Below, piece by piece: positions 1 to 64,000 of a DNA stretch of 64,000 nucleotides. The stretch covers positions 15,332 through 79,331 of the forward strand of contig JANLHP010000022.1 in NCBI GenBank assembly GCA_024654445.1, written 5' to 3'. Positions within the stretch are counted from its first letter, which is position 1. Each line of letters begins with the position of its first letter. A model generated the notes under the pieces. That model made no database searches, was not told where the DNA came from, and saw only the letters and a program-made list of their open reading frames with translations. This DNA is from Candidatus Curtissbacteria bacterium (GTDB lineage Bacteria > Patescibacteriota > Microgenomatia > Curtissbacterales > GWA2-41-24). A program made the translations under genes and the position numbers.

Positions 1-1
1 A

Positions 2-1039
2 ATCTCTACAAAATCCAAATTTAAATCAGGTATTTCTATTAGGATAGAAGGCGTTTCATCTTATCTCAAGTCTCAAGGAATACAAACTGTAATTGTCGAC
101 AAAATAAGGACGCCTAGAAAAGCAGATTATACGTACTTGTTGGTAAGTACCAAAAAAGACTCTATTAGCTACTCCGCGGCTCGTAACATTGAAGACAAAA
201 GTAAGGTGATCGTCGATCTTTACACTCCGCTAATCTTAGAAAAAGAGTTAACCTTTTCAAAATACAAACCTTTTGATTGGGTTAAAAAAAATAGCCAAAA
301 AGACAATATTAAACTAATACTTTCAAAAGGGTCTCATTTTTTCGTTGCAAACAAACGACAAAAGGAATATTGGTTAACTTTTTCCGAACAAGAAAGTTTG
401 AACTTAACCAACAGACAGATCTCAGTTATCCCTACGGGTTATTCACAAAAAAGTATTAAACCCTCACCCCAAAAGAAAATTCTCTGGTTCGGAGGAATTT
501 ACCCTTGGATGAATCCTTATCCTTTAATTGAAGCATTCAAAAAAATAACGGACAGCGATCAAGAGTGGAAGTTAAAAATTCTAGGAGGCTTTCATCCAGA
601 AACTGGTTATCAAAAGATATACAAAGACGTAACTTCAAAATTAAAAACAATCCCTAAAAACCGTCTAGAAATTCTTCCTTGGCTTCCTGCAAAAGACCTT
701 AACAAGAATCTCGCAGATGTTTCTTTCTGTGTTAACCTAGTAAAGGAGTCGAAAGAGGATTTCTACTCGCATCGCGTCAGGCTCCTTACAGTTCTTAACG
801 CTGGAATACCAATATTGACGAATGGTAAAGATACGATAAGTGACCTTGCTGTTGAAAAACTAGCAGGGGAGAAAGTGCATGCTAGAGTCAATGAACTCTA
901 CGAAAAAATGAGTAGTCTAATCAACAATAAGAGACTGGTCAAAAAAATGCGAGACAATGCCCTGAAAGTCCAAAATGATTTTATTAAGGAAAATTTATCA
1001 GATAAAAATTTTAAATCATTTGTCAAAAAAAGTGCCTGA
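2..1039 (+). CDS. GT-B (GT4-like) glycosyltransferase, 5'-truncated at the window edge. The reading frame is open from position 2, and the ORF-track start at 137 is only the first TTG.
   Basis: C-terminal GT4-type motif region (ILWFGGIYPWMNPYPLIEAF...). There is no in-frame stop between position 2 and 137, so the N-terminal domain lies upstream of the window. Confidence 0.5.
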   Translation: MSTKSKFKSGISIRIEGVSSYLKSQGIQTVIVDKIRTPRKADYTYLLVSTKKDSISYSAARNIEDKSKVIVDLYTPLILEKELTFSKYKPFDWVKKNSQKDNIKLILSKGSHFFVANKRQKEYWLTFSEQESLNLTNRQISVIPTGYSQKSIKPSPQKKILWFGGIYPWMNPYPLIEAFKKITDSDQEWKLKILGGFHPETGYQKIYKDVTSKLKTIPKNRLEILPWLPAKDLNKNLADVSFCVNLVKESKEDFYSHRVRLLTVLNAGIPILTNGKDTISDLAVEKLAGEKVHARVNELYEKMSSLINNKRLVKKMRDNALKVQNDFIKENLSDKNFKSFVKKSA

Positions 1040-2621
1040 GGTTTCTAAAGAAAACCTTATTATCTTAACATTCGGGCTTCTAATTGGCTTCGTAGTCTCG
1101 CTCCCCCACATTTTAGGCAGTATTGATAATAAAGGAGCTTATCAGCCCTTTTCCGTCAATTCTGCGGTTTCCTACTCCAAAGAGGAAGCCTATACTTATG
1201 CTGCCCAAGTACAGCACCTTGTCAAAGGTTATTTGATTGGAGACCCATATATATGGGAATACAGAAACGGGCTCTCTCCCTATCTTGGAGAACTAGGTAG
1301 TATTGTTCCTGTATCCATCCTCTCAATACTTTTATCTAGCGTCCCCAAGGGATTTATGGCATCAGACTTTGTCTTTCCGTTTACTCTTTTCTTATTAATC
1401 TCGAAAAATTTAAAAAATTTAGGATTTAATTTAAGTTTCACCCTTTTTGCCGCAAGCGCAGTTCTAGTAATCCCCTTTTTGTCTGTGCTGATACCGAAAA
1501 TCACAAGTTATGGAACTGTTTTAACCGGGATAGAAAATGGGCCGTTGCTCTTTACGAGAACACCTCACCCACAAATATCTGATGTTTACCTTTTTTGCGC
1601 CATCTTCACGTCAATTTGGTTTTTGAAGTCAAAAAATCCCAAAAGAGTAATAATTCTACCAATAATCCTTGGGCTCTCGCTTTACTCTTCTGTCTATGTC
1701 GCATCAACAATTATCTTAGCATCGCTGATCATCGCACCTTTTGCCGCAAAAAACTTGGACAAAAAGCAAATAACAAAAATCTTAATTATTGGGGCGATAG
1801 TTTCGCTGCCTCTGCTTTTAAATTTTTACCTGACACGGGAAATTCTCTCGAAGGAGTTCATTCTACGGTTTTCTCAAGAAAAAAATTTTCTCTTCCCAAT
1901 CCAAATTAGGTACCTTTTAATTGCATTCCTTCTGTATAAATTTAGGCCTCGCGACCCCATCTACAAAGTTTTATTTATATATGTAGTTTGCGCTGCAGTT
2001 CTTATTGATTTTCACCAAATTATTCTCGGAAGAGATTTACAAGGAGACCACTGGATAACAAGAGTTATAGCTCCTTTGGCTACGCTCTCTCTTTTATTAA
2101 TCACCTATACTTTTTTCAAAAAGGCAAATTACCGACTTTGGACTTTGGCTACGCTCTCGATTTTAATTTTTGGCTTTTACGTCCAGAATAACTGGTATCA
2201 GAACAACAAAAGTTATTTAACGCAAGACACCAGAACTGCGTCATTGATAATGCAAATAAACACAATGGGCAACAATTACGTAGTGGGCACTTTGAACACC
2301 AGCCTAGGAGACGAAATTAGAGCAACTACGGGAATCTGGACTTATCTTTCACCCGGGGATAGGTCTTATATAAGTACCGCAGAACAAATCCAGAGAGCTT
2401 GCGACCTTTTAGTTTTACAAAAGGGTACATCAACTCTAGAAGAAGCAAACGAAGCGCTACTATATGAGTTAGGTCTCGAGGCTAAGAATAAAAAAACTGT
2501 GGAAAAAGTGCAAAGAGAATTATCGCAGTGTGCACAAAAAAACAATACAACGCCCTCCTTTAAACTAGACTACTTAATAGTCGAAAGCGAAAATGGAGAG
2601 TACTCCTTAAAAAAGATCTAG
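975..2621 (+). CDS. Polytopic integral membrane protein with a C-terminal soluble domain; putative GT-C-type glycosyltransferase or polymerase. The start is uncertain (ATG at 975 or GTG at 1032).
   Basis: Ten or more predicted hydrophobic helices followed by a roughly 150 aa hydrophilic tail. It sits next to other GT-C-like genes. Confidence 0.4.
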   Translation: MILLRKIYQIKILNHLSKKVPEVSKENLIILTFGLLIGFVVSLPHILGSIDNKGAYQPFSVNSAVSYSKEEAYTYAAQVQHLVKGYLIGDPYIWEYRNGLSPYLGELGSIVPVSILSILLSSVPKGFMASDFVFPFTLFLLISKNLKNLGFNLSFTLFAASAVLVIPFLSVLIPKITSYGTVLTGIENGPLLFTRTPHPQISDVYLFCAIFTSIWFLKSKNPKRVIILPIILGLSLYSSVYVASTIILASLIIAPFAAKNLDKKQITKILIIGAIVSLPLLLNFYLTREILSKEFILRFSQEKNFLFPIQIRYLLIAFLLYKFRPRDPIYKVLFIYVVCAAVLIDFHQIILGRDLQGDHWITRVIAPLATLSLLLITYTFFKKANYRLWTLATLSILIFGFYVQNNWYQNNKSYLTQDTRTASLIMQINTMGNNYVVGTLNTSLGDEIRATTGIWTYLSPGDRSYISTAEQIQRACDLLVLQKGTSTLEEANEALLYELGLEAKNKKTVEKVQRELSQCAQKNNTTPSFKLDYLIVESENGEYSLKKI

Positions 2622-2622
2622 A

Positions 2623-4119
2623 ATGACAAAGATCGTAAAGATTCAACTCATTTTATTCTCAGCGTTATTGATATTATGGAATATTTTTACACCTATTCTA
2701 GAAGGCGCCGATGAATCCGGACATTTTTGTCACGCTGACTATATTGCGCATAAAGGGAAAATTCCTAACATTAAAATCCAAGACGGTTGCTATCTTTGGC
2801 ACCCACCATTCTATTATTCAATGTTGGCACCAATCATAAAAGTGTTTGGCTTGCCAGAGTATCCCCAAAGCCAATTAGAGATGAATCCCAACTTCAACTT
2901 ACTTAGAAAAGGAGAGTATTCTCAGTTTGTACACACTAAGGAAGAATTGATGCTTGGCTGGGGACGCCTCGAATTCTTAGTCCATACTTTAAGATTATTT
3001 TCTGTACTTTGCGCCATTGGCATCTTTTTGATTGCAGTTCAATTATTAAAATTCACCTTGAAAAACGAAAGCCAAAGAACCCTAAGCCTACTCTTTCTTT
3101 TCAACCCCATGTTTATTCATATTTTTACCACGCTTACAAACGTAACCCTATTAAGTTTTATTTCCGCACTTTTTCTTTTTATTGAATTAAAATACTTCAA
3201 AAGCTTAAAACCTGCAAAAATTCACGTCCTTCAAGGCTTTTTACTGGGTATCGGATTTTTAACTAAAATAACCTTCGTTGCAGCCGGAGCGTTCTATTTA
3301 AGTGTTGCTTTGTTAAAATTAAGAAACAGACCTGAAAGCCTTAGAAGAAGTGCAATAGAAATATTAATCTTTATATCGACTTTCATGATCGTCACTGGAT
3401 GGTACTTGGCAAGAGCTCTCACTCTTTATGACACGCCTCTGGAAATTAACGCGCTCACTCAAGCGCAAGGAGGAGACCACCATTTAGATCTTCTAGAAAA
3501 TATTGGCCCTTTAAATTATTGGAATAGTTTTGCCTTAACACTGTTTAGAACTTTTTGGTCTGGGTATGGAGCGCTGACAGTACGCTTTCCTGAAATATTA
3601 AATTTAGTTTTACTTATCAGCGTTATGCTCGTAATAATAGCAGCAATTAAAAAATGGAAAAGAACAAATGCTTACTTCAAATTGTCAGCACTTTACTTAG
3701 CGGTAACTTTCATAACTCTAATCATCGGAAATTTCACACTATCTGCAATGCATGCAAAGGATCTATTCCCCGCGTACTTACCAATCTCTTTCTTATTCGC
3801 TTATGGGGCGAGCAATTTGACAAAAGTATTTAAAAAAAACGGAAAAATGATTTTTTTGGGAATTCCCGTAGCGATCTATTTTTTTGCACAAAACGAAGTT
3901 GTTGGAATTCTAAAATTACTGTTCTTCCAAGAATCTCAAGGGGCTTACTTAAAACCTCTAATTGTTAAGGTGACGACTGTTCTAGCTCTGTATGGTCTTA
4001 TTTATCAAGGGCTAAAAAAATTAAAGATAAATAACAGGTGGCATATCAAAATTACGTTTACTTTATTTGTCGCCAATATTGTAATTCTAGCAATTTCCAC
4101 CTACTTATTTTACAGCTGA
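2623..4119 (+). CDS. Polytopic membrane protein, DUF2142/GT-C-like putative glycosyltransferase.
   Basis: An acidic DE-x-x-H motif in the first extracytoplasmic loop (ADESGHFCHADYIAH) and many TM helices. It is a paralog of the ORF at 58124..59707 (PDEQAHF). Confidence 0.45.
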   Translation: MTKIVKIQLILFSALLILWNIFTPILEGADESGHFCHADYIAHKGKIPNIKIQDGCYLWHPPFYYSMLAPIIKVFGLPEYPQSQLEMNPNFNLLRKGEYSQFVHTKEELMLGWGRLEFLVHTLRLFSVLCAIGIFLIAVQLLKFTLKNESQRTLSLLFLFNPMFIHIFTTLTNVTLLSFISALFLFIELKYFKSLKPAKIHVLQGFLLGIGFLTKITFVAAGAFYLSVALLKLRNRPESLRRSAIEILIFISTFMIVTGWYLARALTLYDTPLEINALTQAQGGDHHLDLLENIGPLNYWNSFALTLFRTFWSGYGALTVRFPEILNLVLLISVMLVIIAAIKKWKRTNAYFKLSALYLAVTFITLIIGNFTLSAMHAKDLFPAYLPISFLFAYGASNLTKVFKKNGKMIFLGIPVAIYFFAQNEVVGILKLLFFQESQGAYLKPLIVKVTTVLALYGLIYQGLKKLKINNRWHIKITFTLFVANIVILAISTYLFYS

Positions 4120-5045
4120 GGTTTTTTAATAATGTATTCAAGTTTCATCGGAAGAATTCCGACTTCAGAAAACGCAGCGCGCAGCAGCTTCTTCGGTAAA
4201 GAAATTAAAACTAGCAGCAGTTGATTTTTAGACCTTTTTTGGTTCCAGTGCTTTTTAATTTGTCCTGACAAGTCACGGTTGGCCTCGACAGACGACCACT
4301 CAATTTCTAGCTTGTTTGCTCTGCACAACCTTTCAATTAGCCTGTTGTTTGTGTAATTAAGCGAGAAAACAAAGTCTTTTACTACGGAGTAGTCTCTTTC
4401 TCTTACCCAATTAACCTTTCTAATATTTAAAAACTTCAACGCAAAAAGTGCCCACAGCGAAAAAACCCTCTTTGGCATTAAAGGAAAGTATGGTAAATGA
4501 TAATGTTGTTCTACAGGGAAAAAATAATTAGGACAACTCAAATATATAAATCCGCCAGGTTTTAATATTCTCGCAAGTTCCTTCAGAGACTTCTCCGGAT
4601 CTTGAACATGCTCCAAGACCTGAGAAAAGACGCATAGATCAACGACCCCACTTTTTAGAGGTATCTTTTCAGCGGTGCCATCAATTACTTTTAACCGCCC
4701 CTTTTTCTTTCGAAGCTTATTGTAATAGTACTTAATAATTTTTCTATCTTTAGTGCTTGGCTCTATCGCAACGACCTCAAATCCAAGCGATACTAAATTC
4801 AAAGAAAATTGCCCATATCCGGCCCCAATGTCTGCAATCAATCCCGGAGTTTTGTTCGTATTAGATAATATGTGCCTAACAGTCCTTGCCGTCAGCTTAA
4901 AGGACTCCGCGAAAAACTTTTCCAAAGACTCGGTCGACCCATTCCAATATTTGTTATTTAATTCAACCCATAGCTTATCTTTGTCTTCGGCCTTCGAATA
5001 CATTAAGTCGACCGGAAGATTTTTGCGTCGAGTATCAGAAGTCAT
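4110..5045 (-). CDS. Class I SAM-dependent methyltransferase.
   Basis: Motif I DIGAGYG, motif post-I VVAIEPS and motif II LKPGGFIYLS, as in the Methyltransf_11/12 family. Confidence 0.8.
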   Translation of the reverse strand: MTSDTRRKNLPVDLMYSKAEDKDKLWVELNNKYWNGSTESLEKFFAESFKLTARTVRHILSNTNKTPGLIADIGAGYGQFSLNLVSLGFEVVAIEPSTKDRKIIKYYYNKLRKKKGRLKVIDGTAEKIPLKSGVVDLCVFSQVLEHVQDPEKSLKELARILKPGGFIYLSCPNYFFPVEQHYHLPYFPLMPKRVFSLWALFALKFLNIRKVNWVRERDYSVVKDFVFSLNYTNNRLIERLCRANKLEIEWSSVEANRDLSGQIKKHWNQKRSKNQLLLVLISLPKKLLRAAFSEVGILPMKLEYIIKKPQL

Positions 5046-5068
5046 ATTTACTTAAATAAATTATTCAT

Positions 5069-5210
5069 GGACTAAAGCCCATGATTAGGCCCGGAATCAC
5101 ATTTAGTTACATAAATATGACGAGGACCGCATGGCACTGTAGGTTTTGACATTCGCTTAAAGAATCACTCTCAGCCTCAACTTGAAAGCTGGGGCTTCTC
5201 GCTCACAATA
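5069..5210 (+). repeat. Intergenic repeat element, copy A (forward). Its 3' part overlaps the C-terminal codons of the ORF 5177..6709.
   Basis: Shares ggactaaag..ttaggcccgga..GACGAGGACCGCAyGGCAyTGTA..ttttgaYATTCGCT..ctcgctcaYaata with copies at 17461, 35631 and 63582. Confidence 0.8.
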
Positions 5211-6709
5211 ACCTTGTTTATAAATTTGTCGATCTCCATAAAAGATTTGATGCCAAAAGCAGAAACATAATGATTCGAAAATTTATTTTGATAAAATCTC
5301 TGCCTTTTTAGTTTATTTTTGTCGTATAAAATCTTTTTAATGCCAACATCAATATCTTCAAGCTGATCAAATTTTATGTTTATCGAGCTCTTACTTTTAA
5401 CAAAAGGATCCCCGAATTTTCCAGACAGAAATGAATTATCGAAGTAGAGTGTTGGCTTATTTTTCAAAATTGCAATCAGACCCGCAGTTGTCGCGCCTGT
5501 TATTACAACGTCACTCTTATTAATAACATTTTCTACCTTACTTGAATTATCCACCTTTACATTTGCGGGAAGTTCCAGATCGTCAAGGTCGTCCCTTAAA
5601 GAATAAGAAGGGTGGTTTCTCAGAATAATTCTAAATCCCGAATCTAATTTTGAAAGCCCTTTAACTAGCTTTTCAATCGATTGTTTATTCGAGTACCTTA
5701 AAAAAAGAGACAAAGTTCCAAAAATAGGTGCCCATAAAACTAAAACGTTTATGATCTTTTTTTCTTTCAAGTTAACATGATTAATGTGTTTCGGCCTTTT
5801 ATAATACGGACAGCCGGCTATATATGCATTTTTAGGGTGGATCATTTTCGCCAGTCTGCCCCATACCAAATAATAATCAGAAAAGTAAAAATCAGATTCA
5901 ATTATTTCCCAGGTCGCTATTCCATGTTGAATTTCAGCAACCTTTATTCCAAATGACTTCGCCATTAAAGCAAAAGCTGAGCCAAATGTATCATTGCTCG
6001 TTGAAGTTAAAATAACTTGAGGTTTCGCTCGTAAATAAAGATAAAAGGCAAAATTTAAAAAAGAAACAATTTCAGGAAACAAAAAAAGCCTTAAATACCA
6101 TAATCTGAGCGTCCAGGGTCGACCGGCAAGAAGTGCATTCTCATTTTCTACCCGCCATCTTCTAAAGACAAAAAAAGATAAGGCTTTCAACCGCTCGCGT
6201 CGTGATTGGTACCTTTGAGTGTTGGTGAGATTTAAAAATGAAATATTGATACTTTTCAGATATTTTTGATCAACCTCTGTTATTTTCCCGACGACTAAAA
6301 CCTTCCTCCTCTTTGAGAGGTACTTAATGAGTGGCAAAAGACCACTTAGGTGCCTGCCGCTAGCCACTATTAAAACCTCAGATGCCACATGTGGCCATTT
6401 AATTTTTGCCCTTGGCGCCACAATCAATTTAAGAAGGTGAGTAAGCTTTGATGCATATTTAAGTGCCTTTCGGCCGGGACTTAAGGAGTAAGCAAACGTT
6501 TGTGGGTATTGTCCCCAAACGTCATCTATAGGCTGCTTTTGTAAAAGCGACGAAAAAAAATGATGCTGAGAGAAAGCCTGAATTTTTTCCAGTGATATGC
6601 CATAAAACTTATAATTATTATTCGGATAATACTTGGAGATCCAGTTTTTCGACAAATCAACTGAATAGTCGTACAAGTTTTTTGACTTATTAAATGAGGA
6701 AGCAATCAC
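5177..6709 (-). CDS. GT-B-like protein with an HP motif; putative CMP-ulosonic-acid (sialyl/Kdo-type) transferase. A TagF-like glycerophosphotransferase is the alternative.
   Basis: It carries an RNHPSY (HP) motif and a GCPYY motif, and is paralogous to 15055..16371 (RPHPW, GTPRFE). It lies between a methyltransferase and the nonulosonate synthase operon. Confidence 0.35.
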   Translation of the reverse strand: MIASSFNKSKNLYDYSVDLSKNWISKYYPNNNYKFYGISLEKIQAFSQHHFFSSLLQKQPIDDVWGQYPQTFAYSLSPGRKALKYASKLTHLLKLIVAPRAKIKWPHVASEVLIVASGRHLSGLLPLIKYLSKRRKVLVVGKITEVDQKYLKSINISFLNLTNTQRYQSRRERLKALSFFVFRRWRVENENALLAGRPWTLRLWYLRLFLFPEIVSFLNFAFYLYLRAKPQVILTSTSNDTFGSAFALMAKSFGIKVAEIQHGIATWEIIESDFYFSDYYLVWGRLAKMIHPKNAYIAGCPYYKRPKHINHVNLKEKKIINVLVLWAPIFGTLSLFLRYSNKQSIEKLVKGLSKLDSGFRIILRNHPSYSLRDDLDDLELPANVKVDNSSKVENVINKSDVVITGATTAGLIAILKNKPTLYFDNSFLSGKFGDPFVKSKSSINIKFDQLEDIDVGIKKILYDKNKLKRQRFYQNKFSNHYVSAFGIKSFMEIDKFINKVIVSEKPQLSS

Positions 6710-8250
6710 TTTTCTATTAGGTCCCAGGAAAGGGGGGTGCCGAGCTCTATATCGTAGAGTGCCCGACTGCCTATAATATCATCCCACTCTCGAGGAGGCA
6801 ATCCATTACTAGGTCTTACCGTTTTAATATTTCTTGAAGAGAATTTCTCACCCTTCTTAATATCCTTAGAGACAAAAATAGAAGGCCTAAACCGCATGTT
6901 ATATTCCTCGGCACTATTTAACGGGCCATATTTAACCTCGCCCTTCGCCCCTTCATTTCTTCTTATCTTTTTCACCATTTGCCCAAATTCTTCTGGCTCT
7001 AATGAAAATCTGGAGTCCGGCCCTCCGCGAGAGCGTTTTGTAATTAAATGCTTTTCAATGATTGAAGCACCCATAGTTGCCGCAATCGTTGGGGCTATGA
7101 TTCCCGCGTTGTTGTCGGAGAAACCGCTAACCACCCCAAACTTCTCCTGAAGGTCACCTATTGTCCTAAGATTCATGCTGGAAAGTAGGGGACTGGCAGA
7201 ATACTGAGTTACGCAATGCAAAAGAGCAATTTCACCAGAACCATATTTTTTTAACGTATCAACTGCAAGCTCAATTTCCCAAAGGGCCGCAAAACCAACA
7301 GACATAATGACGGGTTTTTTAGTTTGAGCAACCTTTCTTATTAAAGGAATGTCTACAACTTCATAAGAGGCGATCTTATAACAGGGAACCTTCAACTTTT
7401 CCAAAAAATCCACAGCGGTCTCGTCAAAGGGAGTTGAAAAAAAAATTAGGCCTAACTCTTCCGCAACTTTTTTGAGCTTAGTGTGCCACTCCCAGGGAGT
7501 ATAGGCAGTCTTATAAAGGTCGTAAAGCGTTTCATTCTTCCAAGCCTCAGGAGTCTTTTTGCCTCTGACAATAAACCATTCCTTATTCGACTTAAGTGTT
7601 ATTGTGTCAGGCGTGTACGTCTGAATCTTCACCGCGTCCGCTCCCGCTTCTGCGGCTGCTTTAATTAACCTTACAGCCTCCTCAAATTTTTGGTTATGAT
7701 TACCCGAAATTTCGGCAACGACAAAACAAGGGAATTGAGAACCAATACTCCTAGTTCCAAGTTTTATAAACGGTTTTTTAATATTTCCATATTTCTTTTT
7801 AAATAAAACCATTTCAATCGCCTTTTCTTTTTCCCTAGACTTCAGGCCCGTGCTCACAAAACCGGCGTCTAAAAAACTCTTTTTCGAGCTAATATTTATG
7901 GGCTTTATATATGCTCTGATTTCACGAAGAGCTGCGGAATTTTCAAAAGCATAATCACATGCTTTCTGAATTAAAACAGGACCGTATCCACGGCCGCGGT
8001 ACTTATTAACCAGAGAGATACTAATTTCGCCAACGTCTCTATTTAAATCAACTCTGACCTGACCGGCAGGAAGGCCGTCAACCTCCGCGACAAATAAGTA
8101 AGTATTTTTATCACCTAACTTACCCATAAACCACTTAGTGTGATCATCAAGCTTAACTGGGCTACTATTAAAGCTGTTTTCCTTGACAGTTGGATCATTC
8201 CTTAAGCTGTAAAAAAAGGCAAGATCAAATTTATTCGCTTTTCGCAGCAT
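6706..8250 (-). CDS. Fusion of a GNAT N-acetyltransferase and a NeuB-family nonulosonic acid synthase (PseH-PseI-like), with a C-terminal SAF domain. The ORF-track start at 8358 is probably too far upstream; the likely start is MLRKANKF.
   Basis: The N-terminus has GNAT motifs (RGRGYG). The middle section FVVAEISGNHNQKFEEA...AGADAVKIQTY is the NeuB/PseI TIM-barrel signature. The C-terminal SAF domain is present. Confidence 0.8.
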   Translation of the reverse strand: MLRKANKFDLAFFYSLRNDPTVKENSFNSSPVKLDDHTKWFMGKLGDKNTYLFVAEVDGLPAGQVRVDLNRDVGEISISLVNKYRGRGYGPVLIQKACDYAFENSAALREIRAYIKPINISSKKSFLDAGFVSTGLKSREKEKAIEMVLFKKKYGNIKKPFIKLGTRSIGSQFPCFVVAEISGNHNQKFEEAVRLIKAAAEAGADAVKIQTYTPDTITLKSNKEWFIVRGKKTPEAWKNETLYDLYKTAYTPWEWHTKLKKVAEELGLIFFSTPFDETAVDFLEKLKVPCYKIASYEVVDIPLIRKVAQTKKPVIMSVGFAALWEIELAVDTLKKYGSGEIALLHCVTQYSASPLLSSMNLRTIGDLQEKFGVVSGFSDNNAGIIAPTIAATMGASIIEKHLITKRSRGGPDSRFSLEPEEFGQMVKKIRRNEGAKGEVKYGPLNSAEEYNMRFRPSIFVSKDIKKGEKFSSRNIKTVRPSNGLPPREWDDIIGSRALYDIELGTPLSWDLIEK

Positions 8251-8260
8251 TAGCTTGCTG

Positions 8261-9388
8261 TCAATTTTTTTCTTCATCCCAAATATTATCTTTTTCCCAC
8301 TTCCCTTTGTTTTTTCTCCATACTCTCGCATCTCGAAATTGGTCAGCAGTTTTATCAAACTCTTTTTCCTTCATTCCGACATATTGCAACCATCGTTTGA
8401 GATCACGAGGTTTGACATGATCATATTTTCTTACCAAATCTATGGCTTTTTTTCTTGTAATATAACCGCTCCTTATATCTTTACATGCATGATCAGTAGC
8501 TCTTCCATAACCAAATTTGACAAACTTTAAATAGTCATGCACACCATTTTCATGCATGTCGTCAAGATTGGAAAATCTACGGTAAGTTCTGTCAAATGGC
8601 TTCTTAGATTGTTGCCAATTGTATAATCTTTGCATCAATTTGTATTGCTTATTTGCGTCCCAGTCAACGTAATTTCCTAAATATATACCTCTAACTTCAG
8701 ATTCCTCGAGTTCTTCTTCGGTCGGATATTTGGCCCAAAGCAAGTCTTGCTCCTTCAAACCTTCTTCACCTACCATATCGTACCAATCAAAGCCCCTTAA
8801 GGCGTGTTCAAACCTATACTTCGCTGTCATCTCGGGAAATTCATCTGCTCTATACATTCCCCCCAGGTCGGTATATCCATGTTCTCCCCAGACGATTAAC
8901 TTAATTTTAAATTTAACCGCAATTTGCACCGGATATGTAAAGATGCCGCAATGAGCATGCCAGTTCATGTCGCCCATCTTCTTGAAACAAATACGGTTCA
9001 GTTTAACCAAAACGTCAACATTAGGTTTGAATATGATGTGATCCACGTTAAACACATGATGCATACGATTCAAGTTATATTCTCCCTCAGGAAGATAATT
9101 ATTTCCGTGGTAAGTGACAAGAAGCGGTTTTAATTTTAATACCTTTGTAACATAGTGAGTTTGAAAGTAACTATCTTTCCCTCCGGAAACGGGAATAATG
9201 CAATCATAATTTGAGCCGTTAGAAACACGAGAGTCTTCTGCTAAACTCTCAAGTAATTTAGCCCTTTTTCTCCAATTAATTTTTTTCCGTGCTTCTGAAA
9301 CTCGGCAACCAGAACAAACTCCGTCATTGTCGAAAGTTAATTTAACAGCAGAGGAAATTGGGTAAACACATTTAGTACAGTACTGCAT
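8261..9388 (-). CDS. N-acetyl sugar amidotransferase (PseA/WbuX/LpsA family, PP-loop ATP pyrophosphatase).
   Basis: PP-loop SGGKDS and an N-terminal CxxC...C zinc-ribbon-like start (MQYCTKCVYP...GVCSGC). It is adjacent to HisH/HisF paralogs. Confidence 0.85.
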   Translation of the reverse strand: MQYCTKCVYPISSAVKLTFDNDGVCSGCRVSEARKKINWRKRAKLLESLAEDSRVSNGSNYDCIIPVSGGKDSYFQTHYVTKVLKLKPLLVTYHGNNYLPEGEYNLNRMHHVFNVDHIIFKPNVDVLVKLNRICFKKMGDMNWHAHCGIFTYPVQIAVKFKIKLIVWGEHGYTDLGGMYRADEFPEMTAKYRFEHALRGFDWYDMVGEEGLKEQDLLWAKYPTEEELEESEVRGIYLGNYVDWDANKQYKLMQRLYNWQQSKKPFDRTYRRFSNLDDMHENGVHDYLKFVKFGYGRATDHACKDIRSGYITRKKAIDLVRKYDHVKPRDLKRWLQYVGMKEKEFDKTADQFRDARVWRKNKGKWEKDNIWDEEKN

Positions 9389-9397
9389 AACTTATGT

Positions 9398-10192
9398 CTA
9401 AAACCTAACGTCCAGCCCAGCATCTACCATGAATTTTTTAGCGTGCCTTGTCGATTGCTCTGTGAAGTGAAAAATATTAGCTGCAGACACAGCACTCGCA
9501 CCGCCAATTTTTATACCGTCTACTAGATTTTGCCAGTTTCCAACGCCCCCGCAAGCAATCACAGGAACGTTAACTTTATTCGTAATTTGTTTTAAAAGAG
9601 GTAGATCATAACCCTTTAGAGTCCCATCTCTATCGATAGAATTCAAGAATATCTCGCCAGCTCCTAGTCTTTCTGCCCTTATCGCCCAAGACTTTGGGTC
9701 CAGACCGGTTGCTTCTGTGCCGTGATTTATAAAAACCTCATATTTATCCTTGCCAATAGTCTTCGCGTCAATAGAAACTACAACCGCTTGACTGCCAAAT
9801 AGCCTAGCCGCTTCGGTAATTAAAGAAGGATTTCTAACAGCCATAGTGTTGATAATAATTTTATCAACACCACTTTTAAATAAAATATGCATATCGTCAA
9901 CAGACTTGATACCTCCGCCCGCCGCCAGGGGAACGAAACAGGTTTTCGCGCACTCTTTTATAATTTCTACAAAATCCTCAAGCATCTTAAAGTTATAGTC
10001 AGTCCTAATCAACTTTTGATATTCCTTTGTTTTACTGATGTCCAAAAAAATTATTTCATCGACGGACCAAGCATTGAAGTATTGAATCGCAACCTTTGGA
10101 TTGCCGACGATCTGGTATTCAGAAAACTTCAGGCTCTTAACAAGCTGCCCATTCTGGAGAAGTAAGCATGGAGCGAGTCTCTTTTTAAGCAT
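9398..10192 (-). CDS. Imidazole glycerol phosphate synthase cyclase-subunit paralog (HisF-like, WbuZ-type).
   Basis: HisF (beta/alpha)8 signatures (LDISKT..., GGGIKS, ACGGVG). No other his genes are present, and it is coupled to the amidotransferase. Confidence 0.85.
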   Translation of the reverse strand: MLKKRLAPCLLLQNGQLVKSLKFSEYQIVGNPKVAIQYFNAWSVDEIIFLDISKTKEYQKLIRTDYNFKMLEDFVEIIKECAKTCFVPLAAGGGIKSVDDMHILFKSGVDKIIINTMAVRNPSLITEAARLFGSQAVVVSIDAKTIGKDKYEVFINHGTEATGLDPKSWAIRAERLGAGEIFLNSIDRDGTLKGYDLPLLKQITNKVNVPVIACGGVGNWQNLVDGIKIGGASAVSAANIFHFTEQSTRHAKKFMVDAGLDVRF

Positions 10193-10802
10193 CCTTAAAA
10201 TTTAGAAAATTTTCAAGAATTCTAAGACCACTTTTTTGACTACGCTCGGGGTGAAATTGGACTCCAAACAAATTATCCACCGCAACAGATGCTGTAAATT
10301 CCTCTCCGTATTCACAAGTTGCTGTCACTACGCCGCTTTCGTCAGGAGCTAAGCAGTAACTATGTATAAAATAAAAAACACTGGGTTTAACATTTTCAAA
10401 AAGAAGAGAGTTATCGGCGGGGTAAACGTCATTCCATCCAATGTGGGGTAGCCTGAAGTGTTTTTTGCTCACGCTCAATTTTCGAGTTTTACCCTTAACC
10501 CAACCCAAACCTTTATGCAATCCACCTTCTTCGCCGACTTCCGCCAGAAGTTGCATGCCTAAACATATACCCAAGAAGGCCTTTTTATTCTTCAGGACCT
10601 GCCCTTCCAATGTTTTTATAAGACCTCTCTCCGCCAGCTTATTCATGCCGTCACTAAAAGTTCCCACCCCGGGTAAAATTATATGAGTCGCTCTGTCAAA
10701 ATCTTTCGATTCCCTTGAAATTTTGCTCTCTGCACCTAAAGCATCCAAAGCGTTTTTTACCGAAGCTACATTCCCCATGTCATAGTCAACAATAATCACC
10801 AT
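10185..10802 (-). CDS. Glutamine amidotransferase HisH paralog (WbuY-type).
   Basis: Class I GATase catalytic triad region (GICLGMQLL, HPE near the C-terminus). Its start overlaps the HisF-like gene by 8 nt. Confidence 0.85.
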   Translation of the reverse strand: MVIIVDYDMGNVASVKNALDALGAESKISRESKDFDRATHIILPGVGTFSDGMNKLAERGLIKTLEGQVLKNKKAFLGICLGMQLLAEVGEEGGLHKGLGWVKGKTRKLSVSKKHFRLPHIGWNDVYPADNSLLFENVKPSVFYFIHSYCLAPDESGVVTATCEYGEEFTASVAVDNLFGVQFHPERSQKSGLRILENFLNFKDA

Positions 10803-11581
10803 TTGCGCAAGACCTTCCAAGACTGCTGTTCGAGTTTTATATTCAACATCGCGAGTTCTTGATTTTGGTCCAAATATCTAAGAACCTTTTTAACATCAAC
10901 AATCGCATTTTCCCTGAAGAAGTTATCATAAATTTTCCTCATTAACAATAAATCTTTTTCCCAGTCAACCGTCAGTCTGTAATTTCGGTAGTAGTTTGGA
11001 TCTAATTTTGGCGTCTTTCCTATAATAAACTCTCGATTTCGGTTAAACCACATATAAGGGGTCACATGTTCTTTCTCGTAGGAAGTTTTAGCGGCCCTAT
11101 AAGCCTTAAAAAGCGCATTAGAAGAAAATACTTCGACATCTAGGCCAATAGGCAAACTCCTTGTTACGTGGTCTGTGGTACTTAAATAATCAACTTTACC
11201 TCTTATAAATTCTCGAATACATACATCAATAATCTGGGGATCAATCAAGGGATTGTCGGCAGTTATCCTTACAATAATCCCGCAATCAAATTTTTTTGCG
11301 GTATTGTAAAATCTTGATAAAACGTTTTTCTTATTGCCACGAAAACATTGCAATTGTTCTTCTTTTGCGAACTTTTCTAGAATATCATTGTCTTTTGATC
11401 TAGGAATTGAAACAATAATATGCTTTATCCTTTTAGAATATTTTAATCTATTACAAATATGCCAAAGTAGAGGCTTTCCGGCTAATTCTGCCAAAATCTT
11501 GCCCGGTAGCCTCTCCGAATCAAATCTCGCTTGAATTATCGCACAAACGCTTTGTATATTATCCGTTCGTCCCCTCACCAT
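10796..11581 (-). CDS. Cytidylyltransferase of the CMP-nonulosonate synthetase type (PseF/SpsF-like).
   Basis: N-terminal AIIQARFDSERLPGKIL nucleotide-binding motif, typical of the acylneuraminate cytidylyltransferase/SpsF family. Confidence 0.7.
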   Translation of the reverse strand: MVRGRTDNIQSVCAIIQARFDSERLPGKILAELAGKPLLWHICNRLKYSKRIKHIIVSIPRSKDNDILEKFAKEEQLQCFRGNKKNVLSRFYNTAKKFDCGIIVRITADNPLIDPQIIDVCIREFIRGKVDYLSTTDHVTRSLPIGLDVEVFSSNALFKAYRAAKTSYEKEHVTPYMWFNRNREFIIGKTPKLDPNYYRNYRLTVDWEKDLLLMRKIYDNFFRENAIVDVKKVLRYLDQNQELAMLNIKLEQQSWKVLRKW

Positions 11582-12372
11582 GAAGTCCAGCCCCCATCAA
11601 CAACGAAATTCTCTCCTGTGATAAAACCGGAAGCATCACTTGAGAGCAGCGCAAACAAGCCTTTCAAGTCCTCGGGATTACCCAACTTATCAAGCATTGT
11701 CTTGCTTTTTAGCCTCTCACCGAATTTCTTGTCCCGAGCCACGTTTTCTTTAGGAAAAGGCCCTGGAGAAATTGAATTTACACGGATACCATACCTACCC
11801 CAGTAAGAAGCCAGATATTTTGTAAGCTGAATAATCCCCGCTTTGGCGATTGTGTACGTCGGTGGAATATTGAAATTATTGTCAGTGTATAGCCTCCAAT
11901 CCGGCGATTGAAGTCCGTACATTGAAGATATATTAATAATTGAACCTTTCGCCTCTCTCTTCATAAGAGGGAAAACAAGCTGGCTGCACCTCAGTGTACT
12001 CCAAAGAACACCGTTTAAACTACTCTCAAATTCGTCATAAGCTAAGTTGGTGGATACCTTTTCCTGATGAATAGCGTTATTTATAAGAATGGCTATGGAC
12101 GGGAGCCCTTTTATTTCATTGGAAAACTTAAGAAAAGAATTGCTGCTTGTAAAATCCAAGTCTTTAACAATAACTCTGGATTCTCCAAATTCCTTGAGCA
12201 ATCCACGAGCGACGGTAGCTCTTTTTTTAGCAGTCTTCTGCGTTGTAGTTACAACAACAGTTGCTCCTAATTCAAGAAGTGTTTCTGTCGCGGCTAAGCC
12301 TAAATGTCCCAAACCACCCGTCACAATCGCTGTCCTATTTTCTAAACTGATTAAGTCCGCCAGGCTTCTCAT
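11575..12372 (-). CDS. Short-chain dehydrogenase/reductase (SDR).
   Basis: TGGLGHLG Rossmann motif, NAIH, and YTIAKAG (YxxxK) active site. Confidence 0.75.
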   Translation of the reverse strand: MRSLADLISLENRTAIVTGGLGHLGLAATETLLELGATVVVTTTQKTAKKRATVARGLLKEFGESRVIVKDLDFTSSNSFLKFSNEIKGLPSIAILINNAIHQEKVSTNLAYDEFESSLNGVLWSTLRCSQLVFPLMKREAKGSIINISSMYGLQSPDWRLYTDNNFNIPPTYTIAKAGIIQLTKYLASYWGRYGIRVNSISPGPFPKENVARDKKFGERLKSKTMLDKLGNPEDLKGLFALLSSDASGFITGENFVVDGGWTSW

Positions 12373-13274
12373 AGCTGCAAGTTCCAACAGGCAGGGTTTG
12401 TGTACTTCTCTTCCAAAATGGGAATGCGTTGTGCAAGTTTATCAAATACTACTTGATCAATGTGAGCCTCAAAAGCAGACACGTCCGTCTCTAACTGTTT
12501 TGGCGAGGTTATCCCTATTACTAAAGGACCAAAGTTCTTGTTTGCAATGAATTGAATAAGTAACTCTTCGCGCGGTACTTTATATGAGTCCAAATATTTA
12601 TAGAACGTGTTCAGCTTACCCTTTACGTCCCCAAAGTATTCCGGTAAATTTTTAGTGCTCATCAGTAGCACTCCTTGAAGAAACACACTCCTTTGAACAA
12701 TGAGCTTACCCTTTTTCTGCAGTAATTTCATTTTGCCTTGGCTTTCAAAGTCCCGACTTAGGATATTATGGGGGATTTGATAAACATCAATCTCATCATA
12801 TTTAAGCGCTCTGTCCACATCTCCTGGATCATATAAGGAGATACCGATATATCTGATTAGACCCCGCTTTTTATAGTCATATAAAATATCCAAAAAAATA
12901 TCAGGATTTGCAAAAAAACCTTCGAAATCGTGGATATAAATAATATCCAAATGCTTTCTGTGAAGTCGACCCAGAGAAGTCTTCAACGAGTCCAAAATTT
13001 CCTTAGAGGAATCTTTAGATTTAAACGCAGTCAGCTTAGTGGCAATTATTACATTTCGTCTTCCAAGAACTTCCCCTATTATTTTTTCACTCCCCCCGTA
13101 GCTACTCGCAGTGTCAAAAAAGTTAATTCCGCGGTCAAGTGCAGCGTTTAGTATACACTTGGTTGTGTTCGTTGAAACTTGGTTCTTATTGGCGATACCG
13201 TATTGTTGTCCAAATTGAGCGCATCCCAAACAAAAGGAAGAAAGCTCTAAATCTTTGTATTTAAATACATTCAT
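12369..13274 (-). CDS. Aldo/keto reductase.
   Basis: AKR TIM-barrel signatures (FFDTASSYGGSE, IGISLYDP). Confidence 0.8.
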   Translation of the reverse strand: MNVFKYKDLELSSFCLGCAQFGQQYGIANKNQVSTNTTKCILNAALDRGINFFDTASSYGGSEKIIGEVLGRRNVIIATKLTAFKSKDSSKEILDSLKTSLGRLHRKHLDIIYIHDFEGFFANPDIFLDILYDYKKRGLIRYIGISLYDPGDVDRALKYDEIDVYQIPHNILSRDFESQGKMKLLQKKGKLIVQRSVFLQGVLLMSTKNLPEYFGDVKGKLNTFYKYLDSYKVPREELLIQFIANKNFGPLVIGITSPKQLETDVSAFEAHIDQVVFDKLAQRIPILEEKYTNPACWNLQL

Positions 13275-13933
13275 GTTAAATCTTTTTTCATAAAATATTT
13301 TATAATTTTACCAATTTCGGATTTAATTTCCTCTGGATTCATTCCTCTTCTGTCTAGTAGAAAAAATTCGTAATCTTTTTTACCCAAATACTTTCGCGCA
13401 TATCTTGCAGATCGCGGGCCGTGGTATGCATGAGTGACAATGGCCAACTTTTTAAAATTTAATTTACCCAACTCTTTAAATTGGTCAAGCGTTGAAATTA
13501 GAGGGACTGGGGGCATATTAGACAACTTTATTACGTTTGAAGAATCAATGTTTTTTGCCAGTTTTCTCATCAAATCATTTTGTGCTTCAGTGCCTGTTAA
13601 AACTAACTTTGGGCCCCGGCTACTAAAACTTGCTAGCTTCTTATAGATCGTAAGCCCGTAAGCTGTTCGTTGTTCTGTGTCTCTTAAATTTGTTTTAAGT
13701 GCCGGATCACCGCTTTCACCCGAAAGTATAGCAACAGCTTCAATTCCAGCATCGATTTTGGGATCAACAGAGTTTCTTACTGATTCGAATTCTTGCTTTA
13801 ATTTATTTTCGACTTCAAGAAAATCCAGGCCTATCAGGCCTCGGATGAATTGAAGAGAAAACATACTTTTGAGCCTGAAAGGCGAATATCGAGGGCTTTT
13901 AGCCCTCGGAAGTTTATCTCGAATATTCACCAA
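13271..13933 (-). CDS. DUF218/YdcF-like protein.
   Basis: LAIVTHAYHGPRSARYARK resembles the conserved DUF218 motif. Confidence 0.4.
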   Translation of the reverse strand: MVNIRDKLPRAKSPRYSPFRLKSMFSLQFIRGLIGLDFLEVENKLKQEFESVRNSVDPKIDAGIEAVAILSGESGDPALKTNLRDTEQRTAYGLTIYKKLASFSSRGPKLVLTGTEAQNDLMRKLAKNIDSSNVIKLSNMPPVPLISTLDQFKELGKLNFKKLAIVTHAYHGPRSARYARKYLGKKDYEFFLLDRRGMNPEEIKSEIGKIIKYFMKKDLT

Positions 13934-15071
13934 TCACATCCTTAAAAGTTTTTATTACATAATCTATTTGTTTTTTTGACAAATCCGGAAAAAGCGGTAA
14001 CGAGATTTCCGATTCATAAACAGATTCGGAAATTGGAAAATCACCTCTTTTAAATCCAAATTTTTTTCGATAATATGGCTGAAGATGGACGGGAATATAA
14101 TGGACCTGAACACCGAGCCCTCGATCCTTCAGCTCGTCAAAAATCCTCTTCCTTGAAACTTTAATCTCGTCCAGCTTTAAAAGCGCAGTAAACAAATGCC
14201 AAACGGCAAAACTAGAATTGTTTTCCTTCGGCACATCAATAGGCAAGTCACTAAATGCTTTCCTATACACATCAACGACCAATCTACGCGCTCCAATGAA
14301 CCTTTCTATCCTCGAGAGTTGTGACACACCAAGGGCGGCTTGAAAATCGGTTAGTCGAAAATTTAAACCAAGTTCCTGCATCTCATAATACCAACCGCCA
14401 ACATTATTTTGTAAATTCTTTCTTGTGATCCCATGGTTTCTAAAAATAAGAAGCTTTTCCCATAACTTTTTGTCGTTTGTGACCGCCATACCTCCTTCAC
14501 CAGTCGTTATTGTTTTAACAGGATGGAAAGAAAAACATGTTATATCAGCAATTGTTCCTATCATCCTCCCTTTATATTTAGAGCCGATCGAGTGAGCCGC
14601 GTCATCAATTGTTACAAGGCCATAATTTTTAGCGATTCTTTTGATTCTATCCCAATCACAGGGATTACCGGCGAAATCAACCGCCAAAATCGCCTTTGTC
14701 TTCTTATTTATCGCCTGCTCAATCCGATCAGCATTAATGTTTAAGGTTGCAAAGTCAATGTCGACGAATTTGGGAATTCCTCCGAACCAGACAAAACAAT
14801 TGCTTGATGCTGCGAATGTGTAAGGTGTGGTTATTACTTCATCGCCCGAACCGATTCCGGAGGCGAAACAACTTGCAACAAGAGCGGATGCGCCGGAATT
14901 AAACGCTACAGCGTATTTTGCTCCGACGTAATTCGCAACCGCATTTTCAAATTCAAGAACCTCGGGTCCTTGGGTAATAAAATCAGATTTTAAAACTCTG
15001 GTCACTGCCTCGATATCTTTCTGGTTAATCGATTGGTGAGAGTAGGGGATCAGCTTAAGCGGTCTTTTCAT
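13914..15071 (-). CDS. DegT/DnrJ/EryC1-family PLP aminotransferase (PseC-like UDP-4-keto-sugar transaminase).
   Basis: SFHPVKTITTGEGGMAVTN contains the PLP Lys and is typical of the sugar aminotransferase class. Confidence 0.85.
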   Translation of the reverse strand: MKRPLKLIPYSHQSINQKDIEAVTRVLKSDFITQGPEVLEFENAVANYVGAKYAVAFNSGASALVASCFASGIGSGDEVITTPYTFAASSNCFVWFGGIPKFVDIDFATLNINADRIEQAINKKTKAILAVDFAGNPCDWDRIKRIAKNYGLVTIDDAAHSIGSKYKGRMIGTIADITCFSFHPVKTITTGEGGMAVTNDKKLWEKLLIFRNHGITRKNLQNNVGGWYYEMQELGLNFRLTDFQAALGVSQLSRIERFIGARRLVVDVYRKAFSDLPIDVPKENNSSFAVWHLFTALLKLDEIKVSRKRIFDELKDRGLGVQVHYIPVHLQPYYRKKFGFKRGDFPISESVYESEISLPLFPDLSKKQIDYVIKTFKDVIGEYSR

Positions 15072-16371
15072 TCTCCTTCTGGATAATTGTCTCGCATAAC
15101 CTTTTCAGATTTAAAGAATAATTCCTTGTATCTTCCGAAAGATAATAGTTGAGATTGCTATATTTACTCTTAGAATTAACCTTTGCATTAGAAATGTTGG
15201 GATTATTAAATATGTACTTCAACTTTTCTATTTTGTCGACAATTATGACATTTGGTAACTGTTCGATTTTCCGGAAATGTTCATAATATTTAAAAGCGTT
15301 TTTCGGCGATGTTAGATGAATTCCATCATCGTAAGTAATAACAAAAACTTTTTTATTAAAAATTAGCCCTTCAATCAGCATTGTAGATAGGGGACATATC
15401 ATAAACTCCATATTAGAAAGAAGCCTTGGATAATAATCCAAGCCCGGGATAATATTGTTCTGCTCCCTTTTGTAATAAGCTCTGGCATCAGTGTCTAAAA
15501 TAACATTTTTAAAATCCCAATCAAAAAATGTATCAAAAGATTTTCGTGGATGTCTCCAAGGATGTGGCCTGTAAACGATCTTAATTTGATCCTCTAAATG
15601 ACTTATTATTCCATCAAGCTCCCTCAAAGTTGAAATCTCGTCAAAAGGAATTGCATTGCCCGAAAAAAGAGCAAAGCGGAATGGGTAAGGAGAAGGTAGC
15701 TTTTCACTCCTTTGCCGAAAATAGCTTTCAAATCTCGGCGTCCCAAGAACAAAGACTCTCTCGCGGTCGACGTTATGAATTCTCATAGTATGTTCGACCG
15801 ACTGTTTTCCCCAAACAGCCAAGTAATCCGGACGTCTTGTAAATATCGTCTTGCTGCAAAGATTGTCCCAATTATCAATTAAAAGGCATACCGGAATTTG
15901 ATACTTTTTTGCAATCCTAATAAACTCAAAAGTGACACCTTCAAATCCGCTTGATGGGATTAAAATTAAGGATGGTTTAGTTTTTTCAATTAACTCTTCC
16001 AATTCTTTATCTTTAGTACCAAGAAAAACGTAAAGTTTAAATAAGTCATAAATAACAGGAAATGAGAGCAGTGAGTATTTAATCTTAAGAAATTTAGGCA
16101 GCCTCATAAAACGGAACTTAAAAGTTAAACTCCTATTTCCGTATCTTCGGGTATTTGTGTTGAATAAGTGAAAATGTAGTCTTGCCTTTTCTTTTGAGTA
16201 AGAGAATTCTAAAACTCTATCCCTTTTAGCCTGAGGAATTTGCTTTCGTGTCAAATCCTTATTTAAAAGAAAAGTGCAGTCGGCTTTAATTTCAGAAAGG
16301 CAATTAGAAGTTATATAGTTTCTATAATACTCGTTCGTATTTATAACAAAGACAATGTTATTTTTAGACAT
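15055..16371 (-). CDS. GT-B-like protein with an HP motif, paralogous to 5177..6709; putative CMP-ulosonate transferase or TagF-like transferase.
   Basis: RPHPWRHP and GTPRFE motifs. It is embedded in the Pse-type operon between the aminotransferase and the 4,6-dehydratase. Confidence 0.35.
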   Translation of the reverse strand: MSKNNIVFVINTNEYYRNYITSNCLSEIKADCTFLLNKDLTRKQIPQAKRDRVLEFSYSKEKARLHFHLFNTNTRRYGNRSLTFKFRFMRLPKFLKIKYSLLSFPVIYDLFKLYVFLGTKDKELEELIEKTKPSLILIPSSGFEGVTFEFIRIAKKYQIPVCLLIDNWDNLCSKTIFTRRPDYLAVWGKQSVEHTMRIHNVDRERVFVLGTPRFESYFRQRSEKLPSPYPFRFALFSGNAIPFDEISTLRELDGIISHLEDQIKIVYRPHPWRHPRKSFDTFFDWDFKNVILDTDARAYYKREQNNIIPGLDYYPRLLSNMEFMICPLSTMLIEGLIFNKKVFVITYDDGIHLTSPKNAFKYYEHFRKIEQLPNVIIVDKIEKLKYIFNNPNISNAKVNSKSKYSNLNYYLSEDTRNYSLNLKRLCETIIQKENEKTA

Positions 16372-16380
16372 AAAACGAAG

Positions 16381-17376
16381 TTAATAACCTGCGCCATCTG
16401 AAGCTATATCAGAAATAAGTGTTTTAATCTTCTCCGCGCTAAGCCATTTGTTATTGTTGTCGCTGCTATACATAAATCCGTCAACTGGCTTCTTTTTAAC
16501 TTTACTGCTACCGGCCCACCAGTCGAATTCCGGTTCAATTAAAAAATAGTTCTTAAATTCCCTTGTATGTCTTGATTCGTCAAAACTAATCAACGCTTCG
16601 TGGAGCTTTTCACCGGGTCTTATTCCAACAATTCTAATTTTAGAATTTGGAGAAATAGCCTTTGCAACTTCAGTAATCCTGACACTTGGAATTTTTGGTA
16701 CGAATATCTCTCCGCCCTTCATTTTTCCAAGTGTATTTATAACCAGCTCAACCCCCTGCTCCAAGGTAATCCAGAATCTTGTCATTCTAATGTCGGTTAT
16801 CGTAATGTGATTATTTTTCGCTTGAGAAATAAAAACAGGAACAACACTACCACGCGAGCCCATTACATTTCCGTACCTTACAACACTAAACTTCGTACTC
16901 TTTTCCCCTCCATAAGAATTCGCTTGAATGAAAATTTTCTCGGCAACCATTTTAGTGGCACCGTATAAGTTTACTGGAGAAACTGCTTTATCTGAAGAAA
17001 TTAAAATAACTTTTGAAACATTTTCATCAAGCGAAGCCTCAATGACATTCTCACTCCCCATAATGTTTGTGTGAATTGCTTCAAAAGGGTTATACTCTAA
17101 AAGAGGCACCTGCTTAAGGGCCGCGGCGTGTATTACATAATCTACGCCAACAATTGCTCGCTTTAATCTTCTTAAGTCCCTTACATCTCCCAATAAAAAT
17201 CTTAACCTTTTGTCTCCCTGATATTTCGCCATAAGTGCGTGTTGCTTAAATTCATCCCTGGAATAAATTCTAATAACACCCTTAAAAGTTTTTTGCGAAA
17301 GTAGATGAGCGATAAATGCTTTTCCAAATGATCCAGTGCCGCCTGTTAGAAGAATTGTTTGTTTTGTTAAATTCAT
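16381..17376 (-). CDS. pseB: UDP-N-acetylglucosamine 4,6-dehydratase (PseB/FlaA1/CapD family).
   Basis: LLTGGTGSFGKAF Rossmann motif and YGATKMVAEK catalytic YxxxK. Length and domain order match PseB/FlaA1. Confidence 0.8.
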   Translation of the reverse strand: MNLTKQTILLTGGTGSFGKAFIAHLLSQKTFKGVIRIYSRDEFKQHALMAKYQGDKRLRFLLGDVRDLRRLKRAIVGVDYVIHAAALKQVPLLEYNPFEAIHTNIMGSENVIEASLDENVSKVILISSDKAVSPVNLYGATKMVAEKIFIQANSYGGEKSTKFSVVRYGNVMGSRGSVVPVFISQAKNNHITITDIRMTRFWITLEQGVELVINTLGKMKGGEIFVPKIPSVRITEVAKAISPNSKIRIVGIRPGEKLHEALISFDESRHTREFKNYFLIEPEFDWWAGSSKVKKKPVDGFMYSSDNNNKWLSAEKIKTLISDIASDGAGY

Positions 17377-17460
17377 GAAGTCAAAAGTCTCCGTATTTTA
17401 TGCGAATTGTTGCCACATTTACAAGGTGATCACATAAAGTACAGCTCAGAAGTTACTTTA

Positions 17461-17701
17461 TTATGAGCGAGAATTCCTCGGCCTTTAAAGCCGAGGATGA
17501 GAGTGAGCGAATATCAAAATATGCACTGCCCTGTGGTCCTTATCAAGTCAGACTCGACTCCAGGCTTAATCGTGGACGAAAATCCGCATGTAGTTTATCG
17601 ACTTACCAGAAGACCACGGCTTCCAGCCGTGGATGAATGGCAGGAGGCGATTCAGACCAAGCGAAGCTTGAATTGAGTTGAAAGAGGACCACGGGCTATG
17701 C
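17461..17701 (-). repeat. Intergenic repeat element, copy B (inverted, 17461-17600), plus an additional forward core-like segment at 17681-17701.
   Basis: The reverse complement of 17461-17600 aligns nearly base-for-base with copy C, including the perfect hairpin CCTCGGCC-TTTAAA-GGCCGAGG. Confidence 0.8.
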
Positions 17702-17711
17702 CTGTGGGAAT

Positions 17712-19394
17712 CTATTTTATCTTTAAAACATCAAAATATGGACCGGGTCTATCCACCAAAAATAGCGGAAAGTTATAAGGCGCGTCAAAGAAAGCTTCAG
17801 GTATTTTGTAATTATAAACAATTTCTCCGGTTGGAGAAAAATGAACAATTAATTCGAAATCAAAACTACTTGAGTTAAATAATAATCGATCATAAGAGCC
17901 AAGATAAGAATCGACTACATATTTGACAGGGTAAACAGACGATGCCCTTTGAAGATCTTCCTCTTTTGATCGTGTTTGAAATTCGTTTATATAAACCACA
18001 TTTCTAACGTTTGGCGGATATGTTTCACCCGTTAACTCCGCCGCCCGCGAGTAGAAACCTGGCCGGAATTCTCTAATTGGGGCTGACGCTCTAGCATTAG
18101 GAACGTGACCAAAATTTCTTCTAATTGTATACGCAATTGGAACTTCACTCCTTATGTTTTTATCAACCCATTCATGGACTTGAGAAAAAGTAGGTGTTTT
18201 TAAAATAAGAATATTCCAGTAAATGGAGTTAAGTGAAGCAAGCAAAAGGAGGATAGAGGCAAATATAACCGATGTAAAATTCAAATGAAGCACACGCGAT
18301 AAAACGAAACCCGAAAAAATAGGTAAAAGGGAAAAACTAATCAAAAAGTATCTAACAAAAGGAGGAAAGACTGTCACCACTAAAAGAAAGTTTAAGAAAA
18401 TAAATAAAAAAAACGGCAAATATTCCCGCCGCCAATTAGTTCTTTTGGTGAAAAATAACATTGCGCTTCCCACGATAATACCGTCGGTTTTAATTAAGTC
18501 TCCAAAAACCTTTTGCACGTTTCCTTCATTTATATAAAACCGCAAAACGTCAAATAAATTGTCCGATGCGTGGGGAAGTTTAATAAGTCCGACATTAGGA
18601 TTTCCCGGGGAAACTATTTTAAAAAAATCTCCACCAACACTCAGAAAATTAAAAACAAGAATTAAAAAAGCCCAAAGTAGCAAAGCTGATAAATTAGTAA
18701 GAATAACTTTTTTCTCAAAAAGATTTCTACTTGAAATTAACCTAAGAAGAATGATCAAAATAATAACCATGCCGCTAATCTGATGAAATCCAAATGAGAT
18801 TGCAGAAAAGATGAAGGCAAAAGTTACATTCTTGAATTCCGAATCATGCTTCTTAATACTTTTATAAGCAAACAACACGGAAAGGAGTGCGAAGAAAATA
18901 GCCGGGGACCAAGCCCTCGCTAAATGAGAAACATGAACTAAATTAAATGAAATCGCAAAAAGCGCGCTTGCCCACAAAGCGGCTTTTTTACTTTCAAAAA
19001 TTTCAACAGTTAGCTTGTAAATAACAAGCACACTTAAAACCCCAAAAAGTGCGGAAATTACGCGAGGAATAAACGTCAGGTAACCTTCTTGCGTTACGAG
19101 TAAAAATTCAAAATCGCGGATGTTGTGTACTTTTCCAGATAAAAACATAACAACAAAGGAAAGAAGAATAAATGGAATTTGCGCGTAAGATCCTAAAGGG
19201 CCGTAGTTGCCAATGCTAAAAATAGATTTTGTGGCAAGCATATTTAACGCGCTCAAATGGTAAATCGCCTCGTCGTTTGACATGTAAAGAATTGGGAATC
19301 CAACCGTAAGGTTATTGAAGCGGAGTAAAAACCCCATCAAAAGTATTAGAAGCAAAAAATATTTAGGAGATATATTTCTTAAGAAACTCATCAA
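17712..19394 (-). CDS. GT-C-fold membrane glycosyltransferase (GT39/GT83, PMT/ArnT-like).
   Basis: An acidic motif in the first loop (YMSNDEAIY), 11-13 TM helices, and a C-terminal periplasmic domain. Confidence 0.6.
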   Translation of the reverse strand: MMSFLRNISPKYFLLLILLMGFLLRFNNLTVGFPILYMSNDEAIYHLSALNMLATKSIFSIGNYGPLGSYAQIPFILLSFVVMFLSGKVHNIRDFEFLLVTQEGYLTFIPRVISALFGVLSVLVIYKLTVEIFESKKAALWASALFAISFNLVHVSHLARAWSPAIFFALLSVLFAYKSIKKHDSEFKNVTFAFIFSAISFGFHQISGMVIILIILLRLISSRNLFEKKVILTNLSALLLWAFLILVFNFLSVGGDFFKIVSPGNPNVGLIKLPHASDNLFDVLRFYINEGNVQKVFGDLIKTDGIIVGSAMLFFTKRTNWRREYLPFFLFIFLNFLLVVTVFPPFVRYFLISFSLLPIFSGFVLSRVLHLNFTSVIFASILLLLASLNSIYWNILILKTPTFSQVHEWVDKNIRSEVPIAYTIRRNFGHVPNARASAPIREFRPGFYSRAAELTGETYPPNVRNVVYINEFQTRSKEEDLQRASSVYPVKYVVDSYLGSYDRLLFNSSSFDFELIVHFSPTGEIVYNYKIPEAFFDAPYNFPLFLVDRPGPYFDVLKIK

Positions 19395-20664
19395 ATTTTA
19401 AAACGACATATTTTAACTGAATCCGATCGATACCGGGATATACACCTATCCAAAAACCAGAATCCATAACGGCATTGCTGTTTGCAAGATCACCTATTAC
19501 TCTGTATTTTATCTTTGAATAAGCAGGATGTTTTAATAAATTGCCGGCAAAAAGACTTCGAGTTTCAATCATATTTGCTTGTAAGAAATTCACAATATCG
19601 AGTCTGGCAAAAGGCGCTTCCTTTCGAACAGTCAGCATAAAACCAAACCAGCAAGGAGCAGACTTTTCCAGCCATTGTGGAAAAACAAAAAACTCCTCGT
19701 ACCTTTTTAACTTTCTATATAGATAATCAAAATTACTTCTTCTTTTTTCTATAAACTTAGGCAGTTTGTCCAATTGAGCTAGACCGATAGCAGCTTGAAT
19801 GTCTGTAGCTTTTAAGTTGTAGCCAATATGAGAATATGTATACTTATGATCGTAGCCATAAGGCAACTTGCCTAACTGAAAGGAAAATCTTCGTCCACAA
19901 CGGTTGTCCTGTCCTGTCCTGCACCAACAGTCACGACCCCATTCACAAAAAGAATTGACAAGAACGTAAAGGTCCGGATTACTAGTGACAACTGCTCCTC
20001 CTTCACCCATTGTAATCTGGTGAGCAGGATAAAAGGAAAAAGTAGCAAGATCTCCAAAGGTCGAAACGTACTTCCCCTTATACTTTGACCCCAACGCATC
20101 GCAACAGTCCTCAATAATCCAAAGATTATTCTTTTTAGCAATAGAGATAACCTTGTCAATATCAAAAGGATTACCAAGCGTATGAGCAATCATAATCGCT
20201 TTAGTTTTTTTCGAAACCGCTTTCTCAATAAGCTCTGGGACAGCATTCCTACTTTGCAAATCGATGTCTACAAAAACTGGAATTGCTCCAAACTGAATGA
20301 TTGGGTTTACTGTTGTTGGAAAAGAGCAAGCAACTGTAATCACCTCGTCGCCCTTCCTGATACGTCTTGCGCCTAGCTTAGGGGAAGTTAGAGCGCTAAA
20401 AGCCGCTAAGTTAGCGCTGGAGCCGCTATTGGTGATAGTTACATATCGAACACCCAAAAATTTCGCAAGCTTTTTAGAAAACTCTTCCGCGAAGTGCCCC
20501 TCAGTCAACCAAAACTCGAGTGATGCCAGAACTGCCTTTTCAATTTCTTTCTCGTCAAAAACCCTGCCCGACACCTTAACTTGGGTTACACCGGGAATGA
20601 AAGCTTTTTTAAAATGAAATTTAGAAAAATAATCAGAAACGAGCGACTCAATTTTCCTTTGCAT
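19363..20664 (-). CDS. rfbH: CDP-6-deoxy-D-xylo-4-hexulose-3-dehydrase (E1, RfbH/DdhC-type PMP/Fe-S enzyme).
   Basis: A DegT fold, but His replaces the PLP Lys (FSFYPAHQITMGEGG), and it carries the C-x1-C-x7-C cluster motif (CWCRTGQDNRC) diagnostic of E1. Confidence 0.8.
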   Translation of the reverse strand: MQRKIESLVSDYFSKFHFKKAFIPGVTQVKVSGRVFDEKEIEKAVLASLEFWLTEGHFAEEFSKKLAKFLGVRYVTITNSGSSANLAAFSALTSPKLGARRIRKGDEVITVACSFPTTVNPIIQFGAIPVFVDIDLQSRNAVPELIEKAVSKKTKAIMIAHTLGNPFDIDKVISIAKKNNLWIIEDCCDALGSKYKGKYVSTFGDLATFSFYPAHQITMGEGGAVVTSNPDLYVLVNSFCEWGRDCWCRTGQDNRCGRRFSFQLGKLPYGYDHKYTYSHIGYNLKATDIQAAIGLAQLDKLPKFIEKRRSNFDYLYRKLKRYEEFFVFPQWLEKSAPCWFGFMLTVRKEAPFARLDIVNFLQANMIETRSLFAGNLLKHPAYSKIKYRVIGDLANSNAVMDSGFWIGVYPGIDRIQLKYVVLKFDEFLKKYIS

Positions 20665-20706
20665 TTTCTTCTTAAGGCCATTATTATAGCAATACTGCTC
20701 TCGTGC

Positions 20707-21651
20707 ATGAAAAAATCCAAAAAGTTAATAAGTATTGTTATTCCACTCTTTAACGAAGAACAAAACGTAAAAGAACTCCACAGACGATTTAAGCAACTAT
20801 TTACCAGAGAAAAAAAGTATGATTTCGAAATCATAGCTGTCGAGCATGGGTCAACAGATTCTACATTTGAAAAACTAAACAAGTTACGTCAAATCGATAA
20901 AAGAGTAAAGATTCTTCAACTCTCCAAAAATTTTGGTAACGCGGATGCGGGAATTGTCGCTGGTCTTCACTTTGCAAACGGTGACGCCGTTGTCATTACA
21001 ACGGCCGATTTACAGGATCCGCCGGAAGTTATTCCAAAATTTCTGAGAAAATGGGAGCAAGGCTATGAGATTGTTTACGGAGTAATTAAACAAAGGGCAG
21101 ATACTAATTTCTCCAGAAAGTTTTTGTCAATTTTATTTTATAAGATACTCAATCTATCCACAGGAAATATATTTCCTGAAAACGTTTCAGACTTCAGATT
21201 GATTGATAAAAAAGTCACCGAAACCGTTAAAGGAATGCCCGAACGAAACAAGTTTTTAAGAGGAATCATAATTTGGACAGGTTTTTCTCAAACTGGAGTT
21301 AATTACGAAAGGGCAACGAGATTCGCGGGGGAGTCAAAAGCCGACTTCCTAACAGTTTTGAAAGTTGCGGCAAACGGAATTTTTTCATTTTCTTACGCAC
21401 CGTTAAAATTGGTTACATTTCTTGGTTTTTGCCTGTCGCTAGTTTCTTTTTTGTTAATCTTGTACCAAATAAGCCTATTTTTAATTGTTGGTAGGGGGCA
21501 GCCCGGCGTCACAACGATAGTCGTTCTGATGGGATTTTTATTCGGGATGCTATTTTTAATATTGGGCGTGATAGGGGAGTACTTATCCAGGATTTATGAC
21601 GAAGTAAAACAGCGTCCGACTTTTATTGTTAGGAAAAAAATCGGTCTTTAA
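20707..21651 (+). CDS. GT2 polyprenyl-phosphate sugar synthase (DPM1/GtrB/ArnC-like) with C-terminal TM helices. The ATG at 20707 is preferred over the track start at 20581.
   Basis: ISIVIPLFNEE, DAD/TADLQD (DXD) and two C-terminal TM segments. It is transcribed divergently from rfbH. Confidence 0.75.
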   Translation: MKKSKKLISIVIPLFNEEQNVKELHRRFKQLFTREKKYDFEIIAVEHGSTDSTFEKLNKLRQIDKRVKILQLSKNFGNADAGIVAGLHFANGDAVVITTADLQDPPEVIPKFLRKWEQGYEIVYGVIKQRADTNFSRKFLSILFYKILNLSTGNIFPENVSDFRLIDKKVTETVKGMPERNKFLRGIIIWTGFSQTGVNYERATRFAGESKADFLTVLKVAANGIFSFSYAPLKLVTFLGFCLSLVSFLLILYQISLFLIVGRGQPGVTTIVVLMGFLFGMLFLILGVIGEYLSRIYDEVKQRPTFIVRKKIGL

Positions 21652-22535
21652 AAATAATCCTTGATCAAATCTTTGTTTTTAATCTTGTCTTTACGCTTAA
21701 AGTACCATTCATACAGCATGTTTATTGCTTCATTAATGTCTGTAAACTTTATATCCCTAAACTCATTTCTGAGTCGCAAATTGGAAGCCGTATATTCGGG
21801 GGATAAGCCAGTCTTACGTACTCTTATTGGAACTTCGCCTTTTGAGATCGAATTAATTTTTTTGGCAACAGTTATCAAGTCTGTACCCTTCCCAGATGTT
21901 ATGTTGTAAGTTTTATATTTGAGTTTAGTTTTCAAAAATAGCTCTAAAATTCTGACTAGATCATCGATATACAGATAGTCCATAATAATATTCTGATTAA
22001 CATCAATCGGCATATTTAAAATACTTTTGCATATAGAATTAGAAATAAACCTAATTCTGTAGTCTTCATATTTCCCGAAAACCCCAAACAATCTCAAATT
22101 CACAAACTTGTTAGAATCTTCTACATACTTTGCGCAAATATATTTGTACAACCCCCAATTACTCGCGGGAACTAGTTTTCCAAAATCGACTTCACCAGCG
22201 CGCCTGATAGGTTTCTCTTTACCGTATTCAATTCCCGAGCCAAAGTAAAAAAAACGTTTAAAATACTTATCCTGTGATGCAAGGTTAAAAAACATCCTGA
22301 GACTATCCAGCGCAAACTCTCTCGAGTCACCAGTCATTCTATTACCGCCAATTATTGCTGTGTGCAAAACCGCATCAAACGGCCCGTATTTAGAAAAATA
22401 TTTATTTACCAACTCGAAATCTAAAAGATTAAGTTGCTTGTGAGAAGGTGAATAGAAATTATATTTGCCACCAAGACCTCCCAAAACATTTTTCCCAATA
22501 AACCCGCTGCCGCCACTCAAAAAAATTTTCCGCAT
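21648..22535 (-). CDS. NAD(P)-dependent epimerase/dehydratase-family reductase (candidate side-chain or 4-keto reductase, YerF-like by context).
   Basis: GGSGFIGKNV Rossmann motif and YxxxK (YKYICAK). Confidence 0.65.
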   Translation of the reverse strand: MRKIFLSGGSGFIGKNVLGGLGGKYNFYSPSHKQLNLLDFELVNKYFSKYGPFDAVLHTAIIGGNRMTGDSREFALDSLRMFFNLASQDKYFKRFFYFGSGIEYGKEKPIRRAGEVDFGKLVPASNWGLYKYICAKYVEDSNKFVNLRLFGVFGKYEDYRIRFISNSICKSILNMPIDVNQNIIMDYLYIDDLVRILELFLKTKLKYKTYNITSGKGTDLITVAKKINSISKGEVPIRVRKTGLSPEYTASNLRLRNEFRDIKFTDINEAINMLYEWYFKRKDKIKNKDLIKDYF

Positions 22536-22546
22536 AACGCTAGTTT

Positions 22547-24331
22547 TTAAACCTTCTTTGAAGAAGACATATTTTGGAGAAGCTCGTCTTTTTCTAAGAA
22601 AGGAAAAAGATCTTCATAAGGTCTTGACACAAAAGAACCGTCTGGCCTTCTTTCAGAAGCGACCCTCGGTATGATTAATTGCCAATGTGGCGACATAACT
22701 TCGCATAAAACAGGATCATCTCCCTCGAGCGCCATTTTTATCTTTTCATCTACTGCAGTAGTCGACGGAATCTTAACAAAACGCAAGCCATAAGCTTGCG
22801 CAATTTTTTCTAAGTCTGGACACAACAAACCACTCTTCGGACTCTCACCCATAAACCTCCCGCCTAAATGCGTTTTTTGCGTATGCCTAATTAAAAGATA
22901 ACCGCCGTTATTTATGACAAATATTTTGATTGGCAATTTATTTTGCTTGACTGTCGCCAGCTCCTGAATATTCATCTGCAAACTACCGTCACCCGTAATG
23001 ATTATGGTTCTCTTGCCGCTACCTATGCATGCTCCAATTCCGGCGGGCCAATAACCCATTGTCGAAATTCCGCCTGTCGTTAAAAATCTTTGACCAGACT
23101 TGATCATCCATGTTTGGGAAGCAACGTGGAAAATAGAACTTGTGTCAACAACTACGACATCCCCACGAGAAGCTAAGTCCGAAAGCTTCTCTGTAAAATA
23201 ATATGAGTTTACCAGCTTTTGTTTTTTGTAACTTGGTAAAACCATAGGATATTTTTTTCGCCACGCCTGACATGTTTTTCGCCACGCCTCGTGTTTTCCA
23301 GGCTCGTTAAATTTGCCAATTTGCAAAAACTCGCTCAAAAATTTCTTGGCATCAGTGTTTACCGTAATGTCTATATCTGCCCCTGGCTTTTCCAGTTCTT
23401 TTTTATCAACATCAACTGAAACTTTAAAAGCATTTCTTCCCCAGTCACCTGCATCGTATCCCACAATGCCGGTATCCAACCTCGCCCCAATAGAAATTAT
23501 AAAATCAGCATTCTGTACCGCAAAATTTGCCGCTCGATCGGCGTAAAGACCTGGCCTCCCAACAAAAAGTGGATTATCGCTTTCGATAAGGTCGATACCC
23601 AACCTTGTGGTTACTACCGGCACACCAAGCTTTTCATATAAAATTCTCAATTCTTCCTCAGCCCCTGCTATTCTGACCCCCTGCCCAACAAGTAAAAGGG
23701 GCCTTTTGCTTTGGCTGAAAACGGAGTAAATCTTTTTAAGCTCAGAGCTTGTGACTTGAGATATCATATTGGTGCTTTGTTCGTATTGCTTGAGTAGTTT
23801 TACAGGTACTTCCATGCGTTGAATGTCGAGAGGAACTTCAATCCAGACAGGCCCTTTTCTTCCTGACGTTGCTGCCAGGTAAGCTTCCTCCAGATTATAT
23901 CTGACATCTGAAGGATCATCTAACGTTTTAAAGTATTTGGTAACGTTCTTAACAATCGGTTCTATATTTATTCCCTGAAGGCCTAATTGTCTAATTTTAG
24001 TTTTTTGCATATAGGAAACATTGGCAAGCGAAGACTGGCCGGAGATGACCATCATTGGTGCAGAATCGACCCAGGCGCCAACAACGCCGTTTAATGCGTT
24101 TATCGCGCCAGGCCCGGCTGTAACCATAGCAACTCCAAGTTTACCGGTAATACGACCGTACGCTTCGGCTGCCATGCCGGCTGCCTGTTCATGATGGACA
24201 AAAATCCCATCAATCTTTTTATTTTTATACACGGCATCATTTAAGAACATAGCCTGACCGCCCGTTATCATAAAAACGTGTTTAACTAGTAAATCTGACA
24301 AGAATTTTACGATATAATCGGCAACCGTCAT
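22547..24331 (-). CDS. Thiamine-diphosphate-dependent enzyme of the acetolactate-synthase large-subunit family (YerE-like candidate).
   Basis: Three-domain ALS architecture with the TPP-binding GDGS...NNGGY motif region (ITGDGSLQMNIQEL...NNGGY). Confidence 0.75.
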   Translation of the reverse strand: MTVADYIVKFLSDLLVKHVFMITGGQAMFLNDAVYKNKKIDGIFVHHEQAAGMAAEAYGRITGKLGVAMVTAGPGAINALNGVVGAWVDSAPMMVISGQSSLANVSYMQKTKIRQLGLQGINIEPIVKNVTKYFKTLDDPSDVRYNLEEAYLAATSGRKGPVWIEVPLDIQRMEVPVKLLKQYEQSTNMISQVTSSELKKIYSVFSQSKRPLLLVGQGVRIAGAEEELRILYEKLGVPVVTTRLGIDLIESDNPLFVGRPGLYADRAANFAVQNADFIISIGARLDTGIVGYDAGDWGRNAFKVSVDVDKKELEKPGADIDITVNTDAKKFLSEFLQIGKFNEPGKHEAWRKTCQAWRKKYPMVLPSYKKQKLVNSYYFTEKLSDLASRGDVVVVDTSSIFHVASQTWMIKSGQRFLTTGGISTMGYWPAGIGACIGSGKRTIIITGDGSLQMNIQELATVKQNKLPIKIFVINNGGYLLIRHTQKTHLGGRFMGESPKSGLLCPDLEKIAQAYGLRFVKIPSTTAVDEKIKMALEGDDPVLCEVMSPHWQLIIPRVASERRPDGSFVSRPYEDLFPFLEKDELLQNMSSSKKV

Positions 24332-24351
24332 TATTTCTTTTTTCGAACCTG

Positions 24352-24384
24352 CTTGCCTCGCTCCGCTTGCGAAGCGGGTCGAGA
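24352..24384. terminator. GC-rich hairpin (CCGCTT-GCGA-AGCGG) in the short gap between the ALS-like and DmpG-like genes; a possible attenuator or terminator.
   Basis: Perfect 6-bp stem flanked by A/T runs. Both flanking genes are on the minus strand. Confidence 0.25.
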
Positions 24385-24398
24385 AAAAACGAACTTTT

Positions 24399-25469
24399 TC
24401 AAATTAGTGCCTCGATCAAATCTATTTGTTTTTTCAATACCCTTTTTTGCTTAAGAAGCATTGCGACCTCAATAATGATATCTTCTTGCCCCGCAACTAC
24501 CTTACGTTTTCCAAGCTCAATTAGTATATCCCTTGGGTCAACCCCAAACCTTTCAGCTACCCTTTTTGCGTGTGGCGCAAAGCCCGAAAAAACCCCAGCT
24601 AAGCCGCTTGTTAGGGAAATCGAACTAATTATTTGAGGCTTTTTCATAATTTTTGCAATTATGTCCTCGCTGTTGTCCATTAACTTATAAAGGTCGAGAT
24701 CTATGGGATAACCCATTTTGAAAAGCACTGCAACCAAGACTTCCAATTGACAGTTTCCTGCTCCGGCGCCGAGTCCCCGCGAACATGTATCAAGAATTTT
24801 AGCGCCAGCTAGAAGAGCCGTCACGGTATTCCATACAGCAAGTGAAAGATTATTGTGTGCATGAAATCCGACGTCTATTTTAAGACCGCTAGCTAAAGTT
24901 TTTACCTTCTCGCTAACGTCGCCCGGCAGATAAGCCCCCGCCGAATCCATAAGCAAAACGCCAGATGCACCATACTCCTGCATCAAAAGGGCTTGCGCAA
25001 GGAGTTCTTTGGCGCTGATCATGTGCGACATCATTAAAACTCCATAAACAGTAATTCCACGTCCACAGATGTATTCAATATGTTGCCTCGTAACTGTAGC
25101 TTCCGTGCAGTGGCAGGCAACCATCATTACGTCAACTCCAACAGAAATGGCAGGTTCAACATTTTCCTTGATCGTTCCAAACCCTGGTATCAAAAAAGCG
25201 CCGAGTTTTGTATTTTTGAGTTGCTTGCGTGCGACCCTTAACATTTCATTATCCGAAAGAAGCGAGATACCCAACTGAAGACTCGAGGCGCCCAAACCGT
25301 TTCCGTGGCCAACCATCAAAATTGGTATTTTTGCGTCTTCCGCACCTTTTGAATAATTCGAAATGTCTTCTGCCGTAAACTGGTGAGAAACAGCATGCGA
25401 ACCATCTCTTAGTGTTGAATCTACAATAATCGGGCTAAGTTTCTTTTTGTCAGATCTTGCGTTTGGCAT
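24399..25469 (-). CDS. 4-hydroxy-2-oxovalerate aldolase-like class II pyruvate aldolase (DmpG/BphI family).
   Basis: N-terminal DSTLRDGSHA, HxH metal site (GFHAHNN), and the C-terminal communication domain typical of DmpG. Confidence 0.85.
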   Translation of the reverse strand: MPNARSDKKKLSPIIVDSTLRDGSHAVSHQFTAEDISNYSKGAEDAKIPILMVGHGNGLGASSLQLGISLLSDNEMLRVARKQLKNTKLGAFLIPGFGTIKENVEPAISVGVDVMMVACHCTEATVTRQHIEYICGRGITVYGVLMMSHMISAKELLAQALLMQEYGASGVLLMDSAGAYLPGDVSEKVKTLASGLKIDVGFHAHNNLSLAVWNTVTALLAGAKILDTCSRGLGAGAGNCQLEVLVAVLFKMGYPIDLDLYKLMDNSEDIIAKIMKKPQIISSISLTSGLAGVFSGFAPHAKRVAERFGVDPRDILIELGKRKVVAGQEDIIIEVAMLLKQKRVLKKQIDLIEALI

Positions 25470-26316
25470 ATTCTTCGGCGACTAAAACAGCAGCGCTGTT
25501 TATAATATCCAAATTACCCGCATAAGTTGGTAAAAAATCTCCTCTCCCTAAAACCTCGTTCATAAACGTAAGACGGCCATTTTCAGTTACTGGCTTCATC
25601 GTTAGTTTGTATCCGGGTACGTACTTCCTTATTTCGAAAATAAATTTATTAAGTTCTTTCTCGATTAATTTTATTTTCGGTTTTGCGACTTTTGCAAAAA
25701 TCGTGTTATGCATCACAATCGGCGGCTCGGAAGGGTTAAGGATAATAATCGCTTTCGCGCCTTTAACATGTGTAAATTTTTGGATCGCGTCGCTTGTCGT
25801 TTGCGTATATTCATCAATATTATTTCTAGTGCCAATTCCAGCGGATCTTGACGCAATACTGGCAACAATTTCTACATATTCAATTTCCGGATGTATCTTC
25901 ATTAGGGCGGTAACCAATGGGGTAGTAGCTTGTCCTCCACACGTGACCATATTTACGTTTTTTTCCCTCAGACCTTCTTCTAAATTTAAAATCGGAATAC
26001 ACATTTTGCCTACCCTTGAAGGTGTCATATCGATCGTGAATTTACCGAGCTTTGCAAGAATTGGTGCGTGAACTTTATGTGCCTCCGCGCTTGTTGCATC
26101 AAAAACTATCTCACAAAAGTCAGGATTTTTAACAATCGAGTTAATCGAGTCGTAAGAAGTATTAACTCCCATCGCCTTTGCTCTCTTTATTCCTTCGGAC
26201 ATCATATTGTGTCCGGCAAAAATCCCACAATCCAAAAGTTTGGACCTCCTAATCTTCATTAAAAGATCTGATCCGATGTTTCCTGTACCAATTATTCCGA
26301 CCTTAATCCGCTTACT
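25450..26316 (-). CDS. Acetaldehyde dehydrogenase (acylating), DmpF/MhpF family.
   Basis: VGIIGTGNIGSDL NAD-binding motif and catalytic Cys region (MVTCGGQAT). Its start overlaps the DmpG-like gene, as in dmpFG operons. Confidence 0.85.
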   Translation of the reverse strand, partial: SKRIKVGIIGTGNIGSDLLMKIRRSKLLDCGIFAGHNMMSEGIKRAKAMGVNTSYDSINSIVKNPDFCEIVFDATSAEAHKVHAPILAKLGKFTIDMTPSRVGKMCIPILNLEEGLREKNVNMVTCGGQATTPLVTALMKIHPEIEYVEIVASIASRSAGIGTRNNIDEYTQTTSDAIQKFTHVKGAKAIIILNPSEPPIVMHNTIFAKVAKPKIKLIEKELNKFIFEIRKYVPGYKLTMKPVTENGRLTFMNEVLGRGDFLPTYAGNLDIINSAAVLVAEEYAKRKI

Positions 26317-26365
26317 CATCGACTTTGTAAAACTCGGGAAAACTATTGTACACCTCAAAAGGAAA

Positions 26366-27322
26366 CTAATGAAGATCGAAATACTCTCGATACCATGTTA
26401 ATATGTCTCCCATTGAAGTTTTAAAGTTGTGATTTGGCTTCCAGCCAAAAGCTTTTCTTATTTTATTAAAATTTACAGATTGGGTCGGTATTTCGTTTAC
26501 AGCGGTAGAAAGAATCCTATATTTGATTTTCTCACCAAGAATGTTTTCGACACGCTTTACAACGTCAATAACAGAAAGGTTTTCAAGGGAAGAAACATTA
26601 AAAGCTTCTCCTTGTACCTTTGATATATTGTTCGCAAGAGTCAATGTGGCGTCAACAACGTCTTTTACGTAAACATAGTCACGAATATACTTTCCATTGC
26701 TTCTTATTTTTAACTCTTTATTTTTAACAACAGACTCCATTATTCCCGGAATTAGTCTGTTGAAATTTAAATCACCCTCGCCGTAGACATTCCCAAAACG
26801 CGTGACAACAACCGGCAAGTTGTAAGTTTTAAAATAAGACCTTGCAATTAAATCTGCTGAGGACTTAGACACTTCATAAGGATGATCGCCCGAGATGGGA
26901 TTTTTCTCACTTACCCTCGGCAGCTTGCCGTATGCCTTGTCTGTTGACGTAAACAAGACGCCCTCCACCTTTCCATACAGCCTGCAAGACTCAAGAACAT
27001 TTGTGGTACCAACAACATTCGAAATAACAGTTTGCCGGGGGTTATGAAAGGCGGCATCAACTGTAGTTACGGCAGCAAGATGAAAAACCAAATCGATTTC
27101 ATTTTTGGTGATGACGGAATTTATATGATCAAAATTCCCAATATCACAATATTCAAAAACTACTTTCTCGTCAAGCTTTTGTTGAAGGAAATAAGATTTT
27201 GGGTGTATCAGCAAATCTGTTACAAAAACATTGCACCCCAGATTCACCAACCGTTCTACTAAATGTCCTCCGTAAAAACCGCAGCCTCCGGTGACTAATA
27301 CATTTTTCCCCCTTAGCGCCAT
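26366..27322 (-). CDS. rfbG: CDP-glucose 4,6-dehydratase (RfbG/DdhB-like SDR).
   Basis: VLVTGGCGFYGGHL Rossmann motif and YEVSKSSAD catalytic motif. It is adjacent to rfbF. Confidence 0.7.
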   Translation of the reverse strand: MALRGKNVLVTGGCGFYGGHLVERLVNLGCNVFVTDLLIHPKSYFLQQKLDEKVVFEYCDIGNFDHINSVITKNEIDLVFHLAAVTTVDAAFHNPRQTVISNVVGTTNVLESCRLYGKVEGVLFTSTDKAYGKLPRVSEKNPISGDHPYEVSKSSADLIARSYFKTYNLPVVVTRFGNVYGEGDLNFNRLIPGIMESVVKNKELKIRSNGKYIRDYVYVKDVVDATLTLANNISKVQGEAFNVSSLENLSVIDVVKRVENILGEKIKYRILSTAVNEIPTQSVNFNKIRKAFGWKPNHNFKTSMGDILTWYREYFDLH

Positions 27323-28083
27323 ATTTTCCAGGCAGGATTTTCCCTCCACATCTCGTTTAAATCGTTCATGTCCTGGTAAGTATCCATCGCGTGGAAAAAT
27401 CCGCGATGCTCATACAAAGCTAATTGTCTCTTACTAACAAGTGGCTCAAAAACTTCTTCAATCATCGAATCTGGTTTTATGTAGTTGAACACACCCTTTT
27501 TAAAAACCATAAACCCTCCGTTGATCAATTGTCTTATCTTGGCCTTTTTCTCAAAATCGCTAACTAGGCCGTCTCCGTTGGCATCCAGACCTCCATATTT
27601 GAGTTGCGGATAAACACCAGTCACGGTCCCAAGTGTTTTTTTACGCATATGAAATTTAACTAAATCGCGGATGTTGATGTCGGAAAGCCCGTCACCATAA
27701 GTCACCATAAAATAATTCCCATCTATATAATTCTTAACTCTTCTTAACCTCTCACCTGTCTTCGATTCAAGGCCAGTGTCGACAAAGGTAATATTCATTT
27801 TCTCCAGCAAACCGTTCTTGTGCTTTACCTTATGCGTTGAAGTATTTATCGTGAAGTCGTTATCGTAGTATTTCTTATTTATAAAATAATCTTTTACTAA
27901 GTTACCTTTGTATCCCAGGGCAATGATAAAATCATTAAACCCCCAGTGTGAGTACATTTTCAAAATGTGCCAGAGAATTGGCCTTCCGCCGACTTCGACC
28001 ATAGGCTTTGGTTTAAATTCTGTTTCCTCTTTTAACCTGTAACCTATGCCTCCGCAAAGAATAACCGTTTTAATTTTTGCCAT
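27313..28083 (-). CDS. rfbF: Glucose-1-phosphate cytidylyltransferase.
   Basis: ILCGGIGYRLKEETEFKPKPMVEVGGRPILWHI is the classic RfbF N-terminal signature. Confidence 0.9.
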   Translation of the reverse strand: MAKIKTVILCGGIGYRLKEETEFKPKPMVEVGGRPILWHILKMYSHWGFNDFIIALGYKGNLVKDYFINKKYYDNDFTINTSTHKVKHKNGLLEKMNITFVDTGLESKTGERLRRVKNYIDGNYFMVTYGDGLSDINIRDLVKFHMRKKTLGTVTGVYPQLKYGGLDANGDGLVSDFEKKAKIRQLINGGFMVFKKGVFNYIKPDSMIEEVFEPLVSKRQLALYEHRGFFHAMDTYQDMNDLNEMWRENPAWKIWR

Positions 28084-30007
28084 TCTTGTCTAAAACTTTT
28101 TTAACTAATTTCGCTATCGAGCCAGAATCTAATTGGTGGTGTTTCAAAACATCCAAATTTTGGCCGCACACGGGAACTTCTTTCAAGCCAAGTGAAATTA
28201 ACTTTTCAGGCCGCACCTTAAGTTTTAAAATCGCAGAAGCAATCATGTCCCCCTGACCCATTTTCAAATAGTGATTATCTATTGTAAAAATTACCGGGAA
28301 TTTTGCAACAACCTTTTTCAGCCAGTTGCTATCAATCTCATTTAGCCAGGGTAAATTATACACGCCAACAGACAAATTTTGAGCAACAACGCTACGGGCA
28401 GCTTTATATGCTTCACTAAGCATCACAGGACCATAAGAAATAATAGCGACATCGTGGCCCTTCAAAATCTCAACTCCACGACCTTTTTGGAGATGATAAT
28501 TTGCACGTAGACTGTAAGGAATTTGACAAGGGACGCTGACGAGCCTTATATAGGTGCTTCCGCTATTTTTTTCGACCGCCCACCTTATGGCGATTCGAGC
28601 CTCTTGCTCACACGAAGGTTCAATGATTGTAAGATTAGGTATGCTTCCGAGAGTTGAAATATCTCTCACACTTTGATGGGAGTGACCGGGACCACCGGGA
28701 ACAAGACCAGCAAGCGACCCAACATAAATAATTTTTGTATTTTCCGTCGCATTGTTGTAAATTTGCTCATTCGGTCTTGTAGATAAAAAACAAGCAAAAG
28801 AGTGAACAACGGGCAACTTCCCTGACAACGCAAGTCCTCCGGCCATAGAAGCCATATGTTGTTCCGCGATTCCGCACTCAATATACCTTTGCGGGAATTT
28901 ATTTTTAAACGGTATAAGTCCGGTGTCTAAAACCAGATCCGCGTCCATGGCTATGATGTTTTTATTTCTTCTTGAAATTTTTACAAGTTCATCCCCATAC
29001 GCTGTAACTAACCTTTGTGGTTTTTCAAAAACAGTTCTTACGGGCAGATCTGTTGTGTCAAATTTAATTGCCTTCAGCCCAAATTTCTCCAGTTTCAAAT
29101 TTATTCTTTTTGCGATTTCCTTTTGCGCACTCAAATAAATTTCAATAGCAGGCGCCCCGCTGTGAAATTTGTAATATCCGTCTTCTCCCACCTTTTCCAT
29201 AAACGAAACACCCTTGCCTTTTACCGTATCGGCAATTAGGATTTGTGGTTTATTCTTGACCTTTGCAAATTTATCAAACACTCTCTTAAGCTGGCCAAAA
29301 TCATGACCGCTGCATCTTTCAACTTCCCAACCAAACGCTTTTAATTTACCTTCTAGGTCTCCAAGATCACTAACGTCTCTAACCCAGGTATCGGATTGGA
29401 TTTTATTGTGGTCGACAATTACCGTGATCTCATTAAATTTTCCGTTTACGGCAGGTTGAAGCGATTCCCAAAAAGCGCCTTCTTGCAATTCTCCATCGCC
29501 ACACATAACGTAAACCTTCCCGGATTTACCGTCCATTCTCCTTGCCTTCACCATTCCCATCGCTTTCGAAACACCCATCCCCAAAGAACCAGTATTTGCA
29601 GCAATATAAGGCGTATTCACATCTGGATGACCTGGAAGGCCATCAACCTCCCTTAATTTATGGATAAAATTAAAAGAAATTCGTTCACTGCCAATCAATA
29701 TACTGTATAGAGCAGGAACGTCGTGACCTTTCGAGGAAAAATAAATATCAAAATTGTTCCTCTGCCATTCGTTTGGAAACTTAAGTTGATGAAGCCACAA
29801 CCAAGTTGCTATATCTATTGAGCTAAAACTGGTTCCGACGTGCCCAGATCCAGCTCTCTCTATCATATAAAGAGTATTTATTCTAAAAATATCAGAAAGT
29901 ATCTGGCAAAAATGTTTGGGATTTTTTACTCGCGATTTTATTCGCTTAATTTCACCTATTGGAGTATATGATAATTTTCTATTATATTTCGAATCCTTTT
30001 TTGGCAT
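28070..30007 (-). CDS. Transketolase-like TPP enzyme (N- and C-terminal halves fused).
   Basis: N-terminal TPP-binding domain (GSGHVGTSFS, GDGELQEG) plus a Pyr domain and the transketolase C-terminal domain. Confidence 0.8.
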   Translation of the reverse strand: MPKKDSKYNRKLSYTPIGEIKRIKSRVKNPKHFCQILSDIFRINTLYMIERAGSGHVGTSFSSIDIATWLWLHQLKFPNEWQRNNFDIYFSSKGHDVPALYSILIGSERISFNFIHKLREVDGLPGHPDVNTPYIAANTGSLGMGVSKAMGMVKARRMDGKSGKVYVMCGDGELQEGAFWESLQPAVNGKFNEITVIVDHNKIQSDTWVRDVSDLGDLEGKLKAFGWEVERCSGHDFGQLKRVFDKFAKVKNKPQILIADTVKGKGVSFMEKVGEDGYYKFHSGAPAIEIYLSAQKEIAKRINLKLEKFGLKAIKFDTTDLPVRTVFEKPQRLVTAYGDELVKISRRNKNIIAMDADLVLDTGLIPFKNKFPQRYIECGIAEQHMASMAGGLALSGKLPVVHSFACFLSTRPNEQIYNNATENTKIIYVGSLAGLVPGGPGHSHQSVRDISTLGSIPNLTIIEPSCEQEARIAIRWAVEKNSGSTYIRLVSVPCQIPYSLRANYHLQKGRGVEILKGHDVAIISYGPVMLSEAYKAARSVVAQNLSVGVYNLPWLNEIDSNWLKKVVAKFPVIFTIDNHYLKMGQGDMIASAILKLKVRPEKLISLGLKEVPVCGQNLDVLKHHQLDSGSIAKLVKKVLDKNGKN

Positions 30008-30745
30008 TTACAAGTTATTTTTTAAAACTAGCTCTGCGAGCTGAAAATCAATTTCATTATCTATATCAACAGAACTGTTCTCATCAAGCATCACAAACCT
30101 TATGCGTTTACCAGTTAACAATTTATCTTTCATTAAAGTTTCGTATCTTACGGCAATAACGTCTACATGGGCAAACGCCTGCGGCAAGAGTTGTCTGGCA
30201 ATATTAGAAGGCTCATTAAAACCTGTTAATTCTTTCGGCACAAAAGGTTTTAATTCCACGCCGTCAACACGCCAGAGCTTGTAAGGATGTTTAGGGGCAG
30301 TTTTAATAGTTCTTGCGGAAGTTGCTTTTTTGTCATTTAACAAAAGCTCGATACATGCGTCAATAGAGTCTGTCCTACAAAGTGGAGCAGTAGGGGGGAG
30401 ACGCAAAATAATATTAGGGATCCAACCCTCATTTTTTTCAAGCCATCGAACCGCATGAGTAAGATAGGTAATATCATCCGCCCGATCGCCGGCGTACTTC
30501 TTCGGTCTTAAAAATGGGACCTCGGCCCCATAATTTTTCCCAATTTTTGCGTACTTATGACTATCAGTAGAAAGTACCAAGCGTGTAATATACTTTGATC
30601 TTTTAGCGGCCTCAATAATCCAAGCCATAAGCGGTTTTCCCAAAAGTGGTTTAATGTTTTTATTCGGAATACTTCTCGACCCGCTTCTGGCGCCGACAAC
30701 TCCAAGCACTTTTAAATTTTTGCCTTTAGATATTTTCTGGGTCAT
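30008..30745 (-). CDS. CMP-ulosonic acid synthetase (acylneuraminate cytidylyltransferase/KdsB family).
   Basis: GVVGARSGSRSIPNKNIKPLLGKPLMAW P-loop-like motif of NeuA/KdsB. Confidence 0.8.
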   Translation of the reverse strand: MTQKISKGKNLKVLGVVGARSGSRSIPNKNIKPLLGKPLMAWIIEAAKRSKYITRLVLSTDSHKYAKIGKNYGAEVPFLRPKKYAGDRADDITYLTHAVRWLEKNEGWIPNIILRLPPTAPLCRTDSIDACIELLLNDKKATSARTIKTAPKHPYKLWRVDGVELKPFVPKELTGFNEPSNIARQLLPQAFAHVDVIAVRYETLMKDKLLTGKRIRFVMLDENSSVDIDNEIDFQLAELVLKNNL

Positions 30746-32189
30746 GTTTTATATAAACAGTTTTCCATTCCGAATAAACATCCAGTGCCTCCGTTCCAGG
30801 TTCCCGGAACCCATTGCCGGAATTTTTAAATCCGCCAAAAGGCATGTGAGGCTCGCTACCATGAGTTGGCCCATTTATCGAAATAACACCCGCTTGTATT
30901 TCGCTTCTGAAAACTTCAGCACGATCAATGCTTTTAGTGTGAATTGCAGCAGTCAAACCATAAACTGAATTGTTTGCAAGCTTTAGGGCCTCTGCAAAAT
31001 CTTTCACCCTAAAAAGAATGGTGATGGGCCCAAAAAGCTCGTCTTGCGAAATACTAGCTCTCTCATTCGCGTTTTCAATAATCGTTGGCACCATATAATA
31101 CCCATTTTTATGACTGGAATCGACAAGTCGTAATCCTCCGCATAAAACTCTTACGCCTTCACTTCTAGCCTTCTCTACGGCAAGCAGCATTTGTTCTAGC
31201 TGTCCGCTATTTATAACAGGGCCTAAATCATCACTATCAGAGTTCCCTAATTTCAAATTCTTAGTTTTTACAACCAACATCTTCTTAAACTTTTCATAAA
31301 CATTGTCAAAAACAATAATCCTGCTTCCGGAGGCACACCTTTGGCCTGCATTCGAAAAAGCGGAAAGAACAGCAGCATCGCAGGCTGCGTCAAGGTCAGC
31401 GTCATCGCAAACTACAAAAGGATTTTTTCCTCCAAGCTCAAGACAAACCTTTGCAAGTCTTTCTCCAGCAGTACTTTGAATATACTTTCCGACAGGAACA
31501 GAACCTGTAAAACTTACAAGGTCGACTCGGCTATCCTCAACTAAAGCTACACCGGCTTCCTCACCAAATCCCAGTATTACATTGAAAATACCTAATGGTA
31601 ACCCCGCCTCTTTTAGCACCCTTGCAAACCAAATAGCGGTATATGGGGTATCTTCCGATGGTTTCATAACAGCGGCATTTCCACACAGAAGAGCGGGGTA
31701 AGCCTTCCATGCGACATTAGCAATGGGGGTGTTGGCGGCAACTATGAGGGCGCAAACCCCAATAGGGGAACGTACTGTCATCGCGAAACGATTTAAGACC
31801 GCGCTTGTTGTAGTCCTCCCGTAAAATCTTCGCCCCTCACCGCTTATAAAAAAACCAAGCTCAACTGCAGCCAATACTTCCCCCAAAGCATCTTTCAAAG
31901 ATTTGCCTGTTTCAACAGACACGATCTGCGCAATCTCTTTTCTCCTCTGACCCATAATTACAGTCGCGTTTCTTAAAATTAATGATCTTTCGACAACTGA
32001 AATTTTTCTCCAACCATCAAGTGCCTTTGATGCTACAGTAATAGCCTTATCAACATCCTGACCATTTCCTCTTGCAACATCCGCAATAACTCTTCCAGAA
32101 TCTGGGTTTATCTTTGAAAAAAAACGTTCTGAAGCAGAAGTAATTTCCTTATTACCTACAAAGTGAAAGATTTTCTTGGGATAAACCAT
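30726..32189 (-). CDS. NAD(P)+-dependent aldehyde dehydrogenase.
   Basis: ALDH signatures (LELGGKNP, FSNAGQRCASGSR with catalytic Cys, and the EELFGPI glutamate site). Confidence 0.85.
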   Translation of the reverse strand: MVYPKKIFHFVGNKEITSASERFFSKINPDSGRVIADVARGNGQDVDKAITVASKALDGWRKISVVERSLILRNATVIMGQRRKEIAQIVSVETGKSLKDALGEVLAAVELGFFISGEGRRFYGRTTTSAVLNRFAMTVRSPIGVCALIVAANTPIANVAWKAYPALLCGNAAVMKPSEDTPYTAIWFARVLKEAGLPLGIFNVILGFGEEAGVALVEDSRVDLVSFTGSVPVGKYIQSTAGERLAKVCLELGGKNPFVVCDDADLDAACDAAVLSAFSNAGQRCASGSRIIVFDNVYEKFKKMLVVKTKNLKLGNSDSDDLGPVINSGQLEQMLLAVEKARSEGVRVLCGGLRLVDSSHKNGYYMVPTIIENANERASISQDELFGPITILFRVKDFAEALKLANNSVYGLTAAIHTKSIDRAEVFRSEIQAGVISINGPTHGSEPHMPFGGFKNSGNGFREPGTEALDVYSEWKTVYIKHDPENI

Positions 32190-32202
32190 ACTTTAAAAAA
32201 GA

Positions 32203-33018
32203 CTATAAAGCGGTAAAGCCACCATCAACTTTAATATTTTCTCCTGTGATGTAACGAGATGCGTCAGAGGCCATAAAAACTAATGGGCCTGCGATATCTT
32301 CACTTCGAGCCATGCGACGCAAGGGAACCCGAGCGTTAAATTTTTTAACAAAACGTCTGTCTTGATTATTGAAAACCCCACCTGGAGAAATCACATTTAC
32401 CCTGACGTTATATTTGCCCCACATCACAGCAACATATTTTGTCAAATTCAAAAGAGCCGCCTTAGAGGGGCCATACATAGGTGGTTTCAAAAATGGAGGA
32501 TCCACATCTATATGATCATAAAAATGTGGATCAGGGGAAACCGAAGCGTACAGCGAACCAACATTAATTATTGATCCTTTTTTTGCCCTCGCCATTTCGC
32601 TTCCAAAAACTTGAATCATTAAAAAAGCGCCGAGGACATTAACTGTCAATATTTTTTCACCTATCTCGTATGGTATATCTTCAAATTTGTATCCCTCCTG
32701 AACTTTCGTCGGAGGTTGGTCAATTCCTGCGTTATTAACAAGAATTAAAGGAAGACCGAACTTTGTCTTGCAATCTAAAAATGCTTTTTCAACTTGTTTT
32801 CTGTTTAAAACGTCTGCCCTTAAAAGACCTAACTTATTGCCATATTCTTCCTGTAGGAGCGAAAAAGTTTTTGGAATCACCGCATATTTCTGATCCACAC
32901 CAACAACTGTTGCCCCAGCTTCCAGAAGGGCCCTCGACCAAACAGGCCCCAAAAGCCCAAGGGCCCCAGTAACAACGGCCACTTTCCCTTCCAGATTAAA
33001 AAGATTAAGAACTGCCAT
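32203..33018 (-). CDS. Short-chain dehydrogenase/reductase (SDR).
   Basis: VVTGALGLLG, NNAG, and YGPSKAA (YxxxK). Confidence 0.8.
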   Translation of the reverse strand: MAVLNLFNLEGKVAVVTGALGLLGPVWSRALLEAGATVVGVDQKYAVIPKTFSLLQEEYGNKLGLLRADVLNRKQVEKAFLDCKTKFGLPLILVNNAGIDQPPTKVQEGYKFEDIPYEIGEKILTVNVLGAFLMIQVFGSEMARAKKGSIINVGSLYASVSPDPHFYDHIDVDPPFLKPPMYGPSKAALLNLTKYVAVMWGKYNVRVNVISPGGVFNNQDRRFVKKFNARVPLRRMARSEDIAGPLVFMASDASRYITGENIKVDGGFTAL

Positions 33019-33511
33019 TTTTAGAAGTGACTATCAAATCGCATATTTCCCTAACCGCACCCAAACCCCCGGCTTTTTGCGTGATGTAAAGAGAAACAGC
33101 CTTTACTTCTTCGTATGCGTCTGAGACGCTAATTGGAAGTCCAACTGCAGTCATACACTCCAGATCATTAATATCATTTCCGACATAAGCAGTATTTTTG
33201 TGTTCTATGTTTAACCTTTTCAATAATTGTTCGAGAGCTAATCTTTTTTCATCTACACCGGTCAAGCATGGTATCTTTAGCTTTCTGCACCTCAACCTAA
33301 CTACAGGATTTTTCTCTTTTGAAATAACCCAGGACAATATCCCTGCCTTGCGTAGCTTAGAAAGGCCGATTCCGTCGCATCTATTACACCTAACCGCCTC
33401 GCTGCCGTCTTCAAATACCCAAACAGTGTTGTCTGTAAAAACGCCATCAAAATCGAAAACTACAAGTTTGACTTCCCGGGCCCTTACACCAACAAGCTGT
33501 CGTTTAGACAT
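33005..33511 (-). CDS. HAD-IIIA KdsC-type phosphatase (ulosonate-phosphate phosphatase).
   Basis: LVVFDFDGVFTDN motif I and GND motif IV. The size (168 aa) is typical of KdsC/Kdn-9-P phosphatases. Confidence 0.85.
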   Translation of the reverse strand: MSKRQLVGVRAREVKLVVFDFDGVFTDNTVWVFEDGSEAVRCNRCDGIGLSKLRKAGILSWVISKEKNPVVRLRCRKLKIPCLTGVDEKRLALEQLLKRLNIEHKNTAYVGNDINDLECMTAVGLPISVSDAYEEVKAVSLYITQKAGGLGAVREICDLIVTSKNGSS

Positions 33512-34571
33512 ACTCGAGCGTAAGTTCTTGATCAGGTCTCAAATTTACTTTCAATACTTTTCCGTAAAATTCTTCGGCGAGGTAAGGCGGAATACCTGTT
33601 CCAGGGGATTTAAATGCAAGATCGTCCTGTTTTATTTTCTGTCCCGCCAAGAGTTTTCGTGCGGCAACGACACTTTTACCCATTTTTTGCTTGCCCCCTT
33701 CCTCTTCTTCATACGCCTTCTTTATCCCGTCACCTAAAGCCTCTCTAACTCTTTTCAGATCCCTGACCAATTTTTTCATGCCAACGGGTTCCAAAGAAAA
33801 AGCATGATCTGTTCCCCTCATCGATCTGTCAAGCGTGAAATGCTTTTCAATAATTCTCGCTCCCATCGTATAAGCGACGGGGTCAACAGAAATACCATTA
33901 AAATGGTTTGAAAAACCAATAACGATATCTGGGAATTCTCTCCGGTAAGTTTCTATAACTTTTAGGTTCAATAAGTGAGCCGGAGCGGGGTAAACAGCAG
34001 TGCAATGTAGAATTGCTAGTTTTTTATTGTATTTGACAATTGTCTCGTAAGCCCGTCTGACGTCATCAAGTGTGCCCGTTCCCGTACTGACAATCATAGG
34101 TTTTTTAAACTTGGCGACGTATGAAAGTAGGGGAGTATTTGTAATATCGCCTGAAGCTATCTTAAAGCAGTCGACGTCGATGTCTTCGAGAAAGTCAGCG
34201 CTTTTGTGGTCGAATGCCGTCGCGAAAAAAATTAGTCCAAGTTTTTTTGCATGTCTTTTTAAATGGAGATACTGACGTTTACCGAACTCTAGTGCCTGTC
34301 TGTGTAAACCATAAGTCGGACCGAAGGCATTTTCGCTATTATAAGGGGAGTTAAAAAATTTTTGAGTGTATAAAAATCTATTATTTCTCTTTTGAAGTTT
34401 TACCGCATCGACCCCACAGAATTTCGCCATCTCGAACATTCTTTCACAAGTTTCGATGTCTCCTTGATGGTTATTCCCAATTTCTGCAACAACAAAACAA
34501 TCCGAGCCGTCCGAAATTAATCTATCGCCGATCTGTAGTTTTCTGTTTGAGGTTACTGAAGCTTTCGGCAT
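33504..34571 (-). CDS. neuB: NeuB-family (sialic acid/Kdn-9-P-type) synthase with a C-terminal SAF domain.
   Basis: FVVAEIGNNHQGD...GVDAVKLQK TIM-barrel signature plus a SAF antifreeze-like C-terminus. Confidence 0.85.
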   Translation of the reverse strand: MPKASVTSNRKLQIGDRLISDGSDCFVVAEIGNNHQGDIETCERMFEMAKFCGVDAVKLQKRNNRFLYTQKFFNSPYNSENAFGPTYGLHRQALEFGKRQYLHLKRHAKKLGLIFFATAFDHKSADFLEDIDVDCFKIASGDITNTPLLSYVAKFKKPMIVSTGTGTLDDVRRAYETIVKYNKKLAILHCTAVYPAPAHLLNLKVIETYRREFPDIVIGFSNHFNGISVDPVAYTMGARIIEKHFTLDRSMRGTDHAFSLEPVGMKKLVRDLKRVREALGDGIKKAYEEEEGGKQKMGKSVVAARKLLAGQKIKQDDLAFKSPGTGIPPYLAEEFYGKVLKVNLRPDQELTLEYV

Positions 34572-34718
34572 TGAAGTATGAAGTTGTAAACTTTACTTAC
34601 AATAGTACAGAGGCAATTAAAATGCAATATGGCAACTTTATTTAGTCTGTTGATCCTAACAAAAATACAAAAAAGTAATTAAAATTAGTAAATTTGCAAA
34701 AAATAAGTTTTGAAGAAA

Positions 34719-35630
34719 TTAACTAAAATCCCCATCCCAGCGTAAAATAGGCATTTTCGTTCCGAGGTTTTTCTTTATCATAACTACCCTGATTGGGAAC
34801 AATAGAACCCTTAAAAGAGGACTTCTTTCGACACTCGATCTAAACATTCTAAATCTTGACTTTAAATAGTTTTTAATCCGAAATGTATAATAAAACTTAG
34901 CCGAACAATATTGTTTCATCAGTTCATAAGAATCACGCTCTGCAAATTTTGAATTCTTAATTATTGTGCTGTTCGCCTTTACTTTATGCACAAAAAGGTT
35001 AACCCTGCAAAATCTAACTTTCCCTCCTCTCTCTAAGGATTGGAGGGCGTAAGCGACGTCAGAACTTACTCTTGATGGATATAAGCCGATTAAGGGGATG
35101 GAACTTCGCCTCGTTATAAACCCAACTCCGCATGCACCATAATTGAAAAAGTCCTCGTAATTTTTGCCGTATTCAATACCCGGAGGAACATAAACTTGTC
35201 TTATGTTTCTGCCGATCATTTTTGATCCACCGCAGATTAATAGATCGATATCCTTATTTTTTCCCAGAACCTTAATGGCTTTTTCCATCGCCTCCGGATA
35301 AATAATATCGTCGTCGCTTATATTTTTGATATATTTTCCTCTCGCTAGCATGATCCCCTTGTTGAAGGCATGTGTAGGGCTTATATCAGGTTCGGAAATA
35401 TACACATTTACAAGTTTTCTGTATTTTTTCATAAATGCAGCAGGATCAATTTTAGACAAGCTATCAACAACTATTAACTCATCTGATGAGTTCAAAAGCC
35501 CCTCGATATTTTTAAGTATTGCCTCGATCGATTTTCCTCTATTTTTAATTGTCAAAATATAGGAGATTCTTTTTTTTGAGTAGGAATCAAAACTTGGGCG
35601 CCCTTGCATCAGTGGAAATAAACTACACAC
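34719..35630 (-). CDS. GT2-family glycosyltransferase (GTG start).
   Basis: ISYILTIKNRG and SDDDIIYPE (DXD) GT-A motifs. Confidence 0.65.
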   Translation of the reverse strand: MCSLFPLMQGRPSFDSYSKKRISYILTIKNRGKSIEAILKNIEGLLNSSDELIVVDSLSKIDPAAFMKKYRKLVNVYISEPDISPTHAFNKGIMLARGKYIKNISDDDIIYPEAMEKAIKVLGKNKDIDLLICGGSKMIGRNIRQVYVPPGIEYGKNYEDFFNYGACGVGFITRRSSIPLIGLYPSRVSSDVAYALQSLERGGKVRFCRVNLFVHKVKANSTIIKNSKFAERDSYELMKQYCSAKFYYTFRIKNYLKSRFRMFRSSVERSPLLRVLLFPIRVVMIKKNLGTKMPILRWDGDFS

Positions 35631-35763
35631 GGACTAAAGTCCGTGGTTAGGCCCGGAGTCGAGTCTGACTCGACGAGGACCGCACGGCATTGTATATTTT
35701 GATATTCGCTCATAGATTCACCCTCGTCCGGGTTTAAAAGCCGAGGTTTTCTTGCTCATAATA
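35631..35763 (+). repeat. Intergenic repeat element, copy C (forward). It lies in the divergent region between the GT2 gene and gmhA, directly abutting the GTG start of the GT2 gene.
   Basis: Contains GACGAGGACCGCACGGCATTGTATATTTTGATATTCGCT and the ggactaaagtcc and gtcgag..ctcgac hairpins. Confidence 0.8.
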
Positions 35764-35789
35764 ATATCAGATCTTACTAGAAATTAAAA

Positions 35790-36395
35790 TTGATTTATGC
35801 AAAAATAGACTTCCTGTCCTCGCTAATGTCCGACCCAGATTTTTTTCATGACATAATCTCAGATCACGTTAAGGTTGTTCTCGAACTGCCAACAGAAGAG
35901 ATTAACGATTTAGCAGCCGACATTCAAGAAACTCTTAGGCGAGGCGGCAAAGTAATTTTCTTTGGTAATGGCGGTTCGGCTACTCAAGCTGCCCATTGGG
36001 CAGAGGAATTTGTCGGAAGATTTGTTAAAAAAAGAAAACCTCTCGCTTGCTTGGCACTTGGAACAAGCTCCGCCAACTTAACAGGAATCGCTAATGATTT
36101 CGGGTTCGATGAGGTATTCGCAAGAGAGTTGGAAGTTTTAGGAAACAAAAAAGACCTAGCAATAGGCGTATCAACATCTGGAAACTCGCCAAATATTTTA
36201 AACGGATTGCAAACTGCTAAGAAAAAGGGAATAAAATCCTGGATATTAACAGGCAAAAGTAAAAACAAAGCAAAAAAATTAGCAGACAAATCTCTTTCGG
36301 TCGCCTCGGACAAAACGGCAAGAATTCAAGAAATTCATGCTCTTGTAATCCACATGGTTTGCGAAAAGATTGACGAAAAAGTAAAAGCAAATTAA
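35790..36395 (+). CDS. gmhA: Sedoheptulose-7-phosphate isomerase (SIS domain).
   Basis: KVIFFGNGGSATQAAHWAEEF and STSGNS SIS motifs. Length is about 200 aa. Confidence 0.85.
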   Translation: MIYAKIDFLSSLMSDPDFFHDIISDHVKVVLELPTEEINDLAADIQETLRRGGKVIFFGNGGSATQAAHWAEEFVGRFVKKRKPLACLALGTSSANLTGIANDFGFDEVFARELEVLGNKKDLAIGVSTSGNSPNILNGLQTAKKKGIKSWILTGKSKNKAKKLADKSLSVASDKTARIQEIHALVIHMVCEKIDEKVKAN

Positions 36396-37699
36396 AGCAG
36401 CATCGAAACAGCTCTGTACAGATTTCTCGTCACAACTGTATCTTCCGGCACAGCGTATCGCCCGTCAGATAATCCGTAACCGGTTTCCACTGCAATGAAC
36501 TTCAAGCCTGCTCTCTTTGCGCACTCTGCATCCACAGTCGAATCTCCGATAAAATAGCTCGAATTAAGATCAATATTAAAATCTCTTACAGCCTGTCTTA
36601 TCATCCCAATTTTAGGCTTTCTGCAACTGCAGTTTATTTTCAGTTCTGCCAACTCCCGATAAAAACCTTTTTCCGGATGATGCGGGCAGTAATAAATGGC
36701 ATCCACTTTTATCCCTTCTCGTCCAAGTTCCGTCTCCATTTTTTTATGGATTCTATCTAGCTCTTCCACTCTGATAAAACCTTTTGCGATAGCTGGCTGA
36801 TTAGTGATTACTATCGCTAAAAAATCCGATTTATTAATCTTTTTAATAGCCTGAGCCGTAAATGGGTATAATTTAAAACTGGAAAACCTCACATTATGAG
36901 TCCCATCATGCTCATTTATTGTTCCGTCTCTGTCTAAAAAAATTGCTTTTCTTTTGTTTTTCAAATTTAATCTAGTGATCTTTCCAGAAGAATAGTCCGC
37001 TCTTACCCTTTTAAGCCTTGCGATAGTACCCACATCTTTAAGGTACTCAGGAGTGTTGTAGGCGAAGATCTTACCGCCACTCTTTAATACTGCCTCAAAT
37101 ATATCTTTTTCAAGATCAGATTTCTCCTTCTTCTTAATATATTTAAAGATCTCTGGCGAAAAGATGAAAATACCGGCATTAGTTAAGTTTTTAAACAACA
37201 GGCTTTTCGGATGAACTTTGTCCTTTCTTACCAGAAAAGAAATTACTTGATTGTTGGTGTCAGTCTCGACTAAATCAGAATCAAATGGGTGATCGTTCGG
37301 ATGGACGACAATTGTCGCGACAGAACCTTTATGGGCTTTATGGAATTTAGTCAGGCGATAAAGATCGATATCAAGCATTACATCGCCGGAAAATAAAACA
37401 AAATCATCTTTAACAAGCAATTCGAGTTGTTTCATAGCCCCAGCCGTACCCAGTGGTACCGCTTCTGTTAAATGGTGAATCCTTAACCCCCACCTTTCAC
37501 CGTCTTCGAAGTAATCTTCAATTTGGTCTCCTAAATGGCCTGAAAGAATCCAGAGGTTTTTTACCCCAGATCTTTTTAATAGAAAAATTTGATGCTCAAG
37601 AAGAGGTTTGTTACCAATTTTAATAAGAGGTTTAGGTGTATTGGATGTTAGCCTCCCTAACCTTTCACCCTTACCCCCTGCAAGTATTACAGCATCCAT
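36392..37699 (-). CDS. Bifunctional D-glycero-alpha-D-manno-heptose-1-phosphate nucleotidyltransferase (HddC-like) fused to HAD D,D-heptose-1,7-bisphosphate phosphatase (GmhB-like).
   Basis: N-terminus AVILAGGKGERLG...KPLI (NTP_transferase). C-terminus AIFLDRDGTIN and the CSCRKP zinc motif of GmhB. Confidence 0.8.
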   Translation of the reverse strand: MDAVILAGGKGERLGRLTSNTPKPLIKIGNKPLLEHQIFLLKRSGVKNLWILSGHLGDQIEDYFEDGERWGLRIHHLTEAVPLGTAGAMKQLELLVKDDFVLFSGDVMLDIDLYRLTKFHKAHKGSVATIVVHPNDHPFDSDLVETDTNNQVISFLVRKDKVHPKSLLFKNLTNAGIFIFSPEIFKYIKKKEKSDLEKDIFEAVLKSGGKIFAYNTPEYLKDVGTIARLKRVRADYSSGKITRLNLKNKRKAIFLDRDGTINEHDGTHNVRFSSFKLYPFTAQAIKKINKSDFLAIVITNQPAIAKGFIRVEELDRIHKKMETELGREGIKVDAIYYCPHHPEKGFYRELAELKINCSCRKPKIGMIRQAVRDFNIDLNSSYFIGDSTVDAECAKRAGLKFIAVETGYGLSDGRYAVPEDTVVTRNLYRAVSMLL

Positions 37700-37701
37700 G
37701 T

Positions 37702-38700
37702 TTAAAAATCATTCGGCATCTTGTAGATTATTTGACTACCATTGCTCTCGAATTTAAATGGCACAAATAGTAGCCTCTTAAGTTTTGCCCTTACCTTTTC
37801 CTGCTCTTCAGGCTTTACAAAAAGAAGCATAAAGCCACCCCCCCCCGCTCCTAACAGTTTGCCTCCCAAAGCTCCGGCTTCTTTTGCACTCAGATAAAGG
37901 TCGTCGATAACTTTATTAGAAATTTTAGTCGTTAGGCTCCTCTTAATTGCCCACGATTCATCAAGAAGCCGACCAAAGTCCTCAATTGGCGCTTTTGTGC
38001 TAACCAATATTTTTTGAGCATCATCAACAAGTCGAAGCATTTTTTTAAGCTCTCTTTTTTTCTTCGATGTTGCCTTAATCTGGCTTTTGGCTACATCGGA
38101 AGCATTCCTGGAAAACCCGGTAAAAAAAAGCATCAAGTGGTCAAGAAGTAAATTTTGTCTACCCTGGTTCATCATAATTGGAGTCACCTTTATTGTGGGA
38201 CCAGCAGAAAATTCAATTCTGTTCAAACCTCCAAAAGCTGCGATTGTTTGATCTTGAGAACCGACGTTTTCTTTTATCAATTTTTGCTCAACATATATAG
38301 CATCCTGCGCAAGTTGAAGTTTATCCACCATTTTTCCTTCGAGGCCATAGAGAGAATTCAAAAAACCAACCGTAAAAGAAGAGCTTGACCCCAATCCGGA
38401 CATTGCTGGAAGGTCCGCATTGTGTTGCATTTCCAGCCCCGACTCATGGCCTACAAACTTTAGGCACTCGCGAACCGAAGGATGATTTATTTGACTAATA
38501 TTCCTTTTATGCTCCTGTTTTGTATACCTAATTCTATAGTTGTATTTGAAAAAAGGCGGCAAGTGACGGCATGTAACGTAACAATATTTATTAATCGAAG
38601 CGGCAATAACAGCACCGCCGCCATTTTTTTCATACCACGCCGGATAATCAGTACCACCGCCGAAAAATGAAATCCTAAAAGGAGTTCTTGAAATTACCAT
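37702..38700 (-). CDS. hddA: GHMP sugar kinase (D-glycero-alpha-D-manno-heptose-7-phosphate kinase HddA-like).
   Basis: ISRTPFRISFFGGGTDYP N-terminus and the GHMP motif PAMSGLGSSSS. Confidence 0.8.
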   Translation of the reverse strand: MVISRTPFRISFFGGGTDYPAWYEKNGGGAVIAASINKYCYVTCRHLPPFFKYNYRIRYTKQEHKRNISQINHPSVRECLKFVGHESGLEMQHNADLPAMSGLGSSSSFTVGFLNSLYGLEGKMVDKLQLAQDAIYVEQKLIKENVGSQDQTIAAFGGLNRIEFSAGPTIKVTPIMMNQGRQNLLLDHLMLFFTGFSRNASDVAKSQIKATSKKKRELKKMLRLVDDAQKILVSTKAPIEDFGRLLDESWAIKRSLTTKISNKVIDDLYLSAKEAGALGGKLLGAGGGGFMLLFVKPEEQEKVRAKLKRLLFVPFKFESNGSQIIYKMPNDF

Positions 38701-39661
38701 TTTGCTTGTACCATTCTACAGTCTTCTGCAACCCTTCCCTCAAAGTAGTATTTGATTTAAAGCCTACCAGCCTCCTCGCAAGGGAAACATCAATCAGTCT
38801 CTTTTTTATCATCGTCGGTTTAGTTTTATCAAAAACAATCTTGGCGTCATCAAAATTTTCAACTTCTATTAGAATTTTCAAAACATCCCTAACGCTCACC
38901 GGAATACCCGTGCCGATATTGAGCGGCTTAAACTTTTTAAGTTTCGTGACTACGAGCATTACTCCTTCGATAAAATCGTCAACATACATTAAGTCCTTCA
39001 CATCTCGTCCGTCACCCCAAACTTCGATCGGATTATGCCTCTCGATAACCTTTCTCACAAGAGCCGGGACTACATGCGACGTTTCCCAAGCAAAGTCGTC
39101 ATAAGGACCATAAAGATTTGCGGGTCTGACAACAACAACATTCATCGGATCCTTTATTTTAGTTGCGTAAATCTCGCAAAGAATCTCACTATATCTCTTC
39201 ATCCAGGCAACCGGAAAATATTTGAAAAAAGGCTCTCCGTTCATCATTTCACTTTCGCGAACTGGGTGATTAGTTACAGGGTAAACGGTATTACTGCTTA
39301 TAAAAAGAAACTTCTTGGCTTTTGCTTCATAAGCGGCTTCGAGCATTAGGGAGTTCATTATGATATTCCCGGTAACATGAACAAGTGGGGTCTTTTCGAT
39401 AACCGCGGCACCCGACGTGTTTGCAGCACACATAAAAACATAATCAGCCCCACGAACTATCTTTCTGCAAAAATCCCCTTTTGTTAAATCGCCTCTTACA
39501 TAATCGATTTTAGAATTAATTATTTGTGGAGATTTTTTATGAACCGTAGCTTTAATCGTTGCTCCTTCACTCAATAACCTATTGATCAAATTTGATCCTA
39601 CAAAGCCAGCTCCGCCAGCAATGACAACTCTTTTATTTTTAAACAATCCTGCCCTCCTCAT
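38675..39661 (-). CDS. NAD(P)-dependent epimerase/reductase of the GDP-L-fucose-synthase type (candidate GDP-4-keto-heptose reductase). The start is trimmed to MRRAGLF.
   Basis: VVIAGGAGFVGSNL Rossmann motif and YPVTNHP...YxxxK-like site. It is paralogous to 41223..42242. Confidence 0.65.
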   Translation of the reverse strand: MRRAGLFKNKRVVIAGGAGFVGSNLINRLLSEGATIKATVHKKSPQIINSKIDYVRGDLTKGDFCRKIVRGADYVFMCAANTSGAAVIEKTPLVHVTGNIIMNSLMLEAAYEAKAKKFLFISSNTVYPVTNHPVRESEMMNGEPFFKYFPVAWMKRYSEILCEIYATKIKDPMNVVVVRPANLYGPYDDFAWETSHVVPALVRKVIERHNPIEVWGDGRDVKDLMYVDDFIEGVMLVVTKLKKFKPLNIGTGIPVSVRDVLKILIEVENFDDAKIVFDKTKPTMIKKRLIDVSLARRLVGFKSNTTLREGLQKTVEWYKQNGNFKNSF

Positions 39662-40205
39662 CTCTCCTGGAAATAATGGGGTTTTTGACAGGCCACCAAA
39701 TATTATATTTAGGATCATTCCATTTTATTGTGAACTGATTTTTTGGGTCGTAGTAAGAAGATTGTTTATAGTGATAAATGTCGTAAGTTGAAAGAACTAG
39801 ATGGCCATTGCCATATAGAGGGGGAATTAAAATTTGAACCCTATTTTTATCGGAAAGTGTAAAGCCTTCCCATTTGCCGAAGTCTTTTGAGTTTTTGTTA
39901 CAGTTAACAACTACAATGTAGAATTTTCCATAAAGACACGAGATCAACTTCCAAGTACGACGATCGCCATGAATCCCTTTCAATACCCCTCGAGATCCAG
40001 TCGAAATATCATCCTCCACAAACTTCAACTTTGAAGCATCTTTTTCGTAGATAGTTCCTTTTAAGTTTTTTTTAATTTCACGAATATACAAATTCTCGTT
40101 GAACAACTCTACATACTCTCCACGAAAATCTTCAAAGGGGTCAAGGTTAAAGAGCAAAAGTCCCTCAAGTTTCGTTTTTAAAATCTTCATTTTCGTAAAA
40201 TTCAA
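39639..40205 (-). CDS. RmlC-like cupin sugar-nucleotide 3,5-epimerase (GDP-heptose epimerase candidate).
   Basis: dTDP-4-dehydrorhamnose 3,5-epimerase fold motifs (FEDFRGEY, GVLKGIHGD). Length is 188 aa. Confidence 0.75.
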   Translation of the reverse strand: MNFTKMKILKTKLEGLLLFNLDPFEDFRGEYVELFNENLYIREIKKNLKGTIYEKDASKLKFVEDDISTGSRGVLKGIHGDRRTWKLISCLYGKFYIVVVNCNKNSKDFGKWEGFTLSDKNRVQILIPPLYGNGHLVLSTYDIYHYKQSSYYDPKNQFTIKWNDPKYNIWWPVKNPIISRRDEEGRIV

Positions 40206-40212
40206 TTTCGAA

Positions 40213-41223
40213 TTATATCAGCTCTCGCTTCGCTCGCCTGATGTAATCTCTCGCTTCGCTCGGAATTATACTACTTAAAATATCCTTAATGGTCCTGTTA
40301 GTCTCGGACTTCTTTTTTTGATTATCTGCTACTTTTACTAAGAATTCTCCCGTGTCTTTATCACCAACAAGCTTTAAACGTCTGGCGGTTTGAAGAACTT
40401 CAATTGAACAGTCAATCAAACCAAAAATCTCCATGAACGACGCAAGCTTTAAAAGTCTTACCTCGTTCCAGAATTTGCTTCTCGAGTTTTTGGCTTTTAG
40501 AATTTCACCAACAGCGTCTCTGAAATAGAGAACATGAGCCGAGATTACTTGCCCACTATCTTGAATGCCTGGTGATTTAAATATTGATTTTCTGCCCAAT
40601 CTAATCGGTGAAAGATCAAAAAGCTCAAATCCTAGGTTCCTCAGAAATACATCAAGATCGCTAAATAAAGGTTGCGACTCGAGGGTTCTTGAAAAAGCAA
40701 TTTCTGCAGAAACACCCAGCACATTTTTTGAAAGCGTTTCTACTGCACCTTTTAAAGCAAAAAGCTCTCCACCCTCTATGTCCAATTTAATAAAATCTAC
40801 ATAGGGAACCTCGTTATCTTTTGCAAATGTGTCAAGAGTTGTAGTTTGCACTTCGATGACCTTTTTAACCCTGAGATTCACTTCGTCCGGGAATCTTTGC
40901 AAAAAAAATGACCTGGCTTTTAGAAATGAGGAGGATGGTAAATTTTTTGTAACGTAAAATTTCTTCTTTTGTGCAGTCTCCCATAAAGCGTAAGGGAAGT
41001 AAGTAGTTTTATTGTCGGAGTATTTATTTAAACGTAAGCATTCCGCCCTGTCAGGGTCAAAGCCGATTATCTCTATATAAGGCTTATAAGCCTCCCAAAA
41101 ATATTCACGTCCGCCCCTTGCCCCAACGTCTACCAAGCGAACCGGTTCATCTTTCAGGATCTTTTTCCTCAGTAAGTATTGAACCAAAAGGGGATTTGAA
41201 TTAATTTTTTCGAATGAACTCAT
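40213..41223 (-). CDS. FkbM-family SAM-dependent methyltransferase (sugar O-methyltransferase candidate).
   Basis: VDVGARGG...IGFDPD and LDIEGGE motifs of the FkbM domain. Confidence 0.7.
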   Translation of the reverse strand: MSSFEKINSNPLLVQYLLRKKILKDEPVRLVDVGARGGREYFWEAYKPYIEIIGFDPDRAECLRLNKYSDNKTTYFPYALWETAQKKKFYVTKNLPSSSFLKARSFFLQRFPDEVNLRVKKVIEVQTTTLDTFAKDNEVPYVDFIKLDIEGGELFALKGAVETLSKNVLGVSAEIAFSRTLESQPLFSDLDVFLRNLGFELFDLSPIRLGRKSIFKSPGIQDSGQVISAHVLYFRDAVGEILKAKNSRSKFWNEVRLLKLASFMEIFGLIDCSIEVLQTARRLKLVGDKDTGEFLVKVADNQKKKSETNRTIKDILSSIIPSEARDYIRRAKRELI

Positions 41224-42242
41224 TAATTAGATTTAAAGTAATTTTTTCTCTTCAAAAACTCTTCCGTGTTTTTCAAATACCAGTTCCATGTTTCCTTAAG
41301 CCCCTCATTAAGTGTCGTAGTGGGATTGTAGTGAATTATTTCTCTTGCAAGGGAAATGTCCATAACTCGTTTTGGAAAACCTGCCGGTTTAGAAGAATCA
41401 AATCGAAAGTTAAAATCAACAACGGTTCGCATGGTCGCAACTAGTTTTTTAATTGTTACTCCTTTACCACTGCCCAAATTTACAAAGCCTCCTTTTGTAC
41501 CAAAGTGAAGCGCTAAAATTACACCTTCGGCGACGTCTCGACTATAAGCAAAATCGCGTATAGCACTTCCGTCACCCCAAACAACAACAGGATCTTCTCC
41601 ATTGTGAATCCTGCTCATGAGGGAAGGGATAACCATTGCGTTCTCCGGGTCAAAGTTATCTCCCGGTCCGTAAACATTGCAAGGCCTGACAACGGCAAAG
41701 CTATCTAGGCCATACTGAGTTTTATAAGCTTTTATTTGTAATTCAGCCATTCGTTTTGCCCATCCCGGATACATGTCCATAGGGGGACCCTCGAATTCTT
41801 CACTTTCATTTTTTTCTTTAAAAACCGACGCGCTTGAATACGCCCCAATAGAACTTGTATACACAACCTTCTTAACACCATTAACTCTACAGGCTTCAAG
41901 AATATTAGTATTCATCATAAGAAGCGGTACGAAAAAACTTGCTGGCTTCGACTTTGTTACTTCGATTGATCCCTTAATCCCGGCAAGGTGAAAGGCAAAA
42001 TCTACTCTCTTTGCTATTTTTTTACAAAATTCAAAACTACTTAAATCTCCGTAAATATGGCGAGCATGTTTATTCACATTAATTTTATCGAGAGAAACAA
42101 TATTCACTTGAGCGCCTGCTCCAACTAAAATATCGACAACTTGTCTGCCTATTAGTCCCGTACCCCCGGTAACCAAGACCCTCCTGTTCCTAAAATTATT
42201 TAATACTTTTTTTTCTAACATGTTGCCCTTCTGTCCTCTCAA
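41223..42242 (-). CDS. NAD(P)-dependent epimerase/reductase of the GDP-L-fucose-synthase type, paralog of 38675..39661.
   Basis: VLVTGGTGLIGRQV and YTSSIGAY motifs, and a C-terminal substrate-binding domain. Confidence 0.65.
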   Translation of the reverse strand: MRGQKGNMLEKKVLNNFRNRRVLVTGGTGLIGRQVVDILVGAGAQVNIVSLDKINVNKHARHIYGDLSSFEFCKKIAKRVDFAFHLAGIKGSIEVTKSKPASFFVPLLMMNTNILEACRVNGVKKVVYTSSIGAYSSASVFKEKNESEEFEGPPMDMYPGWAKRMAELQIKAYKTQYGLDSFAVVRPCNVYGPGDNFDPENAMVIPSLMSRIHNGEDPVVVWGDGSAIRDFAYSRDVAEGVILALHFGTKGGFVNLGSGKGVTIKKLVATMRTVVDFNFRFDSSKPAGFPKRVMDISLAREIIHYNPTTTLNEGLKETWNWYLKNTEEFLKRKNYFKSN

Positions 42243-42263
42243 AAATGCGTGGGAAAATTACCT

Positions 42264-43037
42264 TTATTCAAATACAAAATACGAAGTTCTCGATGTAATG
42301 GGAAGCCTTCTTAATTTAATGTTGTTAAGGCCCAGTACTTCTTTTAGTGCGAGCGTTTCTCCCGGGGAATCATGATCATTAAGTTCGTCAAACGCCACTA
42401 CGCTTCCTTTTACAAGGTGGGGTAAAATTGCCTGCAGACAGTTTTTTGTTGGTTCATATATGTCGAAATCAAAATAGGCGAGCGCGACTATCGTCTCCGG
42501 ACGCTCTTTGAGATATTTAACTGTTTCGACCGAAGCATCTCCTTTTCGTAGCTCATATTTTTTAATATGTGAAAGAGGATTAGAGCCTTCTTGAAATTTC
42601 ATTACCCTGTCAAGATAGTCTTCATAGTTTTTAGTAACAGAAATATTGCCGGCAGTCATCAAGTCCGACCGTCCATCTTTCCTCGATATTCTTGGAAATC
42701 CGCTAAACGTATCAAAACCAACAATCAATTTGTGTCTATTAAAGGGTTCGTAAATTCCTCGCAGTGCTGAAAATATCGCCATATTGTGTCCCCACCTAGT
42801 GCCAAAATCCATAACCACTCCCTGCAGGTCAATTATCTGACGGTACAAAAAATCCATAAAAAGAATTCTGGACAAATCTTTAGAATTTAAAAATAATCCT
42901 AGATTTGAAAAAATTTGATCGTCCGGAATAGGGGAGCTCTTAAAGAGGTCGACAGCCCCCTCGTAGTTAACCGCCTCCTCGCCGCTTAAGTATCTTTTAA
43001 TTCCGACTTTCCCACTCATTCTGTAAATTTTTCGCAT
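42264..43037 (-). CDS. TylF/MycF-family SAM-dependent O-methyltransferase.
   Basis: GVVMDFGTRWGHN and FDTFSGFP motifs characteristic of the macrocin-O-methyltransferase family. Confidence 0.7.
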   Translation of the reverse strand: MRKIYRMSGKVGIKRYLSGEEAVNYEGAVDLFKSSPIPDDQIFSNLGLFLNSKDLSRILFMDFLYRQIIDLQGVVMDFGTRWGHNMAIFSALRGIYEPFNRHKLIVGFDTFSGFPRISRKDGRSDLMTAGNISVTKNYEDYLDRVMKFQEGSNPLSHIKKYELRKGDASVETVKYLKERPETIVALAYFDFDIYEPTKNCLQAILPHLVKGSVVAFDELNDHDSPGETLALKEVLGLNNIKLRRLPITSRTSYFVFE

Positions 43038-43062
43038 TATATCAAAGAGAGTAAAAAGAGAG

Positions 43063-44172
43063 TTAAATATATTCCCTTACATGCGCCGGTATTGGCCTTT
43101 TTCCCTCATACGCAATTACCCAGGCCCAATAACGTATCCTTCCACTAATCAAATCAAAATCATATTTATTCGAACCTTTGGCACGTACCAGCCTTACTGG
43201 TTTCAACAAACCTCCTTCTTTGATGACATCAGCAAGTTCCTTTGGGCTCGGATTAAAGTTGAGTTTATTCTCGAGGGCTTCATCAATAGTTTGGTAAACC
43301 CGACTATCCCGTTCACCATGCGCAGACACCCTTATCTTTTCAACCGGAACGCTCAGAAGCTTAGCAAAAAATGCTTTATCTATTTTGTCGTATTCACTTT
43401 TAGTCATTACAAACGAAGCAGCAAGAGAATTTTCGATAAGGTGACTTTCATTAAGCGTCATTGGTACTCCTGTGACGTAGCGATTTTTTGTTAACCAATT
43501 AAGAATTATTTGGGACCCGGATTTTCCGTATTTAATCGCCAACCCTTCAATTAATTCTTTCTGAAGAGGGCTCATAGAGCCAATTCGTCCCTGGTCCAAA
43601 GGACTAAAAGCAACAAGCTGCAAATTATTTTGTTGGCAATAATCGAAGACCCCGTTATATTCGACGGATCTCTCGAAAATATTATATTCCGATTGGATCG
43701 AAGCGAGCTTGATTTTTCCGAGTAACTTGCTTGCTCTTTGAAGCTCAGTTTGCGAGAAGTTACCAACACCAATATATCTTACCTTCCCGTCACCAACTAA
43801 ATCGGAAAGCGCCCTAAAGGTCTCCTCAAAAGATACAGAATAGTTCGGCCAGTGAACCTGATATAAGTCAATATAGTCTGTACTAAGCCTCTCAAGGCTC
43901 GCGTTGCAAGCCGCAATTACAGAGCCATAAGAACTGTGTTCTGGAGAAAATTTAGTACCAACAATTACGTGAGCTCTATTTTTTTTAATTGCGGCTCCAA
44001 CAAGCTTTTCGGCAAGTCCGTCTCCATAGCTCTCTGCCGTATCGATAAAAGTCATTCCAAGTGAAACCCCTTTCTGGAGTAAATAGATAAATTTCTTTTG
44101 GGAAACTTTACTAAAATCAAAACCCGTTCCTTGTCCAATTGGGGGAAGTTTTAAAAAACTACTCTTTTGCAT
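43063..44172 (-). CDS. Aldo/keto reductase fused to a C-terminal ParB/sulfiredoxin-like (ParBc) domain. The start is trimmed to MQKSSFLKL.
   Basis: An AKR barrel (FIDTAESYGDG...) followed by GLLKPVRLVRAKGSNKYDFDLISGRIRYWAWVIAYEGKRPIPAHV, which matches the ParB N-domain GxRR box. Confidence 0.65.
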   Translation of the reverse strand: MQKSSFLKLPPIGQGTGFDFSKVSQKKFIYLLQKGVSLGMTFIDTAESYGDGLAEKLVGAAIKKNRAHVIVGTKFSPEHSSYGSVIAACNASLERLSTDYIDLYQVHWPNYSVSFEETFRALSDLVGDGKVRYIGVGNFSQTELQRASKLLGKIKLASIQSEYNIFERSVEYNGVFDYCQQNNLQLVAFSPLDQGRIGSMSPLQKELIEGLAIKYGKSGSQIILNWLTKNRYVTGVPMTLNESHLIENSLAASFVMTKSEYDKIDKAFFAKLLSVPVEKIRVSAHGERDSRVYQTIDEALENKLNFNPSPKELADVIKEGGLLKPVRLVRAKGSNKYDFDLISGRIRYWAWVIAYEGKRPIPAHVREYI

Positions 44173-45094
44173 ATCTAGAAATTTCCTTGGTGAGGCTTCG
44201 GTTGTCAAGACCGTTTTGTAAAAGCAGCCATTCTCGGCTACCGAAAACGGAAAATTGTTTGTCTGCAACTGCTAGTTTGTTCAAAGTTATTTTATTTTTT
44301 GCTTGTGAAATTATGTCAGCAACTATAGTTCCTAAACCGCCGATTTCCGAGTTCTCTTCAATAGTTATTAATTTTGAGGATTTTTTTAAAATGTCAGCAA
44401 GCTCCATACTTACTGGTTTAAGTCTGAAAACATCGATAAGGCCAACATCTATGCCGCGAGTTACCAATTCCTCGCAGACTTCAAAAGCCCTCGACGTCAT
44501 ATAACCTGTGCTTATAACATTTACACTCCTGAGCCCTCTTAAAATACTAAAACCATTTTTGAAATCTCTACTGTTTTTATAAAAATTCGGAAAGCATCCT
44601 TTGTCGAGTCTTATATACGAAGGCCCATTCATTTTATATGAACTTTGAACACTAAATGCCGCCGTTTTATTATCACAAGGATTATAAATAGTAATTTCCG
44701 GAAGTATCCTCATCGCTCCAATATCCATAACTCCGTGGTGCGTTGGTCCGTCAAAGCTGAATGAAAAACCTGCGCCGACGCCAATAATGGTAACGGGCAA
44801 ATTCATACTACAGACGCTGAACTTTATCTGCTCGAAGCACCTCAGCGTAACGTATGAGCAAATACCGTAGCAAAAAACCTTTTTCCCGGAAGCAGCAAGC
44901 CCCGCCGAAACGTCAATCATATTTTGTTCAGCAACACCGATATTAATAAATTGCTCGGGGAAGTCTTTTTTGAATTTTCTTAAAACGAATGCGTCCAAAT
45001 CATCCGATATAAACAGAACGTTCTTGTCTCTTTTACCCAGATTGTATATTTCTTCAAAAAAAGCGTCACGGATGTCAACTTTAGAAACCTTCAC
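44159..45094 (-). CDS. Transketolase C-terminal subunit (Pyr plus C-terminal domains).
   Basis: Split-transketolase C-terminal section motifs (NIGVAEQNM, EDGPTHHG-like FDGPTHHG). Confidence 0.85.
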   Translation of the reverse strand: MKVSKVDIRDAFFEEIYNLGKRDKNVLFISDDLDAFVLRKFKKDFPEQFINIGVAEQNMIDVSAGLAASGKKVFCYGICSYVTLRCFEQIKFSVCSMNLPVTIIGVGAGFSFSFDGPTHHGVMDIGAMRILPEITIYNPCDNKTAAFSVQSSYKMNGPSYIRLDKGCFPNFYKNSRDFKNGFSILRGLRSVNVISTGYMTSRAFEVCEELVTRGIDVGLIDVFRLKPVSMELADILKKSSKLITIEENSEIGGLGTIVADIISQAKNKITLNKLAVADKQFSVFGSREWLLLQNGLDNRSLTKEISRYAKE

Positions 45095-45095
45095 A

Positions 45096-45965
45096 TCATC
45101 CCTCTATAATTTCTTTTCTCGCCGCCCTTAGCTCTTCTTCGGAAAGCGCCGCGTTATGCCACCTTAAATTATTTTCCATAAACGAAACACCCTTACCCTT
45201 TATTGTGTTAGCGATAACAACTACCGGCTTTTTAGAAAGTTCAATCTTGCCAAATGTGCCCAGAATCTCACCAAAATCGTGACCGTTAATTTCAAAAATA
45301 TTCCACCCAAAGCTCATCATTTTCTCCTTAAAGTTTTTATACAGTCCTTCGTCATCGATGACATCAGTTACCATTAATCTGTTTCTGTCTATAATTACGA
45401 CTAAATTATTGAGTTTGTAATCACTTGCGAAAATAACCGATTCCCAAATAGAACCCTCGAAAGGCTCAGAATCGCCGATAATAGTATATGCTCTGTAATT
45501 TTCCCCGTTTTTTTTAGCAGCGAGAGCAATGCCGGCAGCAACCCCAACCGAATGACCAATTGAACCCGTGTTAAAATCCACCCCGTTTATCCATGTTTCC
45601 AGCTGACCTCCAAGTCCACCATTTTCGCCGTAAGAGCTATACATCTCTTTTGAAATTATTCCTAAATCTAAAAAGATTGCGTAAAGAGCGGTACAGGCAT
45701 GTCCCTTACTTAAGATAAACCGATCCCTATTTTCCCAGTTCAAATTATTCGTTTTATAACGTAAAATTTTTCCGTAATACAAAGCCACCAGTAATTCGAC
45801 GCAAGAATAAGTTCCTCCAAGATGAGCCTTACCGCTTTTCGCGGCCGCGTTTAAAACCTCGAGTCGTACCCACCTTGATTTATCTTTAAGATCGGCTTTT
45901 AGGCCCGCAGTCGAAGACGAGGACCGCAAGCCCCGCTTCTTCGCAGAAAGGCTTTGCTTCTTCAT
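45096..45965 (-). CDS. Transketolase N-terminal subunit (TPP-binding).
   Basis: GHxG...GDSE...ESV TPP-binding motif (TIIGDSEPFEGSIWES). Confidence 0.85.
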   Translation of the reverse strand: MKKQSLSAKKRGLRSSSSTAGLKADLKDKSRWVRLEVLNAAAKSGKAHLGGTYSCVELLVALYYGKILRYKTNNLNWENRDRFILSKGHACTALYAIFLDLGIISKEMYSSYGENGGLGGQLETWINGVDFNTGSIGHSVGVAAGIALAAKKNGENYRAYTIIGDSEPFEGSIWESVIFASDYKLNNLVVIIDRNRLMVTDVIDDEGLYKNFKEKMMSFGWNIFEINGHDFGEILGTFGKIELSKKPVVVIANTIKGKGVSFMENNLRWHNAALSEEELRAARKEIIEG

Positions 45966-47683
45966 ATTTGCATGTCATTTGGACTAATAGGCTCGATAAG
46001 CTTTTGCTTACTGTCGCAAACTACTTCGACAAAAATTGGGTTGTCGTCAGCCATGATTTTTTTAAGTTTTTCACTAATATCCTGCCACCTGTCGATGATT
46101 TCATAGTTCAGGTCAAAAGCCTCGGCAACTCGCCTTAAATTTAAAACCGCTATCCCCGTTTTATCATCCGAGCCGATACGCCTCCCTTCAAAAAAAGTAT
46201 CCTGCCATCTCCTCATAGAAACATAGCCGCCATTATTGATTACAAAGACCTTTACATTAAGTCCATAATAAGAAATTGTCTTCAATTCCTGAATATTGAG
46301 CTCAAGTGAACCATCTCCCGTCACCGCAAGAATTTGAGAATTCTTATCTTCGACACTCGCGCCGATTGCCAAAGGAATACTAAGCCCCATGGCCCCAAAA
46401 GTGCCGGATGTTATTTCTCTTTGGCCGCTATTAAATTGCCACACCTGACCGCCTATGTAATAATTCGACCCTGAATCTGTCACCATAACGTGGTTTTTAT
46501 TGGCCATCTGATCCAATTTGTACATGAAGTAATAAAGATCAATTGGATTCCTTTTCATACTCTTGTCAACTGCCGGATATTTAGCTTTCAGTTCCTGACA
46601 ACTTTTGAGCCAAGCTCGTCTCTCAACTGAAATTTTCCTTGGAAGTTTTAGGTAAAGGTGCTCGATAAAATCTTTGACATCGTAGTTCAAAGAAATATCA
46701 ATTTTGACACCAGGTTTTTTCAGTTCATCGCCCTCTATGTCAACGACTGCTATTTTTGCGCGCCTGTCAAAGCAATCCAAGTTAGGACCGACAAAAGGAA
46801 TTGCGAGTCTGCTTCCAAGAACAAAAACAAAATCGGCCTGTTTCATAACTTGATTGGAAAAACGATTTCCCCTAATCCCCGCGAGCCCCATATTGTGCTC
46901 ATCACTATAAGGAAGAATATCTATACCCAGCCTGGAAAAAGCAACAGGCGCACCGCAGGAGTCGACAAGTTTTTTAAAAGATCCAATTGCTTTTCCTTGT
47001 CTAATTCCGTGTCCGGCGACAATTAGAGGCCTCTTTGATTTGCCAAACATCGTCAGTACTCTTGAAACATCTCTTTGGAGATTCCTGTTTAAATTGTTCT
47101 TGGGCACCTTAAAACCCTTAAGGCTGAGGGGGTCAACAAGGGCACTCTGGACATCGTGGGGAATGTCGAGCCAAACCGGGCCGGGTCTTCCACTTGTTGC
47201 CAAATAAAGCGCTTTTTCTAAATGATATCTGATTGAAGTTGGGTTTGTGATTATTTGTGCGTATTTTGTCATAGGTTTTACAACCGGGATAATATTAATT
47301 TCTGCCGTACCGAAACTCCTCAAGCTCTTAAGGTTAACCTTATGAGTTGTGTGTCTTAATTCCACTTGTCCTGAAATCACTAAAACAGGAGCAGCGTCTA
47401 CCCAAGCTTCTGCAAGACCGGGAATTGCGTTCGTTGCTCCCGGCCCCGCTGTTAGGCAAACCACGCCTGGGGACTGTTTTAACCTCGCATACGCTTCGGC
47501 CATCATCGGAGATGCTGCCTCATTTCGTACGCAATAGTAATTAATTTTTTTCTCCTTTGCTATCGCATCGTTCAAATACATAGCGCCGTAACCGGTCAAG
47601 AGAAAAATGTCTCTCATCCGGTTCTTGACTAAAAATTGCACGACATAATCGGCAACTCTAATTTTTTTGGGAGAATGCTTCAC
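45962..47683 (-). CDS. Thiamine-diphosphate-dependent enzyme of the acetolactate-synthase family (second copy).
   Basis: ALS three-domain layout with the TPP motif VTGDGSLELNIQEL...NNGGY. Confidence 0.8.
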   Translation of the reverse strand: MKHSPKKIRVADYVVQFLVKNRMRDIFLLTGYGAMYLNDAIAKEKKINYYCVRNEAASPMMAEAYARLKQSPGVVCLTAGPGATNAIPGLAEAWVDAAPVLVISGQVELRHTTHKVNLKSLRSFGTAEINIIPVVKPMTKYAQIITNPTSIRYHLEKALYLATSGRPGPVWLDIPHDVQSALVDPLSLKGFKVPKNNLNRNLQRDVSRVLTMFGKSKRPLIVAGHGIRQGKAIGSFKKLVDSCGAPVAFSRLGIDILPYSDEHNMGLAGIRGNRFSNQVMKQADFVFVLGSRLAIPFVGPNLDCFDRRAKIAVVDIEGDELKKPGVKIDISLNYDVKDFIEHLYLKLPRKISVERRAWLKSCQELKAKYPAVDKSMKRNPIDLYYFMYKLDQMANKNHVMVTDSGSNYYIGGQVWQFNSGQREITSGTFGAMGLSIPLAIGASVEDKNSQILAVTGDGSLELNIQELKTISYYGLNVKVFVINNGGYVSMRRWQDTFFEGRRIGSDDKTGIAVLNLRRVAEAFDLNYEIIDRWQDISEKLKKIMADDNPIFVEVVCDSKQKLIEPISPNDMQI

Positions 47684-48726
47684 TAGAAAGGTCCCCTAAA
47701 CTTATTTTCGTAAGTGAAAAACTCTTCGCCTTTCAGGTTAGTGGATTTAAGTCCTAATTTCTCCTCAACCGACCGTACTATCACCTCGGCATTTGGATAA
47801 AAAAGATTTTCCAAAGGTCTCGTGCACGGTGCCGGCGCGAAAGCGAACCCGAGGCGTTTTACTGGAGATTTTAAACTTGAAAAACTTTTTTCAGAAATGA
47901 TTGCCGCCACCTCGGCGCTAAAACCACAAAAAGTCCAGTCATAGTCAGCAACAATTACATGTCCTGTTTTTTCGACCGATTTTAGAATCGTCTCGCTGTC
48001 AAAAGGATAAATCGACCGGGCGTCTACTACTTCTGCACTAATTCCTCGCTTCTTCAAAATATTTGCGGCGTGGATTGCCTCCACATTCATATAAGATGTA
48101 GCAACAATCGTGATGTCACCTCCGCGCCTCAACACATTCGCTTTACCAAGCGGAACTAGCTTATTTTCATCGTCAACTTTATCCACAACGTCATAAAGCA
48201 TGCGATGCTCAAGAACGATAACCGGATTTTCGTCTCTTATTGCAGAGATCAAAAGCCCTTTCGCGTCATGGGGAGTAGTTGGCATCACAACTTTAAGTCC
48301 CGGTAAATGGGCAAAATATGATTGAAGGCTTTTACTGTGTTGATAAGCCTGACCCCACCCTTTTCCGATAATCGCCCTGATAACAAGCGGCACCTTAAGC
48401 TTACCCCCGGAACCGTAATGGAAACTCGACACCATATTTGCAAGCTGGTTCATTGCAAGCAGCAAAAAATCAACCCTTATGTGGACATTTATAGGTTTAA
48501 GTCCTGACACTGCTGCGCCTAGCCCAAAACCCACAAGGGAATCTTCACAAAGAGGAGTGCTAAAAACCCTATCGCCGAATTCCTCTTTCAGTCCAATCGT
48601 TGAACCGAAAATGCCTTTAAAGTCAGCAACATCTATTCCGTAAATAAAAACGTTTTTATCGCGCTTCATTTCTTCCTGAAGCCCTTCCCTTATTGCATCT
48701 CTATAACTGATTCTTCTACTTTTCAT
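47683..48726 (-). CDS. 2-oxoacid dehydrogenase E1 component beta-subunit homolog (transketolase-like Pyr and C-terminal domains). The start is trimmed to MKSRRISY.
   Basis: YRDAIREGLQEEM N-terminus typical of E1-beta, and a C-terminal TKC domain. Confidence 0.8.
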   Translation of the reverse strand: MKSRRISYRDAIREGLQEEMKRDKNVFIYGIDVADFKGIFGSTIGLKEEFGDRVFSTPLCEDSLVGFGLGAAVSGLKPINVHIRVDFLLLAMNQLANMVSSFHYGSGGKLKVPLVIRAIIGKGWGQAYQHSKSLQSYFAHLPGLKVVMPTTPHDAKGLLISAIRDENPVIVLEHRMLYDVVDKVDDENKLVPLGKANVLRRGGDITIVATSYMNVEAIHAANILKKRGISAEVVDARSIYPFDSETILKSVEKTGHVIVADYDWTFCGFSAEVAAIISEKSFSSLKSPVKRLGFAFAPAPCTRPLENLFYPNAEVIVRSVEEKLGLKSTNLKGEEFFTYENKFRGPF

Positions 48727-49684
48727 GAAATACGTTTTTATAAAGTTCCGCAGGATTAGGGAAAGCTGAATTCCTGGCTTTTTTAAAGGATCTTTCGACC
48801 GCAAGATCAATGTCCTTGCAAATTTTATCCAGTTCCCCCTTGCCGACCCCCAGCTTTTTGAGTTTTGACGCCAGAATTTTTAAAGGATCGACTTTAAGCC
48901 ATTTCTGGTACTCCTCTTGTGATCTGTAACCGGCACTAAAATCTTCGTGGGTACCTACATGTTCCAGATATCTATAGTACTTTAGGTAAATAAATGCTGG
49001 GGTCTGTTTTGCAAAAATTGCATTTTTAGCACGGCTTGCAAGATTAAAGACGACTTCAGCGTCCGTCGAAGTGGAAGAAAAAACGGAACAGTTAAACCTT
49101 GAAACAATAGCCGAAATCGATTTATATCCATGTCTAAGCGCGGGTGGCGTATGAACGGCAAAACCATTGTCTTCGCAAACAAAGAGAACAGGAAGCTTAA
49201 AAAGGCTTGCCATATTTAAACTCTCCCAAAAACTACCTTCATCTATTGCCCCATCCCCAAAAAAAACGGCGCTTACGCCTCTTGTTCCTTTCTTTTTCAG
49301 CGCATAAGCTGACCCAACCGCAACAGGAATAGTGCTTGCAACAACCGCAGAAGTTGCAACCAAACCCCGATCCGGATCAGACAGATGCATCGAACCACCT
49401 TTACCGCGAACAACCCCGCTCTCCCGCCCAAACATTTCAGAAAAAAACCTAAAAGTATCTCCGCTTCTTGCCAGATAAAGGCCATGACTTCTATAAGTTC
49501 CAAAAAGAAGATCAAGGCCGGATAGGGCGCTGGCTACCCCAGAAACAATTGCCTCTTCACCCATAGACATGTGCATGGGTGTTTTCATTTCATTACTATC
49601 GTAGACTTCTATAATTTTTTCCTCAGCTCTTCTGATAAGATAGGCTTTTTCGAAGAGTTTAAGGTTTAAATTTTTGCGAGTCAT
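48716..49684 (-). CDS. 2-oxoacid (pyruvate) dehydrogenase E1 component alpha-subunit homolog (TPP-binding).
   Basis: GDGAIDEGSFWESLNMA TPP motif and the YRSHG... E1-alpha motifs. Confidence 0.8.
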   Translation of the reverse strand: MTRKNLNLKLFEKAYLIRRAEEKIIEVYDSNEMKTPMHMSMGEEAIVSGVASALSGLDLLFGTYRSHGLYLARSGDTFRFFSEMFGRESGVVRGKGGSMHLSDPDRGLVATSAVVASTIPVAVGSAYALKKKGTRGVSAVFFGDGAIDEGSFWESLNMASLFKLPVLFVCEDNGFAVHTPPALRHGYKSISAIVSRFNCSVFSSTSTDAEVVFNLASRAKNAIFAKQTPAFIYLKYYRYLEHVGTHEDFSAGYRSQEEYQKWLKVDPLKILASKLKKLGVGKGELDKICKDIDLAVERSFKKARNSAFPNPAELYKNVFHEK

Positions 49685-50674
49685 TTATCTTGCATAGTAA
49701 TCTCTCCAGTAATCGAGCATATCAAGAAGCGTTTTTTCAAAGGGAATTTCAGCCTTCCAACCGGTTTCGCGACTAAACTTACCAACAGCAGGAATTTGAA
49801 GTGTGACATCAGAAGGCCTCAACCTTTTTTTGTCAACTATGATTTTTATATCATCTCGCGTCGACATTTTTATTAGCTTATTTAACATCTGCCCAATAGT
49901 CATCGTTTCAACTCCGCCAATATTATAAACTTCGCCTGCTCTACACCTGGTAACCAAAAGCCAGTAAGCGCGAACAGCATCCCTCACGTCCATAAAAGTT
50001 CTGACGCTTTTTAAATTTCCGACATACACAGTTGGCTTTTGTTTGCCAGCCTCGATGGCTGCAACTTGCTTTGCGAAATTCGAGGGCGCAAAAACTTCAC
50101 CCCTTCTTGGACCCTCGTGTGTAAACATGCGTGTTCTTATCGCCCTAATTTTCCAAGACGACCAATACTGAAAACCCAACATGTCCTCTGCAACTTTAGA
50201 AACCGCGTAAGGCGATGCCGGCCTAAAAGGATTAGTTTCGACAATAGGTATTTCGCTTTTCAAAACCTGTCCGTAAACTTCGGAAGAGCTGCAAACATGA
50301 ATAATTGGGTCATAACCCTTTTCATCTTTTAGCTGTTTAACATTCTCCAAAAGATTGCCCGTTCCAATAACATTCGCTTCAAGCGTCCCAATTGGAGCGA
50401 TAAAACTAAAATCTACATAAGATTGCGCGGCAAGATGAAAAATAACGTCGGGCTTATGTTTTAAAAGTACACCGCGAGTGGAAAAGGGATCAACCAAATC
50501 GCCGTATTCTAAAATTACACGATCCAAAACGTGCTTTATGTTATCTTTTGGAGATCTCCACCTGACGAATCCGACAACTTCAACTCCCGGCTGGTTCTCT
50601 AGAATATAATCCACCATATGACTTCCCACAAATCCGGTTATACCCGTAATTAATACTTTTTTGATTTGTCCCAT
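49685..50674 (-). CDS. GDP-mannose 4,6-dehydratase family enzyme (Gmd/Rmd/GDP-heptose dehydratase type).
   Basis: ITGITGFVGSH, SSSEVYG, and SPYAVSK...THEGPRRGE motifs of the GMD family. Confidence 0.75.
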   Translation of the reverse strand: MGQIKKVLITGITGFVGSHMVDYILENQPGVEVVGFVRWRSPKDNIKHVLDRVILEYGDLVDPFSTRGVLLKHKPDVIFHLAAQSYVDFSFIAPIGTLEANVIGTGNLLENVKQLKDEKGYDPIIHVCSSSEVYGQVLKSEIPIVETNPFRPASPYAVSKVAEDMLGFQYWSSWKIRAIRTRMFTHEGPRRGEVFAPSNFAKQVAAIEAGKQKPTVYVGNLKSVRTFMDVRDAVRAYWLLVTRCRAGEVYNIGGVETMTIGQMLNKLIKMSTRDDIKIIVDKKRLRPSDVTLQIPAVGKFSRETGWKAEIPFEKTLLDMLDYWRDYYAR

Positions 50675-50747
50675 TGTCTAAAGATTTGAAAGGCAGAAAG
50701 TGATCTTGCTAACATTAGTTTTAAAAACTAAATATATACCCATTTTG

Positions 50748-52031
50748 TTAATCATTCAATGAATGTCTCTGCCATTTAAGCATGGGCCTTACGACGCCAG
50801 GATAAAATCCTGTTGAGTGTCCGCGAACCGAGTTTCCTTCAGTCGGATCAACTACATCAAAAACAACCGCGTCAGGAACATCGACCTCTCGCGTCTTGCC
50901 ACTCTCCTCATCAACGACAGTAACCCTAGCAGAAAAAACTCCTTCAGATAAAAAATTTCCCGGAATCACACATCTACTTTTATATTTTCCACTTTTTTTC
51001 ATTCTGATTTTCCTGTCTATATCCTCAGCAGAATTAAAAATGGTTAGGCCTTCACTATTTATAATTTGTAAATTGCATCCGACCCAGCGGTCCCCATTCG
51101 CAGAAAAGCTCTGCTTATTTTTCAAAACCTCAAATTCGACTTCTACGGTTATAGGTTTTCGTATATCAAAAGTATTAGACAAGCGATTATGCTTATCCAA
51201 GGCTTTGACGTTGATAAGCCGCACAACATTATTCGCAAACATACGGCTCGCAACCCTTTTTTTAAGTGAAGCATTGCTCCTTGTTTCTTCCAAATACCTC
51301 GAGACTATTTTTTCAGCGTTGCCGTCTGCAACAATTTTTCCGTCTTTTAAATAGATAACGCGCCGACAGATATTTATAACTGCAGGCAGATTATGAGAAA
51401 CAAAAAGGACAGTTCTGCCCTGCTTACTTACATCCTGCATTTTCCCCAGACTTTTCGATTGAAACGCTGCATCACCCACCGAAAGAACCTCATCGACAAT
51501 AAGTATTTCGGGTTCCAAATGAGCAGCCACAGCAAAAGCCAGCCTTGTATACATTCCAGAAGAATAATGTTTAACCGGCAGATCTAAAAATTTCTCCATC
51601 TCGGCAAAAGAAACAATCTCGTCAAATTTAGACTTTATTTCCAATCGAGTCATGCCCAAAATGGAACCATTTAAAAAAATATTCTCTCGTCCTGTCAGCT
51701 CCGGATGAAATCCGGTCCCAACTTCAAGCAAACTCGCAGTACGCCCCCTGAGTGTAATTTTTCCTTTTGTGGGAGGAGTAATCTGAGAAAGAATCTTCAG
51801 TAGCGTGCTTTTGCCGGCGCCATTTTTACCGATAATACCGACAACTTCGCCAGCGCCAACGTTGAAAGAAACGTTCTTTAGAGGCCAGAACTCATCTTCT
51901 CTTTTTGAACTAAAAACAGATAAAGGGTTTTTGGCAATTTGAGCAATCGAGTCACGAAGTGAATAATATTGTTGTCTTTCCGCAACCCTATATTTTTTAG
52001 AAACCGATTTAACTTCGATAATCGAACTCAT
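50748..52031 (-). CDS. wzt: ABC transporter ATP-binding protein of polysaccharide exporters (Wzt-like) with a C-terminal glycan-binding extension.
   Basis: Walker A GKNGAGKST, signature YSSGM, Walker B LIVDE, and a roughly 180 aa C-terminal beta-rich domain. Confidence 0.85.
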   Translation of the reverse strand: MSSIIEVKSVSKKYRVAERQQYYSLRDSIAQIAKNPLSVFSSKREDEFWPLKNVSFNVGAGEVVGIIGKNGAGKSTLLKILSQITPPTKGKITLRGRTASLLEVGTGFHPELTGRENIFLNGSILGMTRLEIKSKFDEIVSFAEMEKFLDLPVKHYSSGMYTRLAFAVAAHLEPEILIVDEVLSVGDAAFQSKSLGKMQDVSKQGRTVLFVSHNLPAVINICRRVIYLKDGKIVADGNAEKIVSRYLEETRSNASLKKRVASRMFANNVVRLINVKALDKHNRLSNTFDIRKPITVEVEFEVLKNKQSFSANGDRWVGCNLQIINSEGLTIFNSAEDIDRKIRMKKSGKYKSRCVIPGNFLSEGVFSARVTVVDEESGKTREVDVPDAVVFDVVDPTEGNSVRGHSTGFYPGVVRPMLKWQRHSLND

Positions 52032-52894
52032 GCAATATCGGCAAAGAATCTTTCTGTCACCCTAAAATAAGTGAGACCAATAACAAACACGATTAACGAA
52101 AAAACTGAGGATATAAAAAGCACGCCCAAGTCTACCCTGCCTGATCCGGAAAGGACTATCCTCATGGTCTCAATTACACCAGTCATTGGGTTGAAGGCTA
52201 AAATAGGTCTAAAAGAATCCCTTACAACCGCAGAGGGATAAATAACGGGAGTCAAAAAAAGCATAGATTGAATAAAAAAAGGCAAAATGTATCTAACGTC
52301 CCTGTACCTCACATTAAATGAAGCAAGAAAAAGGCCAATTCCGGAAGAAGTCAAAAAAATAATCAGAATTACAATTGGCAAATAAATAAAAATGGTAGGC
52401 GAAGGAACGAACCCAAAATAAAAAGTAACAATCAAAACAACCAAAAACGCAATCGCAAAATCAACAAACGAGGTAATGATTGCTGAAATTGGAAGTATTT
52501 CCCTCGGAAAATAAACCTTCTTTATTATATTGACATTTTCGACCATCGAATTACTCGCTGCAGTTACACTTGCGGAAAAAAATATCCAAAATACAAGACC
52601 AATAAATACAAATAATTCATAAGGCAAATTTCCGGAAGGAATATTGGCAAGCCTGCCAAAAAAAATAGTAAATATTCCTGTCGTTGCCAGGGGTTGGAAA
52701 ATAACCCAAATTATTCCAAGGAAAGTCTGCTTATAGCGTACTTTGATGTCTCTCCAGGAAAGAATAAAAAAAAGTTCTCTATATCGCCACAATTCTTTTA
52801 AACTTACCAAATGCCATTTTTGTTTTGGTGCAATTGTAAGCTCATAATTTTTCATTGTCGGTGTTAGCCTTCTTGTTATTGTGCTCTTAACCAT
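52028..52894 (-). CDS. wzm: ABC-2 type polysaccharide export permease (Wzm-like).
   Basis: Six TM helices and the WRDIKVRYKQTFLGIIW N-terminal signature of Wzm/KpsM. It overlaps wzt by 4 nt. Confidence 0.85.
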   Translation of the reverse strand: MVKSTITRRLTPTMKNYELTIAPKQKWHLVSLKELWRYRELFFILSWRDIKVRYKQTFLGIIWVIFQPLATTGIFTIFFGRLANIPSGNLPYELFVFIGLVFWIFFSASVTAASNSMVENVNIIKKVYFPREILPISAIITSFVDFAIAFLVVLIVTFYFGFVPSPTIFIYLPIVILIIFLTSSGIGLFLASFNVRYRDVRYILPFFIQSMLFLTPVIYPSAVVRDSFRPILAFNPMTGVIETMRIVLSGSGRVDLGVLFISSVFSLIVFVIGLTYFRVTERFFADIA

Positions 52895-53823
52895 TCAACA
52901 TATTTTGTAAGGCCCGCAGTAAACTGAACTTTTGGCTCCCACCCCAAAAGTTTTTTAGCTTTTACAATATTTGCCCATGTATTTTCAACATCACCGTTTT
53001 GCATAGGCATATTTTTAATAACAGCTTTTAAAGAAAGCAACTTTTCTAAAGTTTCAATAAACTCATTTAATGAAACCGGGTTACTGTTTCCCAAATTTAT
53101 GATCTCAAAATCCAAGTCAGTTTCGAGAGTTTTTACTATGCCGTCAATAATATCATCAATGTACGTATAATCTCGACTGCTATCTCCCTCGCCAAACTTT
53201 ATAATGGGTTTGTCTTCAAGTATGGCGTTAGTAAAAAGTGAAGGCGCCATGTCAACTCTACCCTTCGGACCATAGACCGTAAAAAATCGCAAAATTACAA
53301 TTTTAAGGCCGAAATTTTTATGAAAGCTCCTAGCAAAAAACTCTGCAGCTCTCTTAGAAGCTCCGTATGGAGAAACAATATTTTCGCAAAGATCATCTTC
53401 GGTGAACGGAATTTGCTTGCTGTTTCCATAAACGGAAGAAGAAGAGCCGAATATAAACTGCTTCACGTTCATGTCGCTAGCTGCCTTTAGAAGATTTGTT
53501 GTTCCCAAAACATTCACTTGTGAATACAGAAGCGGGTCCTCTATTGAAGGACGAACACCGGCCCTCGCCGCCAAATGGATAATCTTGTCAAATTTTTCGA
53601 CTTTAAATATCTCAGTAAGCTTTTTAAAGTCCAATATGTCAGCGCGAAACAATTTAAAATTTTTAGAACCAAGAACGTGATCAAGATTCCTCTCTTTAAT
53701 TTGTGGGTCGTAATAATTATTAAAGTTGTCAATTCCAACTACAGCATGTCCATCGCCAAGGAGTCTCTCAACAAGAGTCGAACCGACAAAACCTGCACAA
53801 CCTGTTACTAATATTTTGTGCAT
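52876..53823 (-). CDS. NAD-dependent nucleotide-sugar epimerase (UDP-glucuronate 4-epimerase-like).
   Basis: ILVTGCAGFVGS and YGASKRAAE catalytic motif. Confidence 0.65.
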   Translation of the reverse strand: MHKILVTGCAGFVGSTLVERLLGDGHAVVGIDNFNNYYDPQIKERNLDHVLGSKNFKLFRADILDFKKLTEIFKVEKFDKIIHLAARAGVRPSIEDPLLYSQVNVLGTTNLLKAASDMNVKQFIFGSSSSVYGNSKQIPFTEDDLCENIVSPYGASKRAAEFFARSFHKNFGLKIVILRFFTVYGPKGRVDMAPSLFTNAILEDKPIIKFGEGDSSRDYTYIDDIIDGIVKTLETDLDFEIINLGNSNPVSLNEFIETLEKLLSLKAVIKNMPMQNGDVENTWANIVKAKKLLGWEPKVQFTAGLTKYVEWLRAQ

Positions 53824-53825
53824 AT

Positions 53826-54782
53826 TTACGAAGTTGATCTGAAGTATTCGATGGTTTTCTGAAGACCTTCCTCAAGCGGTATTTTTGGTTGCCACCCGAG
53901 GTCTCTTTTCGCTTTGTTCGTATTAGGCTTCCTGATAAGAGGGTCATCTTCAGGTAAAGGCTCGGAAAAAATAATTTCGCTGGAGCTATTAGTAAGCGCC
54001 TTTATCATTTGCGCAAACTGTAAAATTGTTTTTTCGTCGTCATTACCAAGATTATATATCTCTCCACTACTGCCTTCTTCCATTGCGGCAATTTGTCCCT
54101 CTATTTGATCGTCAACGTAACAAAAAGATCTCGTCTGTTTTCCGTCGCCATATATAGTAATTCGTTCCCCAGAAAGTGCCTGATTTATAAAATTAACAAC
54201 CGCTCTCCCTTCGCTTGGATTCATCCTTGGGCCATAAGTATTAAAAATTCTGGTGATTCGCCCATCAAGTCCTTTCTTTCTCACAAAAGCGGAAACAATT
54301 GTCTCCCCAAATCTTTTTGCCTCATCGTAAACCGATCTTGGGCCAATCGTTGAAACATTTCCCCTGTAATCCTCACCCTGAGGAGACCTTTCCGGGTCGC
54401 CATACACCTCGCTCGTCGAGGCAAAACTTAATTTAGCGCCATGACGAGCGGCAAGCTCACACATATTCCAAGTTCCCGTTGTGTTTACGAGCATCGTTTC
54501 AAAAGGATGAGCCAAATAAGAAAATGGCGAGTTGGAATTTGGATCAGCCGGGGAAGCGAGGTGGTAAATCTTATTAAATTTAAATTTACGATTCGAAAAA
54601 GGTTTTATTACATCATGGTTTATGAAAGTAAAGTTCTTATCGTTAAGAAGATGCGCAATATTCTTTTGAGAACCTGTTATCAAATTGTCAACGCAAACAA
54701 CTTCGCTTCCCTCACCAAGCAATTTTTCAGAAAGGTGACTTCCTAAAAATCCAGCCCCACCAGTTACAAGCACCGTCTCCAT
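53826..54782 (-). CDS. UDP-glucuronate decarboxylase (UXS/ArnA-C-terminal-domain type; UDP-xylose or UDP-4-keto-pentose synthase).
   Basis: VLVTGGAGFLGSHL...VVCVDNLITGSQKNIAHLLNDKNFTFINHDV closely matches the UXS consensus. Confidence 0.85.
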   Translation of the reverse strand: METVLVTGGAGFLGSHLSEKLLGEGSEVVCVDNLITGSQKNIAHLLNDKNFTFINHDVIKPFSNRKFKFNKIYHLASPADPNSNSPFSYLAHPFETMLVNTTGTWNMCELAARHGAKLSFASTSEVYGDPERSPQGEDYRGNVSTIGPRSVYDEAKRFGETIVSAFVRKKGLDGRITRIFNTYGPRMNPSEGRAVVNFINQALSGERITIYGDGKQTRSFCYVDDQIEGQIAAMEEGSSGEIYNLGNDDEKTILQFAQMIKALTNSSSEIIFSEPLPEDDPLIRKPNTNKAKRDLGWQPKIPLEEGLQKTIEYFRSTS

Positions 54783-54817
54783 GTAATCATATTTTAACAG
54801 GATGAATTAACTTTTTA

Positions 54818-55954
54818 CTAAACAACTTTTTCAAGAACTGCGGCAATGTAATCCATTTCAGACTTTTTAAGTTTGGGATACATTGGAAGCCTTATCAATG
54901 TTGCCGCGATCTCTTCCGTCACTGGCAAGTCTCCCGCTTTATATCCCATCTTCCTACCCATCACAGAAGTATGAAGTGGTAAATAATGGAAAGAGGCTTC
55001 AATTCCATACGACCTAAGAGATTTTATAACTCGAGCCCTTGCTAGCCTTGGAACGCGAATTGCGAAAATATGCCAATCACACTCAAGATTCTCATCCCTG
55101 AACGGAAGAATCAGTTTAGACGATAATGGTTCCAACTTTTTTAAAAAGTACTCTGCATTCTTTCTTCTCATTTCAGTAATTGTGTCTAATTTTTTGATTT
55201 GTTCAAGCGCAATCGCGCTCAGGATATCGGAAAGAACAAGACTTCTGCCAACACTTACCCAGGAATATTTTTTCTTCTCCCCCCTCATAAACGAAGATCT
55301 ATCCGTCCCTTTTTCTCTTATAATTTCCGCCATTCTGTGAAGCTTCAAATCGCCCGTTACAAAAATACCCCCTTCGCCGCTCGCCGCGTTTTTTGTTCCA
55401 TGAAAAGAATAACAACCCACTTTACCTATCGTTCCTAAAAATTTACCATTATATTTTGATCCGAGCGCATGAGCAGCATCTTCCACAACATACAAATTAT
55501 GTTTTTTTGCGATTTGGTTAATTTTGTCCATGTCGCACGCGAGCCCCGCGTAGTGGACTACCATAATTGCTTTAGTCTTTTTTGTAATAAGTTTTTCAAT
55601 TTCTAGTGGGTTAATATTGTAAGTATTTATATCGATGTCACAAAAAACCGGTTTTGCTCCCGCAAGCAAAACAGCGTTAGCACAAGAAGAAAATGTAAAA
55701 CTTGGCAAAATGACTTCATCTCCACTCTTCAGTAAGCAAGCACACGCAAGCTCTAGCGCTGCTGTTCCAGAGTTTGTGGGGAGGACAAACTTTATACCAA
55801 ATTTATCAGAAATAGTTTTAGCCAGAACCTCGCCAAAAGAAAGGTCGCCAACGCCGGTGCCACTTCTCATCGCGGAAATTGCGGCTCTTTCTTCCTCTCT
55901 TCCCCAAAATGGCTTGTGAAGGGGAATGGTATAAGGAGTTGGCGTTAAATTCAT
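54818..55954 (-). CDS. DegT-family PLP aminotransferase (ArnB-like UDP-4-keto-pentose transaminase). The start is trimmed to MNLTPTPY.
   Basis: SFHGTKNAASGEGG PLP-Lys motif. The trimmed start overlaps the ArnC-like gene by 4 nt. Confidence 0.85.
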   Translation of the reverse strand: MNLTPTPYTIPLHKPFWGREEERAAISAMRSGTGVGDLSFGEVLAKTISDKFGIKFVLPTNSGTAALELACACLLKSGDEVILPSFTFSSCANAVLLAGAKPVFCDIDINTYNINPLEIEKLITKKTKAIMVVHYAGLACDMDKINQIAKKHNLYVVEDAAHALGSKYNGKFLGTIGKVGCYSFHGTKNAASGEGGIFVTGDLKLHRMAEIIREKGTDRSSFMRGEKKKYSWVSVGRSLVLSDILSAIALEQIKKLDTITEMRRKNAEYFLKKLEPLSSKLILPFRDENLECDWHIFAIRVPRLARARVIKSLRSYGIEASFHYLPLHTSVMGRKMGYKAGDLPVTEEIAATLIRLPMYPKLKKSEMDYIAAVLEKVV

Positions 55955-56670
55955 CTCAAATCTTGGGAGAATTTTTGCCTGAATTGAACAAGTTTTCTCA
56001 TATACTCGATTGAATCGGGAATTAATCTCACCGTCGATTTCTTGTCTGGTCTTTTTATAAACAGGACCGGAATCTCCGTTATTTTCAGATTTGCAACCAG
56101 TGCCCTTGCGCAAATTTCGGTATCAAAAAACCAACCATGGTCGCGAGTTTTTGAAAGAACGGGCAAAATTTTCTTCCTATTAAAAAATTTGTATCCCGCC
56201 TCTGTATCCTTAAACGGAAGGCTGATTATTTTAGAAACTAGTGCGCAGTATGATTTCGACGCCACAACTCTCATTACACTTCCAGAGCTTATTTCGTAAT
56301 AGCGAGTGGCAATCGCCATATCACTCCCATTTTCAATTTCTTCAATAAACAGAGGAATATAACTTGGGGAAATTTCACAGTCAACGTCAATAAAGCCACA
56401 TATAGTCCCATCTGCAGCCTTTATTCCATCGCTAACAGACTTACCTCTGCCTTGATTTTTCTTGTGATATATCGCTTTAAAGTTTTTATCAGACGCGACA
56501 AATTTTTCAATAGACCTTTTTGTTTCGTCGACGCTTTTGTCTTCGACAAAAATAATTTCCCAGTTGATTTTTAACAATTTAAGGACCAAAAAGATTGACT
56601 GGACGCTTTCTTCAAAAGTAGGGCCTTCGTTATAGCAGGCAAGAATTAAAGAGAAGTCAACTTTTACCAT
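55951..56670 (-). CDS. GT2 polyprenyl-phosphate aminosugar transferase-like (ArnC/DPM1-like catalytic domain with no C-terminal TM helices).
   Basis: FSLILACYNEG, FVEDKSVD and IDVDCE motifs of the GT-A fold. Confidence 0.7.
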   Translation of the reverse strand: MVKVDFSLILACYNEGPTFEESVQSIFLVLKLLKINWEIIFVEDKSVDETKRSIEKFVASDKNFKAIYHKKNQGRGKSVSDGIKAADGTICGFIDVDCEISPSYIPLFIEEIENGSDMAIATRYYEISSGSVMRVVASKSYCALVSKIISLPFKDTEAGYKFFNRKKILPVLSKTRDHGWFFDTEICARALVANLKITEIPVLFIKRPDKKSTVRLIPDSIEYMRKLVQFRQKFSQDLR

Positions 56671-56688
56671 ATCAACTGATCTTGTATT

Positions 56689-58089
56689 CTAAGGTAATTC
56701 GGGGCAGTTCTCAAATTCAACAAAACAGTACTTATAATTTTTTTCCCTGAACCAGAAATCTATTGCCTTTCCGGTACCTAAAGAAATGTACTGATCCTGT
56801 GAAGATGCATTATTCGCACCATCAAAAATTAACATAGAACCACTTGGTAAATTTTTGTCTTTTACATTTTTAATCGCTTCTTTTGCGACGATACTTCTTG
56901 CAATAACCCAGCTGTTTTTCATCGCAAGTGTTTGTCCATAAGTTGCAATAATCAAAAATAAAAGAGCAAGAGAAACTAAGTGAGATGACTTCAGTTTTTG
57001 AACAGCAAAGCCGATAATCCCGCTCAACCCAAATGCGCTGATTACCATGTAATGCGCACCCAGGTGACTCGGTATCAAAACAAACGGGAAAAGGCCAACA
57101 ACTGTTATAAAACAAAGAAATATAAATGTTCGTAAGTCGTCTTTGTTTCTAAACCCCCGAATATATATAAGGCAAATCACAAAAAGGTATGAAATAAGAG
57201 CAAGCGAAAAAAGACTCTTCCCTTGGCCTTCAACAAAACCGAGTATCCTTAACAGATAAAATCTAAAAGTGAAAATTGTCCTTTGCGAAATCTCGAGGAC
57301 GTAAACATTCAAAGTATCGGGGGGAGTAAAAAATAAAAGCTTTACTCCCGAAAAGAGAACAGTCAACGCAAAAAGTGCTGATAAAAAAGAAAAGTCACTC
57401 TTTATTCCGAGCGAAAAATTCCGGCTTTTAAGCCGGGGATGAAGCGAATCTTTGAGCGAGGAAGAGAGAACCACGGCCGAAAGAACGTGGGAATCTATCC
57501 TTTTAAGAAAAACAGAAGTCGCGACAAATATTAAAATACCAACAACTATCGCTTCCGTTGCAAGCAATGAAAGAAAATAAAATAAAAATGCCCCAAGCTT
57601 TCTTTTTATAATAAAAAGATAAAGGCTAAGAGAAAAGAACAGAAATCCAATATTCACCGCTCCTCCGGAAATCCAGAATAGGGAAGTGAAGTGCAAGGGG
57701 TGAGTAGCGTAAACAACAGACGCGAAAAAACCAGAAATATTATTTTTGAAAAGTTTTCCAAAAACCAAAAAAACCATAAATGCGCAAAGAGTGTGAATGA
57801 GAAGAATTACTACGTGGTAAGCAGGGTAAAATTTCCCAAAAAGATTACCTGTTATAAGAAAAAACAAGTTATGTATAGGTCGCCAGTGAGTAACTTCTGG
57901 AGGACCGAATACATTTTGTAAATCCACCAAAAAGGAATTTTGAGAAAAATTATTTATTAAAATAAAATCATCTTGAGCGAAGAAATTAAAAAGAGATCTA
58001 AACCATACTACGACAATAACTAAAGTTAAAATCAAAAAAACAACCGAGTTTTTACTCACAGTTTTAATTCTATCATCGAAGAATGGCAA
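56689..58089 (-). CDS. GT-C-fold membrane glycosyltransferase (ArnT/PMT-like).
   Basis: An acidic first-loop motif (FAQDDFIL) and more than 10 TM helices. It sits downstream of the ArnB/ArnC-like genes. Confidence 0.6.
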   Translation of the reverse strand: MPFFDDRIKTVSKNSVVFLILTLVIVVVWFRSLFNFFAQDDFILINNFSQNSFLVDLQNVFGPPEVTHWRPIHNLFFLITGNLFGKFYPAYHVVILLIHTLCAFMVFLVFGKLFKNNISGFFASVVYATHPLHFTSLFWISGGAVNIGFLFFSLSLYLFIIKRKLGAFLFYFLSLLATEAIVVGILIFVATSVFLKRIDSHVLSAVVLSSSLKDSLHPRLKSRNFSLGIKSDFSFLSALFALTVLFSGVKLLFFTPPDTLNVYVLEISQRTIFTFRFYLLRILGFVEGQGKSLFSLALISYLFVICLIYIRGFRNKDDLRTFIFLCFITVVGLFPFVLIPSHLGAHYMVISAFGLSGIIGFAVQKLKSSHLVSLALLFLIIATYGQTLAMKNSWVIARSIVAKEAIKNVKDKNLPSGSMLIFDGANNASSQDQYISLGTGKAIDFWFREKNYKYCFVEFENCPELP

Positions 58090-58123
58090 AAATATGAATT
58101 CTGCCTGATATAATCAAGTTTAA

Positions 58124-59707
58124 GTGAATGGACTCCTTAAACTACTTATCGCGGCTGCTCTTTTAAACTCTTTGTCGTGGATTATTTTAACTCCCGTTTG
58201 GCAATACCCGGATGAACAAGCGCATTTTTCTCAAGTACAGGATATGGCGGAAATTGGATATGTACCAACAAGCCTAAACACGTCCCAAGAAGTTTCCCTC
58301 TCTGAACAAATACTTGAAACCGAAAGAAACAACCTTGGAAACAACAAATTCACGTATCACCCGGAATATAAAATTAATTATGGCAACGGTTGGTATGGCC
58401 CCAGAGAACGGGAGCTTGCGCAATTACAAGAGTCAGAGCGCACAAACTTTGTAAAAAATGAAGCAACTCAAAACCCTCCTTTTTACTACACGCTCGCATC
58501 TATTTTTTATAACATCTTTGACGGTGGCAGTATCCTCAATCGCGTGTACGCGGTAAGGTTTATGTCTGCATTACTTTTTGTCGCAAATATTTATGTCGCG
58601 GCAAAAATTGGAAACATTGTCTTCCCTAAAGAGAAAATTTTAGCTTTCACAATTCCCACGCTTGTTGCTTTCAAGCCAATGCTTGTCCATGCGTCAACCG
58701 GAGTACTTCCCGACACGCTCACGAATCTCCTATTCAGCGCAGTACTGCTCGTTTGTTTAAAGATCATGACAGTTGGATTAAAAACAAAGTTCCTCCTTAT
58801 AGGGATTGTGCTCATAACAGCAGGAGTTTTTACTAGGCAGCAATTTCTTCTCGCAGTTCCAATTTTGGCAATAAGCGCCGCATTTAGCGTTTGGAAAAAG
58901 AAGAAGGTTCTTTCCTTGACAATCGCCTCAATTCTAATTATTGCAATTTGCCTTCTTGAAGCAGGTTACAGGTTTGCGTCAACCCCTTTTATTTCTTATT
59001 TTCGAATCCCGGAATTAAGTCTTATCAAAGTAGAATCTCTCGCAAGCGAATCAATTATCGATTATTTGAAATGGTCAATAAGGCAAACCATAGCTCAAAC
59101 TCTGCCTTGGTATTGGGGAGTCTACAAATGGCTGTCTTTAACAGTGCCGCATTTAAATTATCAAATTATAAATAGAATCATAATAGTCTCAGTCGTAGGA
59201 GTACTTCTAAGGTATTTCTTAGCCTTCCGTAACCGAAAATTTACCCAACAAGACGTATTGTTGACGTTTTTGATTATCGCAAGCCTTGTTTACTTTGCCC
59301 TCTTTTTAGTCTGGGATTACTTTTTCGTTCAAACTCACAATTTCCCATTTGGTTTTCAGGGAAGATATTTTTTTCCGCTCGTAGTTGCACATATAACGAT
59401 TCTATTGCTTGGGCTTATGGAAATTGCCCGATTAATTTTAAAAGACAGGGCGTGGCTTTTGGCACCTTTACTTGTCGCGGCGATGATTATTTTTAATTGG
59501 GTTTCTCTGTTTACCGTTGCTTCCTCATACTACGGCACATCAAATCTTAACCTTTTTATAGATCAGGCCAGTCAGTACAAACCCGAAATCGTAAAGGGTA
59601 ATGCAATCCTTCTTATACTGCTGCTATCAATTGTGTCCCAAATAATCCTCGTTTTAAATTTTTCTAAATTTACTCTCAAGCATCCTAAATGGCAAACAGA
59701 AAGGTAA
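58124..59707 (+). CDS. DUF2142/GT-C-like polytopic membrane protein (GTG start).
   Basis: YPDEQAHF motif near the N-terminus and many TM helices. It is a paralog of 2623..4119. Confidence 0.45.
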   Translation: MNGLLKLLIAAALLNSLSWIILTPVWQYPDEQAHFSQVQDMAEIGYVPTSLNTSQEVSLSEQILETERNNLGNNKFTYHPEYKINYGNGWYGPRERELAQLQESERTNFVKNEATQNPPFYYTLASIFYNIFDGGSILNRVYAVRFMSALLFVANIYVAAKIGNIVFPKEKILAFTIPTLVAFKPMLVHASTGVLPDTLTNLLFSAVLLVCLKIMTVGLKTKFLLIGIVLITAGVFTRQQFLLAVPILAISAAFSVWKKKKVLSLTIASILIIAICLLEAGYRFASTPFISYFRIPELSLIKVESLASESIIDYLKWSIRQTIAQTLPWYWGVYKWLSLTVPHLNYQIINRIIIVSVVGVLLRYFLAFRNRKFTQQDVLLTFLIIASLVYFALFLVWDYFFVQTHNFPFGFQGRYFFPLVVAHITILLLGLMEIARLILKDRAWLLAPLLVAAMIIFNWVSLFTVASSYYGTSNLNLFIDQASQYKPEIVKGNAILLILLLSIVSQIILVLNFSKFTLKHPKWQTER

Positions 59708-60849
59708 CCCTCGACGTTAAAAGAAATTTAGCAGTCATACTGCTTTTAGTTTTCGCAACTGCCCAATTCATTTTAATCCTGCGCCACAAAAATCCATACG
59801 TTTCAGACAGTTATTTTTATAAGCATACATACTATCAACTTAAAGGTTTAAGCTACGACGAGGCCCAAGCAAAAATCATTAGCGAAGTAGACCTGATAGC
59901 AGCGGACGAAATTACCAGAAATTTTTTTCAAAACAAGGAAACTTACGCTAATTCGTATTCATTTTTCCAAAAAAGACCCTTTTACCCTCTTACCGCGTAT
60001 TTGGCAAGCCTATTTAATCTCAACGATTATTTATCTTTTCAAATACCCGTATTTACCGCTTATATCTTAAGCGTTATTCTTGTGTTCCGCCTGTCAAAAG
60101 AAGGACTGGGCTACTTTTTTGCTATCATTTCAACTGCACTTTTTGTTTCTTTCTATCCGTTTCTTGACAGTTCAACTTATTTTTTAACAGACACAATCGG
60201 TTTTGCCTTTTGGTTAAGCCAGATATTCACGATTTACAATTACATCAAAAGTAAAAAGAGCAAATGGCTTATATTCTTCTTTATCTCTCTCTCAATCTCC
60301 CTCTTAAACAGAGAGCAAAGCGTTCTCATGGCGCCACTACTTATGAGCGCTTTAGTCCTTCAAAAACTCCTCTTACTAAAAGGCGCGAGTCAAATTAAAA
60401 AATTGCTCTTTGTTTCCTTCATCCCAATAATCTTATTCATCACTGTCTCCTTTATGTTAAAACTCCCAAATATATACGACACCATCAGCTACACTCAAAA
60501 TAATTACGGCTTGCGTTCAAACAAATTTACAGCGGAAGAAACTTTTAGGTATATGGCAAACGCGATTAAGATATCACATTATGTTTTTATAAGAGACATC
60601 GTCAGTCACCACTGGTGGTTACTCTTGTCCGCGCTGGCAGCAGTTAGTGCTTTGAGGTCTTTGGTAAAAGGGAAAAGAAATAATTTGGACATCCTTATTG
60701 TAAGCTCGGCCCTAGCTTCGTATCTGGCTATTTTTATCTATCCCGTTTTAAGTTACAGATATTTCTTGCCAATAGTTTTCGCTGTTTCATACTTCAGCGT
60801 AAAAATACTCCGAGATTATAATAAGGAAGTTATGTCAAAAAACAAATGA
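59689..60849 (+). CDS. Polytopic membrane protein of unknown function (polymerase, ligase or GT-C-like).
   Basis: Ten or more hydrophobic helices. It lies in an operon with a GT-C and an acetyltransferase. Confidence 0.35.
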   Translation: MANRKVTLDVKRNLAVILLLVFATAQFILILRHKNPYVSDSYFYKHTYYQLKGLSYDEAQAKIISEVDLIAADEITRNFFQNKETYANSYSFFQKRPFYPLTAYLASLFNLNDYLSFQIPVFTAYILSVILVFRLSKEGLGYFFAIISTALFVSFYPFLDSSTYFLTDTIGFAFWLSQIFTIYNYIKSKKSKWLIFFFISLSISLLNREQSVLMAPLLMSALVLQKLLLLKGASQIKKLLFVSFIPIILFITVSFMLKLPNIYDTISYTQNNYGLRSNKFTAEETFRYMANAIKISHYVFIRDIVSHHWWLLLSALAAVSALRSLVKGKRNNLDILIVSSALASYLAIFIYPVLSYRYFLPIVFAVSYFSVKILRDYNKEVMSKNK

Positions 60850-61385
60850 AAGCCAGGGAAGAGCTAGGCACTAAAAAAATTCTAGAGTTTGCGTTTTTTT
60901 CCTTTCTCCAACTGATTTATTGCCTCCTGTTTTTACCGCCTTTAAAAAAGATTTCCCTGGAGCTTTTGGGCGCCCGAATAGGGCAGGGGACAGTCATCAT
61001 GAATGCCAAATTTTTCAACTTGCACCACAATGGACTTAAAGGGTTCAAAACGGGAAGAGATTGTTTTATTGCCGATGATGTCCTTATCGATCTTTACGAC
61101 AACGTAACTCTCGAAGACCAAGTAACTCTGGCACAAAGAGTAACTGTGCTTACACATCTAAATGTGGGGTACAAAGATCATCCGCTTCAAAAGTATTTCC
61201 CGAAAAGATCAGAACCTGTAGTCTTTAAAAACGGTTGTGTAGTTGGCGCAAGTTCAACAATTCTCAGTGGCGTGACAATTGGAGAAAAATCCTTTGTTGC
61301 TGCCGCAAGCCTTGTAACAGAAAATGTGCCACCAAATACATTAGTTGGCGGAGTACCCGCGAAAATAATTAGGAAAATTAAATGA
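60846..61385 (+). CDS. Hexapeptide-repeat (left-handed beta-helix) acetyltransferase, sugar O-acetyltransferase type.
   Basis: Tandem hexapeptide repeats near the C-terminus (GCVVGASSTILSGVTIGEKSFVAAASLV). Confidence 0.8.
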   Translation: MKAREELGTKKILEFAFFSFLQLIYCLLFLPPLKKISLELLGARIGQGTVIMNAKFFNLHHNGLKGFKTGRDCFIADDVLIDLYDNVTLEDQVTLAQRVTVLTHLNVGYKDHPLQKYFPKRSEPVVFKNGCVVGASSTILSGVTIGEKSFVAAASLVTENVPPNTLVGGVPAKIIRKIK

Positions 61386-61945
61386 TGATTCCATTCTATG
61401 AATCATTAAGGCCACTCATCCTGCCTTTAAGTCAGATAGACAGCCTTCTGCCAAAGCAAGGAACAATCGTTGAGCTTGGATGTGGTCAAGCAGTAATTGC
61501 AATCTATCTGGCAAAAAACAAAAAAAGAAAAGTAATTGGAGTCGACCAAGACACTTCGAGGCTTCCAAAAAATTCCACAAAAAATCTAAAGTTTATAAAT
61601 GCCGATATCAGAACTTACAAATTGGAAAAAGCGGACGGGGTAGTAATATCAGATGTCCTTCATCATATCAGTTCAAAAGACCAAGAAAAAATCCTCCAAA
61701 ACATTGCAAATTCTTTAAGAAAGGGCAAGATATTGATTATAAAAGAGATCGACACGGAAGAGAAAGTTAGAAGCAAGTTATCACGTCTCTGGGATTTTAT
61801 CCTTTACCCTAGGGACCACATCGACTACTGGAGCTCGAGCGCCCTTAAGTCTCAGCTTGAGCGGTTAGGCTTCAGGGTTGAAATAAAAAGAACTATAAGA
61901 CCGTTTCCGGCGTCAACCACCCTATTTATTTGTATAAAAATGTAA
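61382..61945 (+). CDS. Class I SAM-dependent methyltransferase.
   Basis: TIVELGCGQAV motif I and the acidic post-I VIGVDQD. Confidence 0.75.
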   Translation: MMIPFYESLRPLILPLSQIDSLLPKQGTIVELGCGQAVIAIYLAKNKKRKVIGVDQDTSRLPKNSTKNLKFINADIRTYKLEKADGVVISDVLHHISSKDQEKILQNIANSLRKGKILIIKEIDTEEKVRSKLSRLWDFILYPRDHIDYWSSSALKSQLERLGFRVEIKRTIRPFPASTTLFICIKM

Positions 61946-61982
61946 TTTTTCCTAATAAATATGTGAGAAACTCATTTTTCAT

Positions 61983-63581
61983 ATGTACAAAAATTTAATC
62001 CGACATTGGCCACTATTGCTGATTGTAATTCTGGCATTTGTCTTAAGAGTTGTAAATCTAGAAAAACTTTTTTACTTCACATACGATGAATCTATACCTG
62101 CCTTCGTCGGAAGGAGACTGATTCTCACAAACCACATACCACTTATCGGGGGAGTAACACCCTTTGGATTCCACCTTGGACCATACTTTTACTGGCTCTT
62201 GGCACTGCTCTTATATATTGGCAAGTTAAATCCAATCGTGTGGGGAATTGCGGGGGCTCTTTTAGGAAGCGCCACAACTTTTATGGCGTATGTTGCGGGA
62301 CAAAAGTTCCTGAACAAAAAAGCCGGCGTAACGGCTGCCGTGTTTTGGGCATTTTCTTTTCTTGCGAATCTGTACGACAGACACTTTTGGGCTTTGTCTT
62401 GGGGTCCAATTATTTCACTGATCGTGTTGTTTTCTCTTCATGGAATAATCAAAGGAAATTCAAGATTTGTTTATCCACTCGCTGTCTCTGTCGCTTTTGG
62501 TATCCACGCCGACCCTTCCAACCTCGTATTTGTATTGCTCGTTGGGCTGGTGTGGGCAATCTACAAGTTGCCAATTACAAGACACACGCTTCTTGCCACG
62601 AGCTTAATTATTTTCTCATTCCTTCCCCTTGTCGCTTTCGACCTTAGACATGATTTTGCAAATACTCGACCTATGATTTCTCATTTCAAAAACTTTTCAA
62701 ACCGGCAGCCAGATCAAAAAACACTTTCACAAAGAGCGACTGACAACGCTATCATATTTCCCGCGGCCTTCGCGAGACTCGTTTATACTCTTGGAGACAA
62801 CGAAGTCTCTAAACAATACTCATACTGTGGAAATTACGTCGCCGAAAAAACAAGAATTATTCCAGTGTATTTGATACTACTGGCATCATCCCTCCTTACC
62901 GGCTTTGCGCTTTGGGGATTCAACCAAAAAACCAAAAACCCCGCCATCTTTATATCAGCCCTTCTTCTCGTAGTTTATTTTCTTGGCATCCAACTTTATG
63001 GAACCCTTGCAAAAGCGGATATTTTTGAACATTACATTTCAGGGACTTTCGCGATTTTTCTTTTAATTTTGGCAAAGGTTGTAAGCAAATTACCAAGAAA
63101 GCTTTGGCTCGTCGTACTGGCAATCTTTGTTGGCGCTAATCTCTACAAGCTGTTAATTGCCACCAACTCGCATGGGCTAACACAAAAGAGAGAGGCAATA
63201 GAATATGTTAATTCCAGAGTAGGGGACGCGCCTTTCTCCCTAGAATCAGTTTCTACGTGCTGGAAATACAATGGCTACAGATACCTGTTTACAGTTTTTG
63301 GCAAAGAACCCGTCAAAAGTTACGTCGACCCAAATTTCGCTTACCTTTATGGAACGACGACAGTTTGGGAAACCCACCCCGGCACGGTAATCGCTTTTGT
63401 TACTCACGACTTTTCTGAGGAGACCGAAGAGTTTTATAAAAGATATGCGCTTTTAAAATCCCACGAGGTGAGTTCGGGAATCTTCGGTAATATAGAAGTT
63501 ATAATGATGGATAACCAGATAAAATGGTTCGATGACATTAACACTAGTGTTAAACCGCCTTCTTTTGAACAACAGCGCTAA
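61983..63581 (+). CDS. GT-C-fold membrane glycosyltransferase (GT39/GT83-like).
   Basis: First-loop YDESIPAFVGRR acidic motif, more than 11 TM helices, and a C-terminal soluble domain. Confidence 0.6.
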   Translation: MYKNLIRHWPLLLIVILAFVLRVVNLEKLFYFTYDESIPAFVGRRLILTNHIPLIGGVTPFGFHLGPYFYWLLALLLYIGKLNPIVWGIAGALLGSATTFMAYVAGQKFLNKKAGVTAAVFWAFSFLANLYDRHFWALSWGPIISLIVLFSLHGIIKGNSRFVYPLAVSVAFGIHADPSNLVFVLLVGLVWAIYKLPITRHTLLATSLIIFSFLPLVAFDLRHDFANTRPMISHFKNFSNRQPDQKTLSQRATDNAIIFPAAFARLVYTLGDNEVSKQYSYCGNYVAEKTRIIPVYLILLASSLLTGFALWGFNQKTKNPAIFISALLLVVYFLGIQLYGTLAKADIFEHYISGTFAIFLLILAKVVSKLPRKLWLVVLAIFVGANLYKLLIATNSHGLTQKREAIEYVNSRVGDAPFSLESVSTCWKYNGYRYLFTVFGKEPVKSYVDPNFAYLYGTTTVWETHPGTVIAFVTHDFSEETEEFYKRYALLKSHEVSSGIFGNIEVIMMDNQIKWFDDINTSVKPPSFEQQR

Positions 63582-63672
63582 GACCGCATGCCACGGCCCT
63601 GAGTAATCGAAGGGGCTCTATATTAGGCCCGCAGTGTTTTGACGAGGACCGCAAGCTTTGCTTATACTCAAC
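63582..63672 (+). repeat. Intergenic repeat element, copy D (forward, shortened), upstream of the Wzx-like gene. Internally it forms a sigma70-like TTGACG-17nt-TTATAC arrangement.
   Basis: ttaggcccg...ttttGACGAGGACCGCAagc core, plus a second degenerate gaccgcatgccacggcc half-copy. Confidence 0.6.
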
Positions 63673-63679
63673 GAAGTAA

Positions 63680-64000
63680 ATGCTGACAAAGTTTAAAAAC
63701 CTTCTTTTCACAAAAACCGGCAAAGATACAGGCATAGTGTTAGCAGGAACAGTAATAAATGTTATCGCCGGAGGTTTATTCTTTGTGATTGCCCCTAGAC
63801 TCCTTGGCCCGGGAGATTTCGGAATATTTTCAACTGTAGTCGGAACTTGCTTGCTCGCAGTTTCAATTTCAAGCTTTGGAATAGACACCGGCATATTAAA
63901 ATTTGCTACCCGAACATCACCGAATGCGCCTTTCATCTTATCCGTTGCTCTGAAATCATATTTAGTTATCGGAGCGACAGTCGCGATCGTCGGGGTGTCT
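63680..64000 (+). CDS. Polysaccharide biosynthesis protein/flippase (Wzx/MOP family), 3'-truncated at the window edge.
   Basis: The N-terminus MLTKFKNLLFTKTGKDTGIVLAGTVINVIAGGLFFVIAPRLLGPGDFGIF is typical of MOP-flippase TM1-TM2. The reading frame is open to the window end. Confidence 0.5.
   Translation, partial: MLTKFKNLLFTKTGKDTGIVLAGTVINVIAGGLFFVIAPRLLGPGDFGIFSTVVGTCLLAVSISSFGIDTGILKFATRTSPNAPFILSVALKSYLVIGATVAIVGVS

What the first reader, a model, noticed from the sequence alone, without database searches (positions are those of the whole stretch)
1..64000. Overall architecture suggests a hypervariable, modular glycosylation island from a small-genome low-GC lineage
More than 55 genes sit on one strand with overlapping start and stop codons (many ATGA, 4-nt, and 8-20 nt overlaps), with frequent GTG/TTG starts and a leaderless-type promoter (copy D). 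Six sugar pathways plus GT-C arrays are compressed into 64 kb and partitioned by a shared repeat. This is the signature of a glycan-diversity hotspot (O-antigen, capsule or S-layer-glycan type) that may be exchanged module-by-module.
Basis: inference. Interest (0 to 1): 0.5.

Follow-up and report, generated by a model that had tools for sequence, protein, structure and literature searches.

The report
Surface-sugar gene supercluster in a Curtissbacteria genome
The window is one very large block of genes for making and exporting unusual cell-surface sugars in a tiny-genome groundwater bacterium; the block is rebuilt from the same multi-gene modules in related species, but the repeat that seems to divide it is a small hairpin element scattered all over such genomes, not a module marker.

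Summary
The whole 64 kb is a surface-glycan locus of a Candidatus Curtissbacteria (CPR) genome. One protein is 100% identical to an NCBI Curtissbacteria GT39.

Confirmed:
- Dense packing: about 98% coding, with 28-30 of 53 same-strand junctions overlapping.
- About six sugar pathways: pseudaminic acid with amidination, RfbH-type dideoxyhexose with a ThDP branching enzyme, a second ulosonic acid, heptose, a 4-amino-4,6-dideoxyhexose, and a transketolase/E1 set.
- Wzm/Wzt, a Wzx start, and five GT-C-like membrane proteins.

Overstated:
- 49 of 60 genes, not more than 55, share a strand.
- Half of the GTG/TTG starts are artefacts of taking the longest ORF.

Relatives:
- Six related loci reuse the same modules in different combinations, for example a Leg-type block in place of the Pse-type one.
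- Ten places carrying one identical GT39 protein are fully syntenic.
- Third-codon-position GC (GC3) is uniform across modules.

The locus is therefore mosaic between species. Strain-level hypervariability is not shown.

The shared repeat contains a hairpin element found at least 98 times in groundwater metagenomes, mostly beside housekeeping genes. It has no orientation bias, is often in frame inside genes, and is absent from the related glycan loci. It behaves like Rickettsia palindromic elements, not like a cassette boundary.

The parts
137..4119 (+). Left arm: a weak GT1-like gene (137-1039) and two polytopic membrane proteins (975-2621 with 7 TM segments; 2623-4119 with 8 TM segments, DUF2142-like)
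   Evidence: Pfam. TM counts. 2623-4119 against the DUF2142 protein at 58124-59707: E 2e-6 over 357 aa, sharing a DE..HF motif.
4110..5045 (-). SAM-dependent methyltransferase
   Evidence: Methyltransf_11, 74 bits.
5054..5211 (+). Repeat copy A. It is composite, with the hairpin core at 5085-5131. It fills the whole gap between two genes and supplies the last 11 codons and the stop of gene 5177-6709.
5177..17376 (-). Pseudaminic-acid module: PseB 16381-17376, PseC 13914-15071, GNAT-PseI fusion 6706-8358, cytidylyltransferase 10796-11581, WbuX/HisH/WbuZ-like amidination genes 8261-10820, SDR, AKR, DUF218, and two 'surface carbohydrate biosynthesis'-like proteins
   Evidence: PseB, PseC, PseI and WbuX score above the NCBIfam cut-offs. 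Pfam.
17458..17598 (-). Repeat copy B, inverted relative to A and C, with a degenerate hairpin core at 17532-17569
   Evidence: Promoter-like TTGATA-17-CATATT pointing towards PseB.
17712..30007 (-). Conserved core block: GT39 (a GT-C glycosyltransferase) 17712-19391, RfbH 19363-20664, membrane GT2 on the + strand 20614-21651, reductase-like 21648-22535, ThDP (acetolactate-synthase-like) enzyme 22547-24331, DmpG/DmpF 24399-26358, 4,6-dehydratase 26366-27349, RfbF-like cytidylyltransferase 27313-28083, transketolase 28070-30007
   Evidence: RfbH 677 bits against a cut-off of 423; DmpG and DmpF above cut-off; RfbF 277 against 300. The block is syntenic in L203-L206 at 60-82% aa identity.
30008..35609 (-). 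Second ulosonic-acid module: cytidylyltransferase, aldehyde dehydrogenase, SDR, KdsC-type phosphatase, NeuB-like synthase 33504-34571, and GT2 34719-35609
35616..35764 (+). Repeat copy C (hairpin core 35647-35684), in the divergent gap between the GT2 and GmhA genes
   Evidence: Promoter-like TCGACG-17-TATATT at 35670-35698. No Rfam match at E<=1.
35826..43037 (-). Heptose module: GmhA-like on the + strand (35826-36395), HddC-GmhB-like fusion, GHMP kinase, two Fcl-like reductases/epimerases, RmlC-like epimerase, FkbM methyltransferase, and an unknown gene
   Evidence: The matches are at domain level and below the equivalog cut-offs.
43063..50674 (-). AKR, split transketolase, second ThDP enzyme, E1 beta/alpha and a 4,6-dehydratase. 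The same order is found in L201.
45899..45960 (+). Short hairpin copy E (45899-45928) plus the related 21-nt motif (45940-45960), translated as the first 20 codons of the transketolase-N gene
   Evidence: This 20-aa N-terminal extension is absent from the L201 orthologue.
50748..52894 (-). Wzt/Wzm ABC exporter. The 21-nt motif at 51097-51117 lies in an 8-aa in-frame insert of Wzt.
52876..56670 (-). Amino-sugar set: two SDR dehydratase/epimerases, a WecE-like 4-aminotransferase and a short GT2
   Evidence: NF008687, 399.6 bits against a cut-off of 375. Pfam.
56689..63581 (.). Right-hand membrane-protein array: unknown 9-TM protein (56689-58089, - strand), DUF2142 (58124-59707), PMT_2 (59689-60849), hexapeptide acyltransferase, methyltransferase, and a GT-C-like 9-TM protein (61983-63581)
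   Evidence: 61983-63581 against GT39: E 8e-4 over the N-terminal 169 aa, with a DE motif.
63582..63679 (+). Repeat copy D: a truncated unit plus a full hairpin core at 63623-63653, with promoter-like hexamers at 63639-63668
63680..64000 (+). N-terminus of a Wzx-type flippase that runs off the window. The ORF at 63550-63936 on the - strand is spurious.
   Evidence: PF01943, 30.9 bits against a cut-off of 28.2.

Best explanation
The window is part of a cell-surface glycan supercluster of at least 64 kb in a Candidatus Curtissbacteria genome.

How it most likely works:
1. Cytoplasmic enzymes make several rare activated sugars. These are CMP-pseudaminic acid with an acetamidino group, a CDP-3,6-dideoxyhexose carrying a carbon branch, a second CMP-ulosonic acid, an NDP-heptose derivative and an NDP-4-amino-4,6-dideoxyhexose.
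2. GT2 enzymes load the sugars onto polyprenyl phosphate, or build chains on it.
3. Wzm/Wzt and a Wzx-type flippase move the products across the membrane.
4. GT-C enzymes (GT39/PMT_2, DUF2142 and relatives) attach them to envelope proteins or polymers outside the cell.

Shown: gene content, the source lineage, and the between-species comparison. Inferred: the acceptor and the sugar structures.

Evolution: the locus is a mosaic. Multi-gene modules keep their internal order but are recombined or replaced between species, and stay fixed within a species.

The shared repeat is not part of this logic. It is a composite of small hairpin elements of a family dispersed through Curtissbacteria genomes. 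These elements settle in the few intergenic gaps of a 98%-coding genome, and in frame inside genes. At most they add promoters by chance.
For: Lineage: P0001 is 100% identical and is named Curtissbacteria GT39.

Pathways: PseB, PseC, PseI, WbuX, RfbH, DmpG, DmpF, the KdsC subfamily and the WecE-like transaminase all score above the NCBIfam cut-offs. Pfam supports the other genes.

Export and transfer: Wzm/Wzt, Wzx, GT-C proteins.

Mosaic between species:
- The core RfbF...RfbH-GT39 block is syntenic at 60-82% identity in L203-L206.
- The block after GT39 differs: Pse-type here, Leg-type at 30-45% identity in L203 and L205, an extra C-methyltransferase block in L202, L204 and L206, and the Wzm-Wzt-E1-TPP-TK block in L201.

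Stable within a species.

Uniform composition.

The repeat as a dispersed element:
- At least 98 non-redundant copies in metagenomes.
- Flanking proteins fall into 158 Pfam families among 133 proteins, with GT1 and GT2 only 4 each.
- No orientation bias.
- 78 different inner hairpins with compensated stems, mean stem 5.0 bp against 0.63 in shuffles.
- 51 of 75 distinct core lengths are multiples of 3, p 9e-10.
- In-frame inserts are seen in LepA and in the window's own TK-N and Wzt genes.
- The element is absent from the related glycan loci.
Against: - No initiating phosphoglycosyl transferase, Wzy polymerase or acceptor protein lies in the window, so the end product is unknown.
- Heptose genes and several dehydratases match only at domain level, below equivalog cut-offs.
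- The nearest relative is only 56% identical in GT39, so variation within this organism's own species could not be examined.
- The within-species test selects near-identical strains and covers only 20 kb.
- Three of the five repeat copies do carry promoter-like hexamers aimed at a downstream gene start, so a local regulatory role is not excluded.
Confidence: 0.75

Rival explanations
1. The repeat copies are recombination sites at which whole sugar modules are exchanged as cassettes.
For: - Copies A, B, C and D sit at four module borders and fill four of the seven gaps over 50 nt.
- Modules do change partners between species.
- Tandem and nested copies elsewhere show that the element takes part in local rearrangements.
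Against: - There is no copy at any junction in L001 or L201-L206.
- Copy E lies inside a module and inside a gene.
- Several borders have no copy: 30007/30008, 43037/43063, and 50675-50747.
- Copies A and C are only about 72-74% identical, and B is inverted.
- No recombinase is encoded in the window.
- Elsewhere the element mostly flanks housekeeping genes.
Confidence: 0.1
2. The repeat is a promoter-plus-leader element that starts the operons of the locus, including a near-leaderless start for Wzx at copy D.
For: - Hexamers TTGACG-18-TATACT lie 11 nt before the ATG at 63680.
- TCGACG-17-TATATT points towards GmhA.
- TTGATA-17-CATATT points towards PseB.
- The spacing between GACG and the TA of the element's tail is fixed at 17-18 nt across the family.
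- Correia elements of Neisseria are a precedent for promoters carried on small repeats (PMC10969869).
Against: - The number of promoter-like sites is not above shuffled expectation in any region.
- Copies A and E point into a 3' end or run antisense.
- In the metagenome set, elements upstream of a gene start are 22 in the same orientation and 29 in the opposite.
- Fold z-scores are weak, from -0.4 to -2.1.
- There is no Rfam match.
Confidence: 0.2
3. The window is a strain-level hypervariable flexible island, recently acquired piece by piece through horizontal transfer.
For: - PseB's best matches outside the lineage come from many phyla at 52-59% identity, as is usual for such genes.
- Gene content differs between species.
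Against: - GC3 is uniform across modules and there is no GC-skew break.
- The window has no tRNA, integrase or transposase.
- Ten places from different samples with one identical GT39 protein are fully syntenic.
- The core block is 60-82% identical to Curtissbacteria relatives, consistent with vertical descent.
Confidence: 0.12

Closest known systems
O-antigen / capsule / flagellin-glycosylation gene clusters (e.g. the Campylobacter jejuni Pse and heptose loci; Wzm/Wzt-dependent O-antigen loci) - comparison from my own knowledge
   Same: Nucleotide-sugar pathway modules (Pse, 3,6-dideoxyhexose via RfbH, heptose via GmhA/HddA/HddC) sit beside glycosyltransferases and Wzm/Wzt or Wzx exporters. 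These loci are mosaic between lineages.
   Different: - The window has no initiating phosphoglycosyl transferase, Wzy, ligase, flagellin or maf genes.
- It relies heavily on GT-C enzymes.
- The host is a CPR bacterium with a genome of about 1 Mb, of which this locus is at least 6%.
- It is much larger than a typical O-antigen cluster.
- Two ThDP enzymes, DmpFG, transketolases and an E1 pair are embedded in it.
Three-component polyprenyl-phosphate glycosylation systems (GtrA/GtrB/Gtr-type; ArnC/ArnT; CsbB/YfhO) - from my own knowledge
   Same: A membrane GT2 is paired with a GT-C enzyme next to the pathway for the donor sugar: GT2 20614-21651 with GT39 17712-19391, and GT2 55951-56670 with DUF2142/PMT_2. 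A GtrA-family gene sits in the related locus L202.
   Different: No GtrA-type flippase gene was found in the window. The donor sugars are unusual branched or dideoxy sugars. The acceptor is unknown.
Yersiniose-type branched 3,6-dideoxyhexose pathway (the YerE ThDP enzyme) - from my own knowledge
   Same: RfbF-like, 4,6-dehydratase, RfbH and an acetolactate-synthase-like ThDP enzyme next to a reductase.
   Different: Membership of the YerE family was not tested. DmpG/DmpF and a transketolase are conserved inside the block in four relatives, which the known pathway does not need. No RfbI-type reductase was found.
Rickettsia palindromic elements (RPEs) and Correia elements (PMC10969869)
   Same: The repeat is small, palindromic and multi-copy. 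Copies often lie in frame inside unrelated housekeeping genes, as RPEs do. Copies sit close to gene starts with sigma-70-like hexamers, as Correia elements do. Nested and clustered copies occur.
   Different: - It is much shorter (39-51 nt unit, against about 150 nt) and has no terminal inverted repeats.
- Two conserved boxes that resemble each other (AGGCCCGCA and AGGACCGCA) flank a free-sequence hairpin.
- The lineage is different (Curtissbacteria).
- Many copies are flanked by recoded duplicates of the neighbouring gene end, which is not described for RPEs.

Membership tests
Pseudaminic acid pathway (PseB, C, H, G, I, F) | PseB inverting 4,6-dehydratase and PseC aminotransferase | tested here: met
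   TIGR03589, 467.7 bits against a cut-off of 407.75. TIGR03588, 476 bits against 423.5.
Pseudaminic acid pathway (PseB, C, H, G, I, F) | PseI synthase | tested here: met
   TIGR03586, 433.9 bits against a cut-off of 340.25, fused to a GNAT domain.
Pseudaminic acid pathway (PseB, C, H, G, I, F) | PseH, PseG and PseF equivalogs | tested here: inconclusive
   PseH scores 26 bits against a cut-off of 93 (GNAT domain only). No PseG match was found. The cytidylyltransferase matches CTP_transf_3 but no PseF equivalog above cut-off.
CDP-3,6-dideoxyhexose pathway (RfbF, G, H, I) | RfbH (E1) 3-dehydrase | tested here: met
   NF011936, 677.5 bits against a cut-off of 423.
CDP-3,6-dideoxyhexose pathway (RfbF, G, H, I) | RfbF, RfbG and RfbI | tested here: inconclusive
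   RfbF scores 277 against a cut-off of 300. The CDP-glucose dehydratase model scores 163 against 278. No RfbI-type reductase was found.
GDP-glycero-manno-heptose pathway (GmhA, HddA, GmhB, HddC) | All four activities at equivalog level | tested here: inconclusive
   GmhA 171 against 209; HddA 129 against 600; GmhB 149 against 178; HddC 89 against 300. The domain families are all present.
ABC-transporter-dependent polysaccharide export | Wzm (ABC-2 permease) with Wzt (an ATPase with a C-terminal domain) | tested here: met
   ABC2_membrane 79.5 bits and ABC_tran 86 bits. Wzt_C is weak, at 20.6 against a cut-off of 30.4.
GT-C glycosyltransferases | Polytopic membrane protein matching a GT-C family model | tested here: met
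   PMT_2 31.5 and 35.9 bits against a cut-off of 26.1; DUF2142 68.1 against 30.1. Two further proteins match only by pairwise similarity, E 2e-6 and 8e-4. 975-2621 and 56689-58089 remain unassigned.
Strain-level hypervariable genomic island | Gene content differs among strains of one species | tested here: not met
   Tested in a sister species only. Ten places with the identical GT39 protein P0014 have the same gene order over +-10 kb. It could not be tested for the window's own species.
Strain-level hypervariable genomic island | Atypical composition, or flanking tRNA/integrase | tested here: not met
   GC3 is 0.35-0.41 in all modules. There is no tRNA and no integrase or transposase family. 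The rest of the genome was not available for comparison.
Mosaic glycan locus (modules recombined between lineages) | Conserved blocks in different combinations, with non-orthologous replacement at the same position | tested here: met
MITE | Terminal inverted repeats and a short fixed target-site duplication | tested here: not met
   The conserved ends are direct, not inverted, copies of each other. The LepA filled and empty sites show a 48-nt insert with no clear duplication.
RPE-like in-frame palindromic element | Multi-copy palindromic unit inserted in frame in unrelated genes | tested here: met
   15 of 98 copies lie in frames open for at least 60 codons on both sides. Core lengths are multiples of 3 in 51 of 75 cases. 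In-frame inserts are seen in LepA and in the window's TK-N and Wzt genes.
Known RNA families (Rfam 15) | Match to a curated covariance model | tested here: not met
   No match at gathering score in the window. No match at E<=1 in 35400-36000.

The most novel reading that the evidence does not exclude
The shared repeat belongs to an undescribed family of frame-preserving hairpin elements of Curtissbacteria. In other genomes these elements are flanked by a second, recoded copy of the neighbouring gene end. For example, the last 21 codons of rplL are repeated after the stop codon. That second copy stays under coding-type constraint. This would mean one of two things: either the element travels with replacement gene ends, or ribosomes or RNA processing pass over the element and the stop codon. 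Either would be a new way for selfish DNA to live inside the essential genes of a minimal genome.
Probability: 0.2. Interest if true: 0.75.

Novelty: new member of a known kind. Interest (0 to 1): 0.42.

Why it matters
CPR bacteria are usually described as metabolically minimal. Here one of them spends at least 64 kb on rare surface sugars. That is at least 6% of a genome of about 1 Mb, judging from the longest Curtissbacteria contigs seen (0.72-1.08 Mb). The module set differs from species to species.

This points to strong diversifying pressure on the cell surface, from phages, hosts or grazers. It also supplies concrete gene sets for predicting surface glycans of uncultured episymbionts.

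Separately, the repeat leads to a family of tiny hairpin elements that riddle the housekeeping genes of this lineage. Anyone annotating CPR genomes needs to know about them: they create false start codons, protein-length variation and apparent 'conserved intergenic motifs'.

Tried and rejected
- Exact look-ups of four window proteins (PseB, 2623-4119, 61983-63581, P0001) found no contig, so the window could not be extended.
- A 35-nt pattern from the middle of the long repeat found nothing in genome contigs or metagenome contigs. The ~150-nt composite therefore seems specific to this genome, unlike its hairpin core.
- The hairpin core pattern was not found in viral contigs.
- Known RNA families: none matched. 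Single-sequence folds of the long copies are weak, with z from -0.4 to -2.1. A riboswitch or leader RNA is unlikely, also because the element has no orientation bias.
- A CRISPR-like array was considered for three copies spaced 63 nt apart in L148. It was rejected because the 'spacers' are identical.
- An integron attC or MITE reading was rejected. The window has no integrase, the element has no inverted ends, and no fixed duplication was seen.
- Assembly chimaeras as the cause of the duplicated gene ends were rejected. The copies are direct, and the arrangement recurs in independent samples and in two species.
- An HMM built from the GT39 family did not detect the other membrane proteins. Pairwise BLASTP gave the weak GT-C links instead.
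- Literature searches for CPR palindromic repeats and for CPR nonulosonic-acid loci found nothing relevant.


Full report
**Source and layout**

The GT39 gene at 17712-19391 is 100% identical to an NCBI protein named 'glycosyltransferase family 39 protein [Candidatus Curtissbacteria bacterium]', on a 97,899-bp contig. The next-best homologues are only 56% identical. Look-ups of four window proteins found no stored contig, so nothing beyond the window could be read.

GC content is 0.36-0.43, and the cumulative GC skew falls steadily with no break. There are no tRNA genes and no Rfam matches.

I count 60 genes, 49 on the - strand and 11 on the + strand. About 98% of the window is coding. Of 53 same-strand junctions, 28-30 overlap, and only 7 gaps exceed 50 nt.

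Taking the longest ORF gives 21 GTG or TTG starts. Eleven of these have an in-frame ATG within 13 codons, and the deposited GT39 protein starts at such an ATG. No Shine-Dalgarno-like motif is obvious upstream of the starts.

**Gene content**

All recognisable genes concern sugars (Pfam; NCBIfam). In order of transcription on the - strand:
- An amino-sugar set at 52876-56670, with a WecE-like transaminase above its cut-off and a short GT2.
- Wzm/Wzt.
- A block of 4,6-dehydratase, E1 alpha and beta, ThDP enzyme, split transketolase and AKR (43063-50674).
- A heptose block (GmhA-like, GHMP kinase, HddC-GmhB-like fusion, Fcl-like and RmlC-like enzymes, FkbM methyltransferase). Its matches are at domain level only.
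- A second ulosonic-acid block (NeuB-like, KdsC-type phosphatase, cytidylyltransferase, ALDH, SDR) with a GT2.
- A block of RfbF-like, dehydratase, DmpF, DmpG, ThDP enzyme, reductase, a membrane GT2 on the opposite strand, RfbH (677 bits against a cut-off of 423) and GT39.
- A pseudaminic-acid block. PseB, PseC, PseI and the WbuX amidotransferase score above cut-off, with HisH and WbuZ-like partners.

The two arms on the + strand hold polytopic membrane proteins. DUF2142 and PMT_2 are identified by Pfam. Protein 2623-4119 resembles DUF2142 (E 2e-6) and 61983-63581 resembles GT39 (E 8e-4); both share the acidic motif of the first loop. Two others remain unassigned. A Wzx-type gene starts at 63680.

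'Six sugar pathways plus GT-C arrays' is therefore a fair description. Several assignments rest on domain-level matches only.

**Comparison with relatives**

GT39 homologues served as anchors, and I read six distinct related loci (L001/L202, L201, L203, L204, L205, L206).

The block RfbF-dehydratase-DmpF-DmpG-ThDP-reductase-GT2(opposite strand)-RfbH-GT39 recurs at 60-82% protein identity, with local substitutions:
- DJ-1, Ldh_2 and HAD genes replace DmpFG in L202.
- An aminotransferase and a GNAT replace the reductase in L206.
- L205 has an extra ThDP enzyme.
- L203 has Wzm/Wzt inserted before GT39.

What follows GT39 differs from locus to locus:
- The Pse block in the window.
- A legionaminic-type block (NeuC-like epimerase, GFO oxidoreductase, NeuB) at only 30-45% identity and in reverse gene order, in L203 and L205.
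- An added GT2, epimerase and C-methyltransferase block in L202, L204 and L206.
- In L201, PseB followed directly by Wzm-Wzt-dehydratase-E1-ThDP-transketolase-AKR. This is the same order as window genes 52894 down to 43063, which lie 24 kb on the other side of GT39 in the window.

The modules are therefore real units that are recombined and replaced between species.

In contrast, ten places from different samples that carry the identical GT39 protein of one sister species have the same gene order over +-10 kb. GC3 is 0.35-0.41 in every module of the window, with a within-module sd of 0.02-0.03.

The evidence thus supports a locus that is mosaic between species and compositionally at home. It does not support a strain-level hypervariable island built by recent foreign acquisitions. 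This organism's own species could not be examined.

**The shared repeat in the window**

There are three copies of about 150 nt (A, C, and B inverted) and two short copies (D, E). All five share a core: TTAGGCCCGCA, a hairpin, GAGGACCGCA, then a short tail.

The copies occupy four of the seven larger gaps. Copy E, together with a related 21-nt motif, forms the first 20 codons of the transketolase-N gene. This extension is absent from the L201 orthologue. The same motif lies in an 8-aa insert of Wzt. Copy A supplies the last 11 codons of gene 5177-6709.

**The same core elsewhere**

After removing duplicates, 98 copies remain.
- Their inner hairpins have 78 different sequences, yet keep a mean terminal stem of 5.0 bp against 0.63 in shuffles.
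- They show no orientation preference relative to neighbouring genes.
- Their 133 neighbouring proteins fall into 158 Pfam families dominated by housekeeping functions: TatD, translation GTPases, RecO, aminoacyl-tRNA synthetases, trigger factor, NusG and L7/L12. GT1 and GT2 appear four times each.
- Fifteen copies lie in reading frames open for at least 60 codons on both sides.
- Core lengths are multiples of three in 51 of 75 distinct cases, p 9e-10.
- A 48-nt copy sits in frame in LepA of a Curtissbacteria genome. Thermus EF4 and many Curtissbacteria orthologues lack it. LepA length in this lineage ranges from 577 to 664 aa, with two insertion hot spots.
- None of the related glycan loci contains the element. 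It was not found in viral contigs.

The repeat is therefore a dispersed, probably mobile, frame-tolerant hairpin element. It is comparable in behaviour to Rickettsia palindromic elements and, in its position near gene starts, to Correia elements (PMC10969869). It collects in the few gaps of this locus but does not define the modules.

**Promoter idea**

Read in its own sense, the element offers xxGACG, a 17-18 nt spacer, then TAnnnT. Copy D gives TTGACG-18-TATACT 11 nt before the Wzx ATG. Copies C and B give weaker sites aimed at GmhA and PseB.

The number of such sites is not above shuffled expectation. Copies A and E point the wrong way, and the family has no orientation bias. I treat promoter donation as possible but unproven.

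**Unexplained observation outside the window**

In the metagenome loci, many elements are flanked by a direct duplication of the adjacent gene end. The two copies encode the same peptide and differ almost only at third codon positions.
- rplL C-terminus in two species: differences by codon position [1,0,14] and [3,1,17].
- Other genes: [2,1,5], [1,0,8], [2,1,8], [1,0,5].
- A pair of neighbouring tRNA genes as a control: [7,5,6].

The distance between the two copies is a multiple of three in the six cases where they share a reading frame (four gene C-termini, one gene N-terminus in L186, and L133).

Between the two species, the rplL copy beyond the stop codon is as conserved (82%) as the coding copy (82%). 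It is more conserved than the linker and the downstream DNA (61%).

I could not explain this. It is not seen at the five window copies.

**Verdict**

The locus is a new member of a known kind: a mosaic surface-glycan gene cluster. It is notable for its size in a CPR genome. The repeat is a separate phenomenon that deserves its own study.

Noticed in passing
L157 1530-1700 and L093 about 2050-2250 (rplL 3' end); also L088, L133, L144, L186, L091: Hairpin elements are flanked by a second copy of the neighbouring gene end. That copy encodes the same peptide with nearly all differences at third codon positions. The period is a multiple of 3. The rplL copy beyond the stop codon is as conserved between two species as the coding copy (82% against 61% for the flanks).
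   Followed up: partly
Alignment A3 (Curtissbacteria LepA, P0060-P0177); L102 2891-2930: LepA/EF4 of Curtissbacteria varies from 577 to 664 aa. Unrelated inserts sit at two hot spots, after IRLxY and after RIPxP. Two of the inserts are the hairpin element read in frame (LGPQS...). Other inserts look like translations of further repeat families.
   Followed up: partly
window 24399-26358; L203 1249-3170; L204 452-1495; L205 1-1200; L206 2264-4182: DmpG/DmpF (4-hydroxy-2-oxovalerate aldolase and acetaldehyde dehydrogenase) are conserved inside the CDP-dideoxyhexose/ThDP-enzyme block in the window and four relatives. This is an association with sugar biosynthesis that the known yersiniose-type pathway does not require.
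   Followed up: no
window 17600-17711: The 335-nt gap holding copy B also contains further hairpins (CCACGGCTTCCAGCCGTGG at about 17605-17630 and CCACGGGCTATGCCTGTGG at 17689-17707). A 57-codon ORF starts at the ATG of 'TTATTATGAGCGAG' (17464). None of this was analysed.
   Followed up: no
window 5196-5206, 17463-17473, 35749-35759; L097, L103, L173: A second repeated motif, (A/G)TGAGCGAG(C)A(G)AA followed by a GC-rich hairpin, accompanies the hairpin element in the three long copies and in some metagenome loci. Its orientation relative to the hairpin element varies, which suggests a separate, nested element family.
   Followed up: no
L148 5281-7071; L132 2082-2174; L087 141-230: Tandem units (3 x 63 nt, 2 x 51 nt) and nested copies of the hairpin element occur. 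The 'spacers' are identical, so these are not CRISPR-like arrays.
   Followed up: partly
window 63550-63936 (-) and 56042-56299 (+): These mechanical ORFs are spurious. The first overlaps repeat copy D and the true Wzx start at 63680. The second lies antisense within the aminotransferase/GT2 overlap.
   Followed up: yes

What the first reader, a model, noticed from the sequence alone, without database searches (positions are those of the whole stretch)
975..63581. Seven GT-C/DUF2142-like polytopic glycosyltransferase genes in one locus
ORFs at 975, 2623, 17712, 56689, 58124, 59689 and 61983 are all large polytopic membrane proteins. Most have an acidic motif (DE/DD) in the first extracytoplasmic loop, and two have a PDE-x-AHF/DES-x-HF DUF2142-type motif. 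Two polyprenyl-phosphate GT2 synthases (20707 and 55951) could supply their lipid-linked donors. Such an array points to multiple periplasmic or extracytoplasmic glycosyl transfers, as in protein O-glycosylation, S-layer or cell-wall glycopolymer decoration, rather than a single O-antigen polymerase.
Basis: partly seen in the sequence, partly recalled or inferred. Interest (0 to 1): 0.55.

Follow-up and report, generated by a model that had tools for sequence, protein, structure and literature searches.

The report
Seven membrane glycosyltransferases in CPR glycan locus
A tiny-genome groundwater bacterium (Candidatus Curtissbacteria) carries a 64-kb sugar-making gene cluster with seven different membrane-embedded (GT-C fold) glycosyltransferases that most likely attach rare sugars to its surface polymers outside the cell membrane; this is a large but recognisable version of a known system.

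Summary
The seven ORFs are polytopic membrane proteins, and each has independent evidence of being a GT-C glycosyltransferase.

- **Pfam hits:** 17712 and 59689 match PMT_2, and 58124 matches DUF2142.
- **Profile comparisons:** 2623 matches the DUF2142 family at 98% hhalign probability. 61983 is linked to PMT_2 through its family members and to 17712.

All seven carry a conserved acidic motif just after TM1. None resembles a transporter, Wzy or WaaL.

The window comes from a Candidatus Curtissbacteria MAG. The GT-C genes sit in a large nucleotide-sugar locus together with:
- a GtrB/ArnC-type GT2 (20707);
- a second GT2 (55951) that is adjacent to the 56689 family in at least 13 genomes;
- an ABC-2 exporter;
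- the 5' end of a Wzx flippase.

The core module is conserved in about 16 Curtissbacteria-type species genomes.

The best reading is an expanded multi-component transmembrane glycosylation system that builds or decorates a wall glycopolymer. Protein O-glycosylation is not excluded. I rate it a new member of a known kind, of moderate interest.

The parts
975..2621 (+). GT-C fold glycosyltransferase of a family with no Pfam model (NCBI NUV69_04080, 'hypothetical protein'; the NCBI start at about 1020 gives 533 aa)
2623..4119 (+). GT-C, divergent DUF2142-type (ADESGHF motif after TM1)
   Evidence: No Pfam hit itself. blastp to 58124 gives E 1e-5 over 357 aa. An HMM of the 58124 family gives E 7.7e-12. 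hhalign gives 98.2%, E 3.9e-14, over 384 columns. It is syntenic with the 975 homolog in L001/L002.
17712..19394 (-). GT-C, PMT_2/GT39-like (NCBI: 'glycosyltransferase family 39 protein')
   Evidence: Pfam PMT_2 31.5 bits (cut-off 26.1) and PMT 30.7 bits (cut-off 22.7). It has 59 homologs at 35-56% identity, those named being Curtissbacteria or Patescibacteria. Synteny with the GT2 and RfbH genes is conserved in L041 and L042.
19363..20664 (-). RfbH-type CDP-6-deoxy-4-hexulose 3-dehydrase, lying between GT-C 17712 and GT2 20707; it belongs to the CDP-sugar donor pathway
   Evidence: NCBIfam RfbH 677.5 bits against a cut-off of 423.
20707..21651 (+). GT2 polyprenyl-phosphate sugar synthase of the GtrB/ArnC/PgfS type (314 aa from the ATG at 20707)
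   Evidence: Pfam Glycos_transf_2 92.7 bits. NCBIfam PgfS 238.5 bits and ArnC 153.8 bits, both aligned full-length but below the equivalog cut-offs. It has an ADLQDPPE motif and two C-terminal hydrophobic helices. A GT2 of 310-318 aa sits at the same place, on the opposite strand, in L041/L042.
50748..52894 (-). ABC-2 polysaccharide exporter: Wzm-like permease 52028-52894 and Wzt-like ATPase 50748-52031
   Evidence: Pfam ABC2_membrane 79.5 bits, ABC_tran 86 bits, and a weak Wzt_C hit of 20.6 bits, below the cut-off. An ABC-2 pair lies next to the 17712 homolog in L041.
52876..56113 (-). Donor-sugar module: two SDR dehydratase/epimerases (52876-53823, 53826-54782) and a WecE-type 4-aminotransferase (54818-56113)
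   Evidence: NCBIfam dTDP-4-amino-4,6-dideoxygalactose transaminase 399.6 bits against a cut-off of 375. The SDRs score below cut-off against GalE (best hit for 52876-53823) and dTDP-glucose 4,6-dehydratase (best hit for 53826-54782). The same gene string is present in L004.
55951..56670 (-). Soluble GT2 (239 aa), inferred polyprenyl-phosphate sugar synthase partner of GT-C 56689
   Evidence: Pfam Glycos_transf_2 92.9 bits. It shows weak similarity to PgfS, AglJ, ArnC, dolichyl-P hexose transferase and PpgS. Orthologs at 285-326 bits occur in 13 loci; in 10 the gene lies immediately downstream of the 56689 homolog, and in three (L006, L012, L020) about 1.6-2.5 kb downstream.
56689..58089 (-). 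GT-C fold glycosyltransferase of a family with no Pfam model (NUV69_04345; FFAQDDF motif)
58124..59707 (+). GT-C, DUF2142 family (WQYPDEQAHF motif)
   Evidence: Pfam DUF2142 68.1 bits against a cut-off of 30.1, covering 5-393 of 395 profile positions. Orthologs occur in 18 loci. The motif is invariant.
59689..60849 (+). GT-C, PMT_2 family (386 aa; SDSYFYKH motif)
   Evidence: Pfam PMT_2 35.9 bits against a cut-off of 26.1. hhalign to the DUF2142 family gives 93.6%. Orthologs occur in 8 loci.
60846..61945 (+). Hexapeptide acetyltransferase (60846-61385) and SAM methyltransferase (61382-61945) embedded in the GT-C operon
   Evidence: Pfam Hexapep and Methyltransf_23. The acetyltransferase is WcaF/WbbJ-like. 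The same genes are present in L004.
61983..63581 (+). GT-C, divergent PMT_2-like (FYFTYDESIPAF motif); the most conserved member of the array
   Evidence: No Pfam hit itself. 5 of 17 family members hit PMT_2, best 2.1e-12. hhalign to 17712 gives 87.5% and to the 59689 family 76%. Orthologs are 53-61% identical in 12 loci.
63680..64000 (+). 5' end of a Wzx/MOP-type flippase gene, cut off by the end of the window
   Evidence: 50% identity (E 2e-31) to the L004 gene that carries Pfam Polysacc_synt and Polysacc_synt_3 and occupies the same position after the 61983 homolog.

Best explanation
The window is most of a conserved envelope-glycan super-locus of a Candidatus Curtissbacteria (CPR/Patescibacteria) genome. 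Cytoplasmic enzymes make several rare activated sugars. GT2 enzymes load some of these onto polyprenyl phosphate: 20707 is GtrB/ArnC-type and 55951 is soluble. [quoted passage not shown] The seven GT-C enzymes then act at the outer face of the membrane. Each uses its conserved acidic residue after TM1 to transfer sugar from the lipid carrier onto a surface acceptor, most likely a secondary cell-wall glycopolymer.

Two Arn-like units can be recognised:
- SDRs + WecE-type aminotransferase 54818 + GT2 55951 + GT-C 56689, for a 4-amino-4,6-dideoxyhexose.
- The CDP-3,6-dideoxy/branched-sugar route including RfbH 19363 + GT2 20707 + GT-C 17712.

The two DUF2142-type proteins (58124, 2623) may polymerise or attach flipped oligosaccharide units, as proposed for lactococcal WpsI and WpsJ.

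What is shown: GT-C family or fold for all seven, the motifs, the GT2 architecture, and the synteny and its conservation. What is inferred: donor identities, enzyme pairing, sidedness and the acceptor.
For: - **GT-C assignment of all seven:**
- **Acidic motif after TM1:** conserved within the families whose alignments were made or inspected. In the 56689 model, D40 and D41 sit at the start of the first short helix after TM1 (DSSP).
- **GT2 20707:** aligns full-length with PgfS and ArnC and has ADLQDPPE plus two C-terminal TM helices.
- **GT2 55951:** next to, or within about 2.5 kb of, the 56689 family in at least 13 loci.
- **GT2-RfbH-GT-C 17712 string:** conserved in L041 and L042. In L041 an ABC-2 transporter is inserted next to the GT-C.
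- **Donor enzymes:** the WecE-type transaminase and RfbH both score above NCBIfam cut-offs.
- **Export:** ABC-2 Wzm/Wzt and a Wzx fragment.
- **Conservation:** the core module is present in about 16 Curtissbacteria-type species representatives, with 5-9 polytopic ORFs in most full-length 20-kb loci, including a Pfam YfhO protein.
- **Literature:** GT-A + flippase + GT-C systems decorate LTA, WTA and rhamnose polysaccharides exported by ABC transporters (PMC8035078). DUF2142 proteins in cwps/rgp loci are proposed as the WpsJ transferase and WpsI polymerase (PMC9746298, PMC12599335).
Against: - No acceptor, LCP ligase, priming phosphoglycosyltransferase or GtrA-type flippase is present in the window (and the Pfam survey).
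- Only two candidate lipid-phosphate sugar synthases serve seven GT-Cs.
- GT2 55951 lacks TM helices and the ADLQ motif, so its role is inferred from synteny.
- A GtrB-type enzyme using a CDP-sugar has, to my knowledge, no precedent.
- 17712 also passes the Pfam PMT model, which describes protein O-mannosyltransferases.
- Nothing here demonstrates catalysis.
Confidence: 0.55

Rival explanations
1. The GT-C enzymes, especially the PMT_2/PMT-like 17712, 59689 and 61983, are protein O-glycosyltransferases. They would glycosylate S-layer, pilin or other secreted proteins from polyprenyl-phosphate sugars, as the actinobacterial and eukaryotic PMT, TMTC and TMEM260 enzymes do.
Confidence: 0.25
2. 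Most of the glycan is built outside the membrane by a GT-C assembly line, rather than merely decorated there. Successive GT-Cs would add single rare sugars from polyprenyl-phosphate donors, as mycobacteria build arabinan and LAM with AftA-D, Emb and PimE.
For: There are seven GT-Cs but only about three or four candidate cytoplasmic glycosyltransferases for at least five or six sugar pathways: GT4 at 1-1039, GT2 at 34719, and 5177 and 15055, which hit surface-carbohydrate or BFO_1060 models weakly. The best structural match of 975 is AftA. Further polytopic genes, including YfhO and a protein of about 466 aa, follow in relatives.
Against: Only two candidate lipid-P sugar synthases lie in the window. 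More GT4 and GT2 genes lie just upstream of the 975 homologs in L001 and L003, and so probably upstream of this window as well. CMP-activated nonulosonic acids are normally transferred in the cytoplasm.
Confidence: 0.12
3. Some of the seven are not transferases. They could be GT-C-fold scaffolds, flippase-associated proteins (compare Agl23 or PIG-U), or enzymes acting on a membrane glycolipid (LTA-like) anchor.
Confidence: 0.08

Closest known systems
Multi-component (three-component) transmembrane glycosylation systems of Gram-positive bacteria: CsbB/GtcA/YfhO, GtlA/GtlB, CsdAB/CD/EF with CflA, GacI/J/K/L (reviewed in PMC8035078)
   Same: A membrane-associated GT-A (GT2) makes a C55-P-sugar, a flippase moves it, and a polytopic GT-C with an acidic motif in an outer loop transfers it to a wall polymer. 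The GT-Cs are of PMT_2, YfhO or no-Pfam types. The backbone is exported by an ABC transporter. GT2 and GT-C genes are linked.
   Different: This locus has seven GT-Cs (more in relatives) but only two candidate GT2 partners in the window. No GtrA-type flippase is present; there is only a Wzx-type gene. The inferred donors are rare sugars (a 4-amino-4,6-dideoxyhexose and a CDP-derived 3,6-dideoxy or branched sugar) rather than Glc, Gal or GlcNAc. The organism is a CPR bacterium whose envelope has not been characterised.
Lactococcal and streptococcal cell-wall polysaccharide (cwps/rgp) dual-chain assembly, with the DUF2142 proteins WpsJ and WpsI (PMC9746298, PMC12599335)
   Same: DUF2142 polytopic proteins lie in a polysaccharide locus together with an ABC exporter, a Wzx-like flippase and GT2 genes. 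The proposed role is to polymerise a flipped oligosaccharide or attach it to an exported backbone.
   Different: Sequence similarity is at the Pfam family level only. I made no direct comparison with WpsI or WpsJ. There is no rhamnan (rmlA-D/rgpA-F) backbone gene set in the window. The WpsI/WpsJ roles are themselves proposals.
Arn pathway (ArnB/ArnC/ArnT) and mycobacterial PpgS/Rv3779
   Different: The aminotransferase is WecE-type, scoring 399.6 bits against a 375 cut-off, whereas the ArnB model scores 224.6 bits against a 631 cut-off. GT2 20707 reaches only 153.8 bits against ArnC's 529 cut-off, and 55951 reaches 24.3 bits against the PpgS model (cut-off 370). A CPR bacterium is not expected to have a lipid A acceptor (established knowledge, not tested here).
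Mycobacterial arabinogalactan/LAM GT-C set (AftA-D, EmbA-C, PimE)
   Different: Sequence identity is only 9-12%. There is no decaprenyl-P-arabinose pathway. The similarity is at fold level only.

Membership tests
GT-C glycosyltransferase superfamily (fold class) | Polytopic membrane protein with 8 or more TM helices, whose N-terminal TM1 is followed by an extracytoplasmic loop | tested here: met
   7-13 hydrophobic segments in each of the seven. Each has a short, positively charged N-terminus followed by TM1 (sequences). The helix maps of the two models fit.
GT-C glycosyltransferase superfamily (fold class) | Conserved acidic residue(s) (DxD, DE, DD or ExD) in the first outer loop | tested here: met
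   Motifs are listed. They are invariant or at least 90% conserved in the family alignments made; no alignment was made for 17712. 59689 has a single conserved Asp.
GT-C glycosyltransferase superfamily (fold class) | Structural or profile similarity to solved or curated GT-C members | tested here: met
GT-C glycosyltransferase superfamily (fold class) | Uses a polyprenyl-phosphate- or diphosphate-linked donor | not testable with these tools
   Needs biochemistry.
Pfam PMT_2 (PF13231; GT39/GT83-like) | HMM score above the gathering cut-off of 26.1 bits | tested here: met
   Met for 17712 (31.5 bits) and 59689 (35.9 bits). Not met for 61983 itself, although 5 of 17 relatives hit. Not met for 975, 2623 or 56689.
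Pfam DUF2142 (PF09913) | HMM score above the gathering cut-off of 30.1 bits | tested here: met
   Met for 58124 (68.1 bits, near full-length). 2623 does not reach it by Pfam but aligns with the 58124 family at 98.2% hhalign probability.
Protein O-mannosyltransferase (GT39 PMT proper) | PMT N-terminal domain plus the PMT_4TMC C-terminal domain (and MIR domains in eukaryotes); a protein Ser/Thr acceptor | tested here: inconclusive
   17712 passes PF02366 (30.7 bits against 22.7), but no PMT_4TMC or MIR hit appears at E<=0.01. The acceptor cannot be tested.
Multi-component transmembrane glycosylation system | GtrB/CsbB-type GT2 with C-terminal TM helices | tested here: met
   20707-21651: full-length alignment to PgfS and ArnC, plus ADLQDPPE and two C-terminal hydrophobic helices.
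Multi-component transmembrane glycosylation system | Genetic linkage of the GT2 and GT-C genes | tested here: met
   55951 is adjacent to 56689 in the window, and the pair lies adjacent or within about 2.5 kb in at least 13 loci. 20707 is one gene away from 17712, and this is conserved in L041 and L042.
Multi-component transmembrane glycosylation system | Dedicated flippase (GtrA-type or Wzx-type) | tested here: inconclusive
   No GtrA-like small membrane ORF is in the window. A Wzx-type gene starts at 63680 but is cut by the window end.
Wzy O-antigen polymerase / WaaL ligase / SEDS | Fold or profile similarity to WaaL, Wzy, RodA or FtsW | tested here: not met
Oligosaccharyltransferase (STT3/PglB/AglB) | WWDYG-type motif in the C-terminal periplasmic domain; STT3 Pfam hit | tested here: not met
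   No STT3 Pfam hit. No WWD motif is visible in the 975 sequence, even though the fold aligns with PglB and STT3.
Arn pathway (ArnB/ArnC/ArnT equivalogs) | NCBIfam equivalog cut-offs for ArnB (631) and ArnC (529) | tested here: not met
   54818 scores 224.6 bits on ArnB but 399.6 bits on the WecE-type model, against a cut-off of 375. 20707 scores 153.8 bits on ArnC. It works like Arn but is not a member.

The most novel reading that the evidence does not exclude
Curtissbacteria, and perhaps other Microgenomates, may assemble much of their surface glycan outside the membrane. A lineage-specific assembly line of 7-9 GT-C enzymes would be fed by polyprenyl-phosphate carriers of rare sugars. This would include a GtrB-type synthase that takes a CDP-activated 3,6-dideoxy or branched (yersiniose-like) sugar, a donor class not known for this enzyme type. 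It would also involve two GT-C families with no Pfam model, one of which has more than 1300 representative clusters.
Probability: 0.15. Interest if true: 0.65.

Novelty: new member of a known kind. Interest (0 to 1): 0.42.

Why it matters
CPR/Patescibacteria have genomes of about 1 Mb and lack many core biosynthetic pathways, and their envelopes are almost uncharacterised. This organism devotes at least 64 kb to rare-sugar synthesis and to seven or more extracytoplasmic glycosyltransferases. The core of that array is conserved across Curtissbacteria-type genomes. Surface glycans are therefore probably central to their biology, for example in attachment to hosts, phage defence or surface charge.

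In practical terms, NCBI calls at least two of the seven (975 and 56689) 'hypothetical protein'. Two families (975-type and 56689-type) have no Pfam model but are clearly GT-C. The 975-type family is large (1326 representative clusters) and could be curated. The conserved GT2/GT-C pairs give directly testable predictions about donor sugars.

Tried and rejected
- **PDB sequence searches.** Profiles of the 56689 and 975 families, and single sequences of 17712, 61983 and 59689, gave nothing. The 61983 family profile gave only TMEM260 at E 0.88. Sequence-level links to solved structures are therefore absent.
- **NCBIfam on the seven.** Only sub-threshold noise appeared: MsbA, FliQ, an antiporter and Agl23, at 13-19 bits. 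I rejected these as family assignments.
- **Transporter, Wzy, WaaL or SEDS identity.** Rejected for the 975 and 56689 models by fold.
- **OST identity for 975.** Rejected: no STT3 hit and no WWD motif.
- **Recent paralog expansion.** Rejected: the seven are mutually very divergent.
- **Recovering the rest of the 97.9-kb source contig.** This failed. The window's proteins are not on record in the look-up of encoding contigs.
- **afdb50 fold library.** Unavailable.
- **GtrA-type small flippase.** None found in the window.
- **Literature.** Searches linking CPR, Patescibacteria or Curtissbacteria with GT-C, glycosyltransferases or nonulosonic acids found no relevant paper in the held library.
- **Gene 19363.** I first took it for an aminotransferase partner, like ArnB. 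NCBIfam shows it is RfbH, a 3-dehydrase.

Full report
**1. What is in the window**

The 64-kb window has about 39% GC and is almost entirely coding. One long minus-strand block (4110-58089) is flanked by plus-strand genes at both ends.

The exact protein products identify the source. The 975 ORF is NUV69_04080 and the 56689 ORF is NUV69_04345. Both come from a Candidatus Curtissbacteria bacterium MAG on a 97,899-bp contig.

**2. The observation**

The seven ORFs exist as described, and each has 7-13 hydrophobic segments. The only other multi-spanning proteins are the ABC-2 permease (52028-52894) and a truncated gene at 63680-64000.

Each of the seven starts with a short, positively charged N-terminus and then TM1. 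An acidic motif follows within about 5-25 residues:
- 975: KEEAYTYAA
- 2623: EGADESGHF
- 17712: SNDEAIY
- 56689: AQDDFIL
- 58124: YPDEQAHF
- 59689: VSDSYFY
- 61983: TYDESIP

The motifs are not incidental. In alignments of homologs at 35-60% identity they are invariant or nearly so: FFAQDDF, WQYPDEQAHF, FYFTYDESIPAF and SDSYFYKH, and a DE/EE consensus in the 975 family. I did not build an alignment for 17712.

**3. Are they GT-C glycosyltransferases?**

*Pfam.* Three pass the gathering scores:
- 17712: PMT_2 31.5 bits and PMT 30.7 bits.
- 59689: PMT_2 35.9 bits.
- 58124: DUF2142 68.1 bits, near full-length.

The other four have no Pfam or NCBIfam family.

*2623.* It is linked to DUF2142 by blastp to 58124 (E 1e-5 over 357 aa), by an HMM of 18 orthologs of 58124 (E 7.7e-12), and by hhalign (98.2%, E 3.9e-14, 384 columns).

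*61983.* hhalign gives 87.5% to 17712 and 76% to the 59689 family. Five of 17 members of its family alignment hit PMT_2, the best at 2.1e-12.

*975 and 56689.* I built alignments (A2 with 7 sequences, A1 with 41 sequences) and predicted structures.
- Foldseek on the 975 model independently gives 17 GT-C hits at probability 1.00. WaaL scores 0.23 and transporters score below 0.1.

It was tested and not met.

The seven are not recent duplicates. Most pairs are undetectable by blastp, and profile comparison links only the chain 2623-58124-59689-61983-17712.

**4. Two families without a Pfam model**

*The 56689 family.* It has at least 167 relatives in the word-indexed search. Those carrying a source name are Curtissbacteria or Patescibacteria. 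UniRef labels some 'Glycosyltransferase RgtA/B/C/D-like domain-containing protein', while NCBI calls them hypothetical.

*The 975 family.* It looked rare in the word-indexed search, with 7 hits. An exhaustive profile search found 1326 representative clusters at E<=1e-3 and 224 at E<=1e-30. Of 44 diverse members, none has a family-level Pfam hit. One is fused to GT4-type domains and one to GT2-type domains; P0188 (987 aa) and P0203 (844 aa) are the members with long N-terminal extensions. This fits a role in glycan assembly.

**5. Context**

The rest of the window is nucleotide-sugar biosynthesis. It contains:
- two NeuB-type synthases and two CMP-transferases;
- a PseB-like dehydratase and DegT aminotransferases;
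- WbuX plus HisH/HisF, which form an acetamidino group;
- a CDP-glucose route with RfbH (677 bits against a 423 cut-off), a YerE-like TPP enzyme and an embedded DmpF/DmpG pair;
- a GDP-heptose-like set;
- three further transketolase/E1-type TPP systems;
- a WecE-type 4-aminotransferase (399.6 bits against a 375 cut-off);
- several methyl- and acetyltransferases;
- an ABC-2 Wzm/Wzt exporter.

*GT2 20707-21651.* It has the GtrB/ArnC/PgfS architecture: full-length alignments of 238.5 and 153.8 bits, an ADLQDPPE motif and two C-terminal helices.

*GT2 55951-56670.* It is a soluble GT2 with a DVD motif. Its similarity to lipid-phosphate sugar synthases is only weak.

*The window's end.* The last 321 bases encode the N-terminus of a Wzx-type flippase. 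It is 50% identical to a Polysacc_synt gene at the same position in a relative.

No GtrA-like ORF, priming transferase or LCP ligase is in the window (Pfam survey).

**6. Conservation**

A GTDB species-representative scan with the 56689 family returned 36 loci. About 16 of them (L005-L020) encode close relatives of 56689 (37-42% identity); several of their record titles name other taxa. In these loci the following module recurs:

[61983 family]-[methyltransferase]-[59689 family, in about half]-[hexapeptide acetyltransferase]-[DUF2142 family], divergent from [56689 family]-[GT2 of 239 aa]-[WecE-type aminotransferase]-[SDRs].

Most full-length 20-kb loci hold 5-9 polytopic ORFs. Where Pfam calls were available (L004), these included a Polysacc_synt flippase and a YfhO protein, together with an unassigned polytopic protein of 469 aa; ORFs of similar size occupy the same positions in other loci. 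The source genome therefore probably has eight or nine such genes, the extra ones lying just past the window's end.

The string [CDP-sugar route]-[GT2 of about 314 aa on the opposite strand]-[RfbH]-[17712 homolog] is conserved in two other genomes. In one of them an ABC-2 transporter pair sits directly beside the GT-C.

On one 722-kb groundwater contig, L004 and L041 overlap. They show the same super-locus in about 45 kb, without the window's 28070-50674 heptose/transketolase block. The locus therefore has conserved flanks and a variable middle, as O-antigen and cwps loci do.

Homologs of 975 and 2623 are adjacent in L001/L002. There, as for the 975 homolog in L003, they lie between GT4/GT2 genes and a NeuB cluster, as in the window.

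**7. Mechanism**

The anatomy matches the multi-component transmembrane glycosylation systems of Gram-positive bacteria. In these, a GT-A makes a C55-P-sugar, a GtrA- or Wzx-type flippase moves it, and a GT-C transfers it to LTA, WTA or a rhamnose polysaccharide that was exported by an ABC transporter (PMC8035078). DUF2142 proteins in lactococcal and streptococcal wall-polysaccharide loci are the proposed side-chain transferase WpsJ and polymerase WpsI (PMC9746298, PMC12599335).

I therefore propose two Arn-like units:
- SDRs + aminotransferase 54818 + GT2 55951 + GT-C 56689, for a 4-amino-4,6-dideoxyhexose that may be N-acetylated by 60846.
- The CDP route + GT2 20707 + GT-C 17712.

The remaining GT-Cs (975, 2623, 58124, 59689, 61983) would either share these donors or use Wzx-flipped diphosphate-linked oligosaccharides.

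What is shown: fold or family, motifs, GT2 architecture and conserved linkage. What is inferred: sidedness, donor identity, enzyme pairing and acceptor.

**8. Rivals**

- *Protein O-glycosylation.* It cannot be excluded. 17712 passes the PMT model, and Pmt4 is the top structural hit for 56689. However, the fold scores against lipid- and polysaccharide-modifying GT-Cs are similar, PMT_4TMC is absent, and the locus carries polysaccharide export genes.
- *A full extracytoplasmic assembly line.* This mycobacterial-style reading is the most novel one left open. It is suggested by the low number of cytoplasmic GTs in the window, but more GT4/GT2 genes probably lie upstream.
- *Non-catalytic GT-C folds.* This is unlikely given how strongly the motifs are conserved.

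**9. Verdict**

This is an unusually large, lineage-conserved instance of a known kind of system, in a poorly understood group. It includes two GT-C families that current domain libraries miss. Interest is moderate: useful for annotation and for CPR envelope biology, but not mechanistically surprising on present evidence.

Noticed in passing
window 19363-28083 (minus strand); also L004, L041, L042: This is a CDP-hexose route: an RfbF-like transferase (27313), CDP-Glc 4,6-dehydratase (26366), RfbH 3-dehydrase (19363), a YerE-like TPP enzyme (22547) and an SDR (21648). It points to a yersiniose-like branched 3,6-dideoxyhexose. A DmpF/DmpG pair (acetaldehyde dehydrogenase and 4-hydroxy-2-oxovalerate aldolase, 25450 and 24399) is embedded in it and conserved in three other genomes. 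The role of DmpFG in a sugar pathway is unexplained.
   Followed up: partly
window 22547-24331, 28070-30007, 44159-45965, 45962-47683, 47683-49684: Five separate TPP-dependent systems sit in one glycan locus: two ALS/YerE-type enzymes, one fused and one split transketolase-like enzyme, and one E1 alpha/beta pair. This suggests several C-branched or chain-extended sugars, which is unusual for a reduced CPR genome.
   Followed up: no
window 6706-8358, 33504-34571, 10796-11581, 30008-30745, 8261-10820: There are two NeuB-type synthases, one fused to an N-terminal GNAT domain, and two CMP-cytidylyltransferases, implying two different nonulosonic or ulosonic acids. WbuX (346 bits) with HisH/HisF indicates an acetamidino substituent.
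   Followed up: partly
window 5177-6709 and 15055-16371 (minus strand): Two proteins lack Pfam domains but hit the NCBIfam 'BFO_1060 family glycosyltransferase' or 'surface carbohydrate biosynthesis protein' models, below cut-off. They are candidate CMP-nonulosonate transferases. The 5177 homolog is syntenic in L001-L003.
   Followed up: no
window 35790-39718: A GDP-heptose-like set is present: a SIS isomerase (plus strand), a GHMP kinase and a fused nucleotidyltransferase-HAD phosphatase. It is followed by an SDR, an RmlC-like epimerase and an FkbM methyltransferase, suggesting a modified and methylated (deoxy)heptose.
   Followed up: no
window 63680-64000 (+): The 5' end of a Wzx/MOP flippase gene is cut by the window end. 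In relatives it is followed by a polytopic protein of about 466 aa with no Pfam family and by a YfhO-family GT-C, so the array probably continues beyond the window.
   Followed up: yes
P0188 (987 aa) and P0203 (844 aa), relatives of the 975 ORF: Among 44 scanned relatives of the 975 ORF, one carries GT4-type and one GT2-type cytoplasmic glycosyltransferase domains. P0188 and P0203, which match the profile only from residues 385 and 247 onward, are the likely fusion proteins, though the scan does not name which members hit. Overall the family has 1326 representative clusters and no Pfam model.
   Followed up: partly
L027 277-5827 and 9977-11425: Another uncultured genome, labelled Gammaproteobacteria in the record, carries three 61983-like paralogs within about 5.5 kb, with an unassigned ~1-kb interval between the first two. 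A 56689-like gene and further polytopic ORFs lie nearby, so GT-C arrays recur in related lineages.
   Followed up: no
window 28070-50674 versus L004+L041 (722-kb contig): The related genome has the same super-locus without this block of about 22 kb (heptose, transketolase, E1 and GDP-mannose dehydratase genes). The locus has conserved flanks and a variable middle, consistent with strain-level glycan diversification.
   Followed up: partly

Follow-up and report, generated by a model that had tools for sequence, protein, structure and literature searches.

Two nested families of palindromic repeats, probably selfish DNA, lie between and within genes of Candidatus Curtissbacteria

The intergenic repeats of a gene-dense glycan island in Candidatus Curtissbacteria belong to two families of palindromic elements, and both families are probably non-autonomous, non-coding selfish DNA of this lineage, similar in kind to RPEs (Rickettsia palindromic elements) or REPs. 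The window, that is, the whole 64-kb stretch of DNA that was analyzed, comes from a Candidatus Curtissbacteria MAG (Patescibacteria/CPR), and one of its proteins is 100% identical to NUV69_04345 (Candidatus Curtissbacteria) at NCBI. A preliminary description of the window had proposed one intergenic repeat in four copies; this repeat is two families merged, a long form and a core. Copies were searched for with blastn, a 27-nt core pattern, a covariance model of the core, and an nhmmer profile of the long form.

The long-form consensus consists of AATAGATTCC, hairpin 1, TTCTCTGATCTTCGCTCAAAATTCGCTTCAT, hairpin 3, and TTTTTTCGCTCAGAATAAA, giving 99 nt with two hairpins, and it lengthens the host sequence by a net 93 nt (31 codons), with AATA at either side. 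The consensus frame is open over 33 codons in both the sense and antisense directions. The consensus is also an internal direct dimer of a hairpin unit (score of 13, reached by 0 of 500 shuffles), and hairpin 3 shows compensatory changes at 6 of its 8 pairs, with a score that was likewise reached by none of 500 shuffles. The core is a 30- to 57-nt hairpin in which TTAGGCCCGCAGTC and GACGAGGACCGCA enclose a variable stem-loop, with an inner stem of variable length. It is flanked by TTA/TA and followed by a 12-nt tail, AGCTYTGCTTAT or TGGCAYTGTATA, with a variable tail hairpin, so that core plus tail measures 42 to 70 nt. The core lies between hairpin 1 and the 3' module in the window copies A, B, and C and in loci L010, L020, L023, L039, and L060 from other sequences, is reversed within the loop of hairpin 3 in L025, L026, L073, and L099, and is absent from the window copies E and G, from L055, and from most metagenome long forms.

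Copies A, B, and C are composites of a long form and a nested core, and each was detected by blastn (with C as the reference), the core model, and nhmmer. By blastn, C matches B at 78% over 147 nt (E=1e-27) and A at 72% over 159 nt (E=3e-15); the alignments are reproducible, and apart from these three copies the window has no strong repeat family. The conserved core and the three hairpins named in the preliminary description are also present, with the 27-nt pattern matching exactly the A, B, and C sites against 0 expected, and the 5' limits of these copies lie about 14 nt further out than had been proposed. Copy A (5055..5211, plus strand) comprises hairpin 1 (5066-5083), the core (5085-5131), the tail TGGCACTGTAGG (to 5143), and hairpin 3 (about 5173-5196), and scores 43.2 bits with the core model (E=2.5e-11) and E=4e-13 with the long-form profile. 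Both of its flanking genes are on the opposite, minus strand, and, as had been noted, it overlaps the last codons of ORF 5177..6709(-), including its TGA stop (5177-5179). Copy B (17457..17598, minus strand; core plus tail at 17520-17569, 36.6 bits; nhmmer E=4e-12) lies 80 nt upstream of the PseB-like gene 16381..17376(-) (Pfam Polysacc_synt_2). In tandem with it is copy G (17594..17716, minus strand), a new coreless long form recognized by nhmmer (E=8e-15) and by sequence, which has the ATAAA junction in common with B and whose 5' AATAGA provides the TAG stop (17712-17714) of the PMT_2 ORF 17712..19394(-). Copy C (35617..35766, plus strand; core plus tail at 35647-35696, 57.5 bits; nhmmer E=2.5e-15) lies between a divergent pair identified by Pfam, a GT2 gene (34719..35630(-)) and an SIS/GmhA-like gene (35790..36395(+)), with its 3' end 23 nt from the latter. 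The three composites are only 72 to 81% identical to one another, and so give no evidence of recent movement in this genome.

Copy D (63583..63665, plus strand; core model, 50.7 bits, and alignment) had been taken for a shortened copy of the same repeat. It lacks both hairpin 1 and the 3' module. Its first part (63583-63622) is a degenerate half-core whose tail bears a hairpin, and its second part (63623-63665) is an intact solo core ending in the tail AGCTTTGCTTAT; the 3' end of copy D faces the Wzx-like gene at 14 nt, as B and C face theirs. The covariance model and nhmmer raised the number of copies above four by adding E and F to G. Copy E (57401..57498, minus strand; nhmmer E=5e-20) is a coreless long form held in frame by the GT-C-like ORF 56689..58089(-), with the peptide IDSHVLSAVVLSSSLKDSLHPRLKSRNFSLG; this 31-aa insert is missing in 10 homologues (40 to 52% identity), and the segment has a pLDDT of about 52 (low confidence) between confident helices in the AlphaFold model. 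Copy F (45899..45962, plus strand), found by the pattern search, the core model (51.9 bits, E=6e-14), and the tail motif, is a solo core (45899-45928) followed by a doubled tail, AGCCCCGCT-TCT-TCGCAGAAAGGCTTTGCTT. It lies antisense in the first ~22 codons of ORF 45096..45965(-) (Pfam Transketolase_N), is stop-free, and uses the LRSSS..TAGLK frame, as do all antisense in-gene copies elsewhere. A marginal remnant, GGTTAGGCC ... TTCGCAGAAAAGCTCTGCTTAT (51032..51122, plus strand; core model, 11.3 bits, E=0.08), is of uncertain family membership; it is antisense within the Wzt-like ABC ATPase ORF 50748..52031(-) (Pfam) and contains an exact 19-nt tail motif in common with F, L002, and L029. Copies are thus not confined to module boundaries, E being inside a gene and F inside an operon. 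In addition, the window has few intergenic gaps, and these consist almost entirely of the elements, which makes the statement that they sit at boundaries largely circular.

Outside the window, the core-pattern scan retrieved 63 genome loci, nearly all of them from Curtissbacteria MAGs, with 3 to 7 exact core copies per genome, and the covariance model gave 73 matches within these loci. Several MAGs labelled Gammaproteobacteria also carry the element. A long-form motif scan yielded 38 metagenome loci with 20 distinct full long forms, of which 14 are exactly 99 nt long. The A/B/C composite pattern had 0 matches in the genome contigs and the window-type 3'-module pattern had 0 in the metagenomes, and therefore the A/B/C subfamily was not seen outside the window. 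A core scan of viral contigs also gave 0 matches and hence no indication that phages carry the element. A tRNA/tmRNA scan found none. The neighbouring genes are diverse, including those for ribosomal protein S7, EF, IF-2, Rho, CysRS, ATP synthase, GT2, and GT4. Cores between co-directional genes have the same orientation as the genes in 6 cases versus the opposite orientation in 9, cores inside genes are divided 8 versus 8, and the long forms show no orientation bias either. The proposal that the repeat organises a glycan locus does not fit the random orientation and the mostly housekeeping neighbours elsewhere, nor the positions of E in a gene and F in an operon.

Many copies lie inside genes, namely 16 of 65 cores (25%) and 10 of 21 long forms, the latter including copies in PMT_2, RmlD, DUF4147/MOFRL, and PNPOx. 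No in-gene copy contains a stop, and only a limited number of reading frames is used: all eight antisense cores are in one frame (LRSSS..TAGLK), and sense ones give LGPQS... Judging from these intact frames, which are also found in GT2 and RmlD genes, the in-gene copies are probably translated. The core adds 12 aa to LepA in comparison with T. thermophilus EF4 and 13 aa to CysRS in comparison with E. coli 1li5. Pfam places inserts in the ArgRS DALR domain, the CysRS catalytic domain, and Mur_ligase_M, as well as in the Fpg N-terminal domain, HhH-GPD, and GT4.

The elements might instead be cis-acting signals useful to the host, such as a portable terminator or promoter (insulator) or a protein-binding hairpin, which selection would keep at operon junctions both in the glycan island and outside it, with mobility secondary or ancient. 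Hairpin 3, kept by compensatory changes, is followed by T5-6 in the consensus and looks like an intrinsic terminator, and hairpin 1 is terminator-like on the opposite strand in A and C. The 3' ends of A, B, and C also carry weak promoter-like hexamers facing outward (TTTAAA/TTGAAA, a 16- to 18-nt spacer, and CATAAT/CACAAT), which in B and C point at pseB and the SIS gene. However, these promoter and terminator matches are weak and about as frequent as expected from shuffles, A, B, and G have a degraded T-run, both families are random in orientation to neighbouring genes, and a quarter to half of the copies lie in coding sequences in both orientations. Conservation of the boxes is a further point in favor of a host function. 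At the orthologous sites L017/L029 and L008/L016, the core is 96% identical versus 74 to 78% for the flanking coding DNA, with identical boxes, and D and its orthologue in locus L004 likewise agree fully in boxes and tail next to flanks that cannot be aligned. This may reflect selection on, or gene conversion of, the core sequence, but the genome loci were retrieved by exact core-box matches, which biases box conservation upward and with it this comparison between orthologues. The invariance of the boxes was considered as a mark of strong selection and rejected, as it is partly an artefact of this retrieval, and the additional core copies that the covariance model detected in these loci have diverged further than the pattern-retrieved ones. 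The cores are also enriched in the window (5 in 64 kb versus about 0.6 to 1.5 per 64 kb of unselected sequence; P=0.0004-0.02), which supports a host signal and counts against selfish elements. Taken together, a host-useful cis-acting signal is an unlikely explanation, and transcription termination in the sense orientation by hairpin 3 and its T-run could be a side effect of the probably selfish palindromes, as could any activity of the outward hexamers.

The preliminary description also suggested that modules are exchanged at the repeats. In the form of recombination sites resembling integron attC or cassette junctions, at which a site-specific recombinase would swap glycan modules, this would agree with A, B, C, and D each separating gene blocks that differ in function. 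The core is also superficially attC-like, its imperfect palindrome having a variable centre enclosed by conserved outer boxes, and the left box of copy C reads GTTAGGC. However, T rather than G precedes TTAGGC in most copies, so that the R' core GTTRRRY does not hold, the elements have no fixed orientation and adjoin or lie inside housekeeping genes, and no integrase is present among the 25 commonest neighbour-gene families. Locus L004, the sole syntenic relative, has its orthologue of D at the corresponding GT-C/wzx junction; the two copies agree fully in boxes and tail, and their flanks cannot be aligned. Two genes are swapped in L004 at junctions where no element sits, and the D-bearing junction is unchanged, which speaks against exchange at the elements and leaves such sites a very improbable explanation.

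The ~140-nt repeat had likewise been suggested to be a structured RNA or a promoter module. A structured non-coding RNA of glycan operons, such as a riboswitch-like leader, a small RNA, or a ribozyme, would account for the three conserved hairpins with compensatory changes between copies and for B, C, and D lying just upstream of genes. However, copy A is antisense to its neighbours, copies elsewhere are randomly oriented, and in-gene copies appear to be read through in frame. The G·U-type wobbles in hairpins 1 and 3 favor the forward or the reverse strand depending on the copy, and the unit is a mosaic whose parts are also found separately. Searches of Rfam 15 gave 0 matches at the gathering score for the whole window, 0 at E<=10 for copy C, and only chance-level matches at a permissive threshold for the L039 long form, and the ops motif GGCGGTAG of JUMPStart/ops leaders had 0 matches in the window. 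An RNA of this kind is hardly credible as the identity of the repeat. The attC, JUMPStart/ops, and riboswitch-leader readings were dropped on the box base, the random orientation, and the 0 ops matches.

The description of the repeat as mobile or MITE-like holds as far as dispersal, nesting, and in-frame insertions are concerned, and fails for a strict MITE, as the 99-nt consensus has no terminal inverted repeats (its 25-nt ends score 4 versus a shuffle mean of 4.7). Nearly all long forms have AATA at both ends with no clear target-site duplication, and one copy, L055, has an 8-nt direct repeat, AATAGACT. All retrieved loci are filled alleles, with no filled-versus-empty nucleotide pair among them, and about 700 kb of loci contained no recognizable transposase or autonomous partner, either among the ORFs next to the copies or in the form of unpaired element ends. 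The composites probably arose when one core was inserted once into a long form, between hairpin 1 and the remainder, and the resulting composite probably then spread as a unit, giving A, B, and C in the window and the longer L010-type elsewhere. Copying would take place at the DNA level by an enzyme acting in trans, for which a hairpin-recognising transposase or recombinase is a candidate, or by template switching plus gene conversion at palindromes. Selection would retain only intergenic copies and those that keep the reading frame within protein loops tolerant of insertions, and survival between genes in a gene-dense island would explain why the intergenic copies are seen at operon junctions.

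More speculatively, Curtissbacteria, and perhaps other CPR, may host an independent RPE-like system that seeds CPR lineage-specific protein insertions and whose boxes are actively maintained. A frame-preserving 31-codon palindrome and its nested 45-nt hairpin would then have colonised essential genes, such as those for aminoacyl-tRNA synthetases, LepA, a Mur ligase, and DNA glycosylases, and boxes that stay identical while their flanks diverge by about 25% would point to a hairpin-specific DNA- or RNA-binding protein or a recombinase rather than to passive decay. To our knowledge, selfish in-frame palindromes in essential genes are best documented in Rickettsia, and the mechanism by which they spread is unsolved. 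The Curtissbacteria elements are a second system, unrelated to that one, in CPR bacteria that are ultra-small and uncultured; with their hundreds of metagenomic copies and clear nesting relationships, they are independent material on element spread, and they make it testable whether such elements create the protein insertions typical of CPR. In addition, the element is a marker for Curtissbacteria contigs. For the annotation of the window, the regulatory-looking intergenic repeats are element-derived rather than locus-specific signals, as are several odd N- and C-terminal extensions or internal loops of glycan enzymes.

Integron attC sites have an inverse core RYYYAAC, a core GTTRRRY, and a single orientation to their cassettes. 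The Curtissbacteria elements are similar to them as imperfect palindromes of variable length between gene cassettes but differ in lacking the R''/R' consensus, the random orientation, the in-gene copies, and the lack of an integrase/attI context. REP/BIME elements of enterobacteria and pseudomonads are extragenic 20- to 40-nt palindromes with a 5' GTAG that form mosaic units and are mobilised by RAYTs. The core is likewise a many-copy, mosaic-forming imperfect palindrome of 30 to 57 nt with conserved boxes, kept at orthologous sites, whereas 16 of 65 cores lie in ORFs, the 5' box is TTAGGCCCGCAG with no GTAG, and no RAYT (IS200/IS605-like Y1 transposase) gene was identified among the neighbouring genes. 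With bacterial MITEs and the Correia (CREE), ERIC, pneumococcal BOX, RUP, and SPRITE repeats, the elements share small size, non-coding sequence, multiple copies, and stable hairpins, and with MITEs also a length below about 500 bp without a transposase ORF and dispersed copies with unrelated flanks; unlike MITEs, they are without terminal inverted repeats, and no clear target duplication or related insertion sequence was found. BOX elements are modular, SPRITEs have a terminator-like hairpin, and some bacterial MITEs and other repeats form in-frame fusions (PMC10969869). RPEs are hairpin repeats of a reduced genome that occur between genes and, with high frequency, in frame in housekeeping genes, where they add a conserved peptide, and no transposase is known for them (PMC10969869). 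The Curtissbacteria elements resemble RPEs as hairpin repeats of about 100 to 150 bp that are in frame and peptide-adding in unrelated housekeeping genes, with no known transposase in either case. We know of no sequence relationship between the two, and the elements are set apart from RPE families 1-10 of Rickettsia by their host. They differ from RPEs in belonging to another phylum (Patescibacteria), in forming two mutually nesting families, and in combining an exact 31-codon long form with a core that has an inner stem of variable length and a variable tail hairpin.

Copies A, B, and C make up the sole strong repeat family of the window. A blastn search of the window with copy C matched the minus-strand copy B at 78% over 147 nt (E=1e-27) and copy A at 72% over 159 nt (E=3e-15), and a 27-nt degenerate core pattern scanned through the window matched at A, B, and C only, with a shuffle expectation of 0. 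These three copies, as the preliminary description had held, are therefore real repeats, with true limits, read from the sequence, at 5055 to 5211 (plus strand), 17457 to 17598 (minus strand), and 35617 to 35766 (plus strand), respectively. Copy D, which had been taken for a shortened version of them, has an exact blastn match of only 13 to 14 nt to A, B, and C, and the alignment identifies it as a different, shorter thing. When the core covariance model, R1, was run on the window with filters off, it gave five solid core copies: within A (5073 to 5148, plus), within B (17515 to 17581, minus), within C (35635 to 35701, plus), at D (63611 to 63669, plus), and at a new site, F (45887 to 45944, plus), with D and F being solo cores. 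Two coreless long forms, E (57401 to 57498, minus; E=5e-20) and G (17594 to 17716, minus; E=8e-15), were found by nhmmer profiles of long-form parts; G abuts B on its upstream side, with an ATAAA junction common to both. The supposed four-copy family is enlarged by E, F, and G, and the 140-nt unit regarded as one element separates into a core and a long form, the parts of which are found apart. A degenerate half-core (63583 to 63622, plus) precedes D and resembles the tail of L014, a locus from another genome. At 52896 to 52962, where ORFs 52028..52894(-) and 52876..53823(-) meet, TAAGGCCCGCAGT shares 11 nt with the left core box; the core model gives this sequence an E value of only 0.38, and it is either a remnant or a chance match. 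The window has a G+C content of 39%, and among its proteins is one with 100% identity to NUV69_04345 from a Candidatus Curtissbacteria MAG.

The core consists of a left box, TTAGGCCCGCAGTC, and a right box, GACGAGGACCGCA, which contain a direct repeat (AGGCCCGCA / AGGACCGCA) and enclose an inner stem-loop whose length and sequence vary greatly, the range running from GTC-GAA-GAC to nested hairpins of 35 nt. The 12-nt tail, AGCTYTGCTTAT or TGGCAYTGTATA, is frequently enlarged into a hairpin of arbitrary sequence. Scanning one genome per species in GTDB with the pattern TTAGGCCCG-N5-35-GACGAGGACCGCA retrieved 63 loci, nearly all from Curtissbacteria MAGs, with 3 to 7 exact matches per genome. 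The core was also present in MAGs deposited as "uncultured Gammaproteobacteria," in one "Saccharimonadales" MAG, and on a 1.1-kb contig of an anammox MAG (L006, L007, L011, L020, L021, L025, L030, L031, L035, L038, L044, and L053), which suggests mislabelled bins or contaminating contigs. Many cores (including those of L001, L010, L012, L020, and L035) have an 11-nt inner loop, GAGYUYRUCGA, that could form tandem G·A pairs and a covarying G-C/A-U pair. The nesting of a CCYGAG...UCGARGG unit in a copy of itself in L039, L022, and L040 suggests that the palindrome grew through template switching. TCGCAGAAARGCTYYGCTT is a third small module, which stands beside the core tail or replaces it (window 45941 to 45959 and 51098 to 51116; L002, 3465 to 3483; L029, 3710 to 3728) and looks like a core with the hairpin deleted between two CGCA repeats. 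At 51098, the module is antisense within the Wzt_C part of a Wzt-like ABC ATPase ORF, 50748..52031(-). Perfect tandem duplications of core plus flank occur in L027 (180 to 303) and L051 (6514 to 6717), and their periods are 82 and 163 nt. In L019 (1340 to 1500) and L055 (2600 to 2780), both from MAG JAUYIQ01, a decayed second GT2 N terminus (..SVIIPA) precedes the core upstream of a GT2 gene, and the post-core sequence (AGCAGGGA / AGCAGGAATTA) is complementary to the IIPA codons of the real GT2 gene; the resulting hairpin encloses the GT2 ribosome-binding site and start codon.

The long form is separate from the core and comprises hairpin 1 (5′) and TTTTGAYATTCGCT, hairpin 3, and TTCTCGCTCATAATAA (3′), with the element ends AATAGATTCC...CAGAATAAA. 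A metagenome scan for the middle 20 nt of the coreless long form yielded 38 loci and, from these, 20 distinct complete long forms, 14 of them exactly 99 nt long, with the consensus AATAGATTCCCACGGCCTAAAGGCCGTGGTTCTCTGATCTTCGCTCAAAATTCGCTTCATCTCCGGCATAAATGCCGGAGTTTTTTCGCTCAGAATAAA. Hairpin 3 shows compensatory changes at six of its eight pairs (33 doubly changed cells versus 11.5 in shuffles; observed score reached by 0 of 500 shuffles), and hairpin 1 scarcely varies. The two halves of the long form are direct repeats of each other, with a score again reached by 0 of 500 shuffles. A reversed core lies within the hairpin 3 loop in L025, L026, L073, and L099, and a longer relative of the long form carries the core at the position seen in A, B, and C in L010, L020, L023, L039, and L060; since the core occupies differing positions and orientations in long forms, it is an independent insert. 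One composite gave rise to A, B, and C, and B and C have the inner hairpin GTCGAGTCTGACTCGAC in common. In L079 (2181 to 2300) and L086, a long form directly adjoins an apparent tRNA gene on the opposite strand and is preceded by GAGGACTAAAAGCCCTCGG, another hairpin module, which belongs to the L010-type long form; this arrangement suggests that different family members form tandem arrays.

Both families also occur inside genes. E lies in frame in a 466-codon GT-C-like ORF, 56689..58089(-), and exactly its 31 residues are missing from 10 of 10 homologues (40 to 52% identity), with the alignment holding on both sides; in the AlphaFold model, the segment has low confidence (pLDDT of ~52) and lies between confident helices. 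The 99-nt consensus has an open 33-codon frame in sense and antisense alike, and in a common consensus variant a second sense frame is open, the one that E uses. The net addition by a long form is 93 nt (31 amino acids in E; a repeat period of 93 in L055). Elsewhere, 10 of 21 long forms are inside ORFs, 6 in sense and 4 in antisense, and Pfam matches to PMT_2, RmlD (with the domain split by the insert), DUF4147/MOFRL, and PNPOx show that the host ORFs are real genes. Exact cores lie inside ORFs in 16 of 65 cases. All eight antisense copies use one frame, ..QS-LRSSS..TAGLK, and the sense copies read LGPQS..GRGPH or ..TRTAS; predicted peptides of in-gene copies include ...NRFPRPKGRGSL..., ...LGPQSEGRGPH..., and ...QSLRSSS...TAGLK. 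By Pfam, in-gene cores fall within the ArgRS DALR domain, the CysRS catalytic domain, Mur_ligase_M, the Fpg N-terminal domain, and HhH-GPD and between GT4 halves. Compared with solved structures, LepA and CysRS have surpluses of 12 and 13 amino acids, respectively, precisely at the element. The LepA of L036 (1779 to 3773) has a second surplus of ~19 amino acids (..NYQKIKGGVGSPTVASAKV..; residues ~583 to 601) relative to Thermus thermophilus EF4, which lies near the C terminus and belongs to neither element family. In the window, F conforms to the antisense pattern seen elsewhere: it uses the LRSSS..TAGLK frame, antisense in the first ~22 codons of a transketolase-N ORF. Some stop codons also come from the elements: a PMT_2 ORF ends at the TAG within the AATAGA of G, and ORF 5177..6709 ends at a TGA within hairpin 3 of A.

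The window is nearly gap-free between genes, and its gaps at 5046 to 5176, 17377 to 17711, 35631 to 35789, and 63582 to 63679 consist almost wholly of A, G plus B, C, and D, respectively. The elements are the intergenic DNA itself and not markers at preexisting boundaries. The preliminary description had proposed that they organize a modular glycan locus. Glycosyltransferases are the commonest single class of core neighbours in other genomes, yet they account for only 11 of 90, the neighbours being mostly housekeeping genes, and orientation relative to genes is random in both families. The only syntenic relative, L004 (1669 to 7568; Curtissbacteria RIFOXYA1_FULL_41_14), corresponds to 58124 to 64000 of the window over six genes with 48 to 65% amino acid identity. 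Two genes there, homologous to ORFs 59689..60849 and 60846..61385, are swapped at element-free junctions, and the D-bearing GT-C/wzx junction is unchanged. The neighbours, the random orientation, and the swaps away from the elements argue against an organizing role. A shared structured RNA, also proposed, is likewise not supported, given the random orientation, hairpin wobble positions whose preferred strand differs between copies, no match in Rfam, and no ops motif in the window. Together with its T-run, hairpin 3 resembles an intrinsic terminator, and weak promoter-like hexamers that face outward are present in A, B, and C; terminator- and promoter-like matches are at about chance level.

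At orthologous sites (L017/L029 and L008/L016), the core is 96% identical versus 74 to 78% for the coding flanks, a comparison biased by the retrieval of loci through exact box matches; additional copies found by the model in those loci are more diverged. Between D and L004, the boxes and tail are identical, the inner loops differ, and the flanks are unalignable. The window carries five cores and five long forms in 64 kb, and unselected sequence has ~0.6 to 1.5 cores per 64 kb (P=0.0004 to 0.02 versus the window), which indicates either a high genome load or a permissive island. Orthologous-site conservation and core density fit pure decay poorly.

No transposase was found among the genes neighbouring the elements, and neither unpaired element ends, a filled/empty pair at the nucleotide level, nor phage carriage was found. 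The only end features are AATA flanking the long form at either end and TTA/TA around the core. The mode of spread is accordingly a matter of inference. A full-text literature search turned up no previous account from Curtissbacteria, Microgenomates, or CPR, although one may exist. The main interest of the elements is the in-frame colonization of essential genes in an ultra-small genome. Their behaviour matches in part that of REP/BIME mosaics, but their occurrence within genes and their lack of GTAG mean that they are not REPs; there is also a partial match to modular repeats, BOX and SPRITE among them, and membership is claimed in none of the known families compared. The behaviour of Rickettsia palindromic elements, as summarized in PMC10969869, is matched, although the different host and the absence of a known sequence link mean that the Curtissbacteria elements are not RPEs. 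As for the earlier suggestion of a MITE-like mobile repeat, the 99-nt consensus of the long form has no terminal inverted repeats, so it is not a MITE in the strict sense; the idea of a mobile repeat comes near to the evidence.
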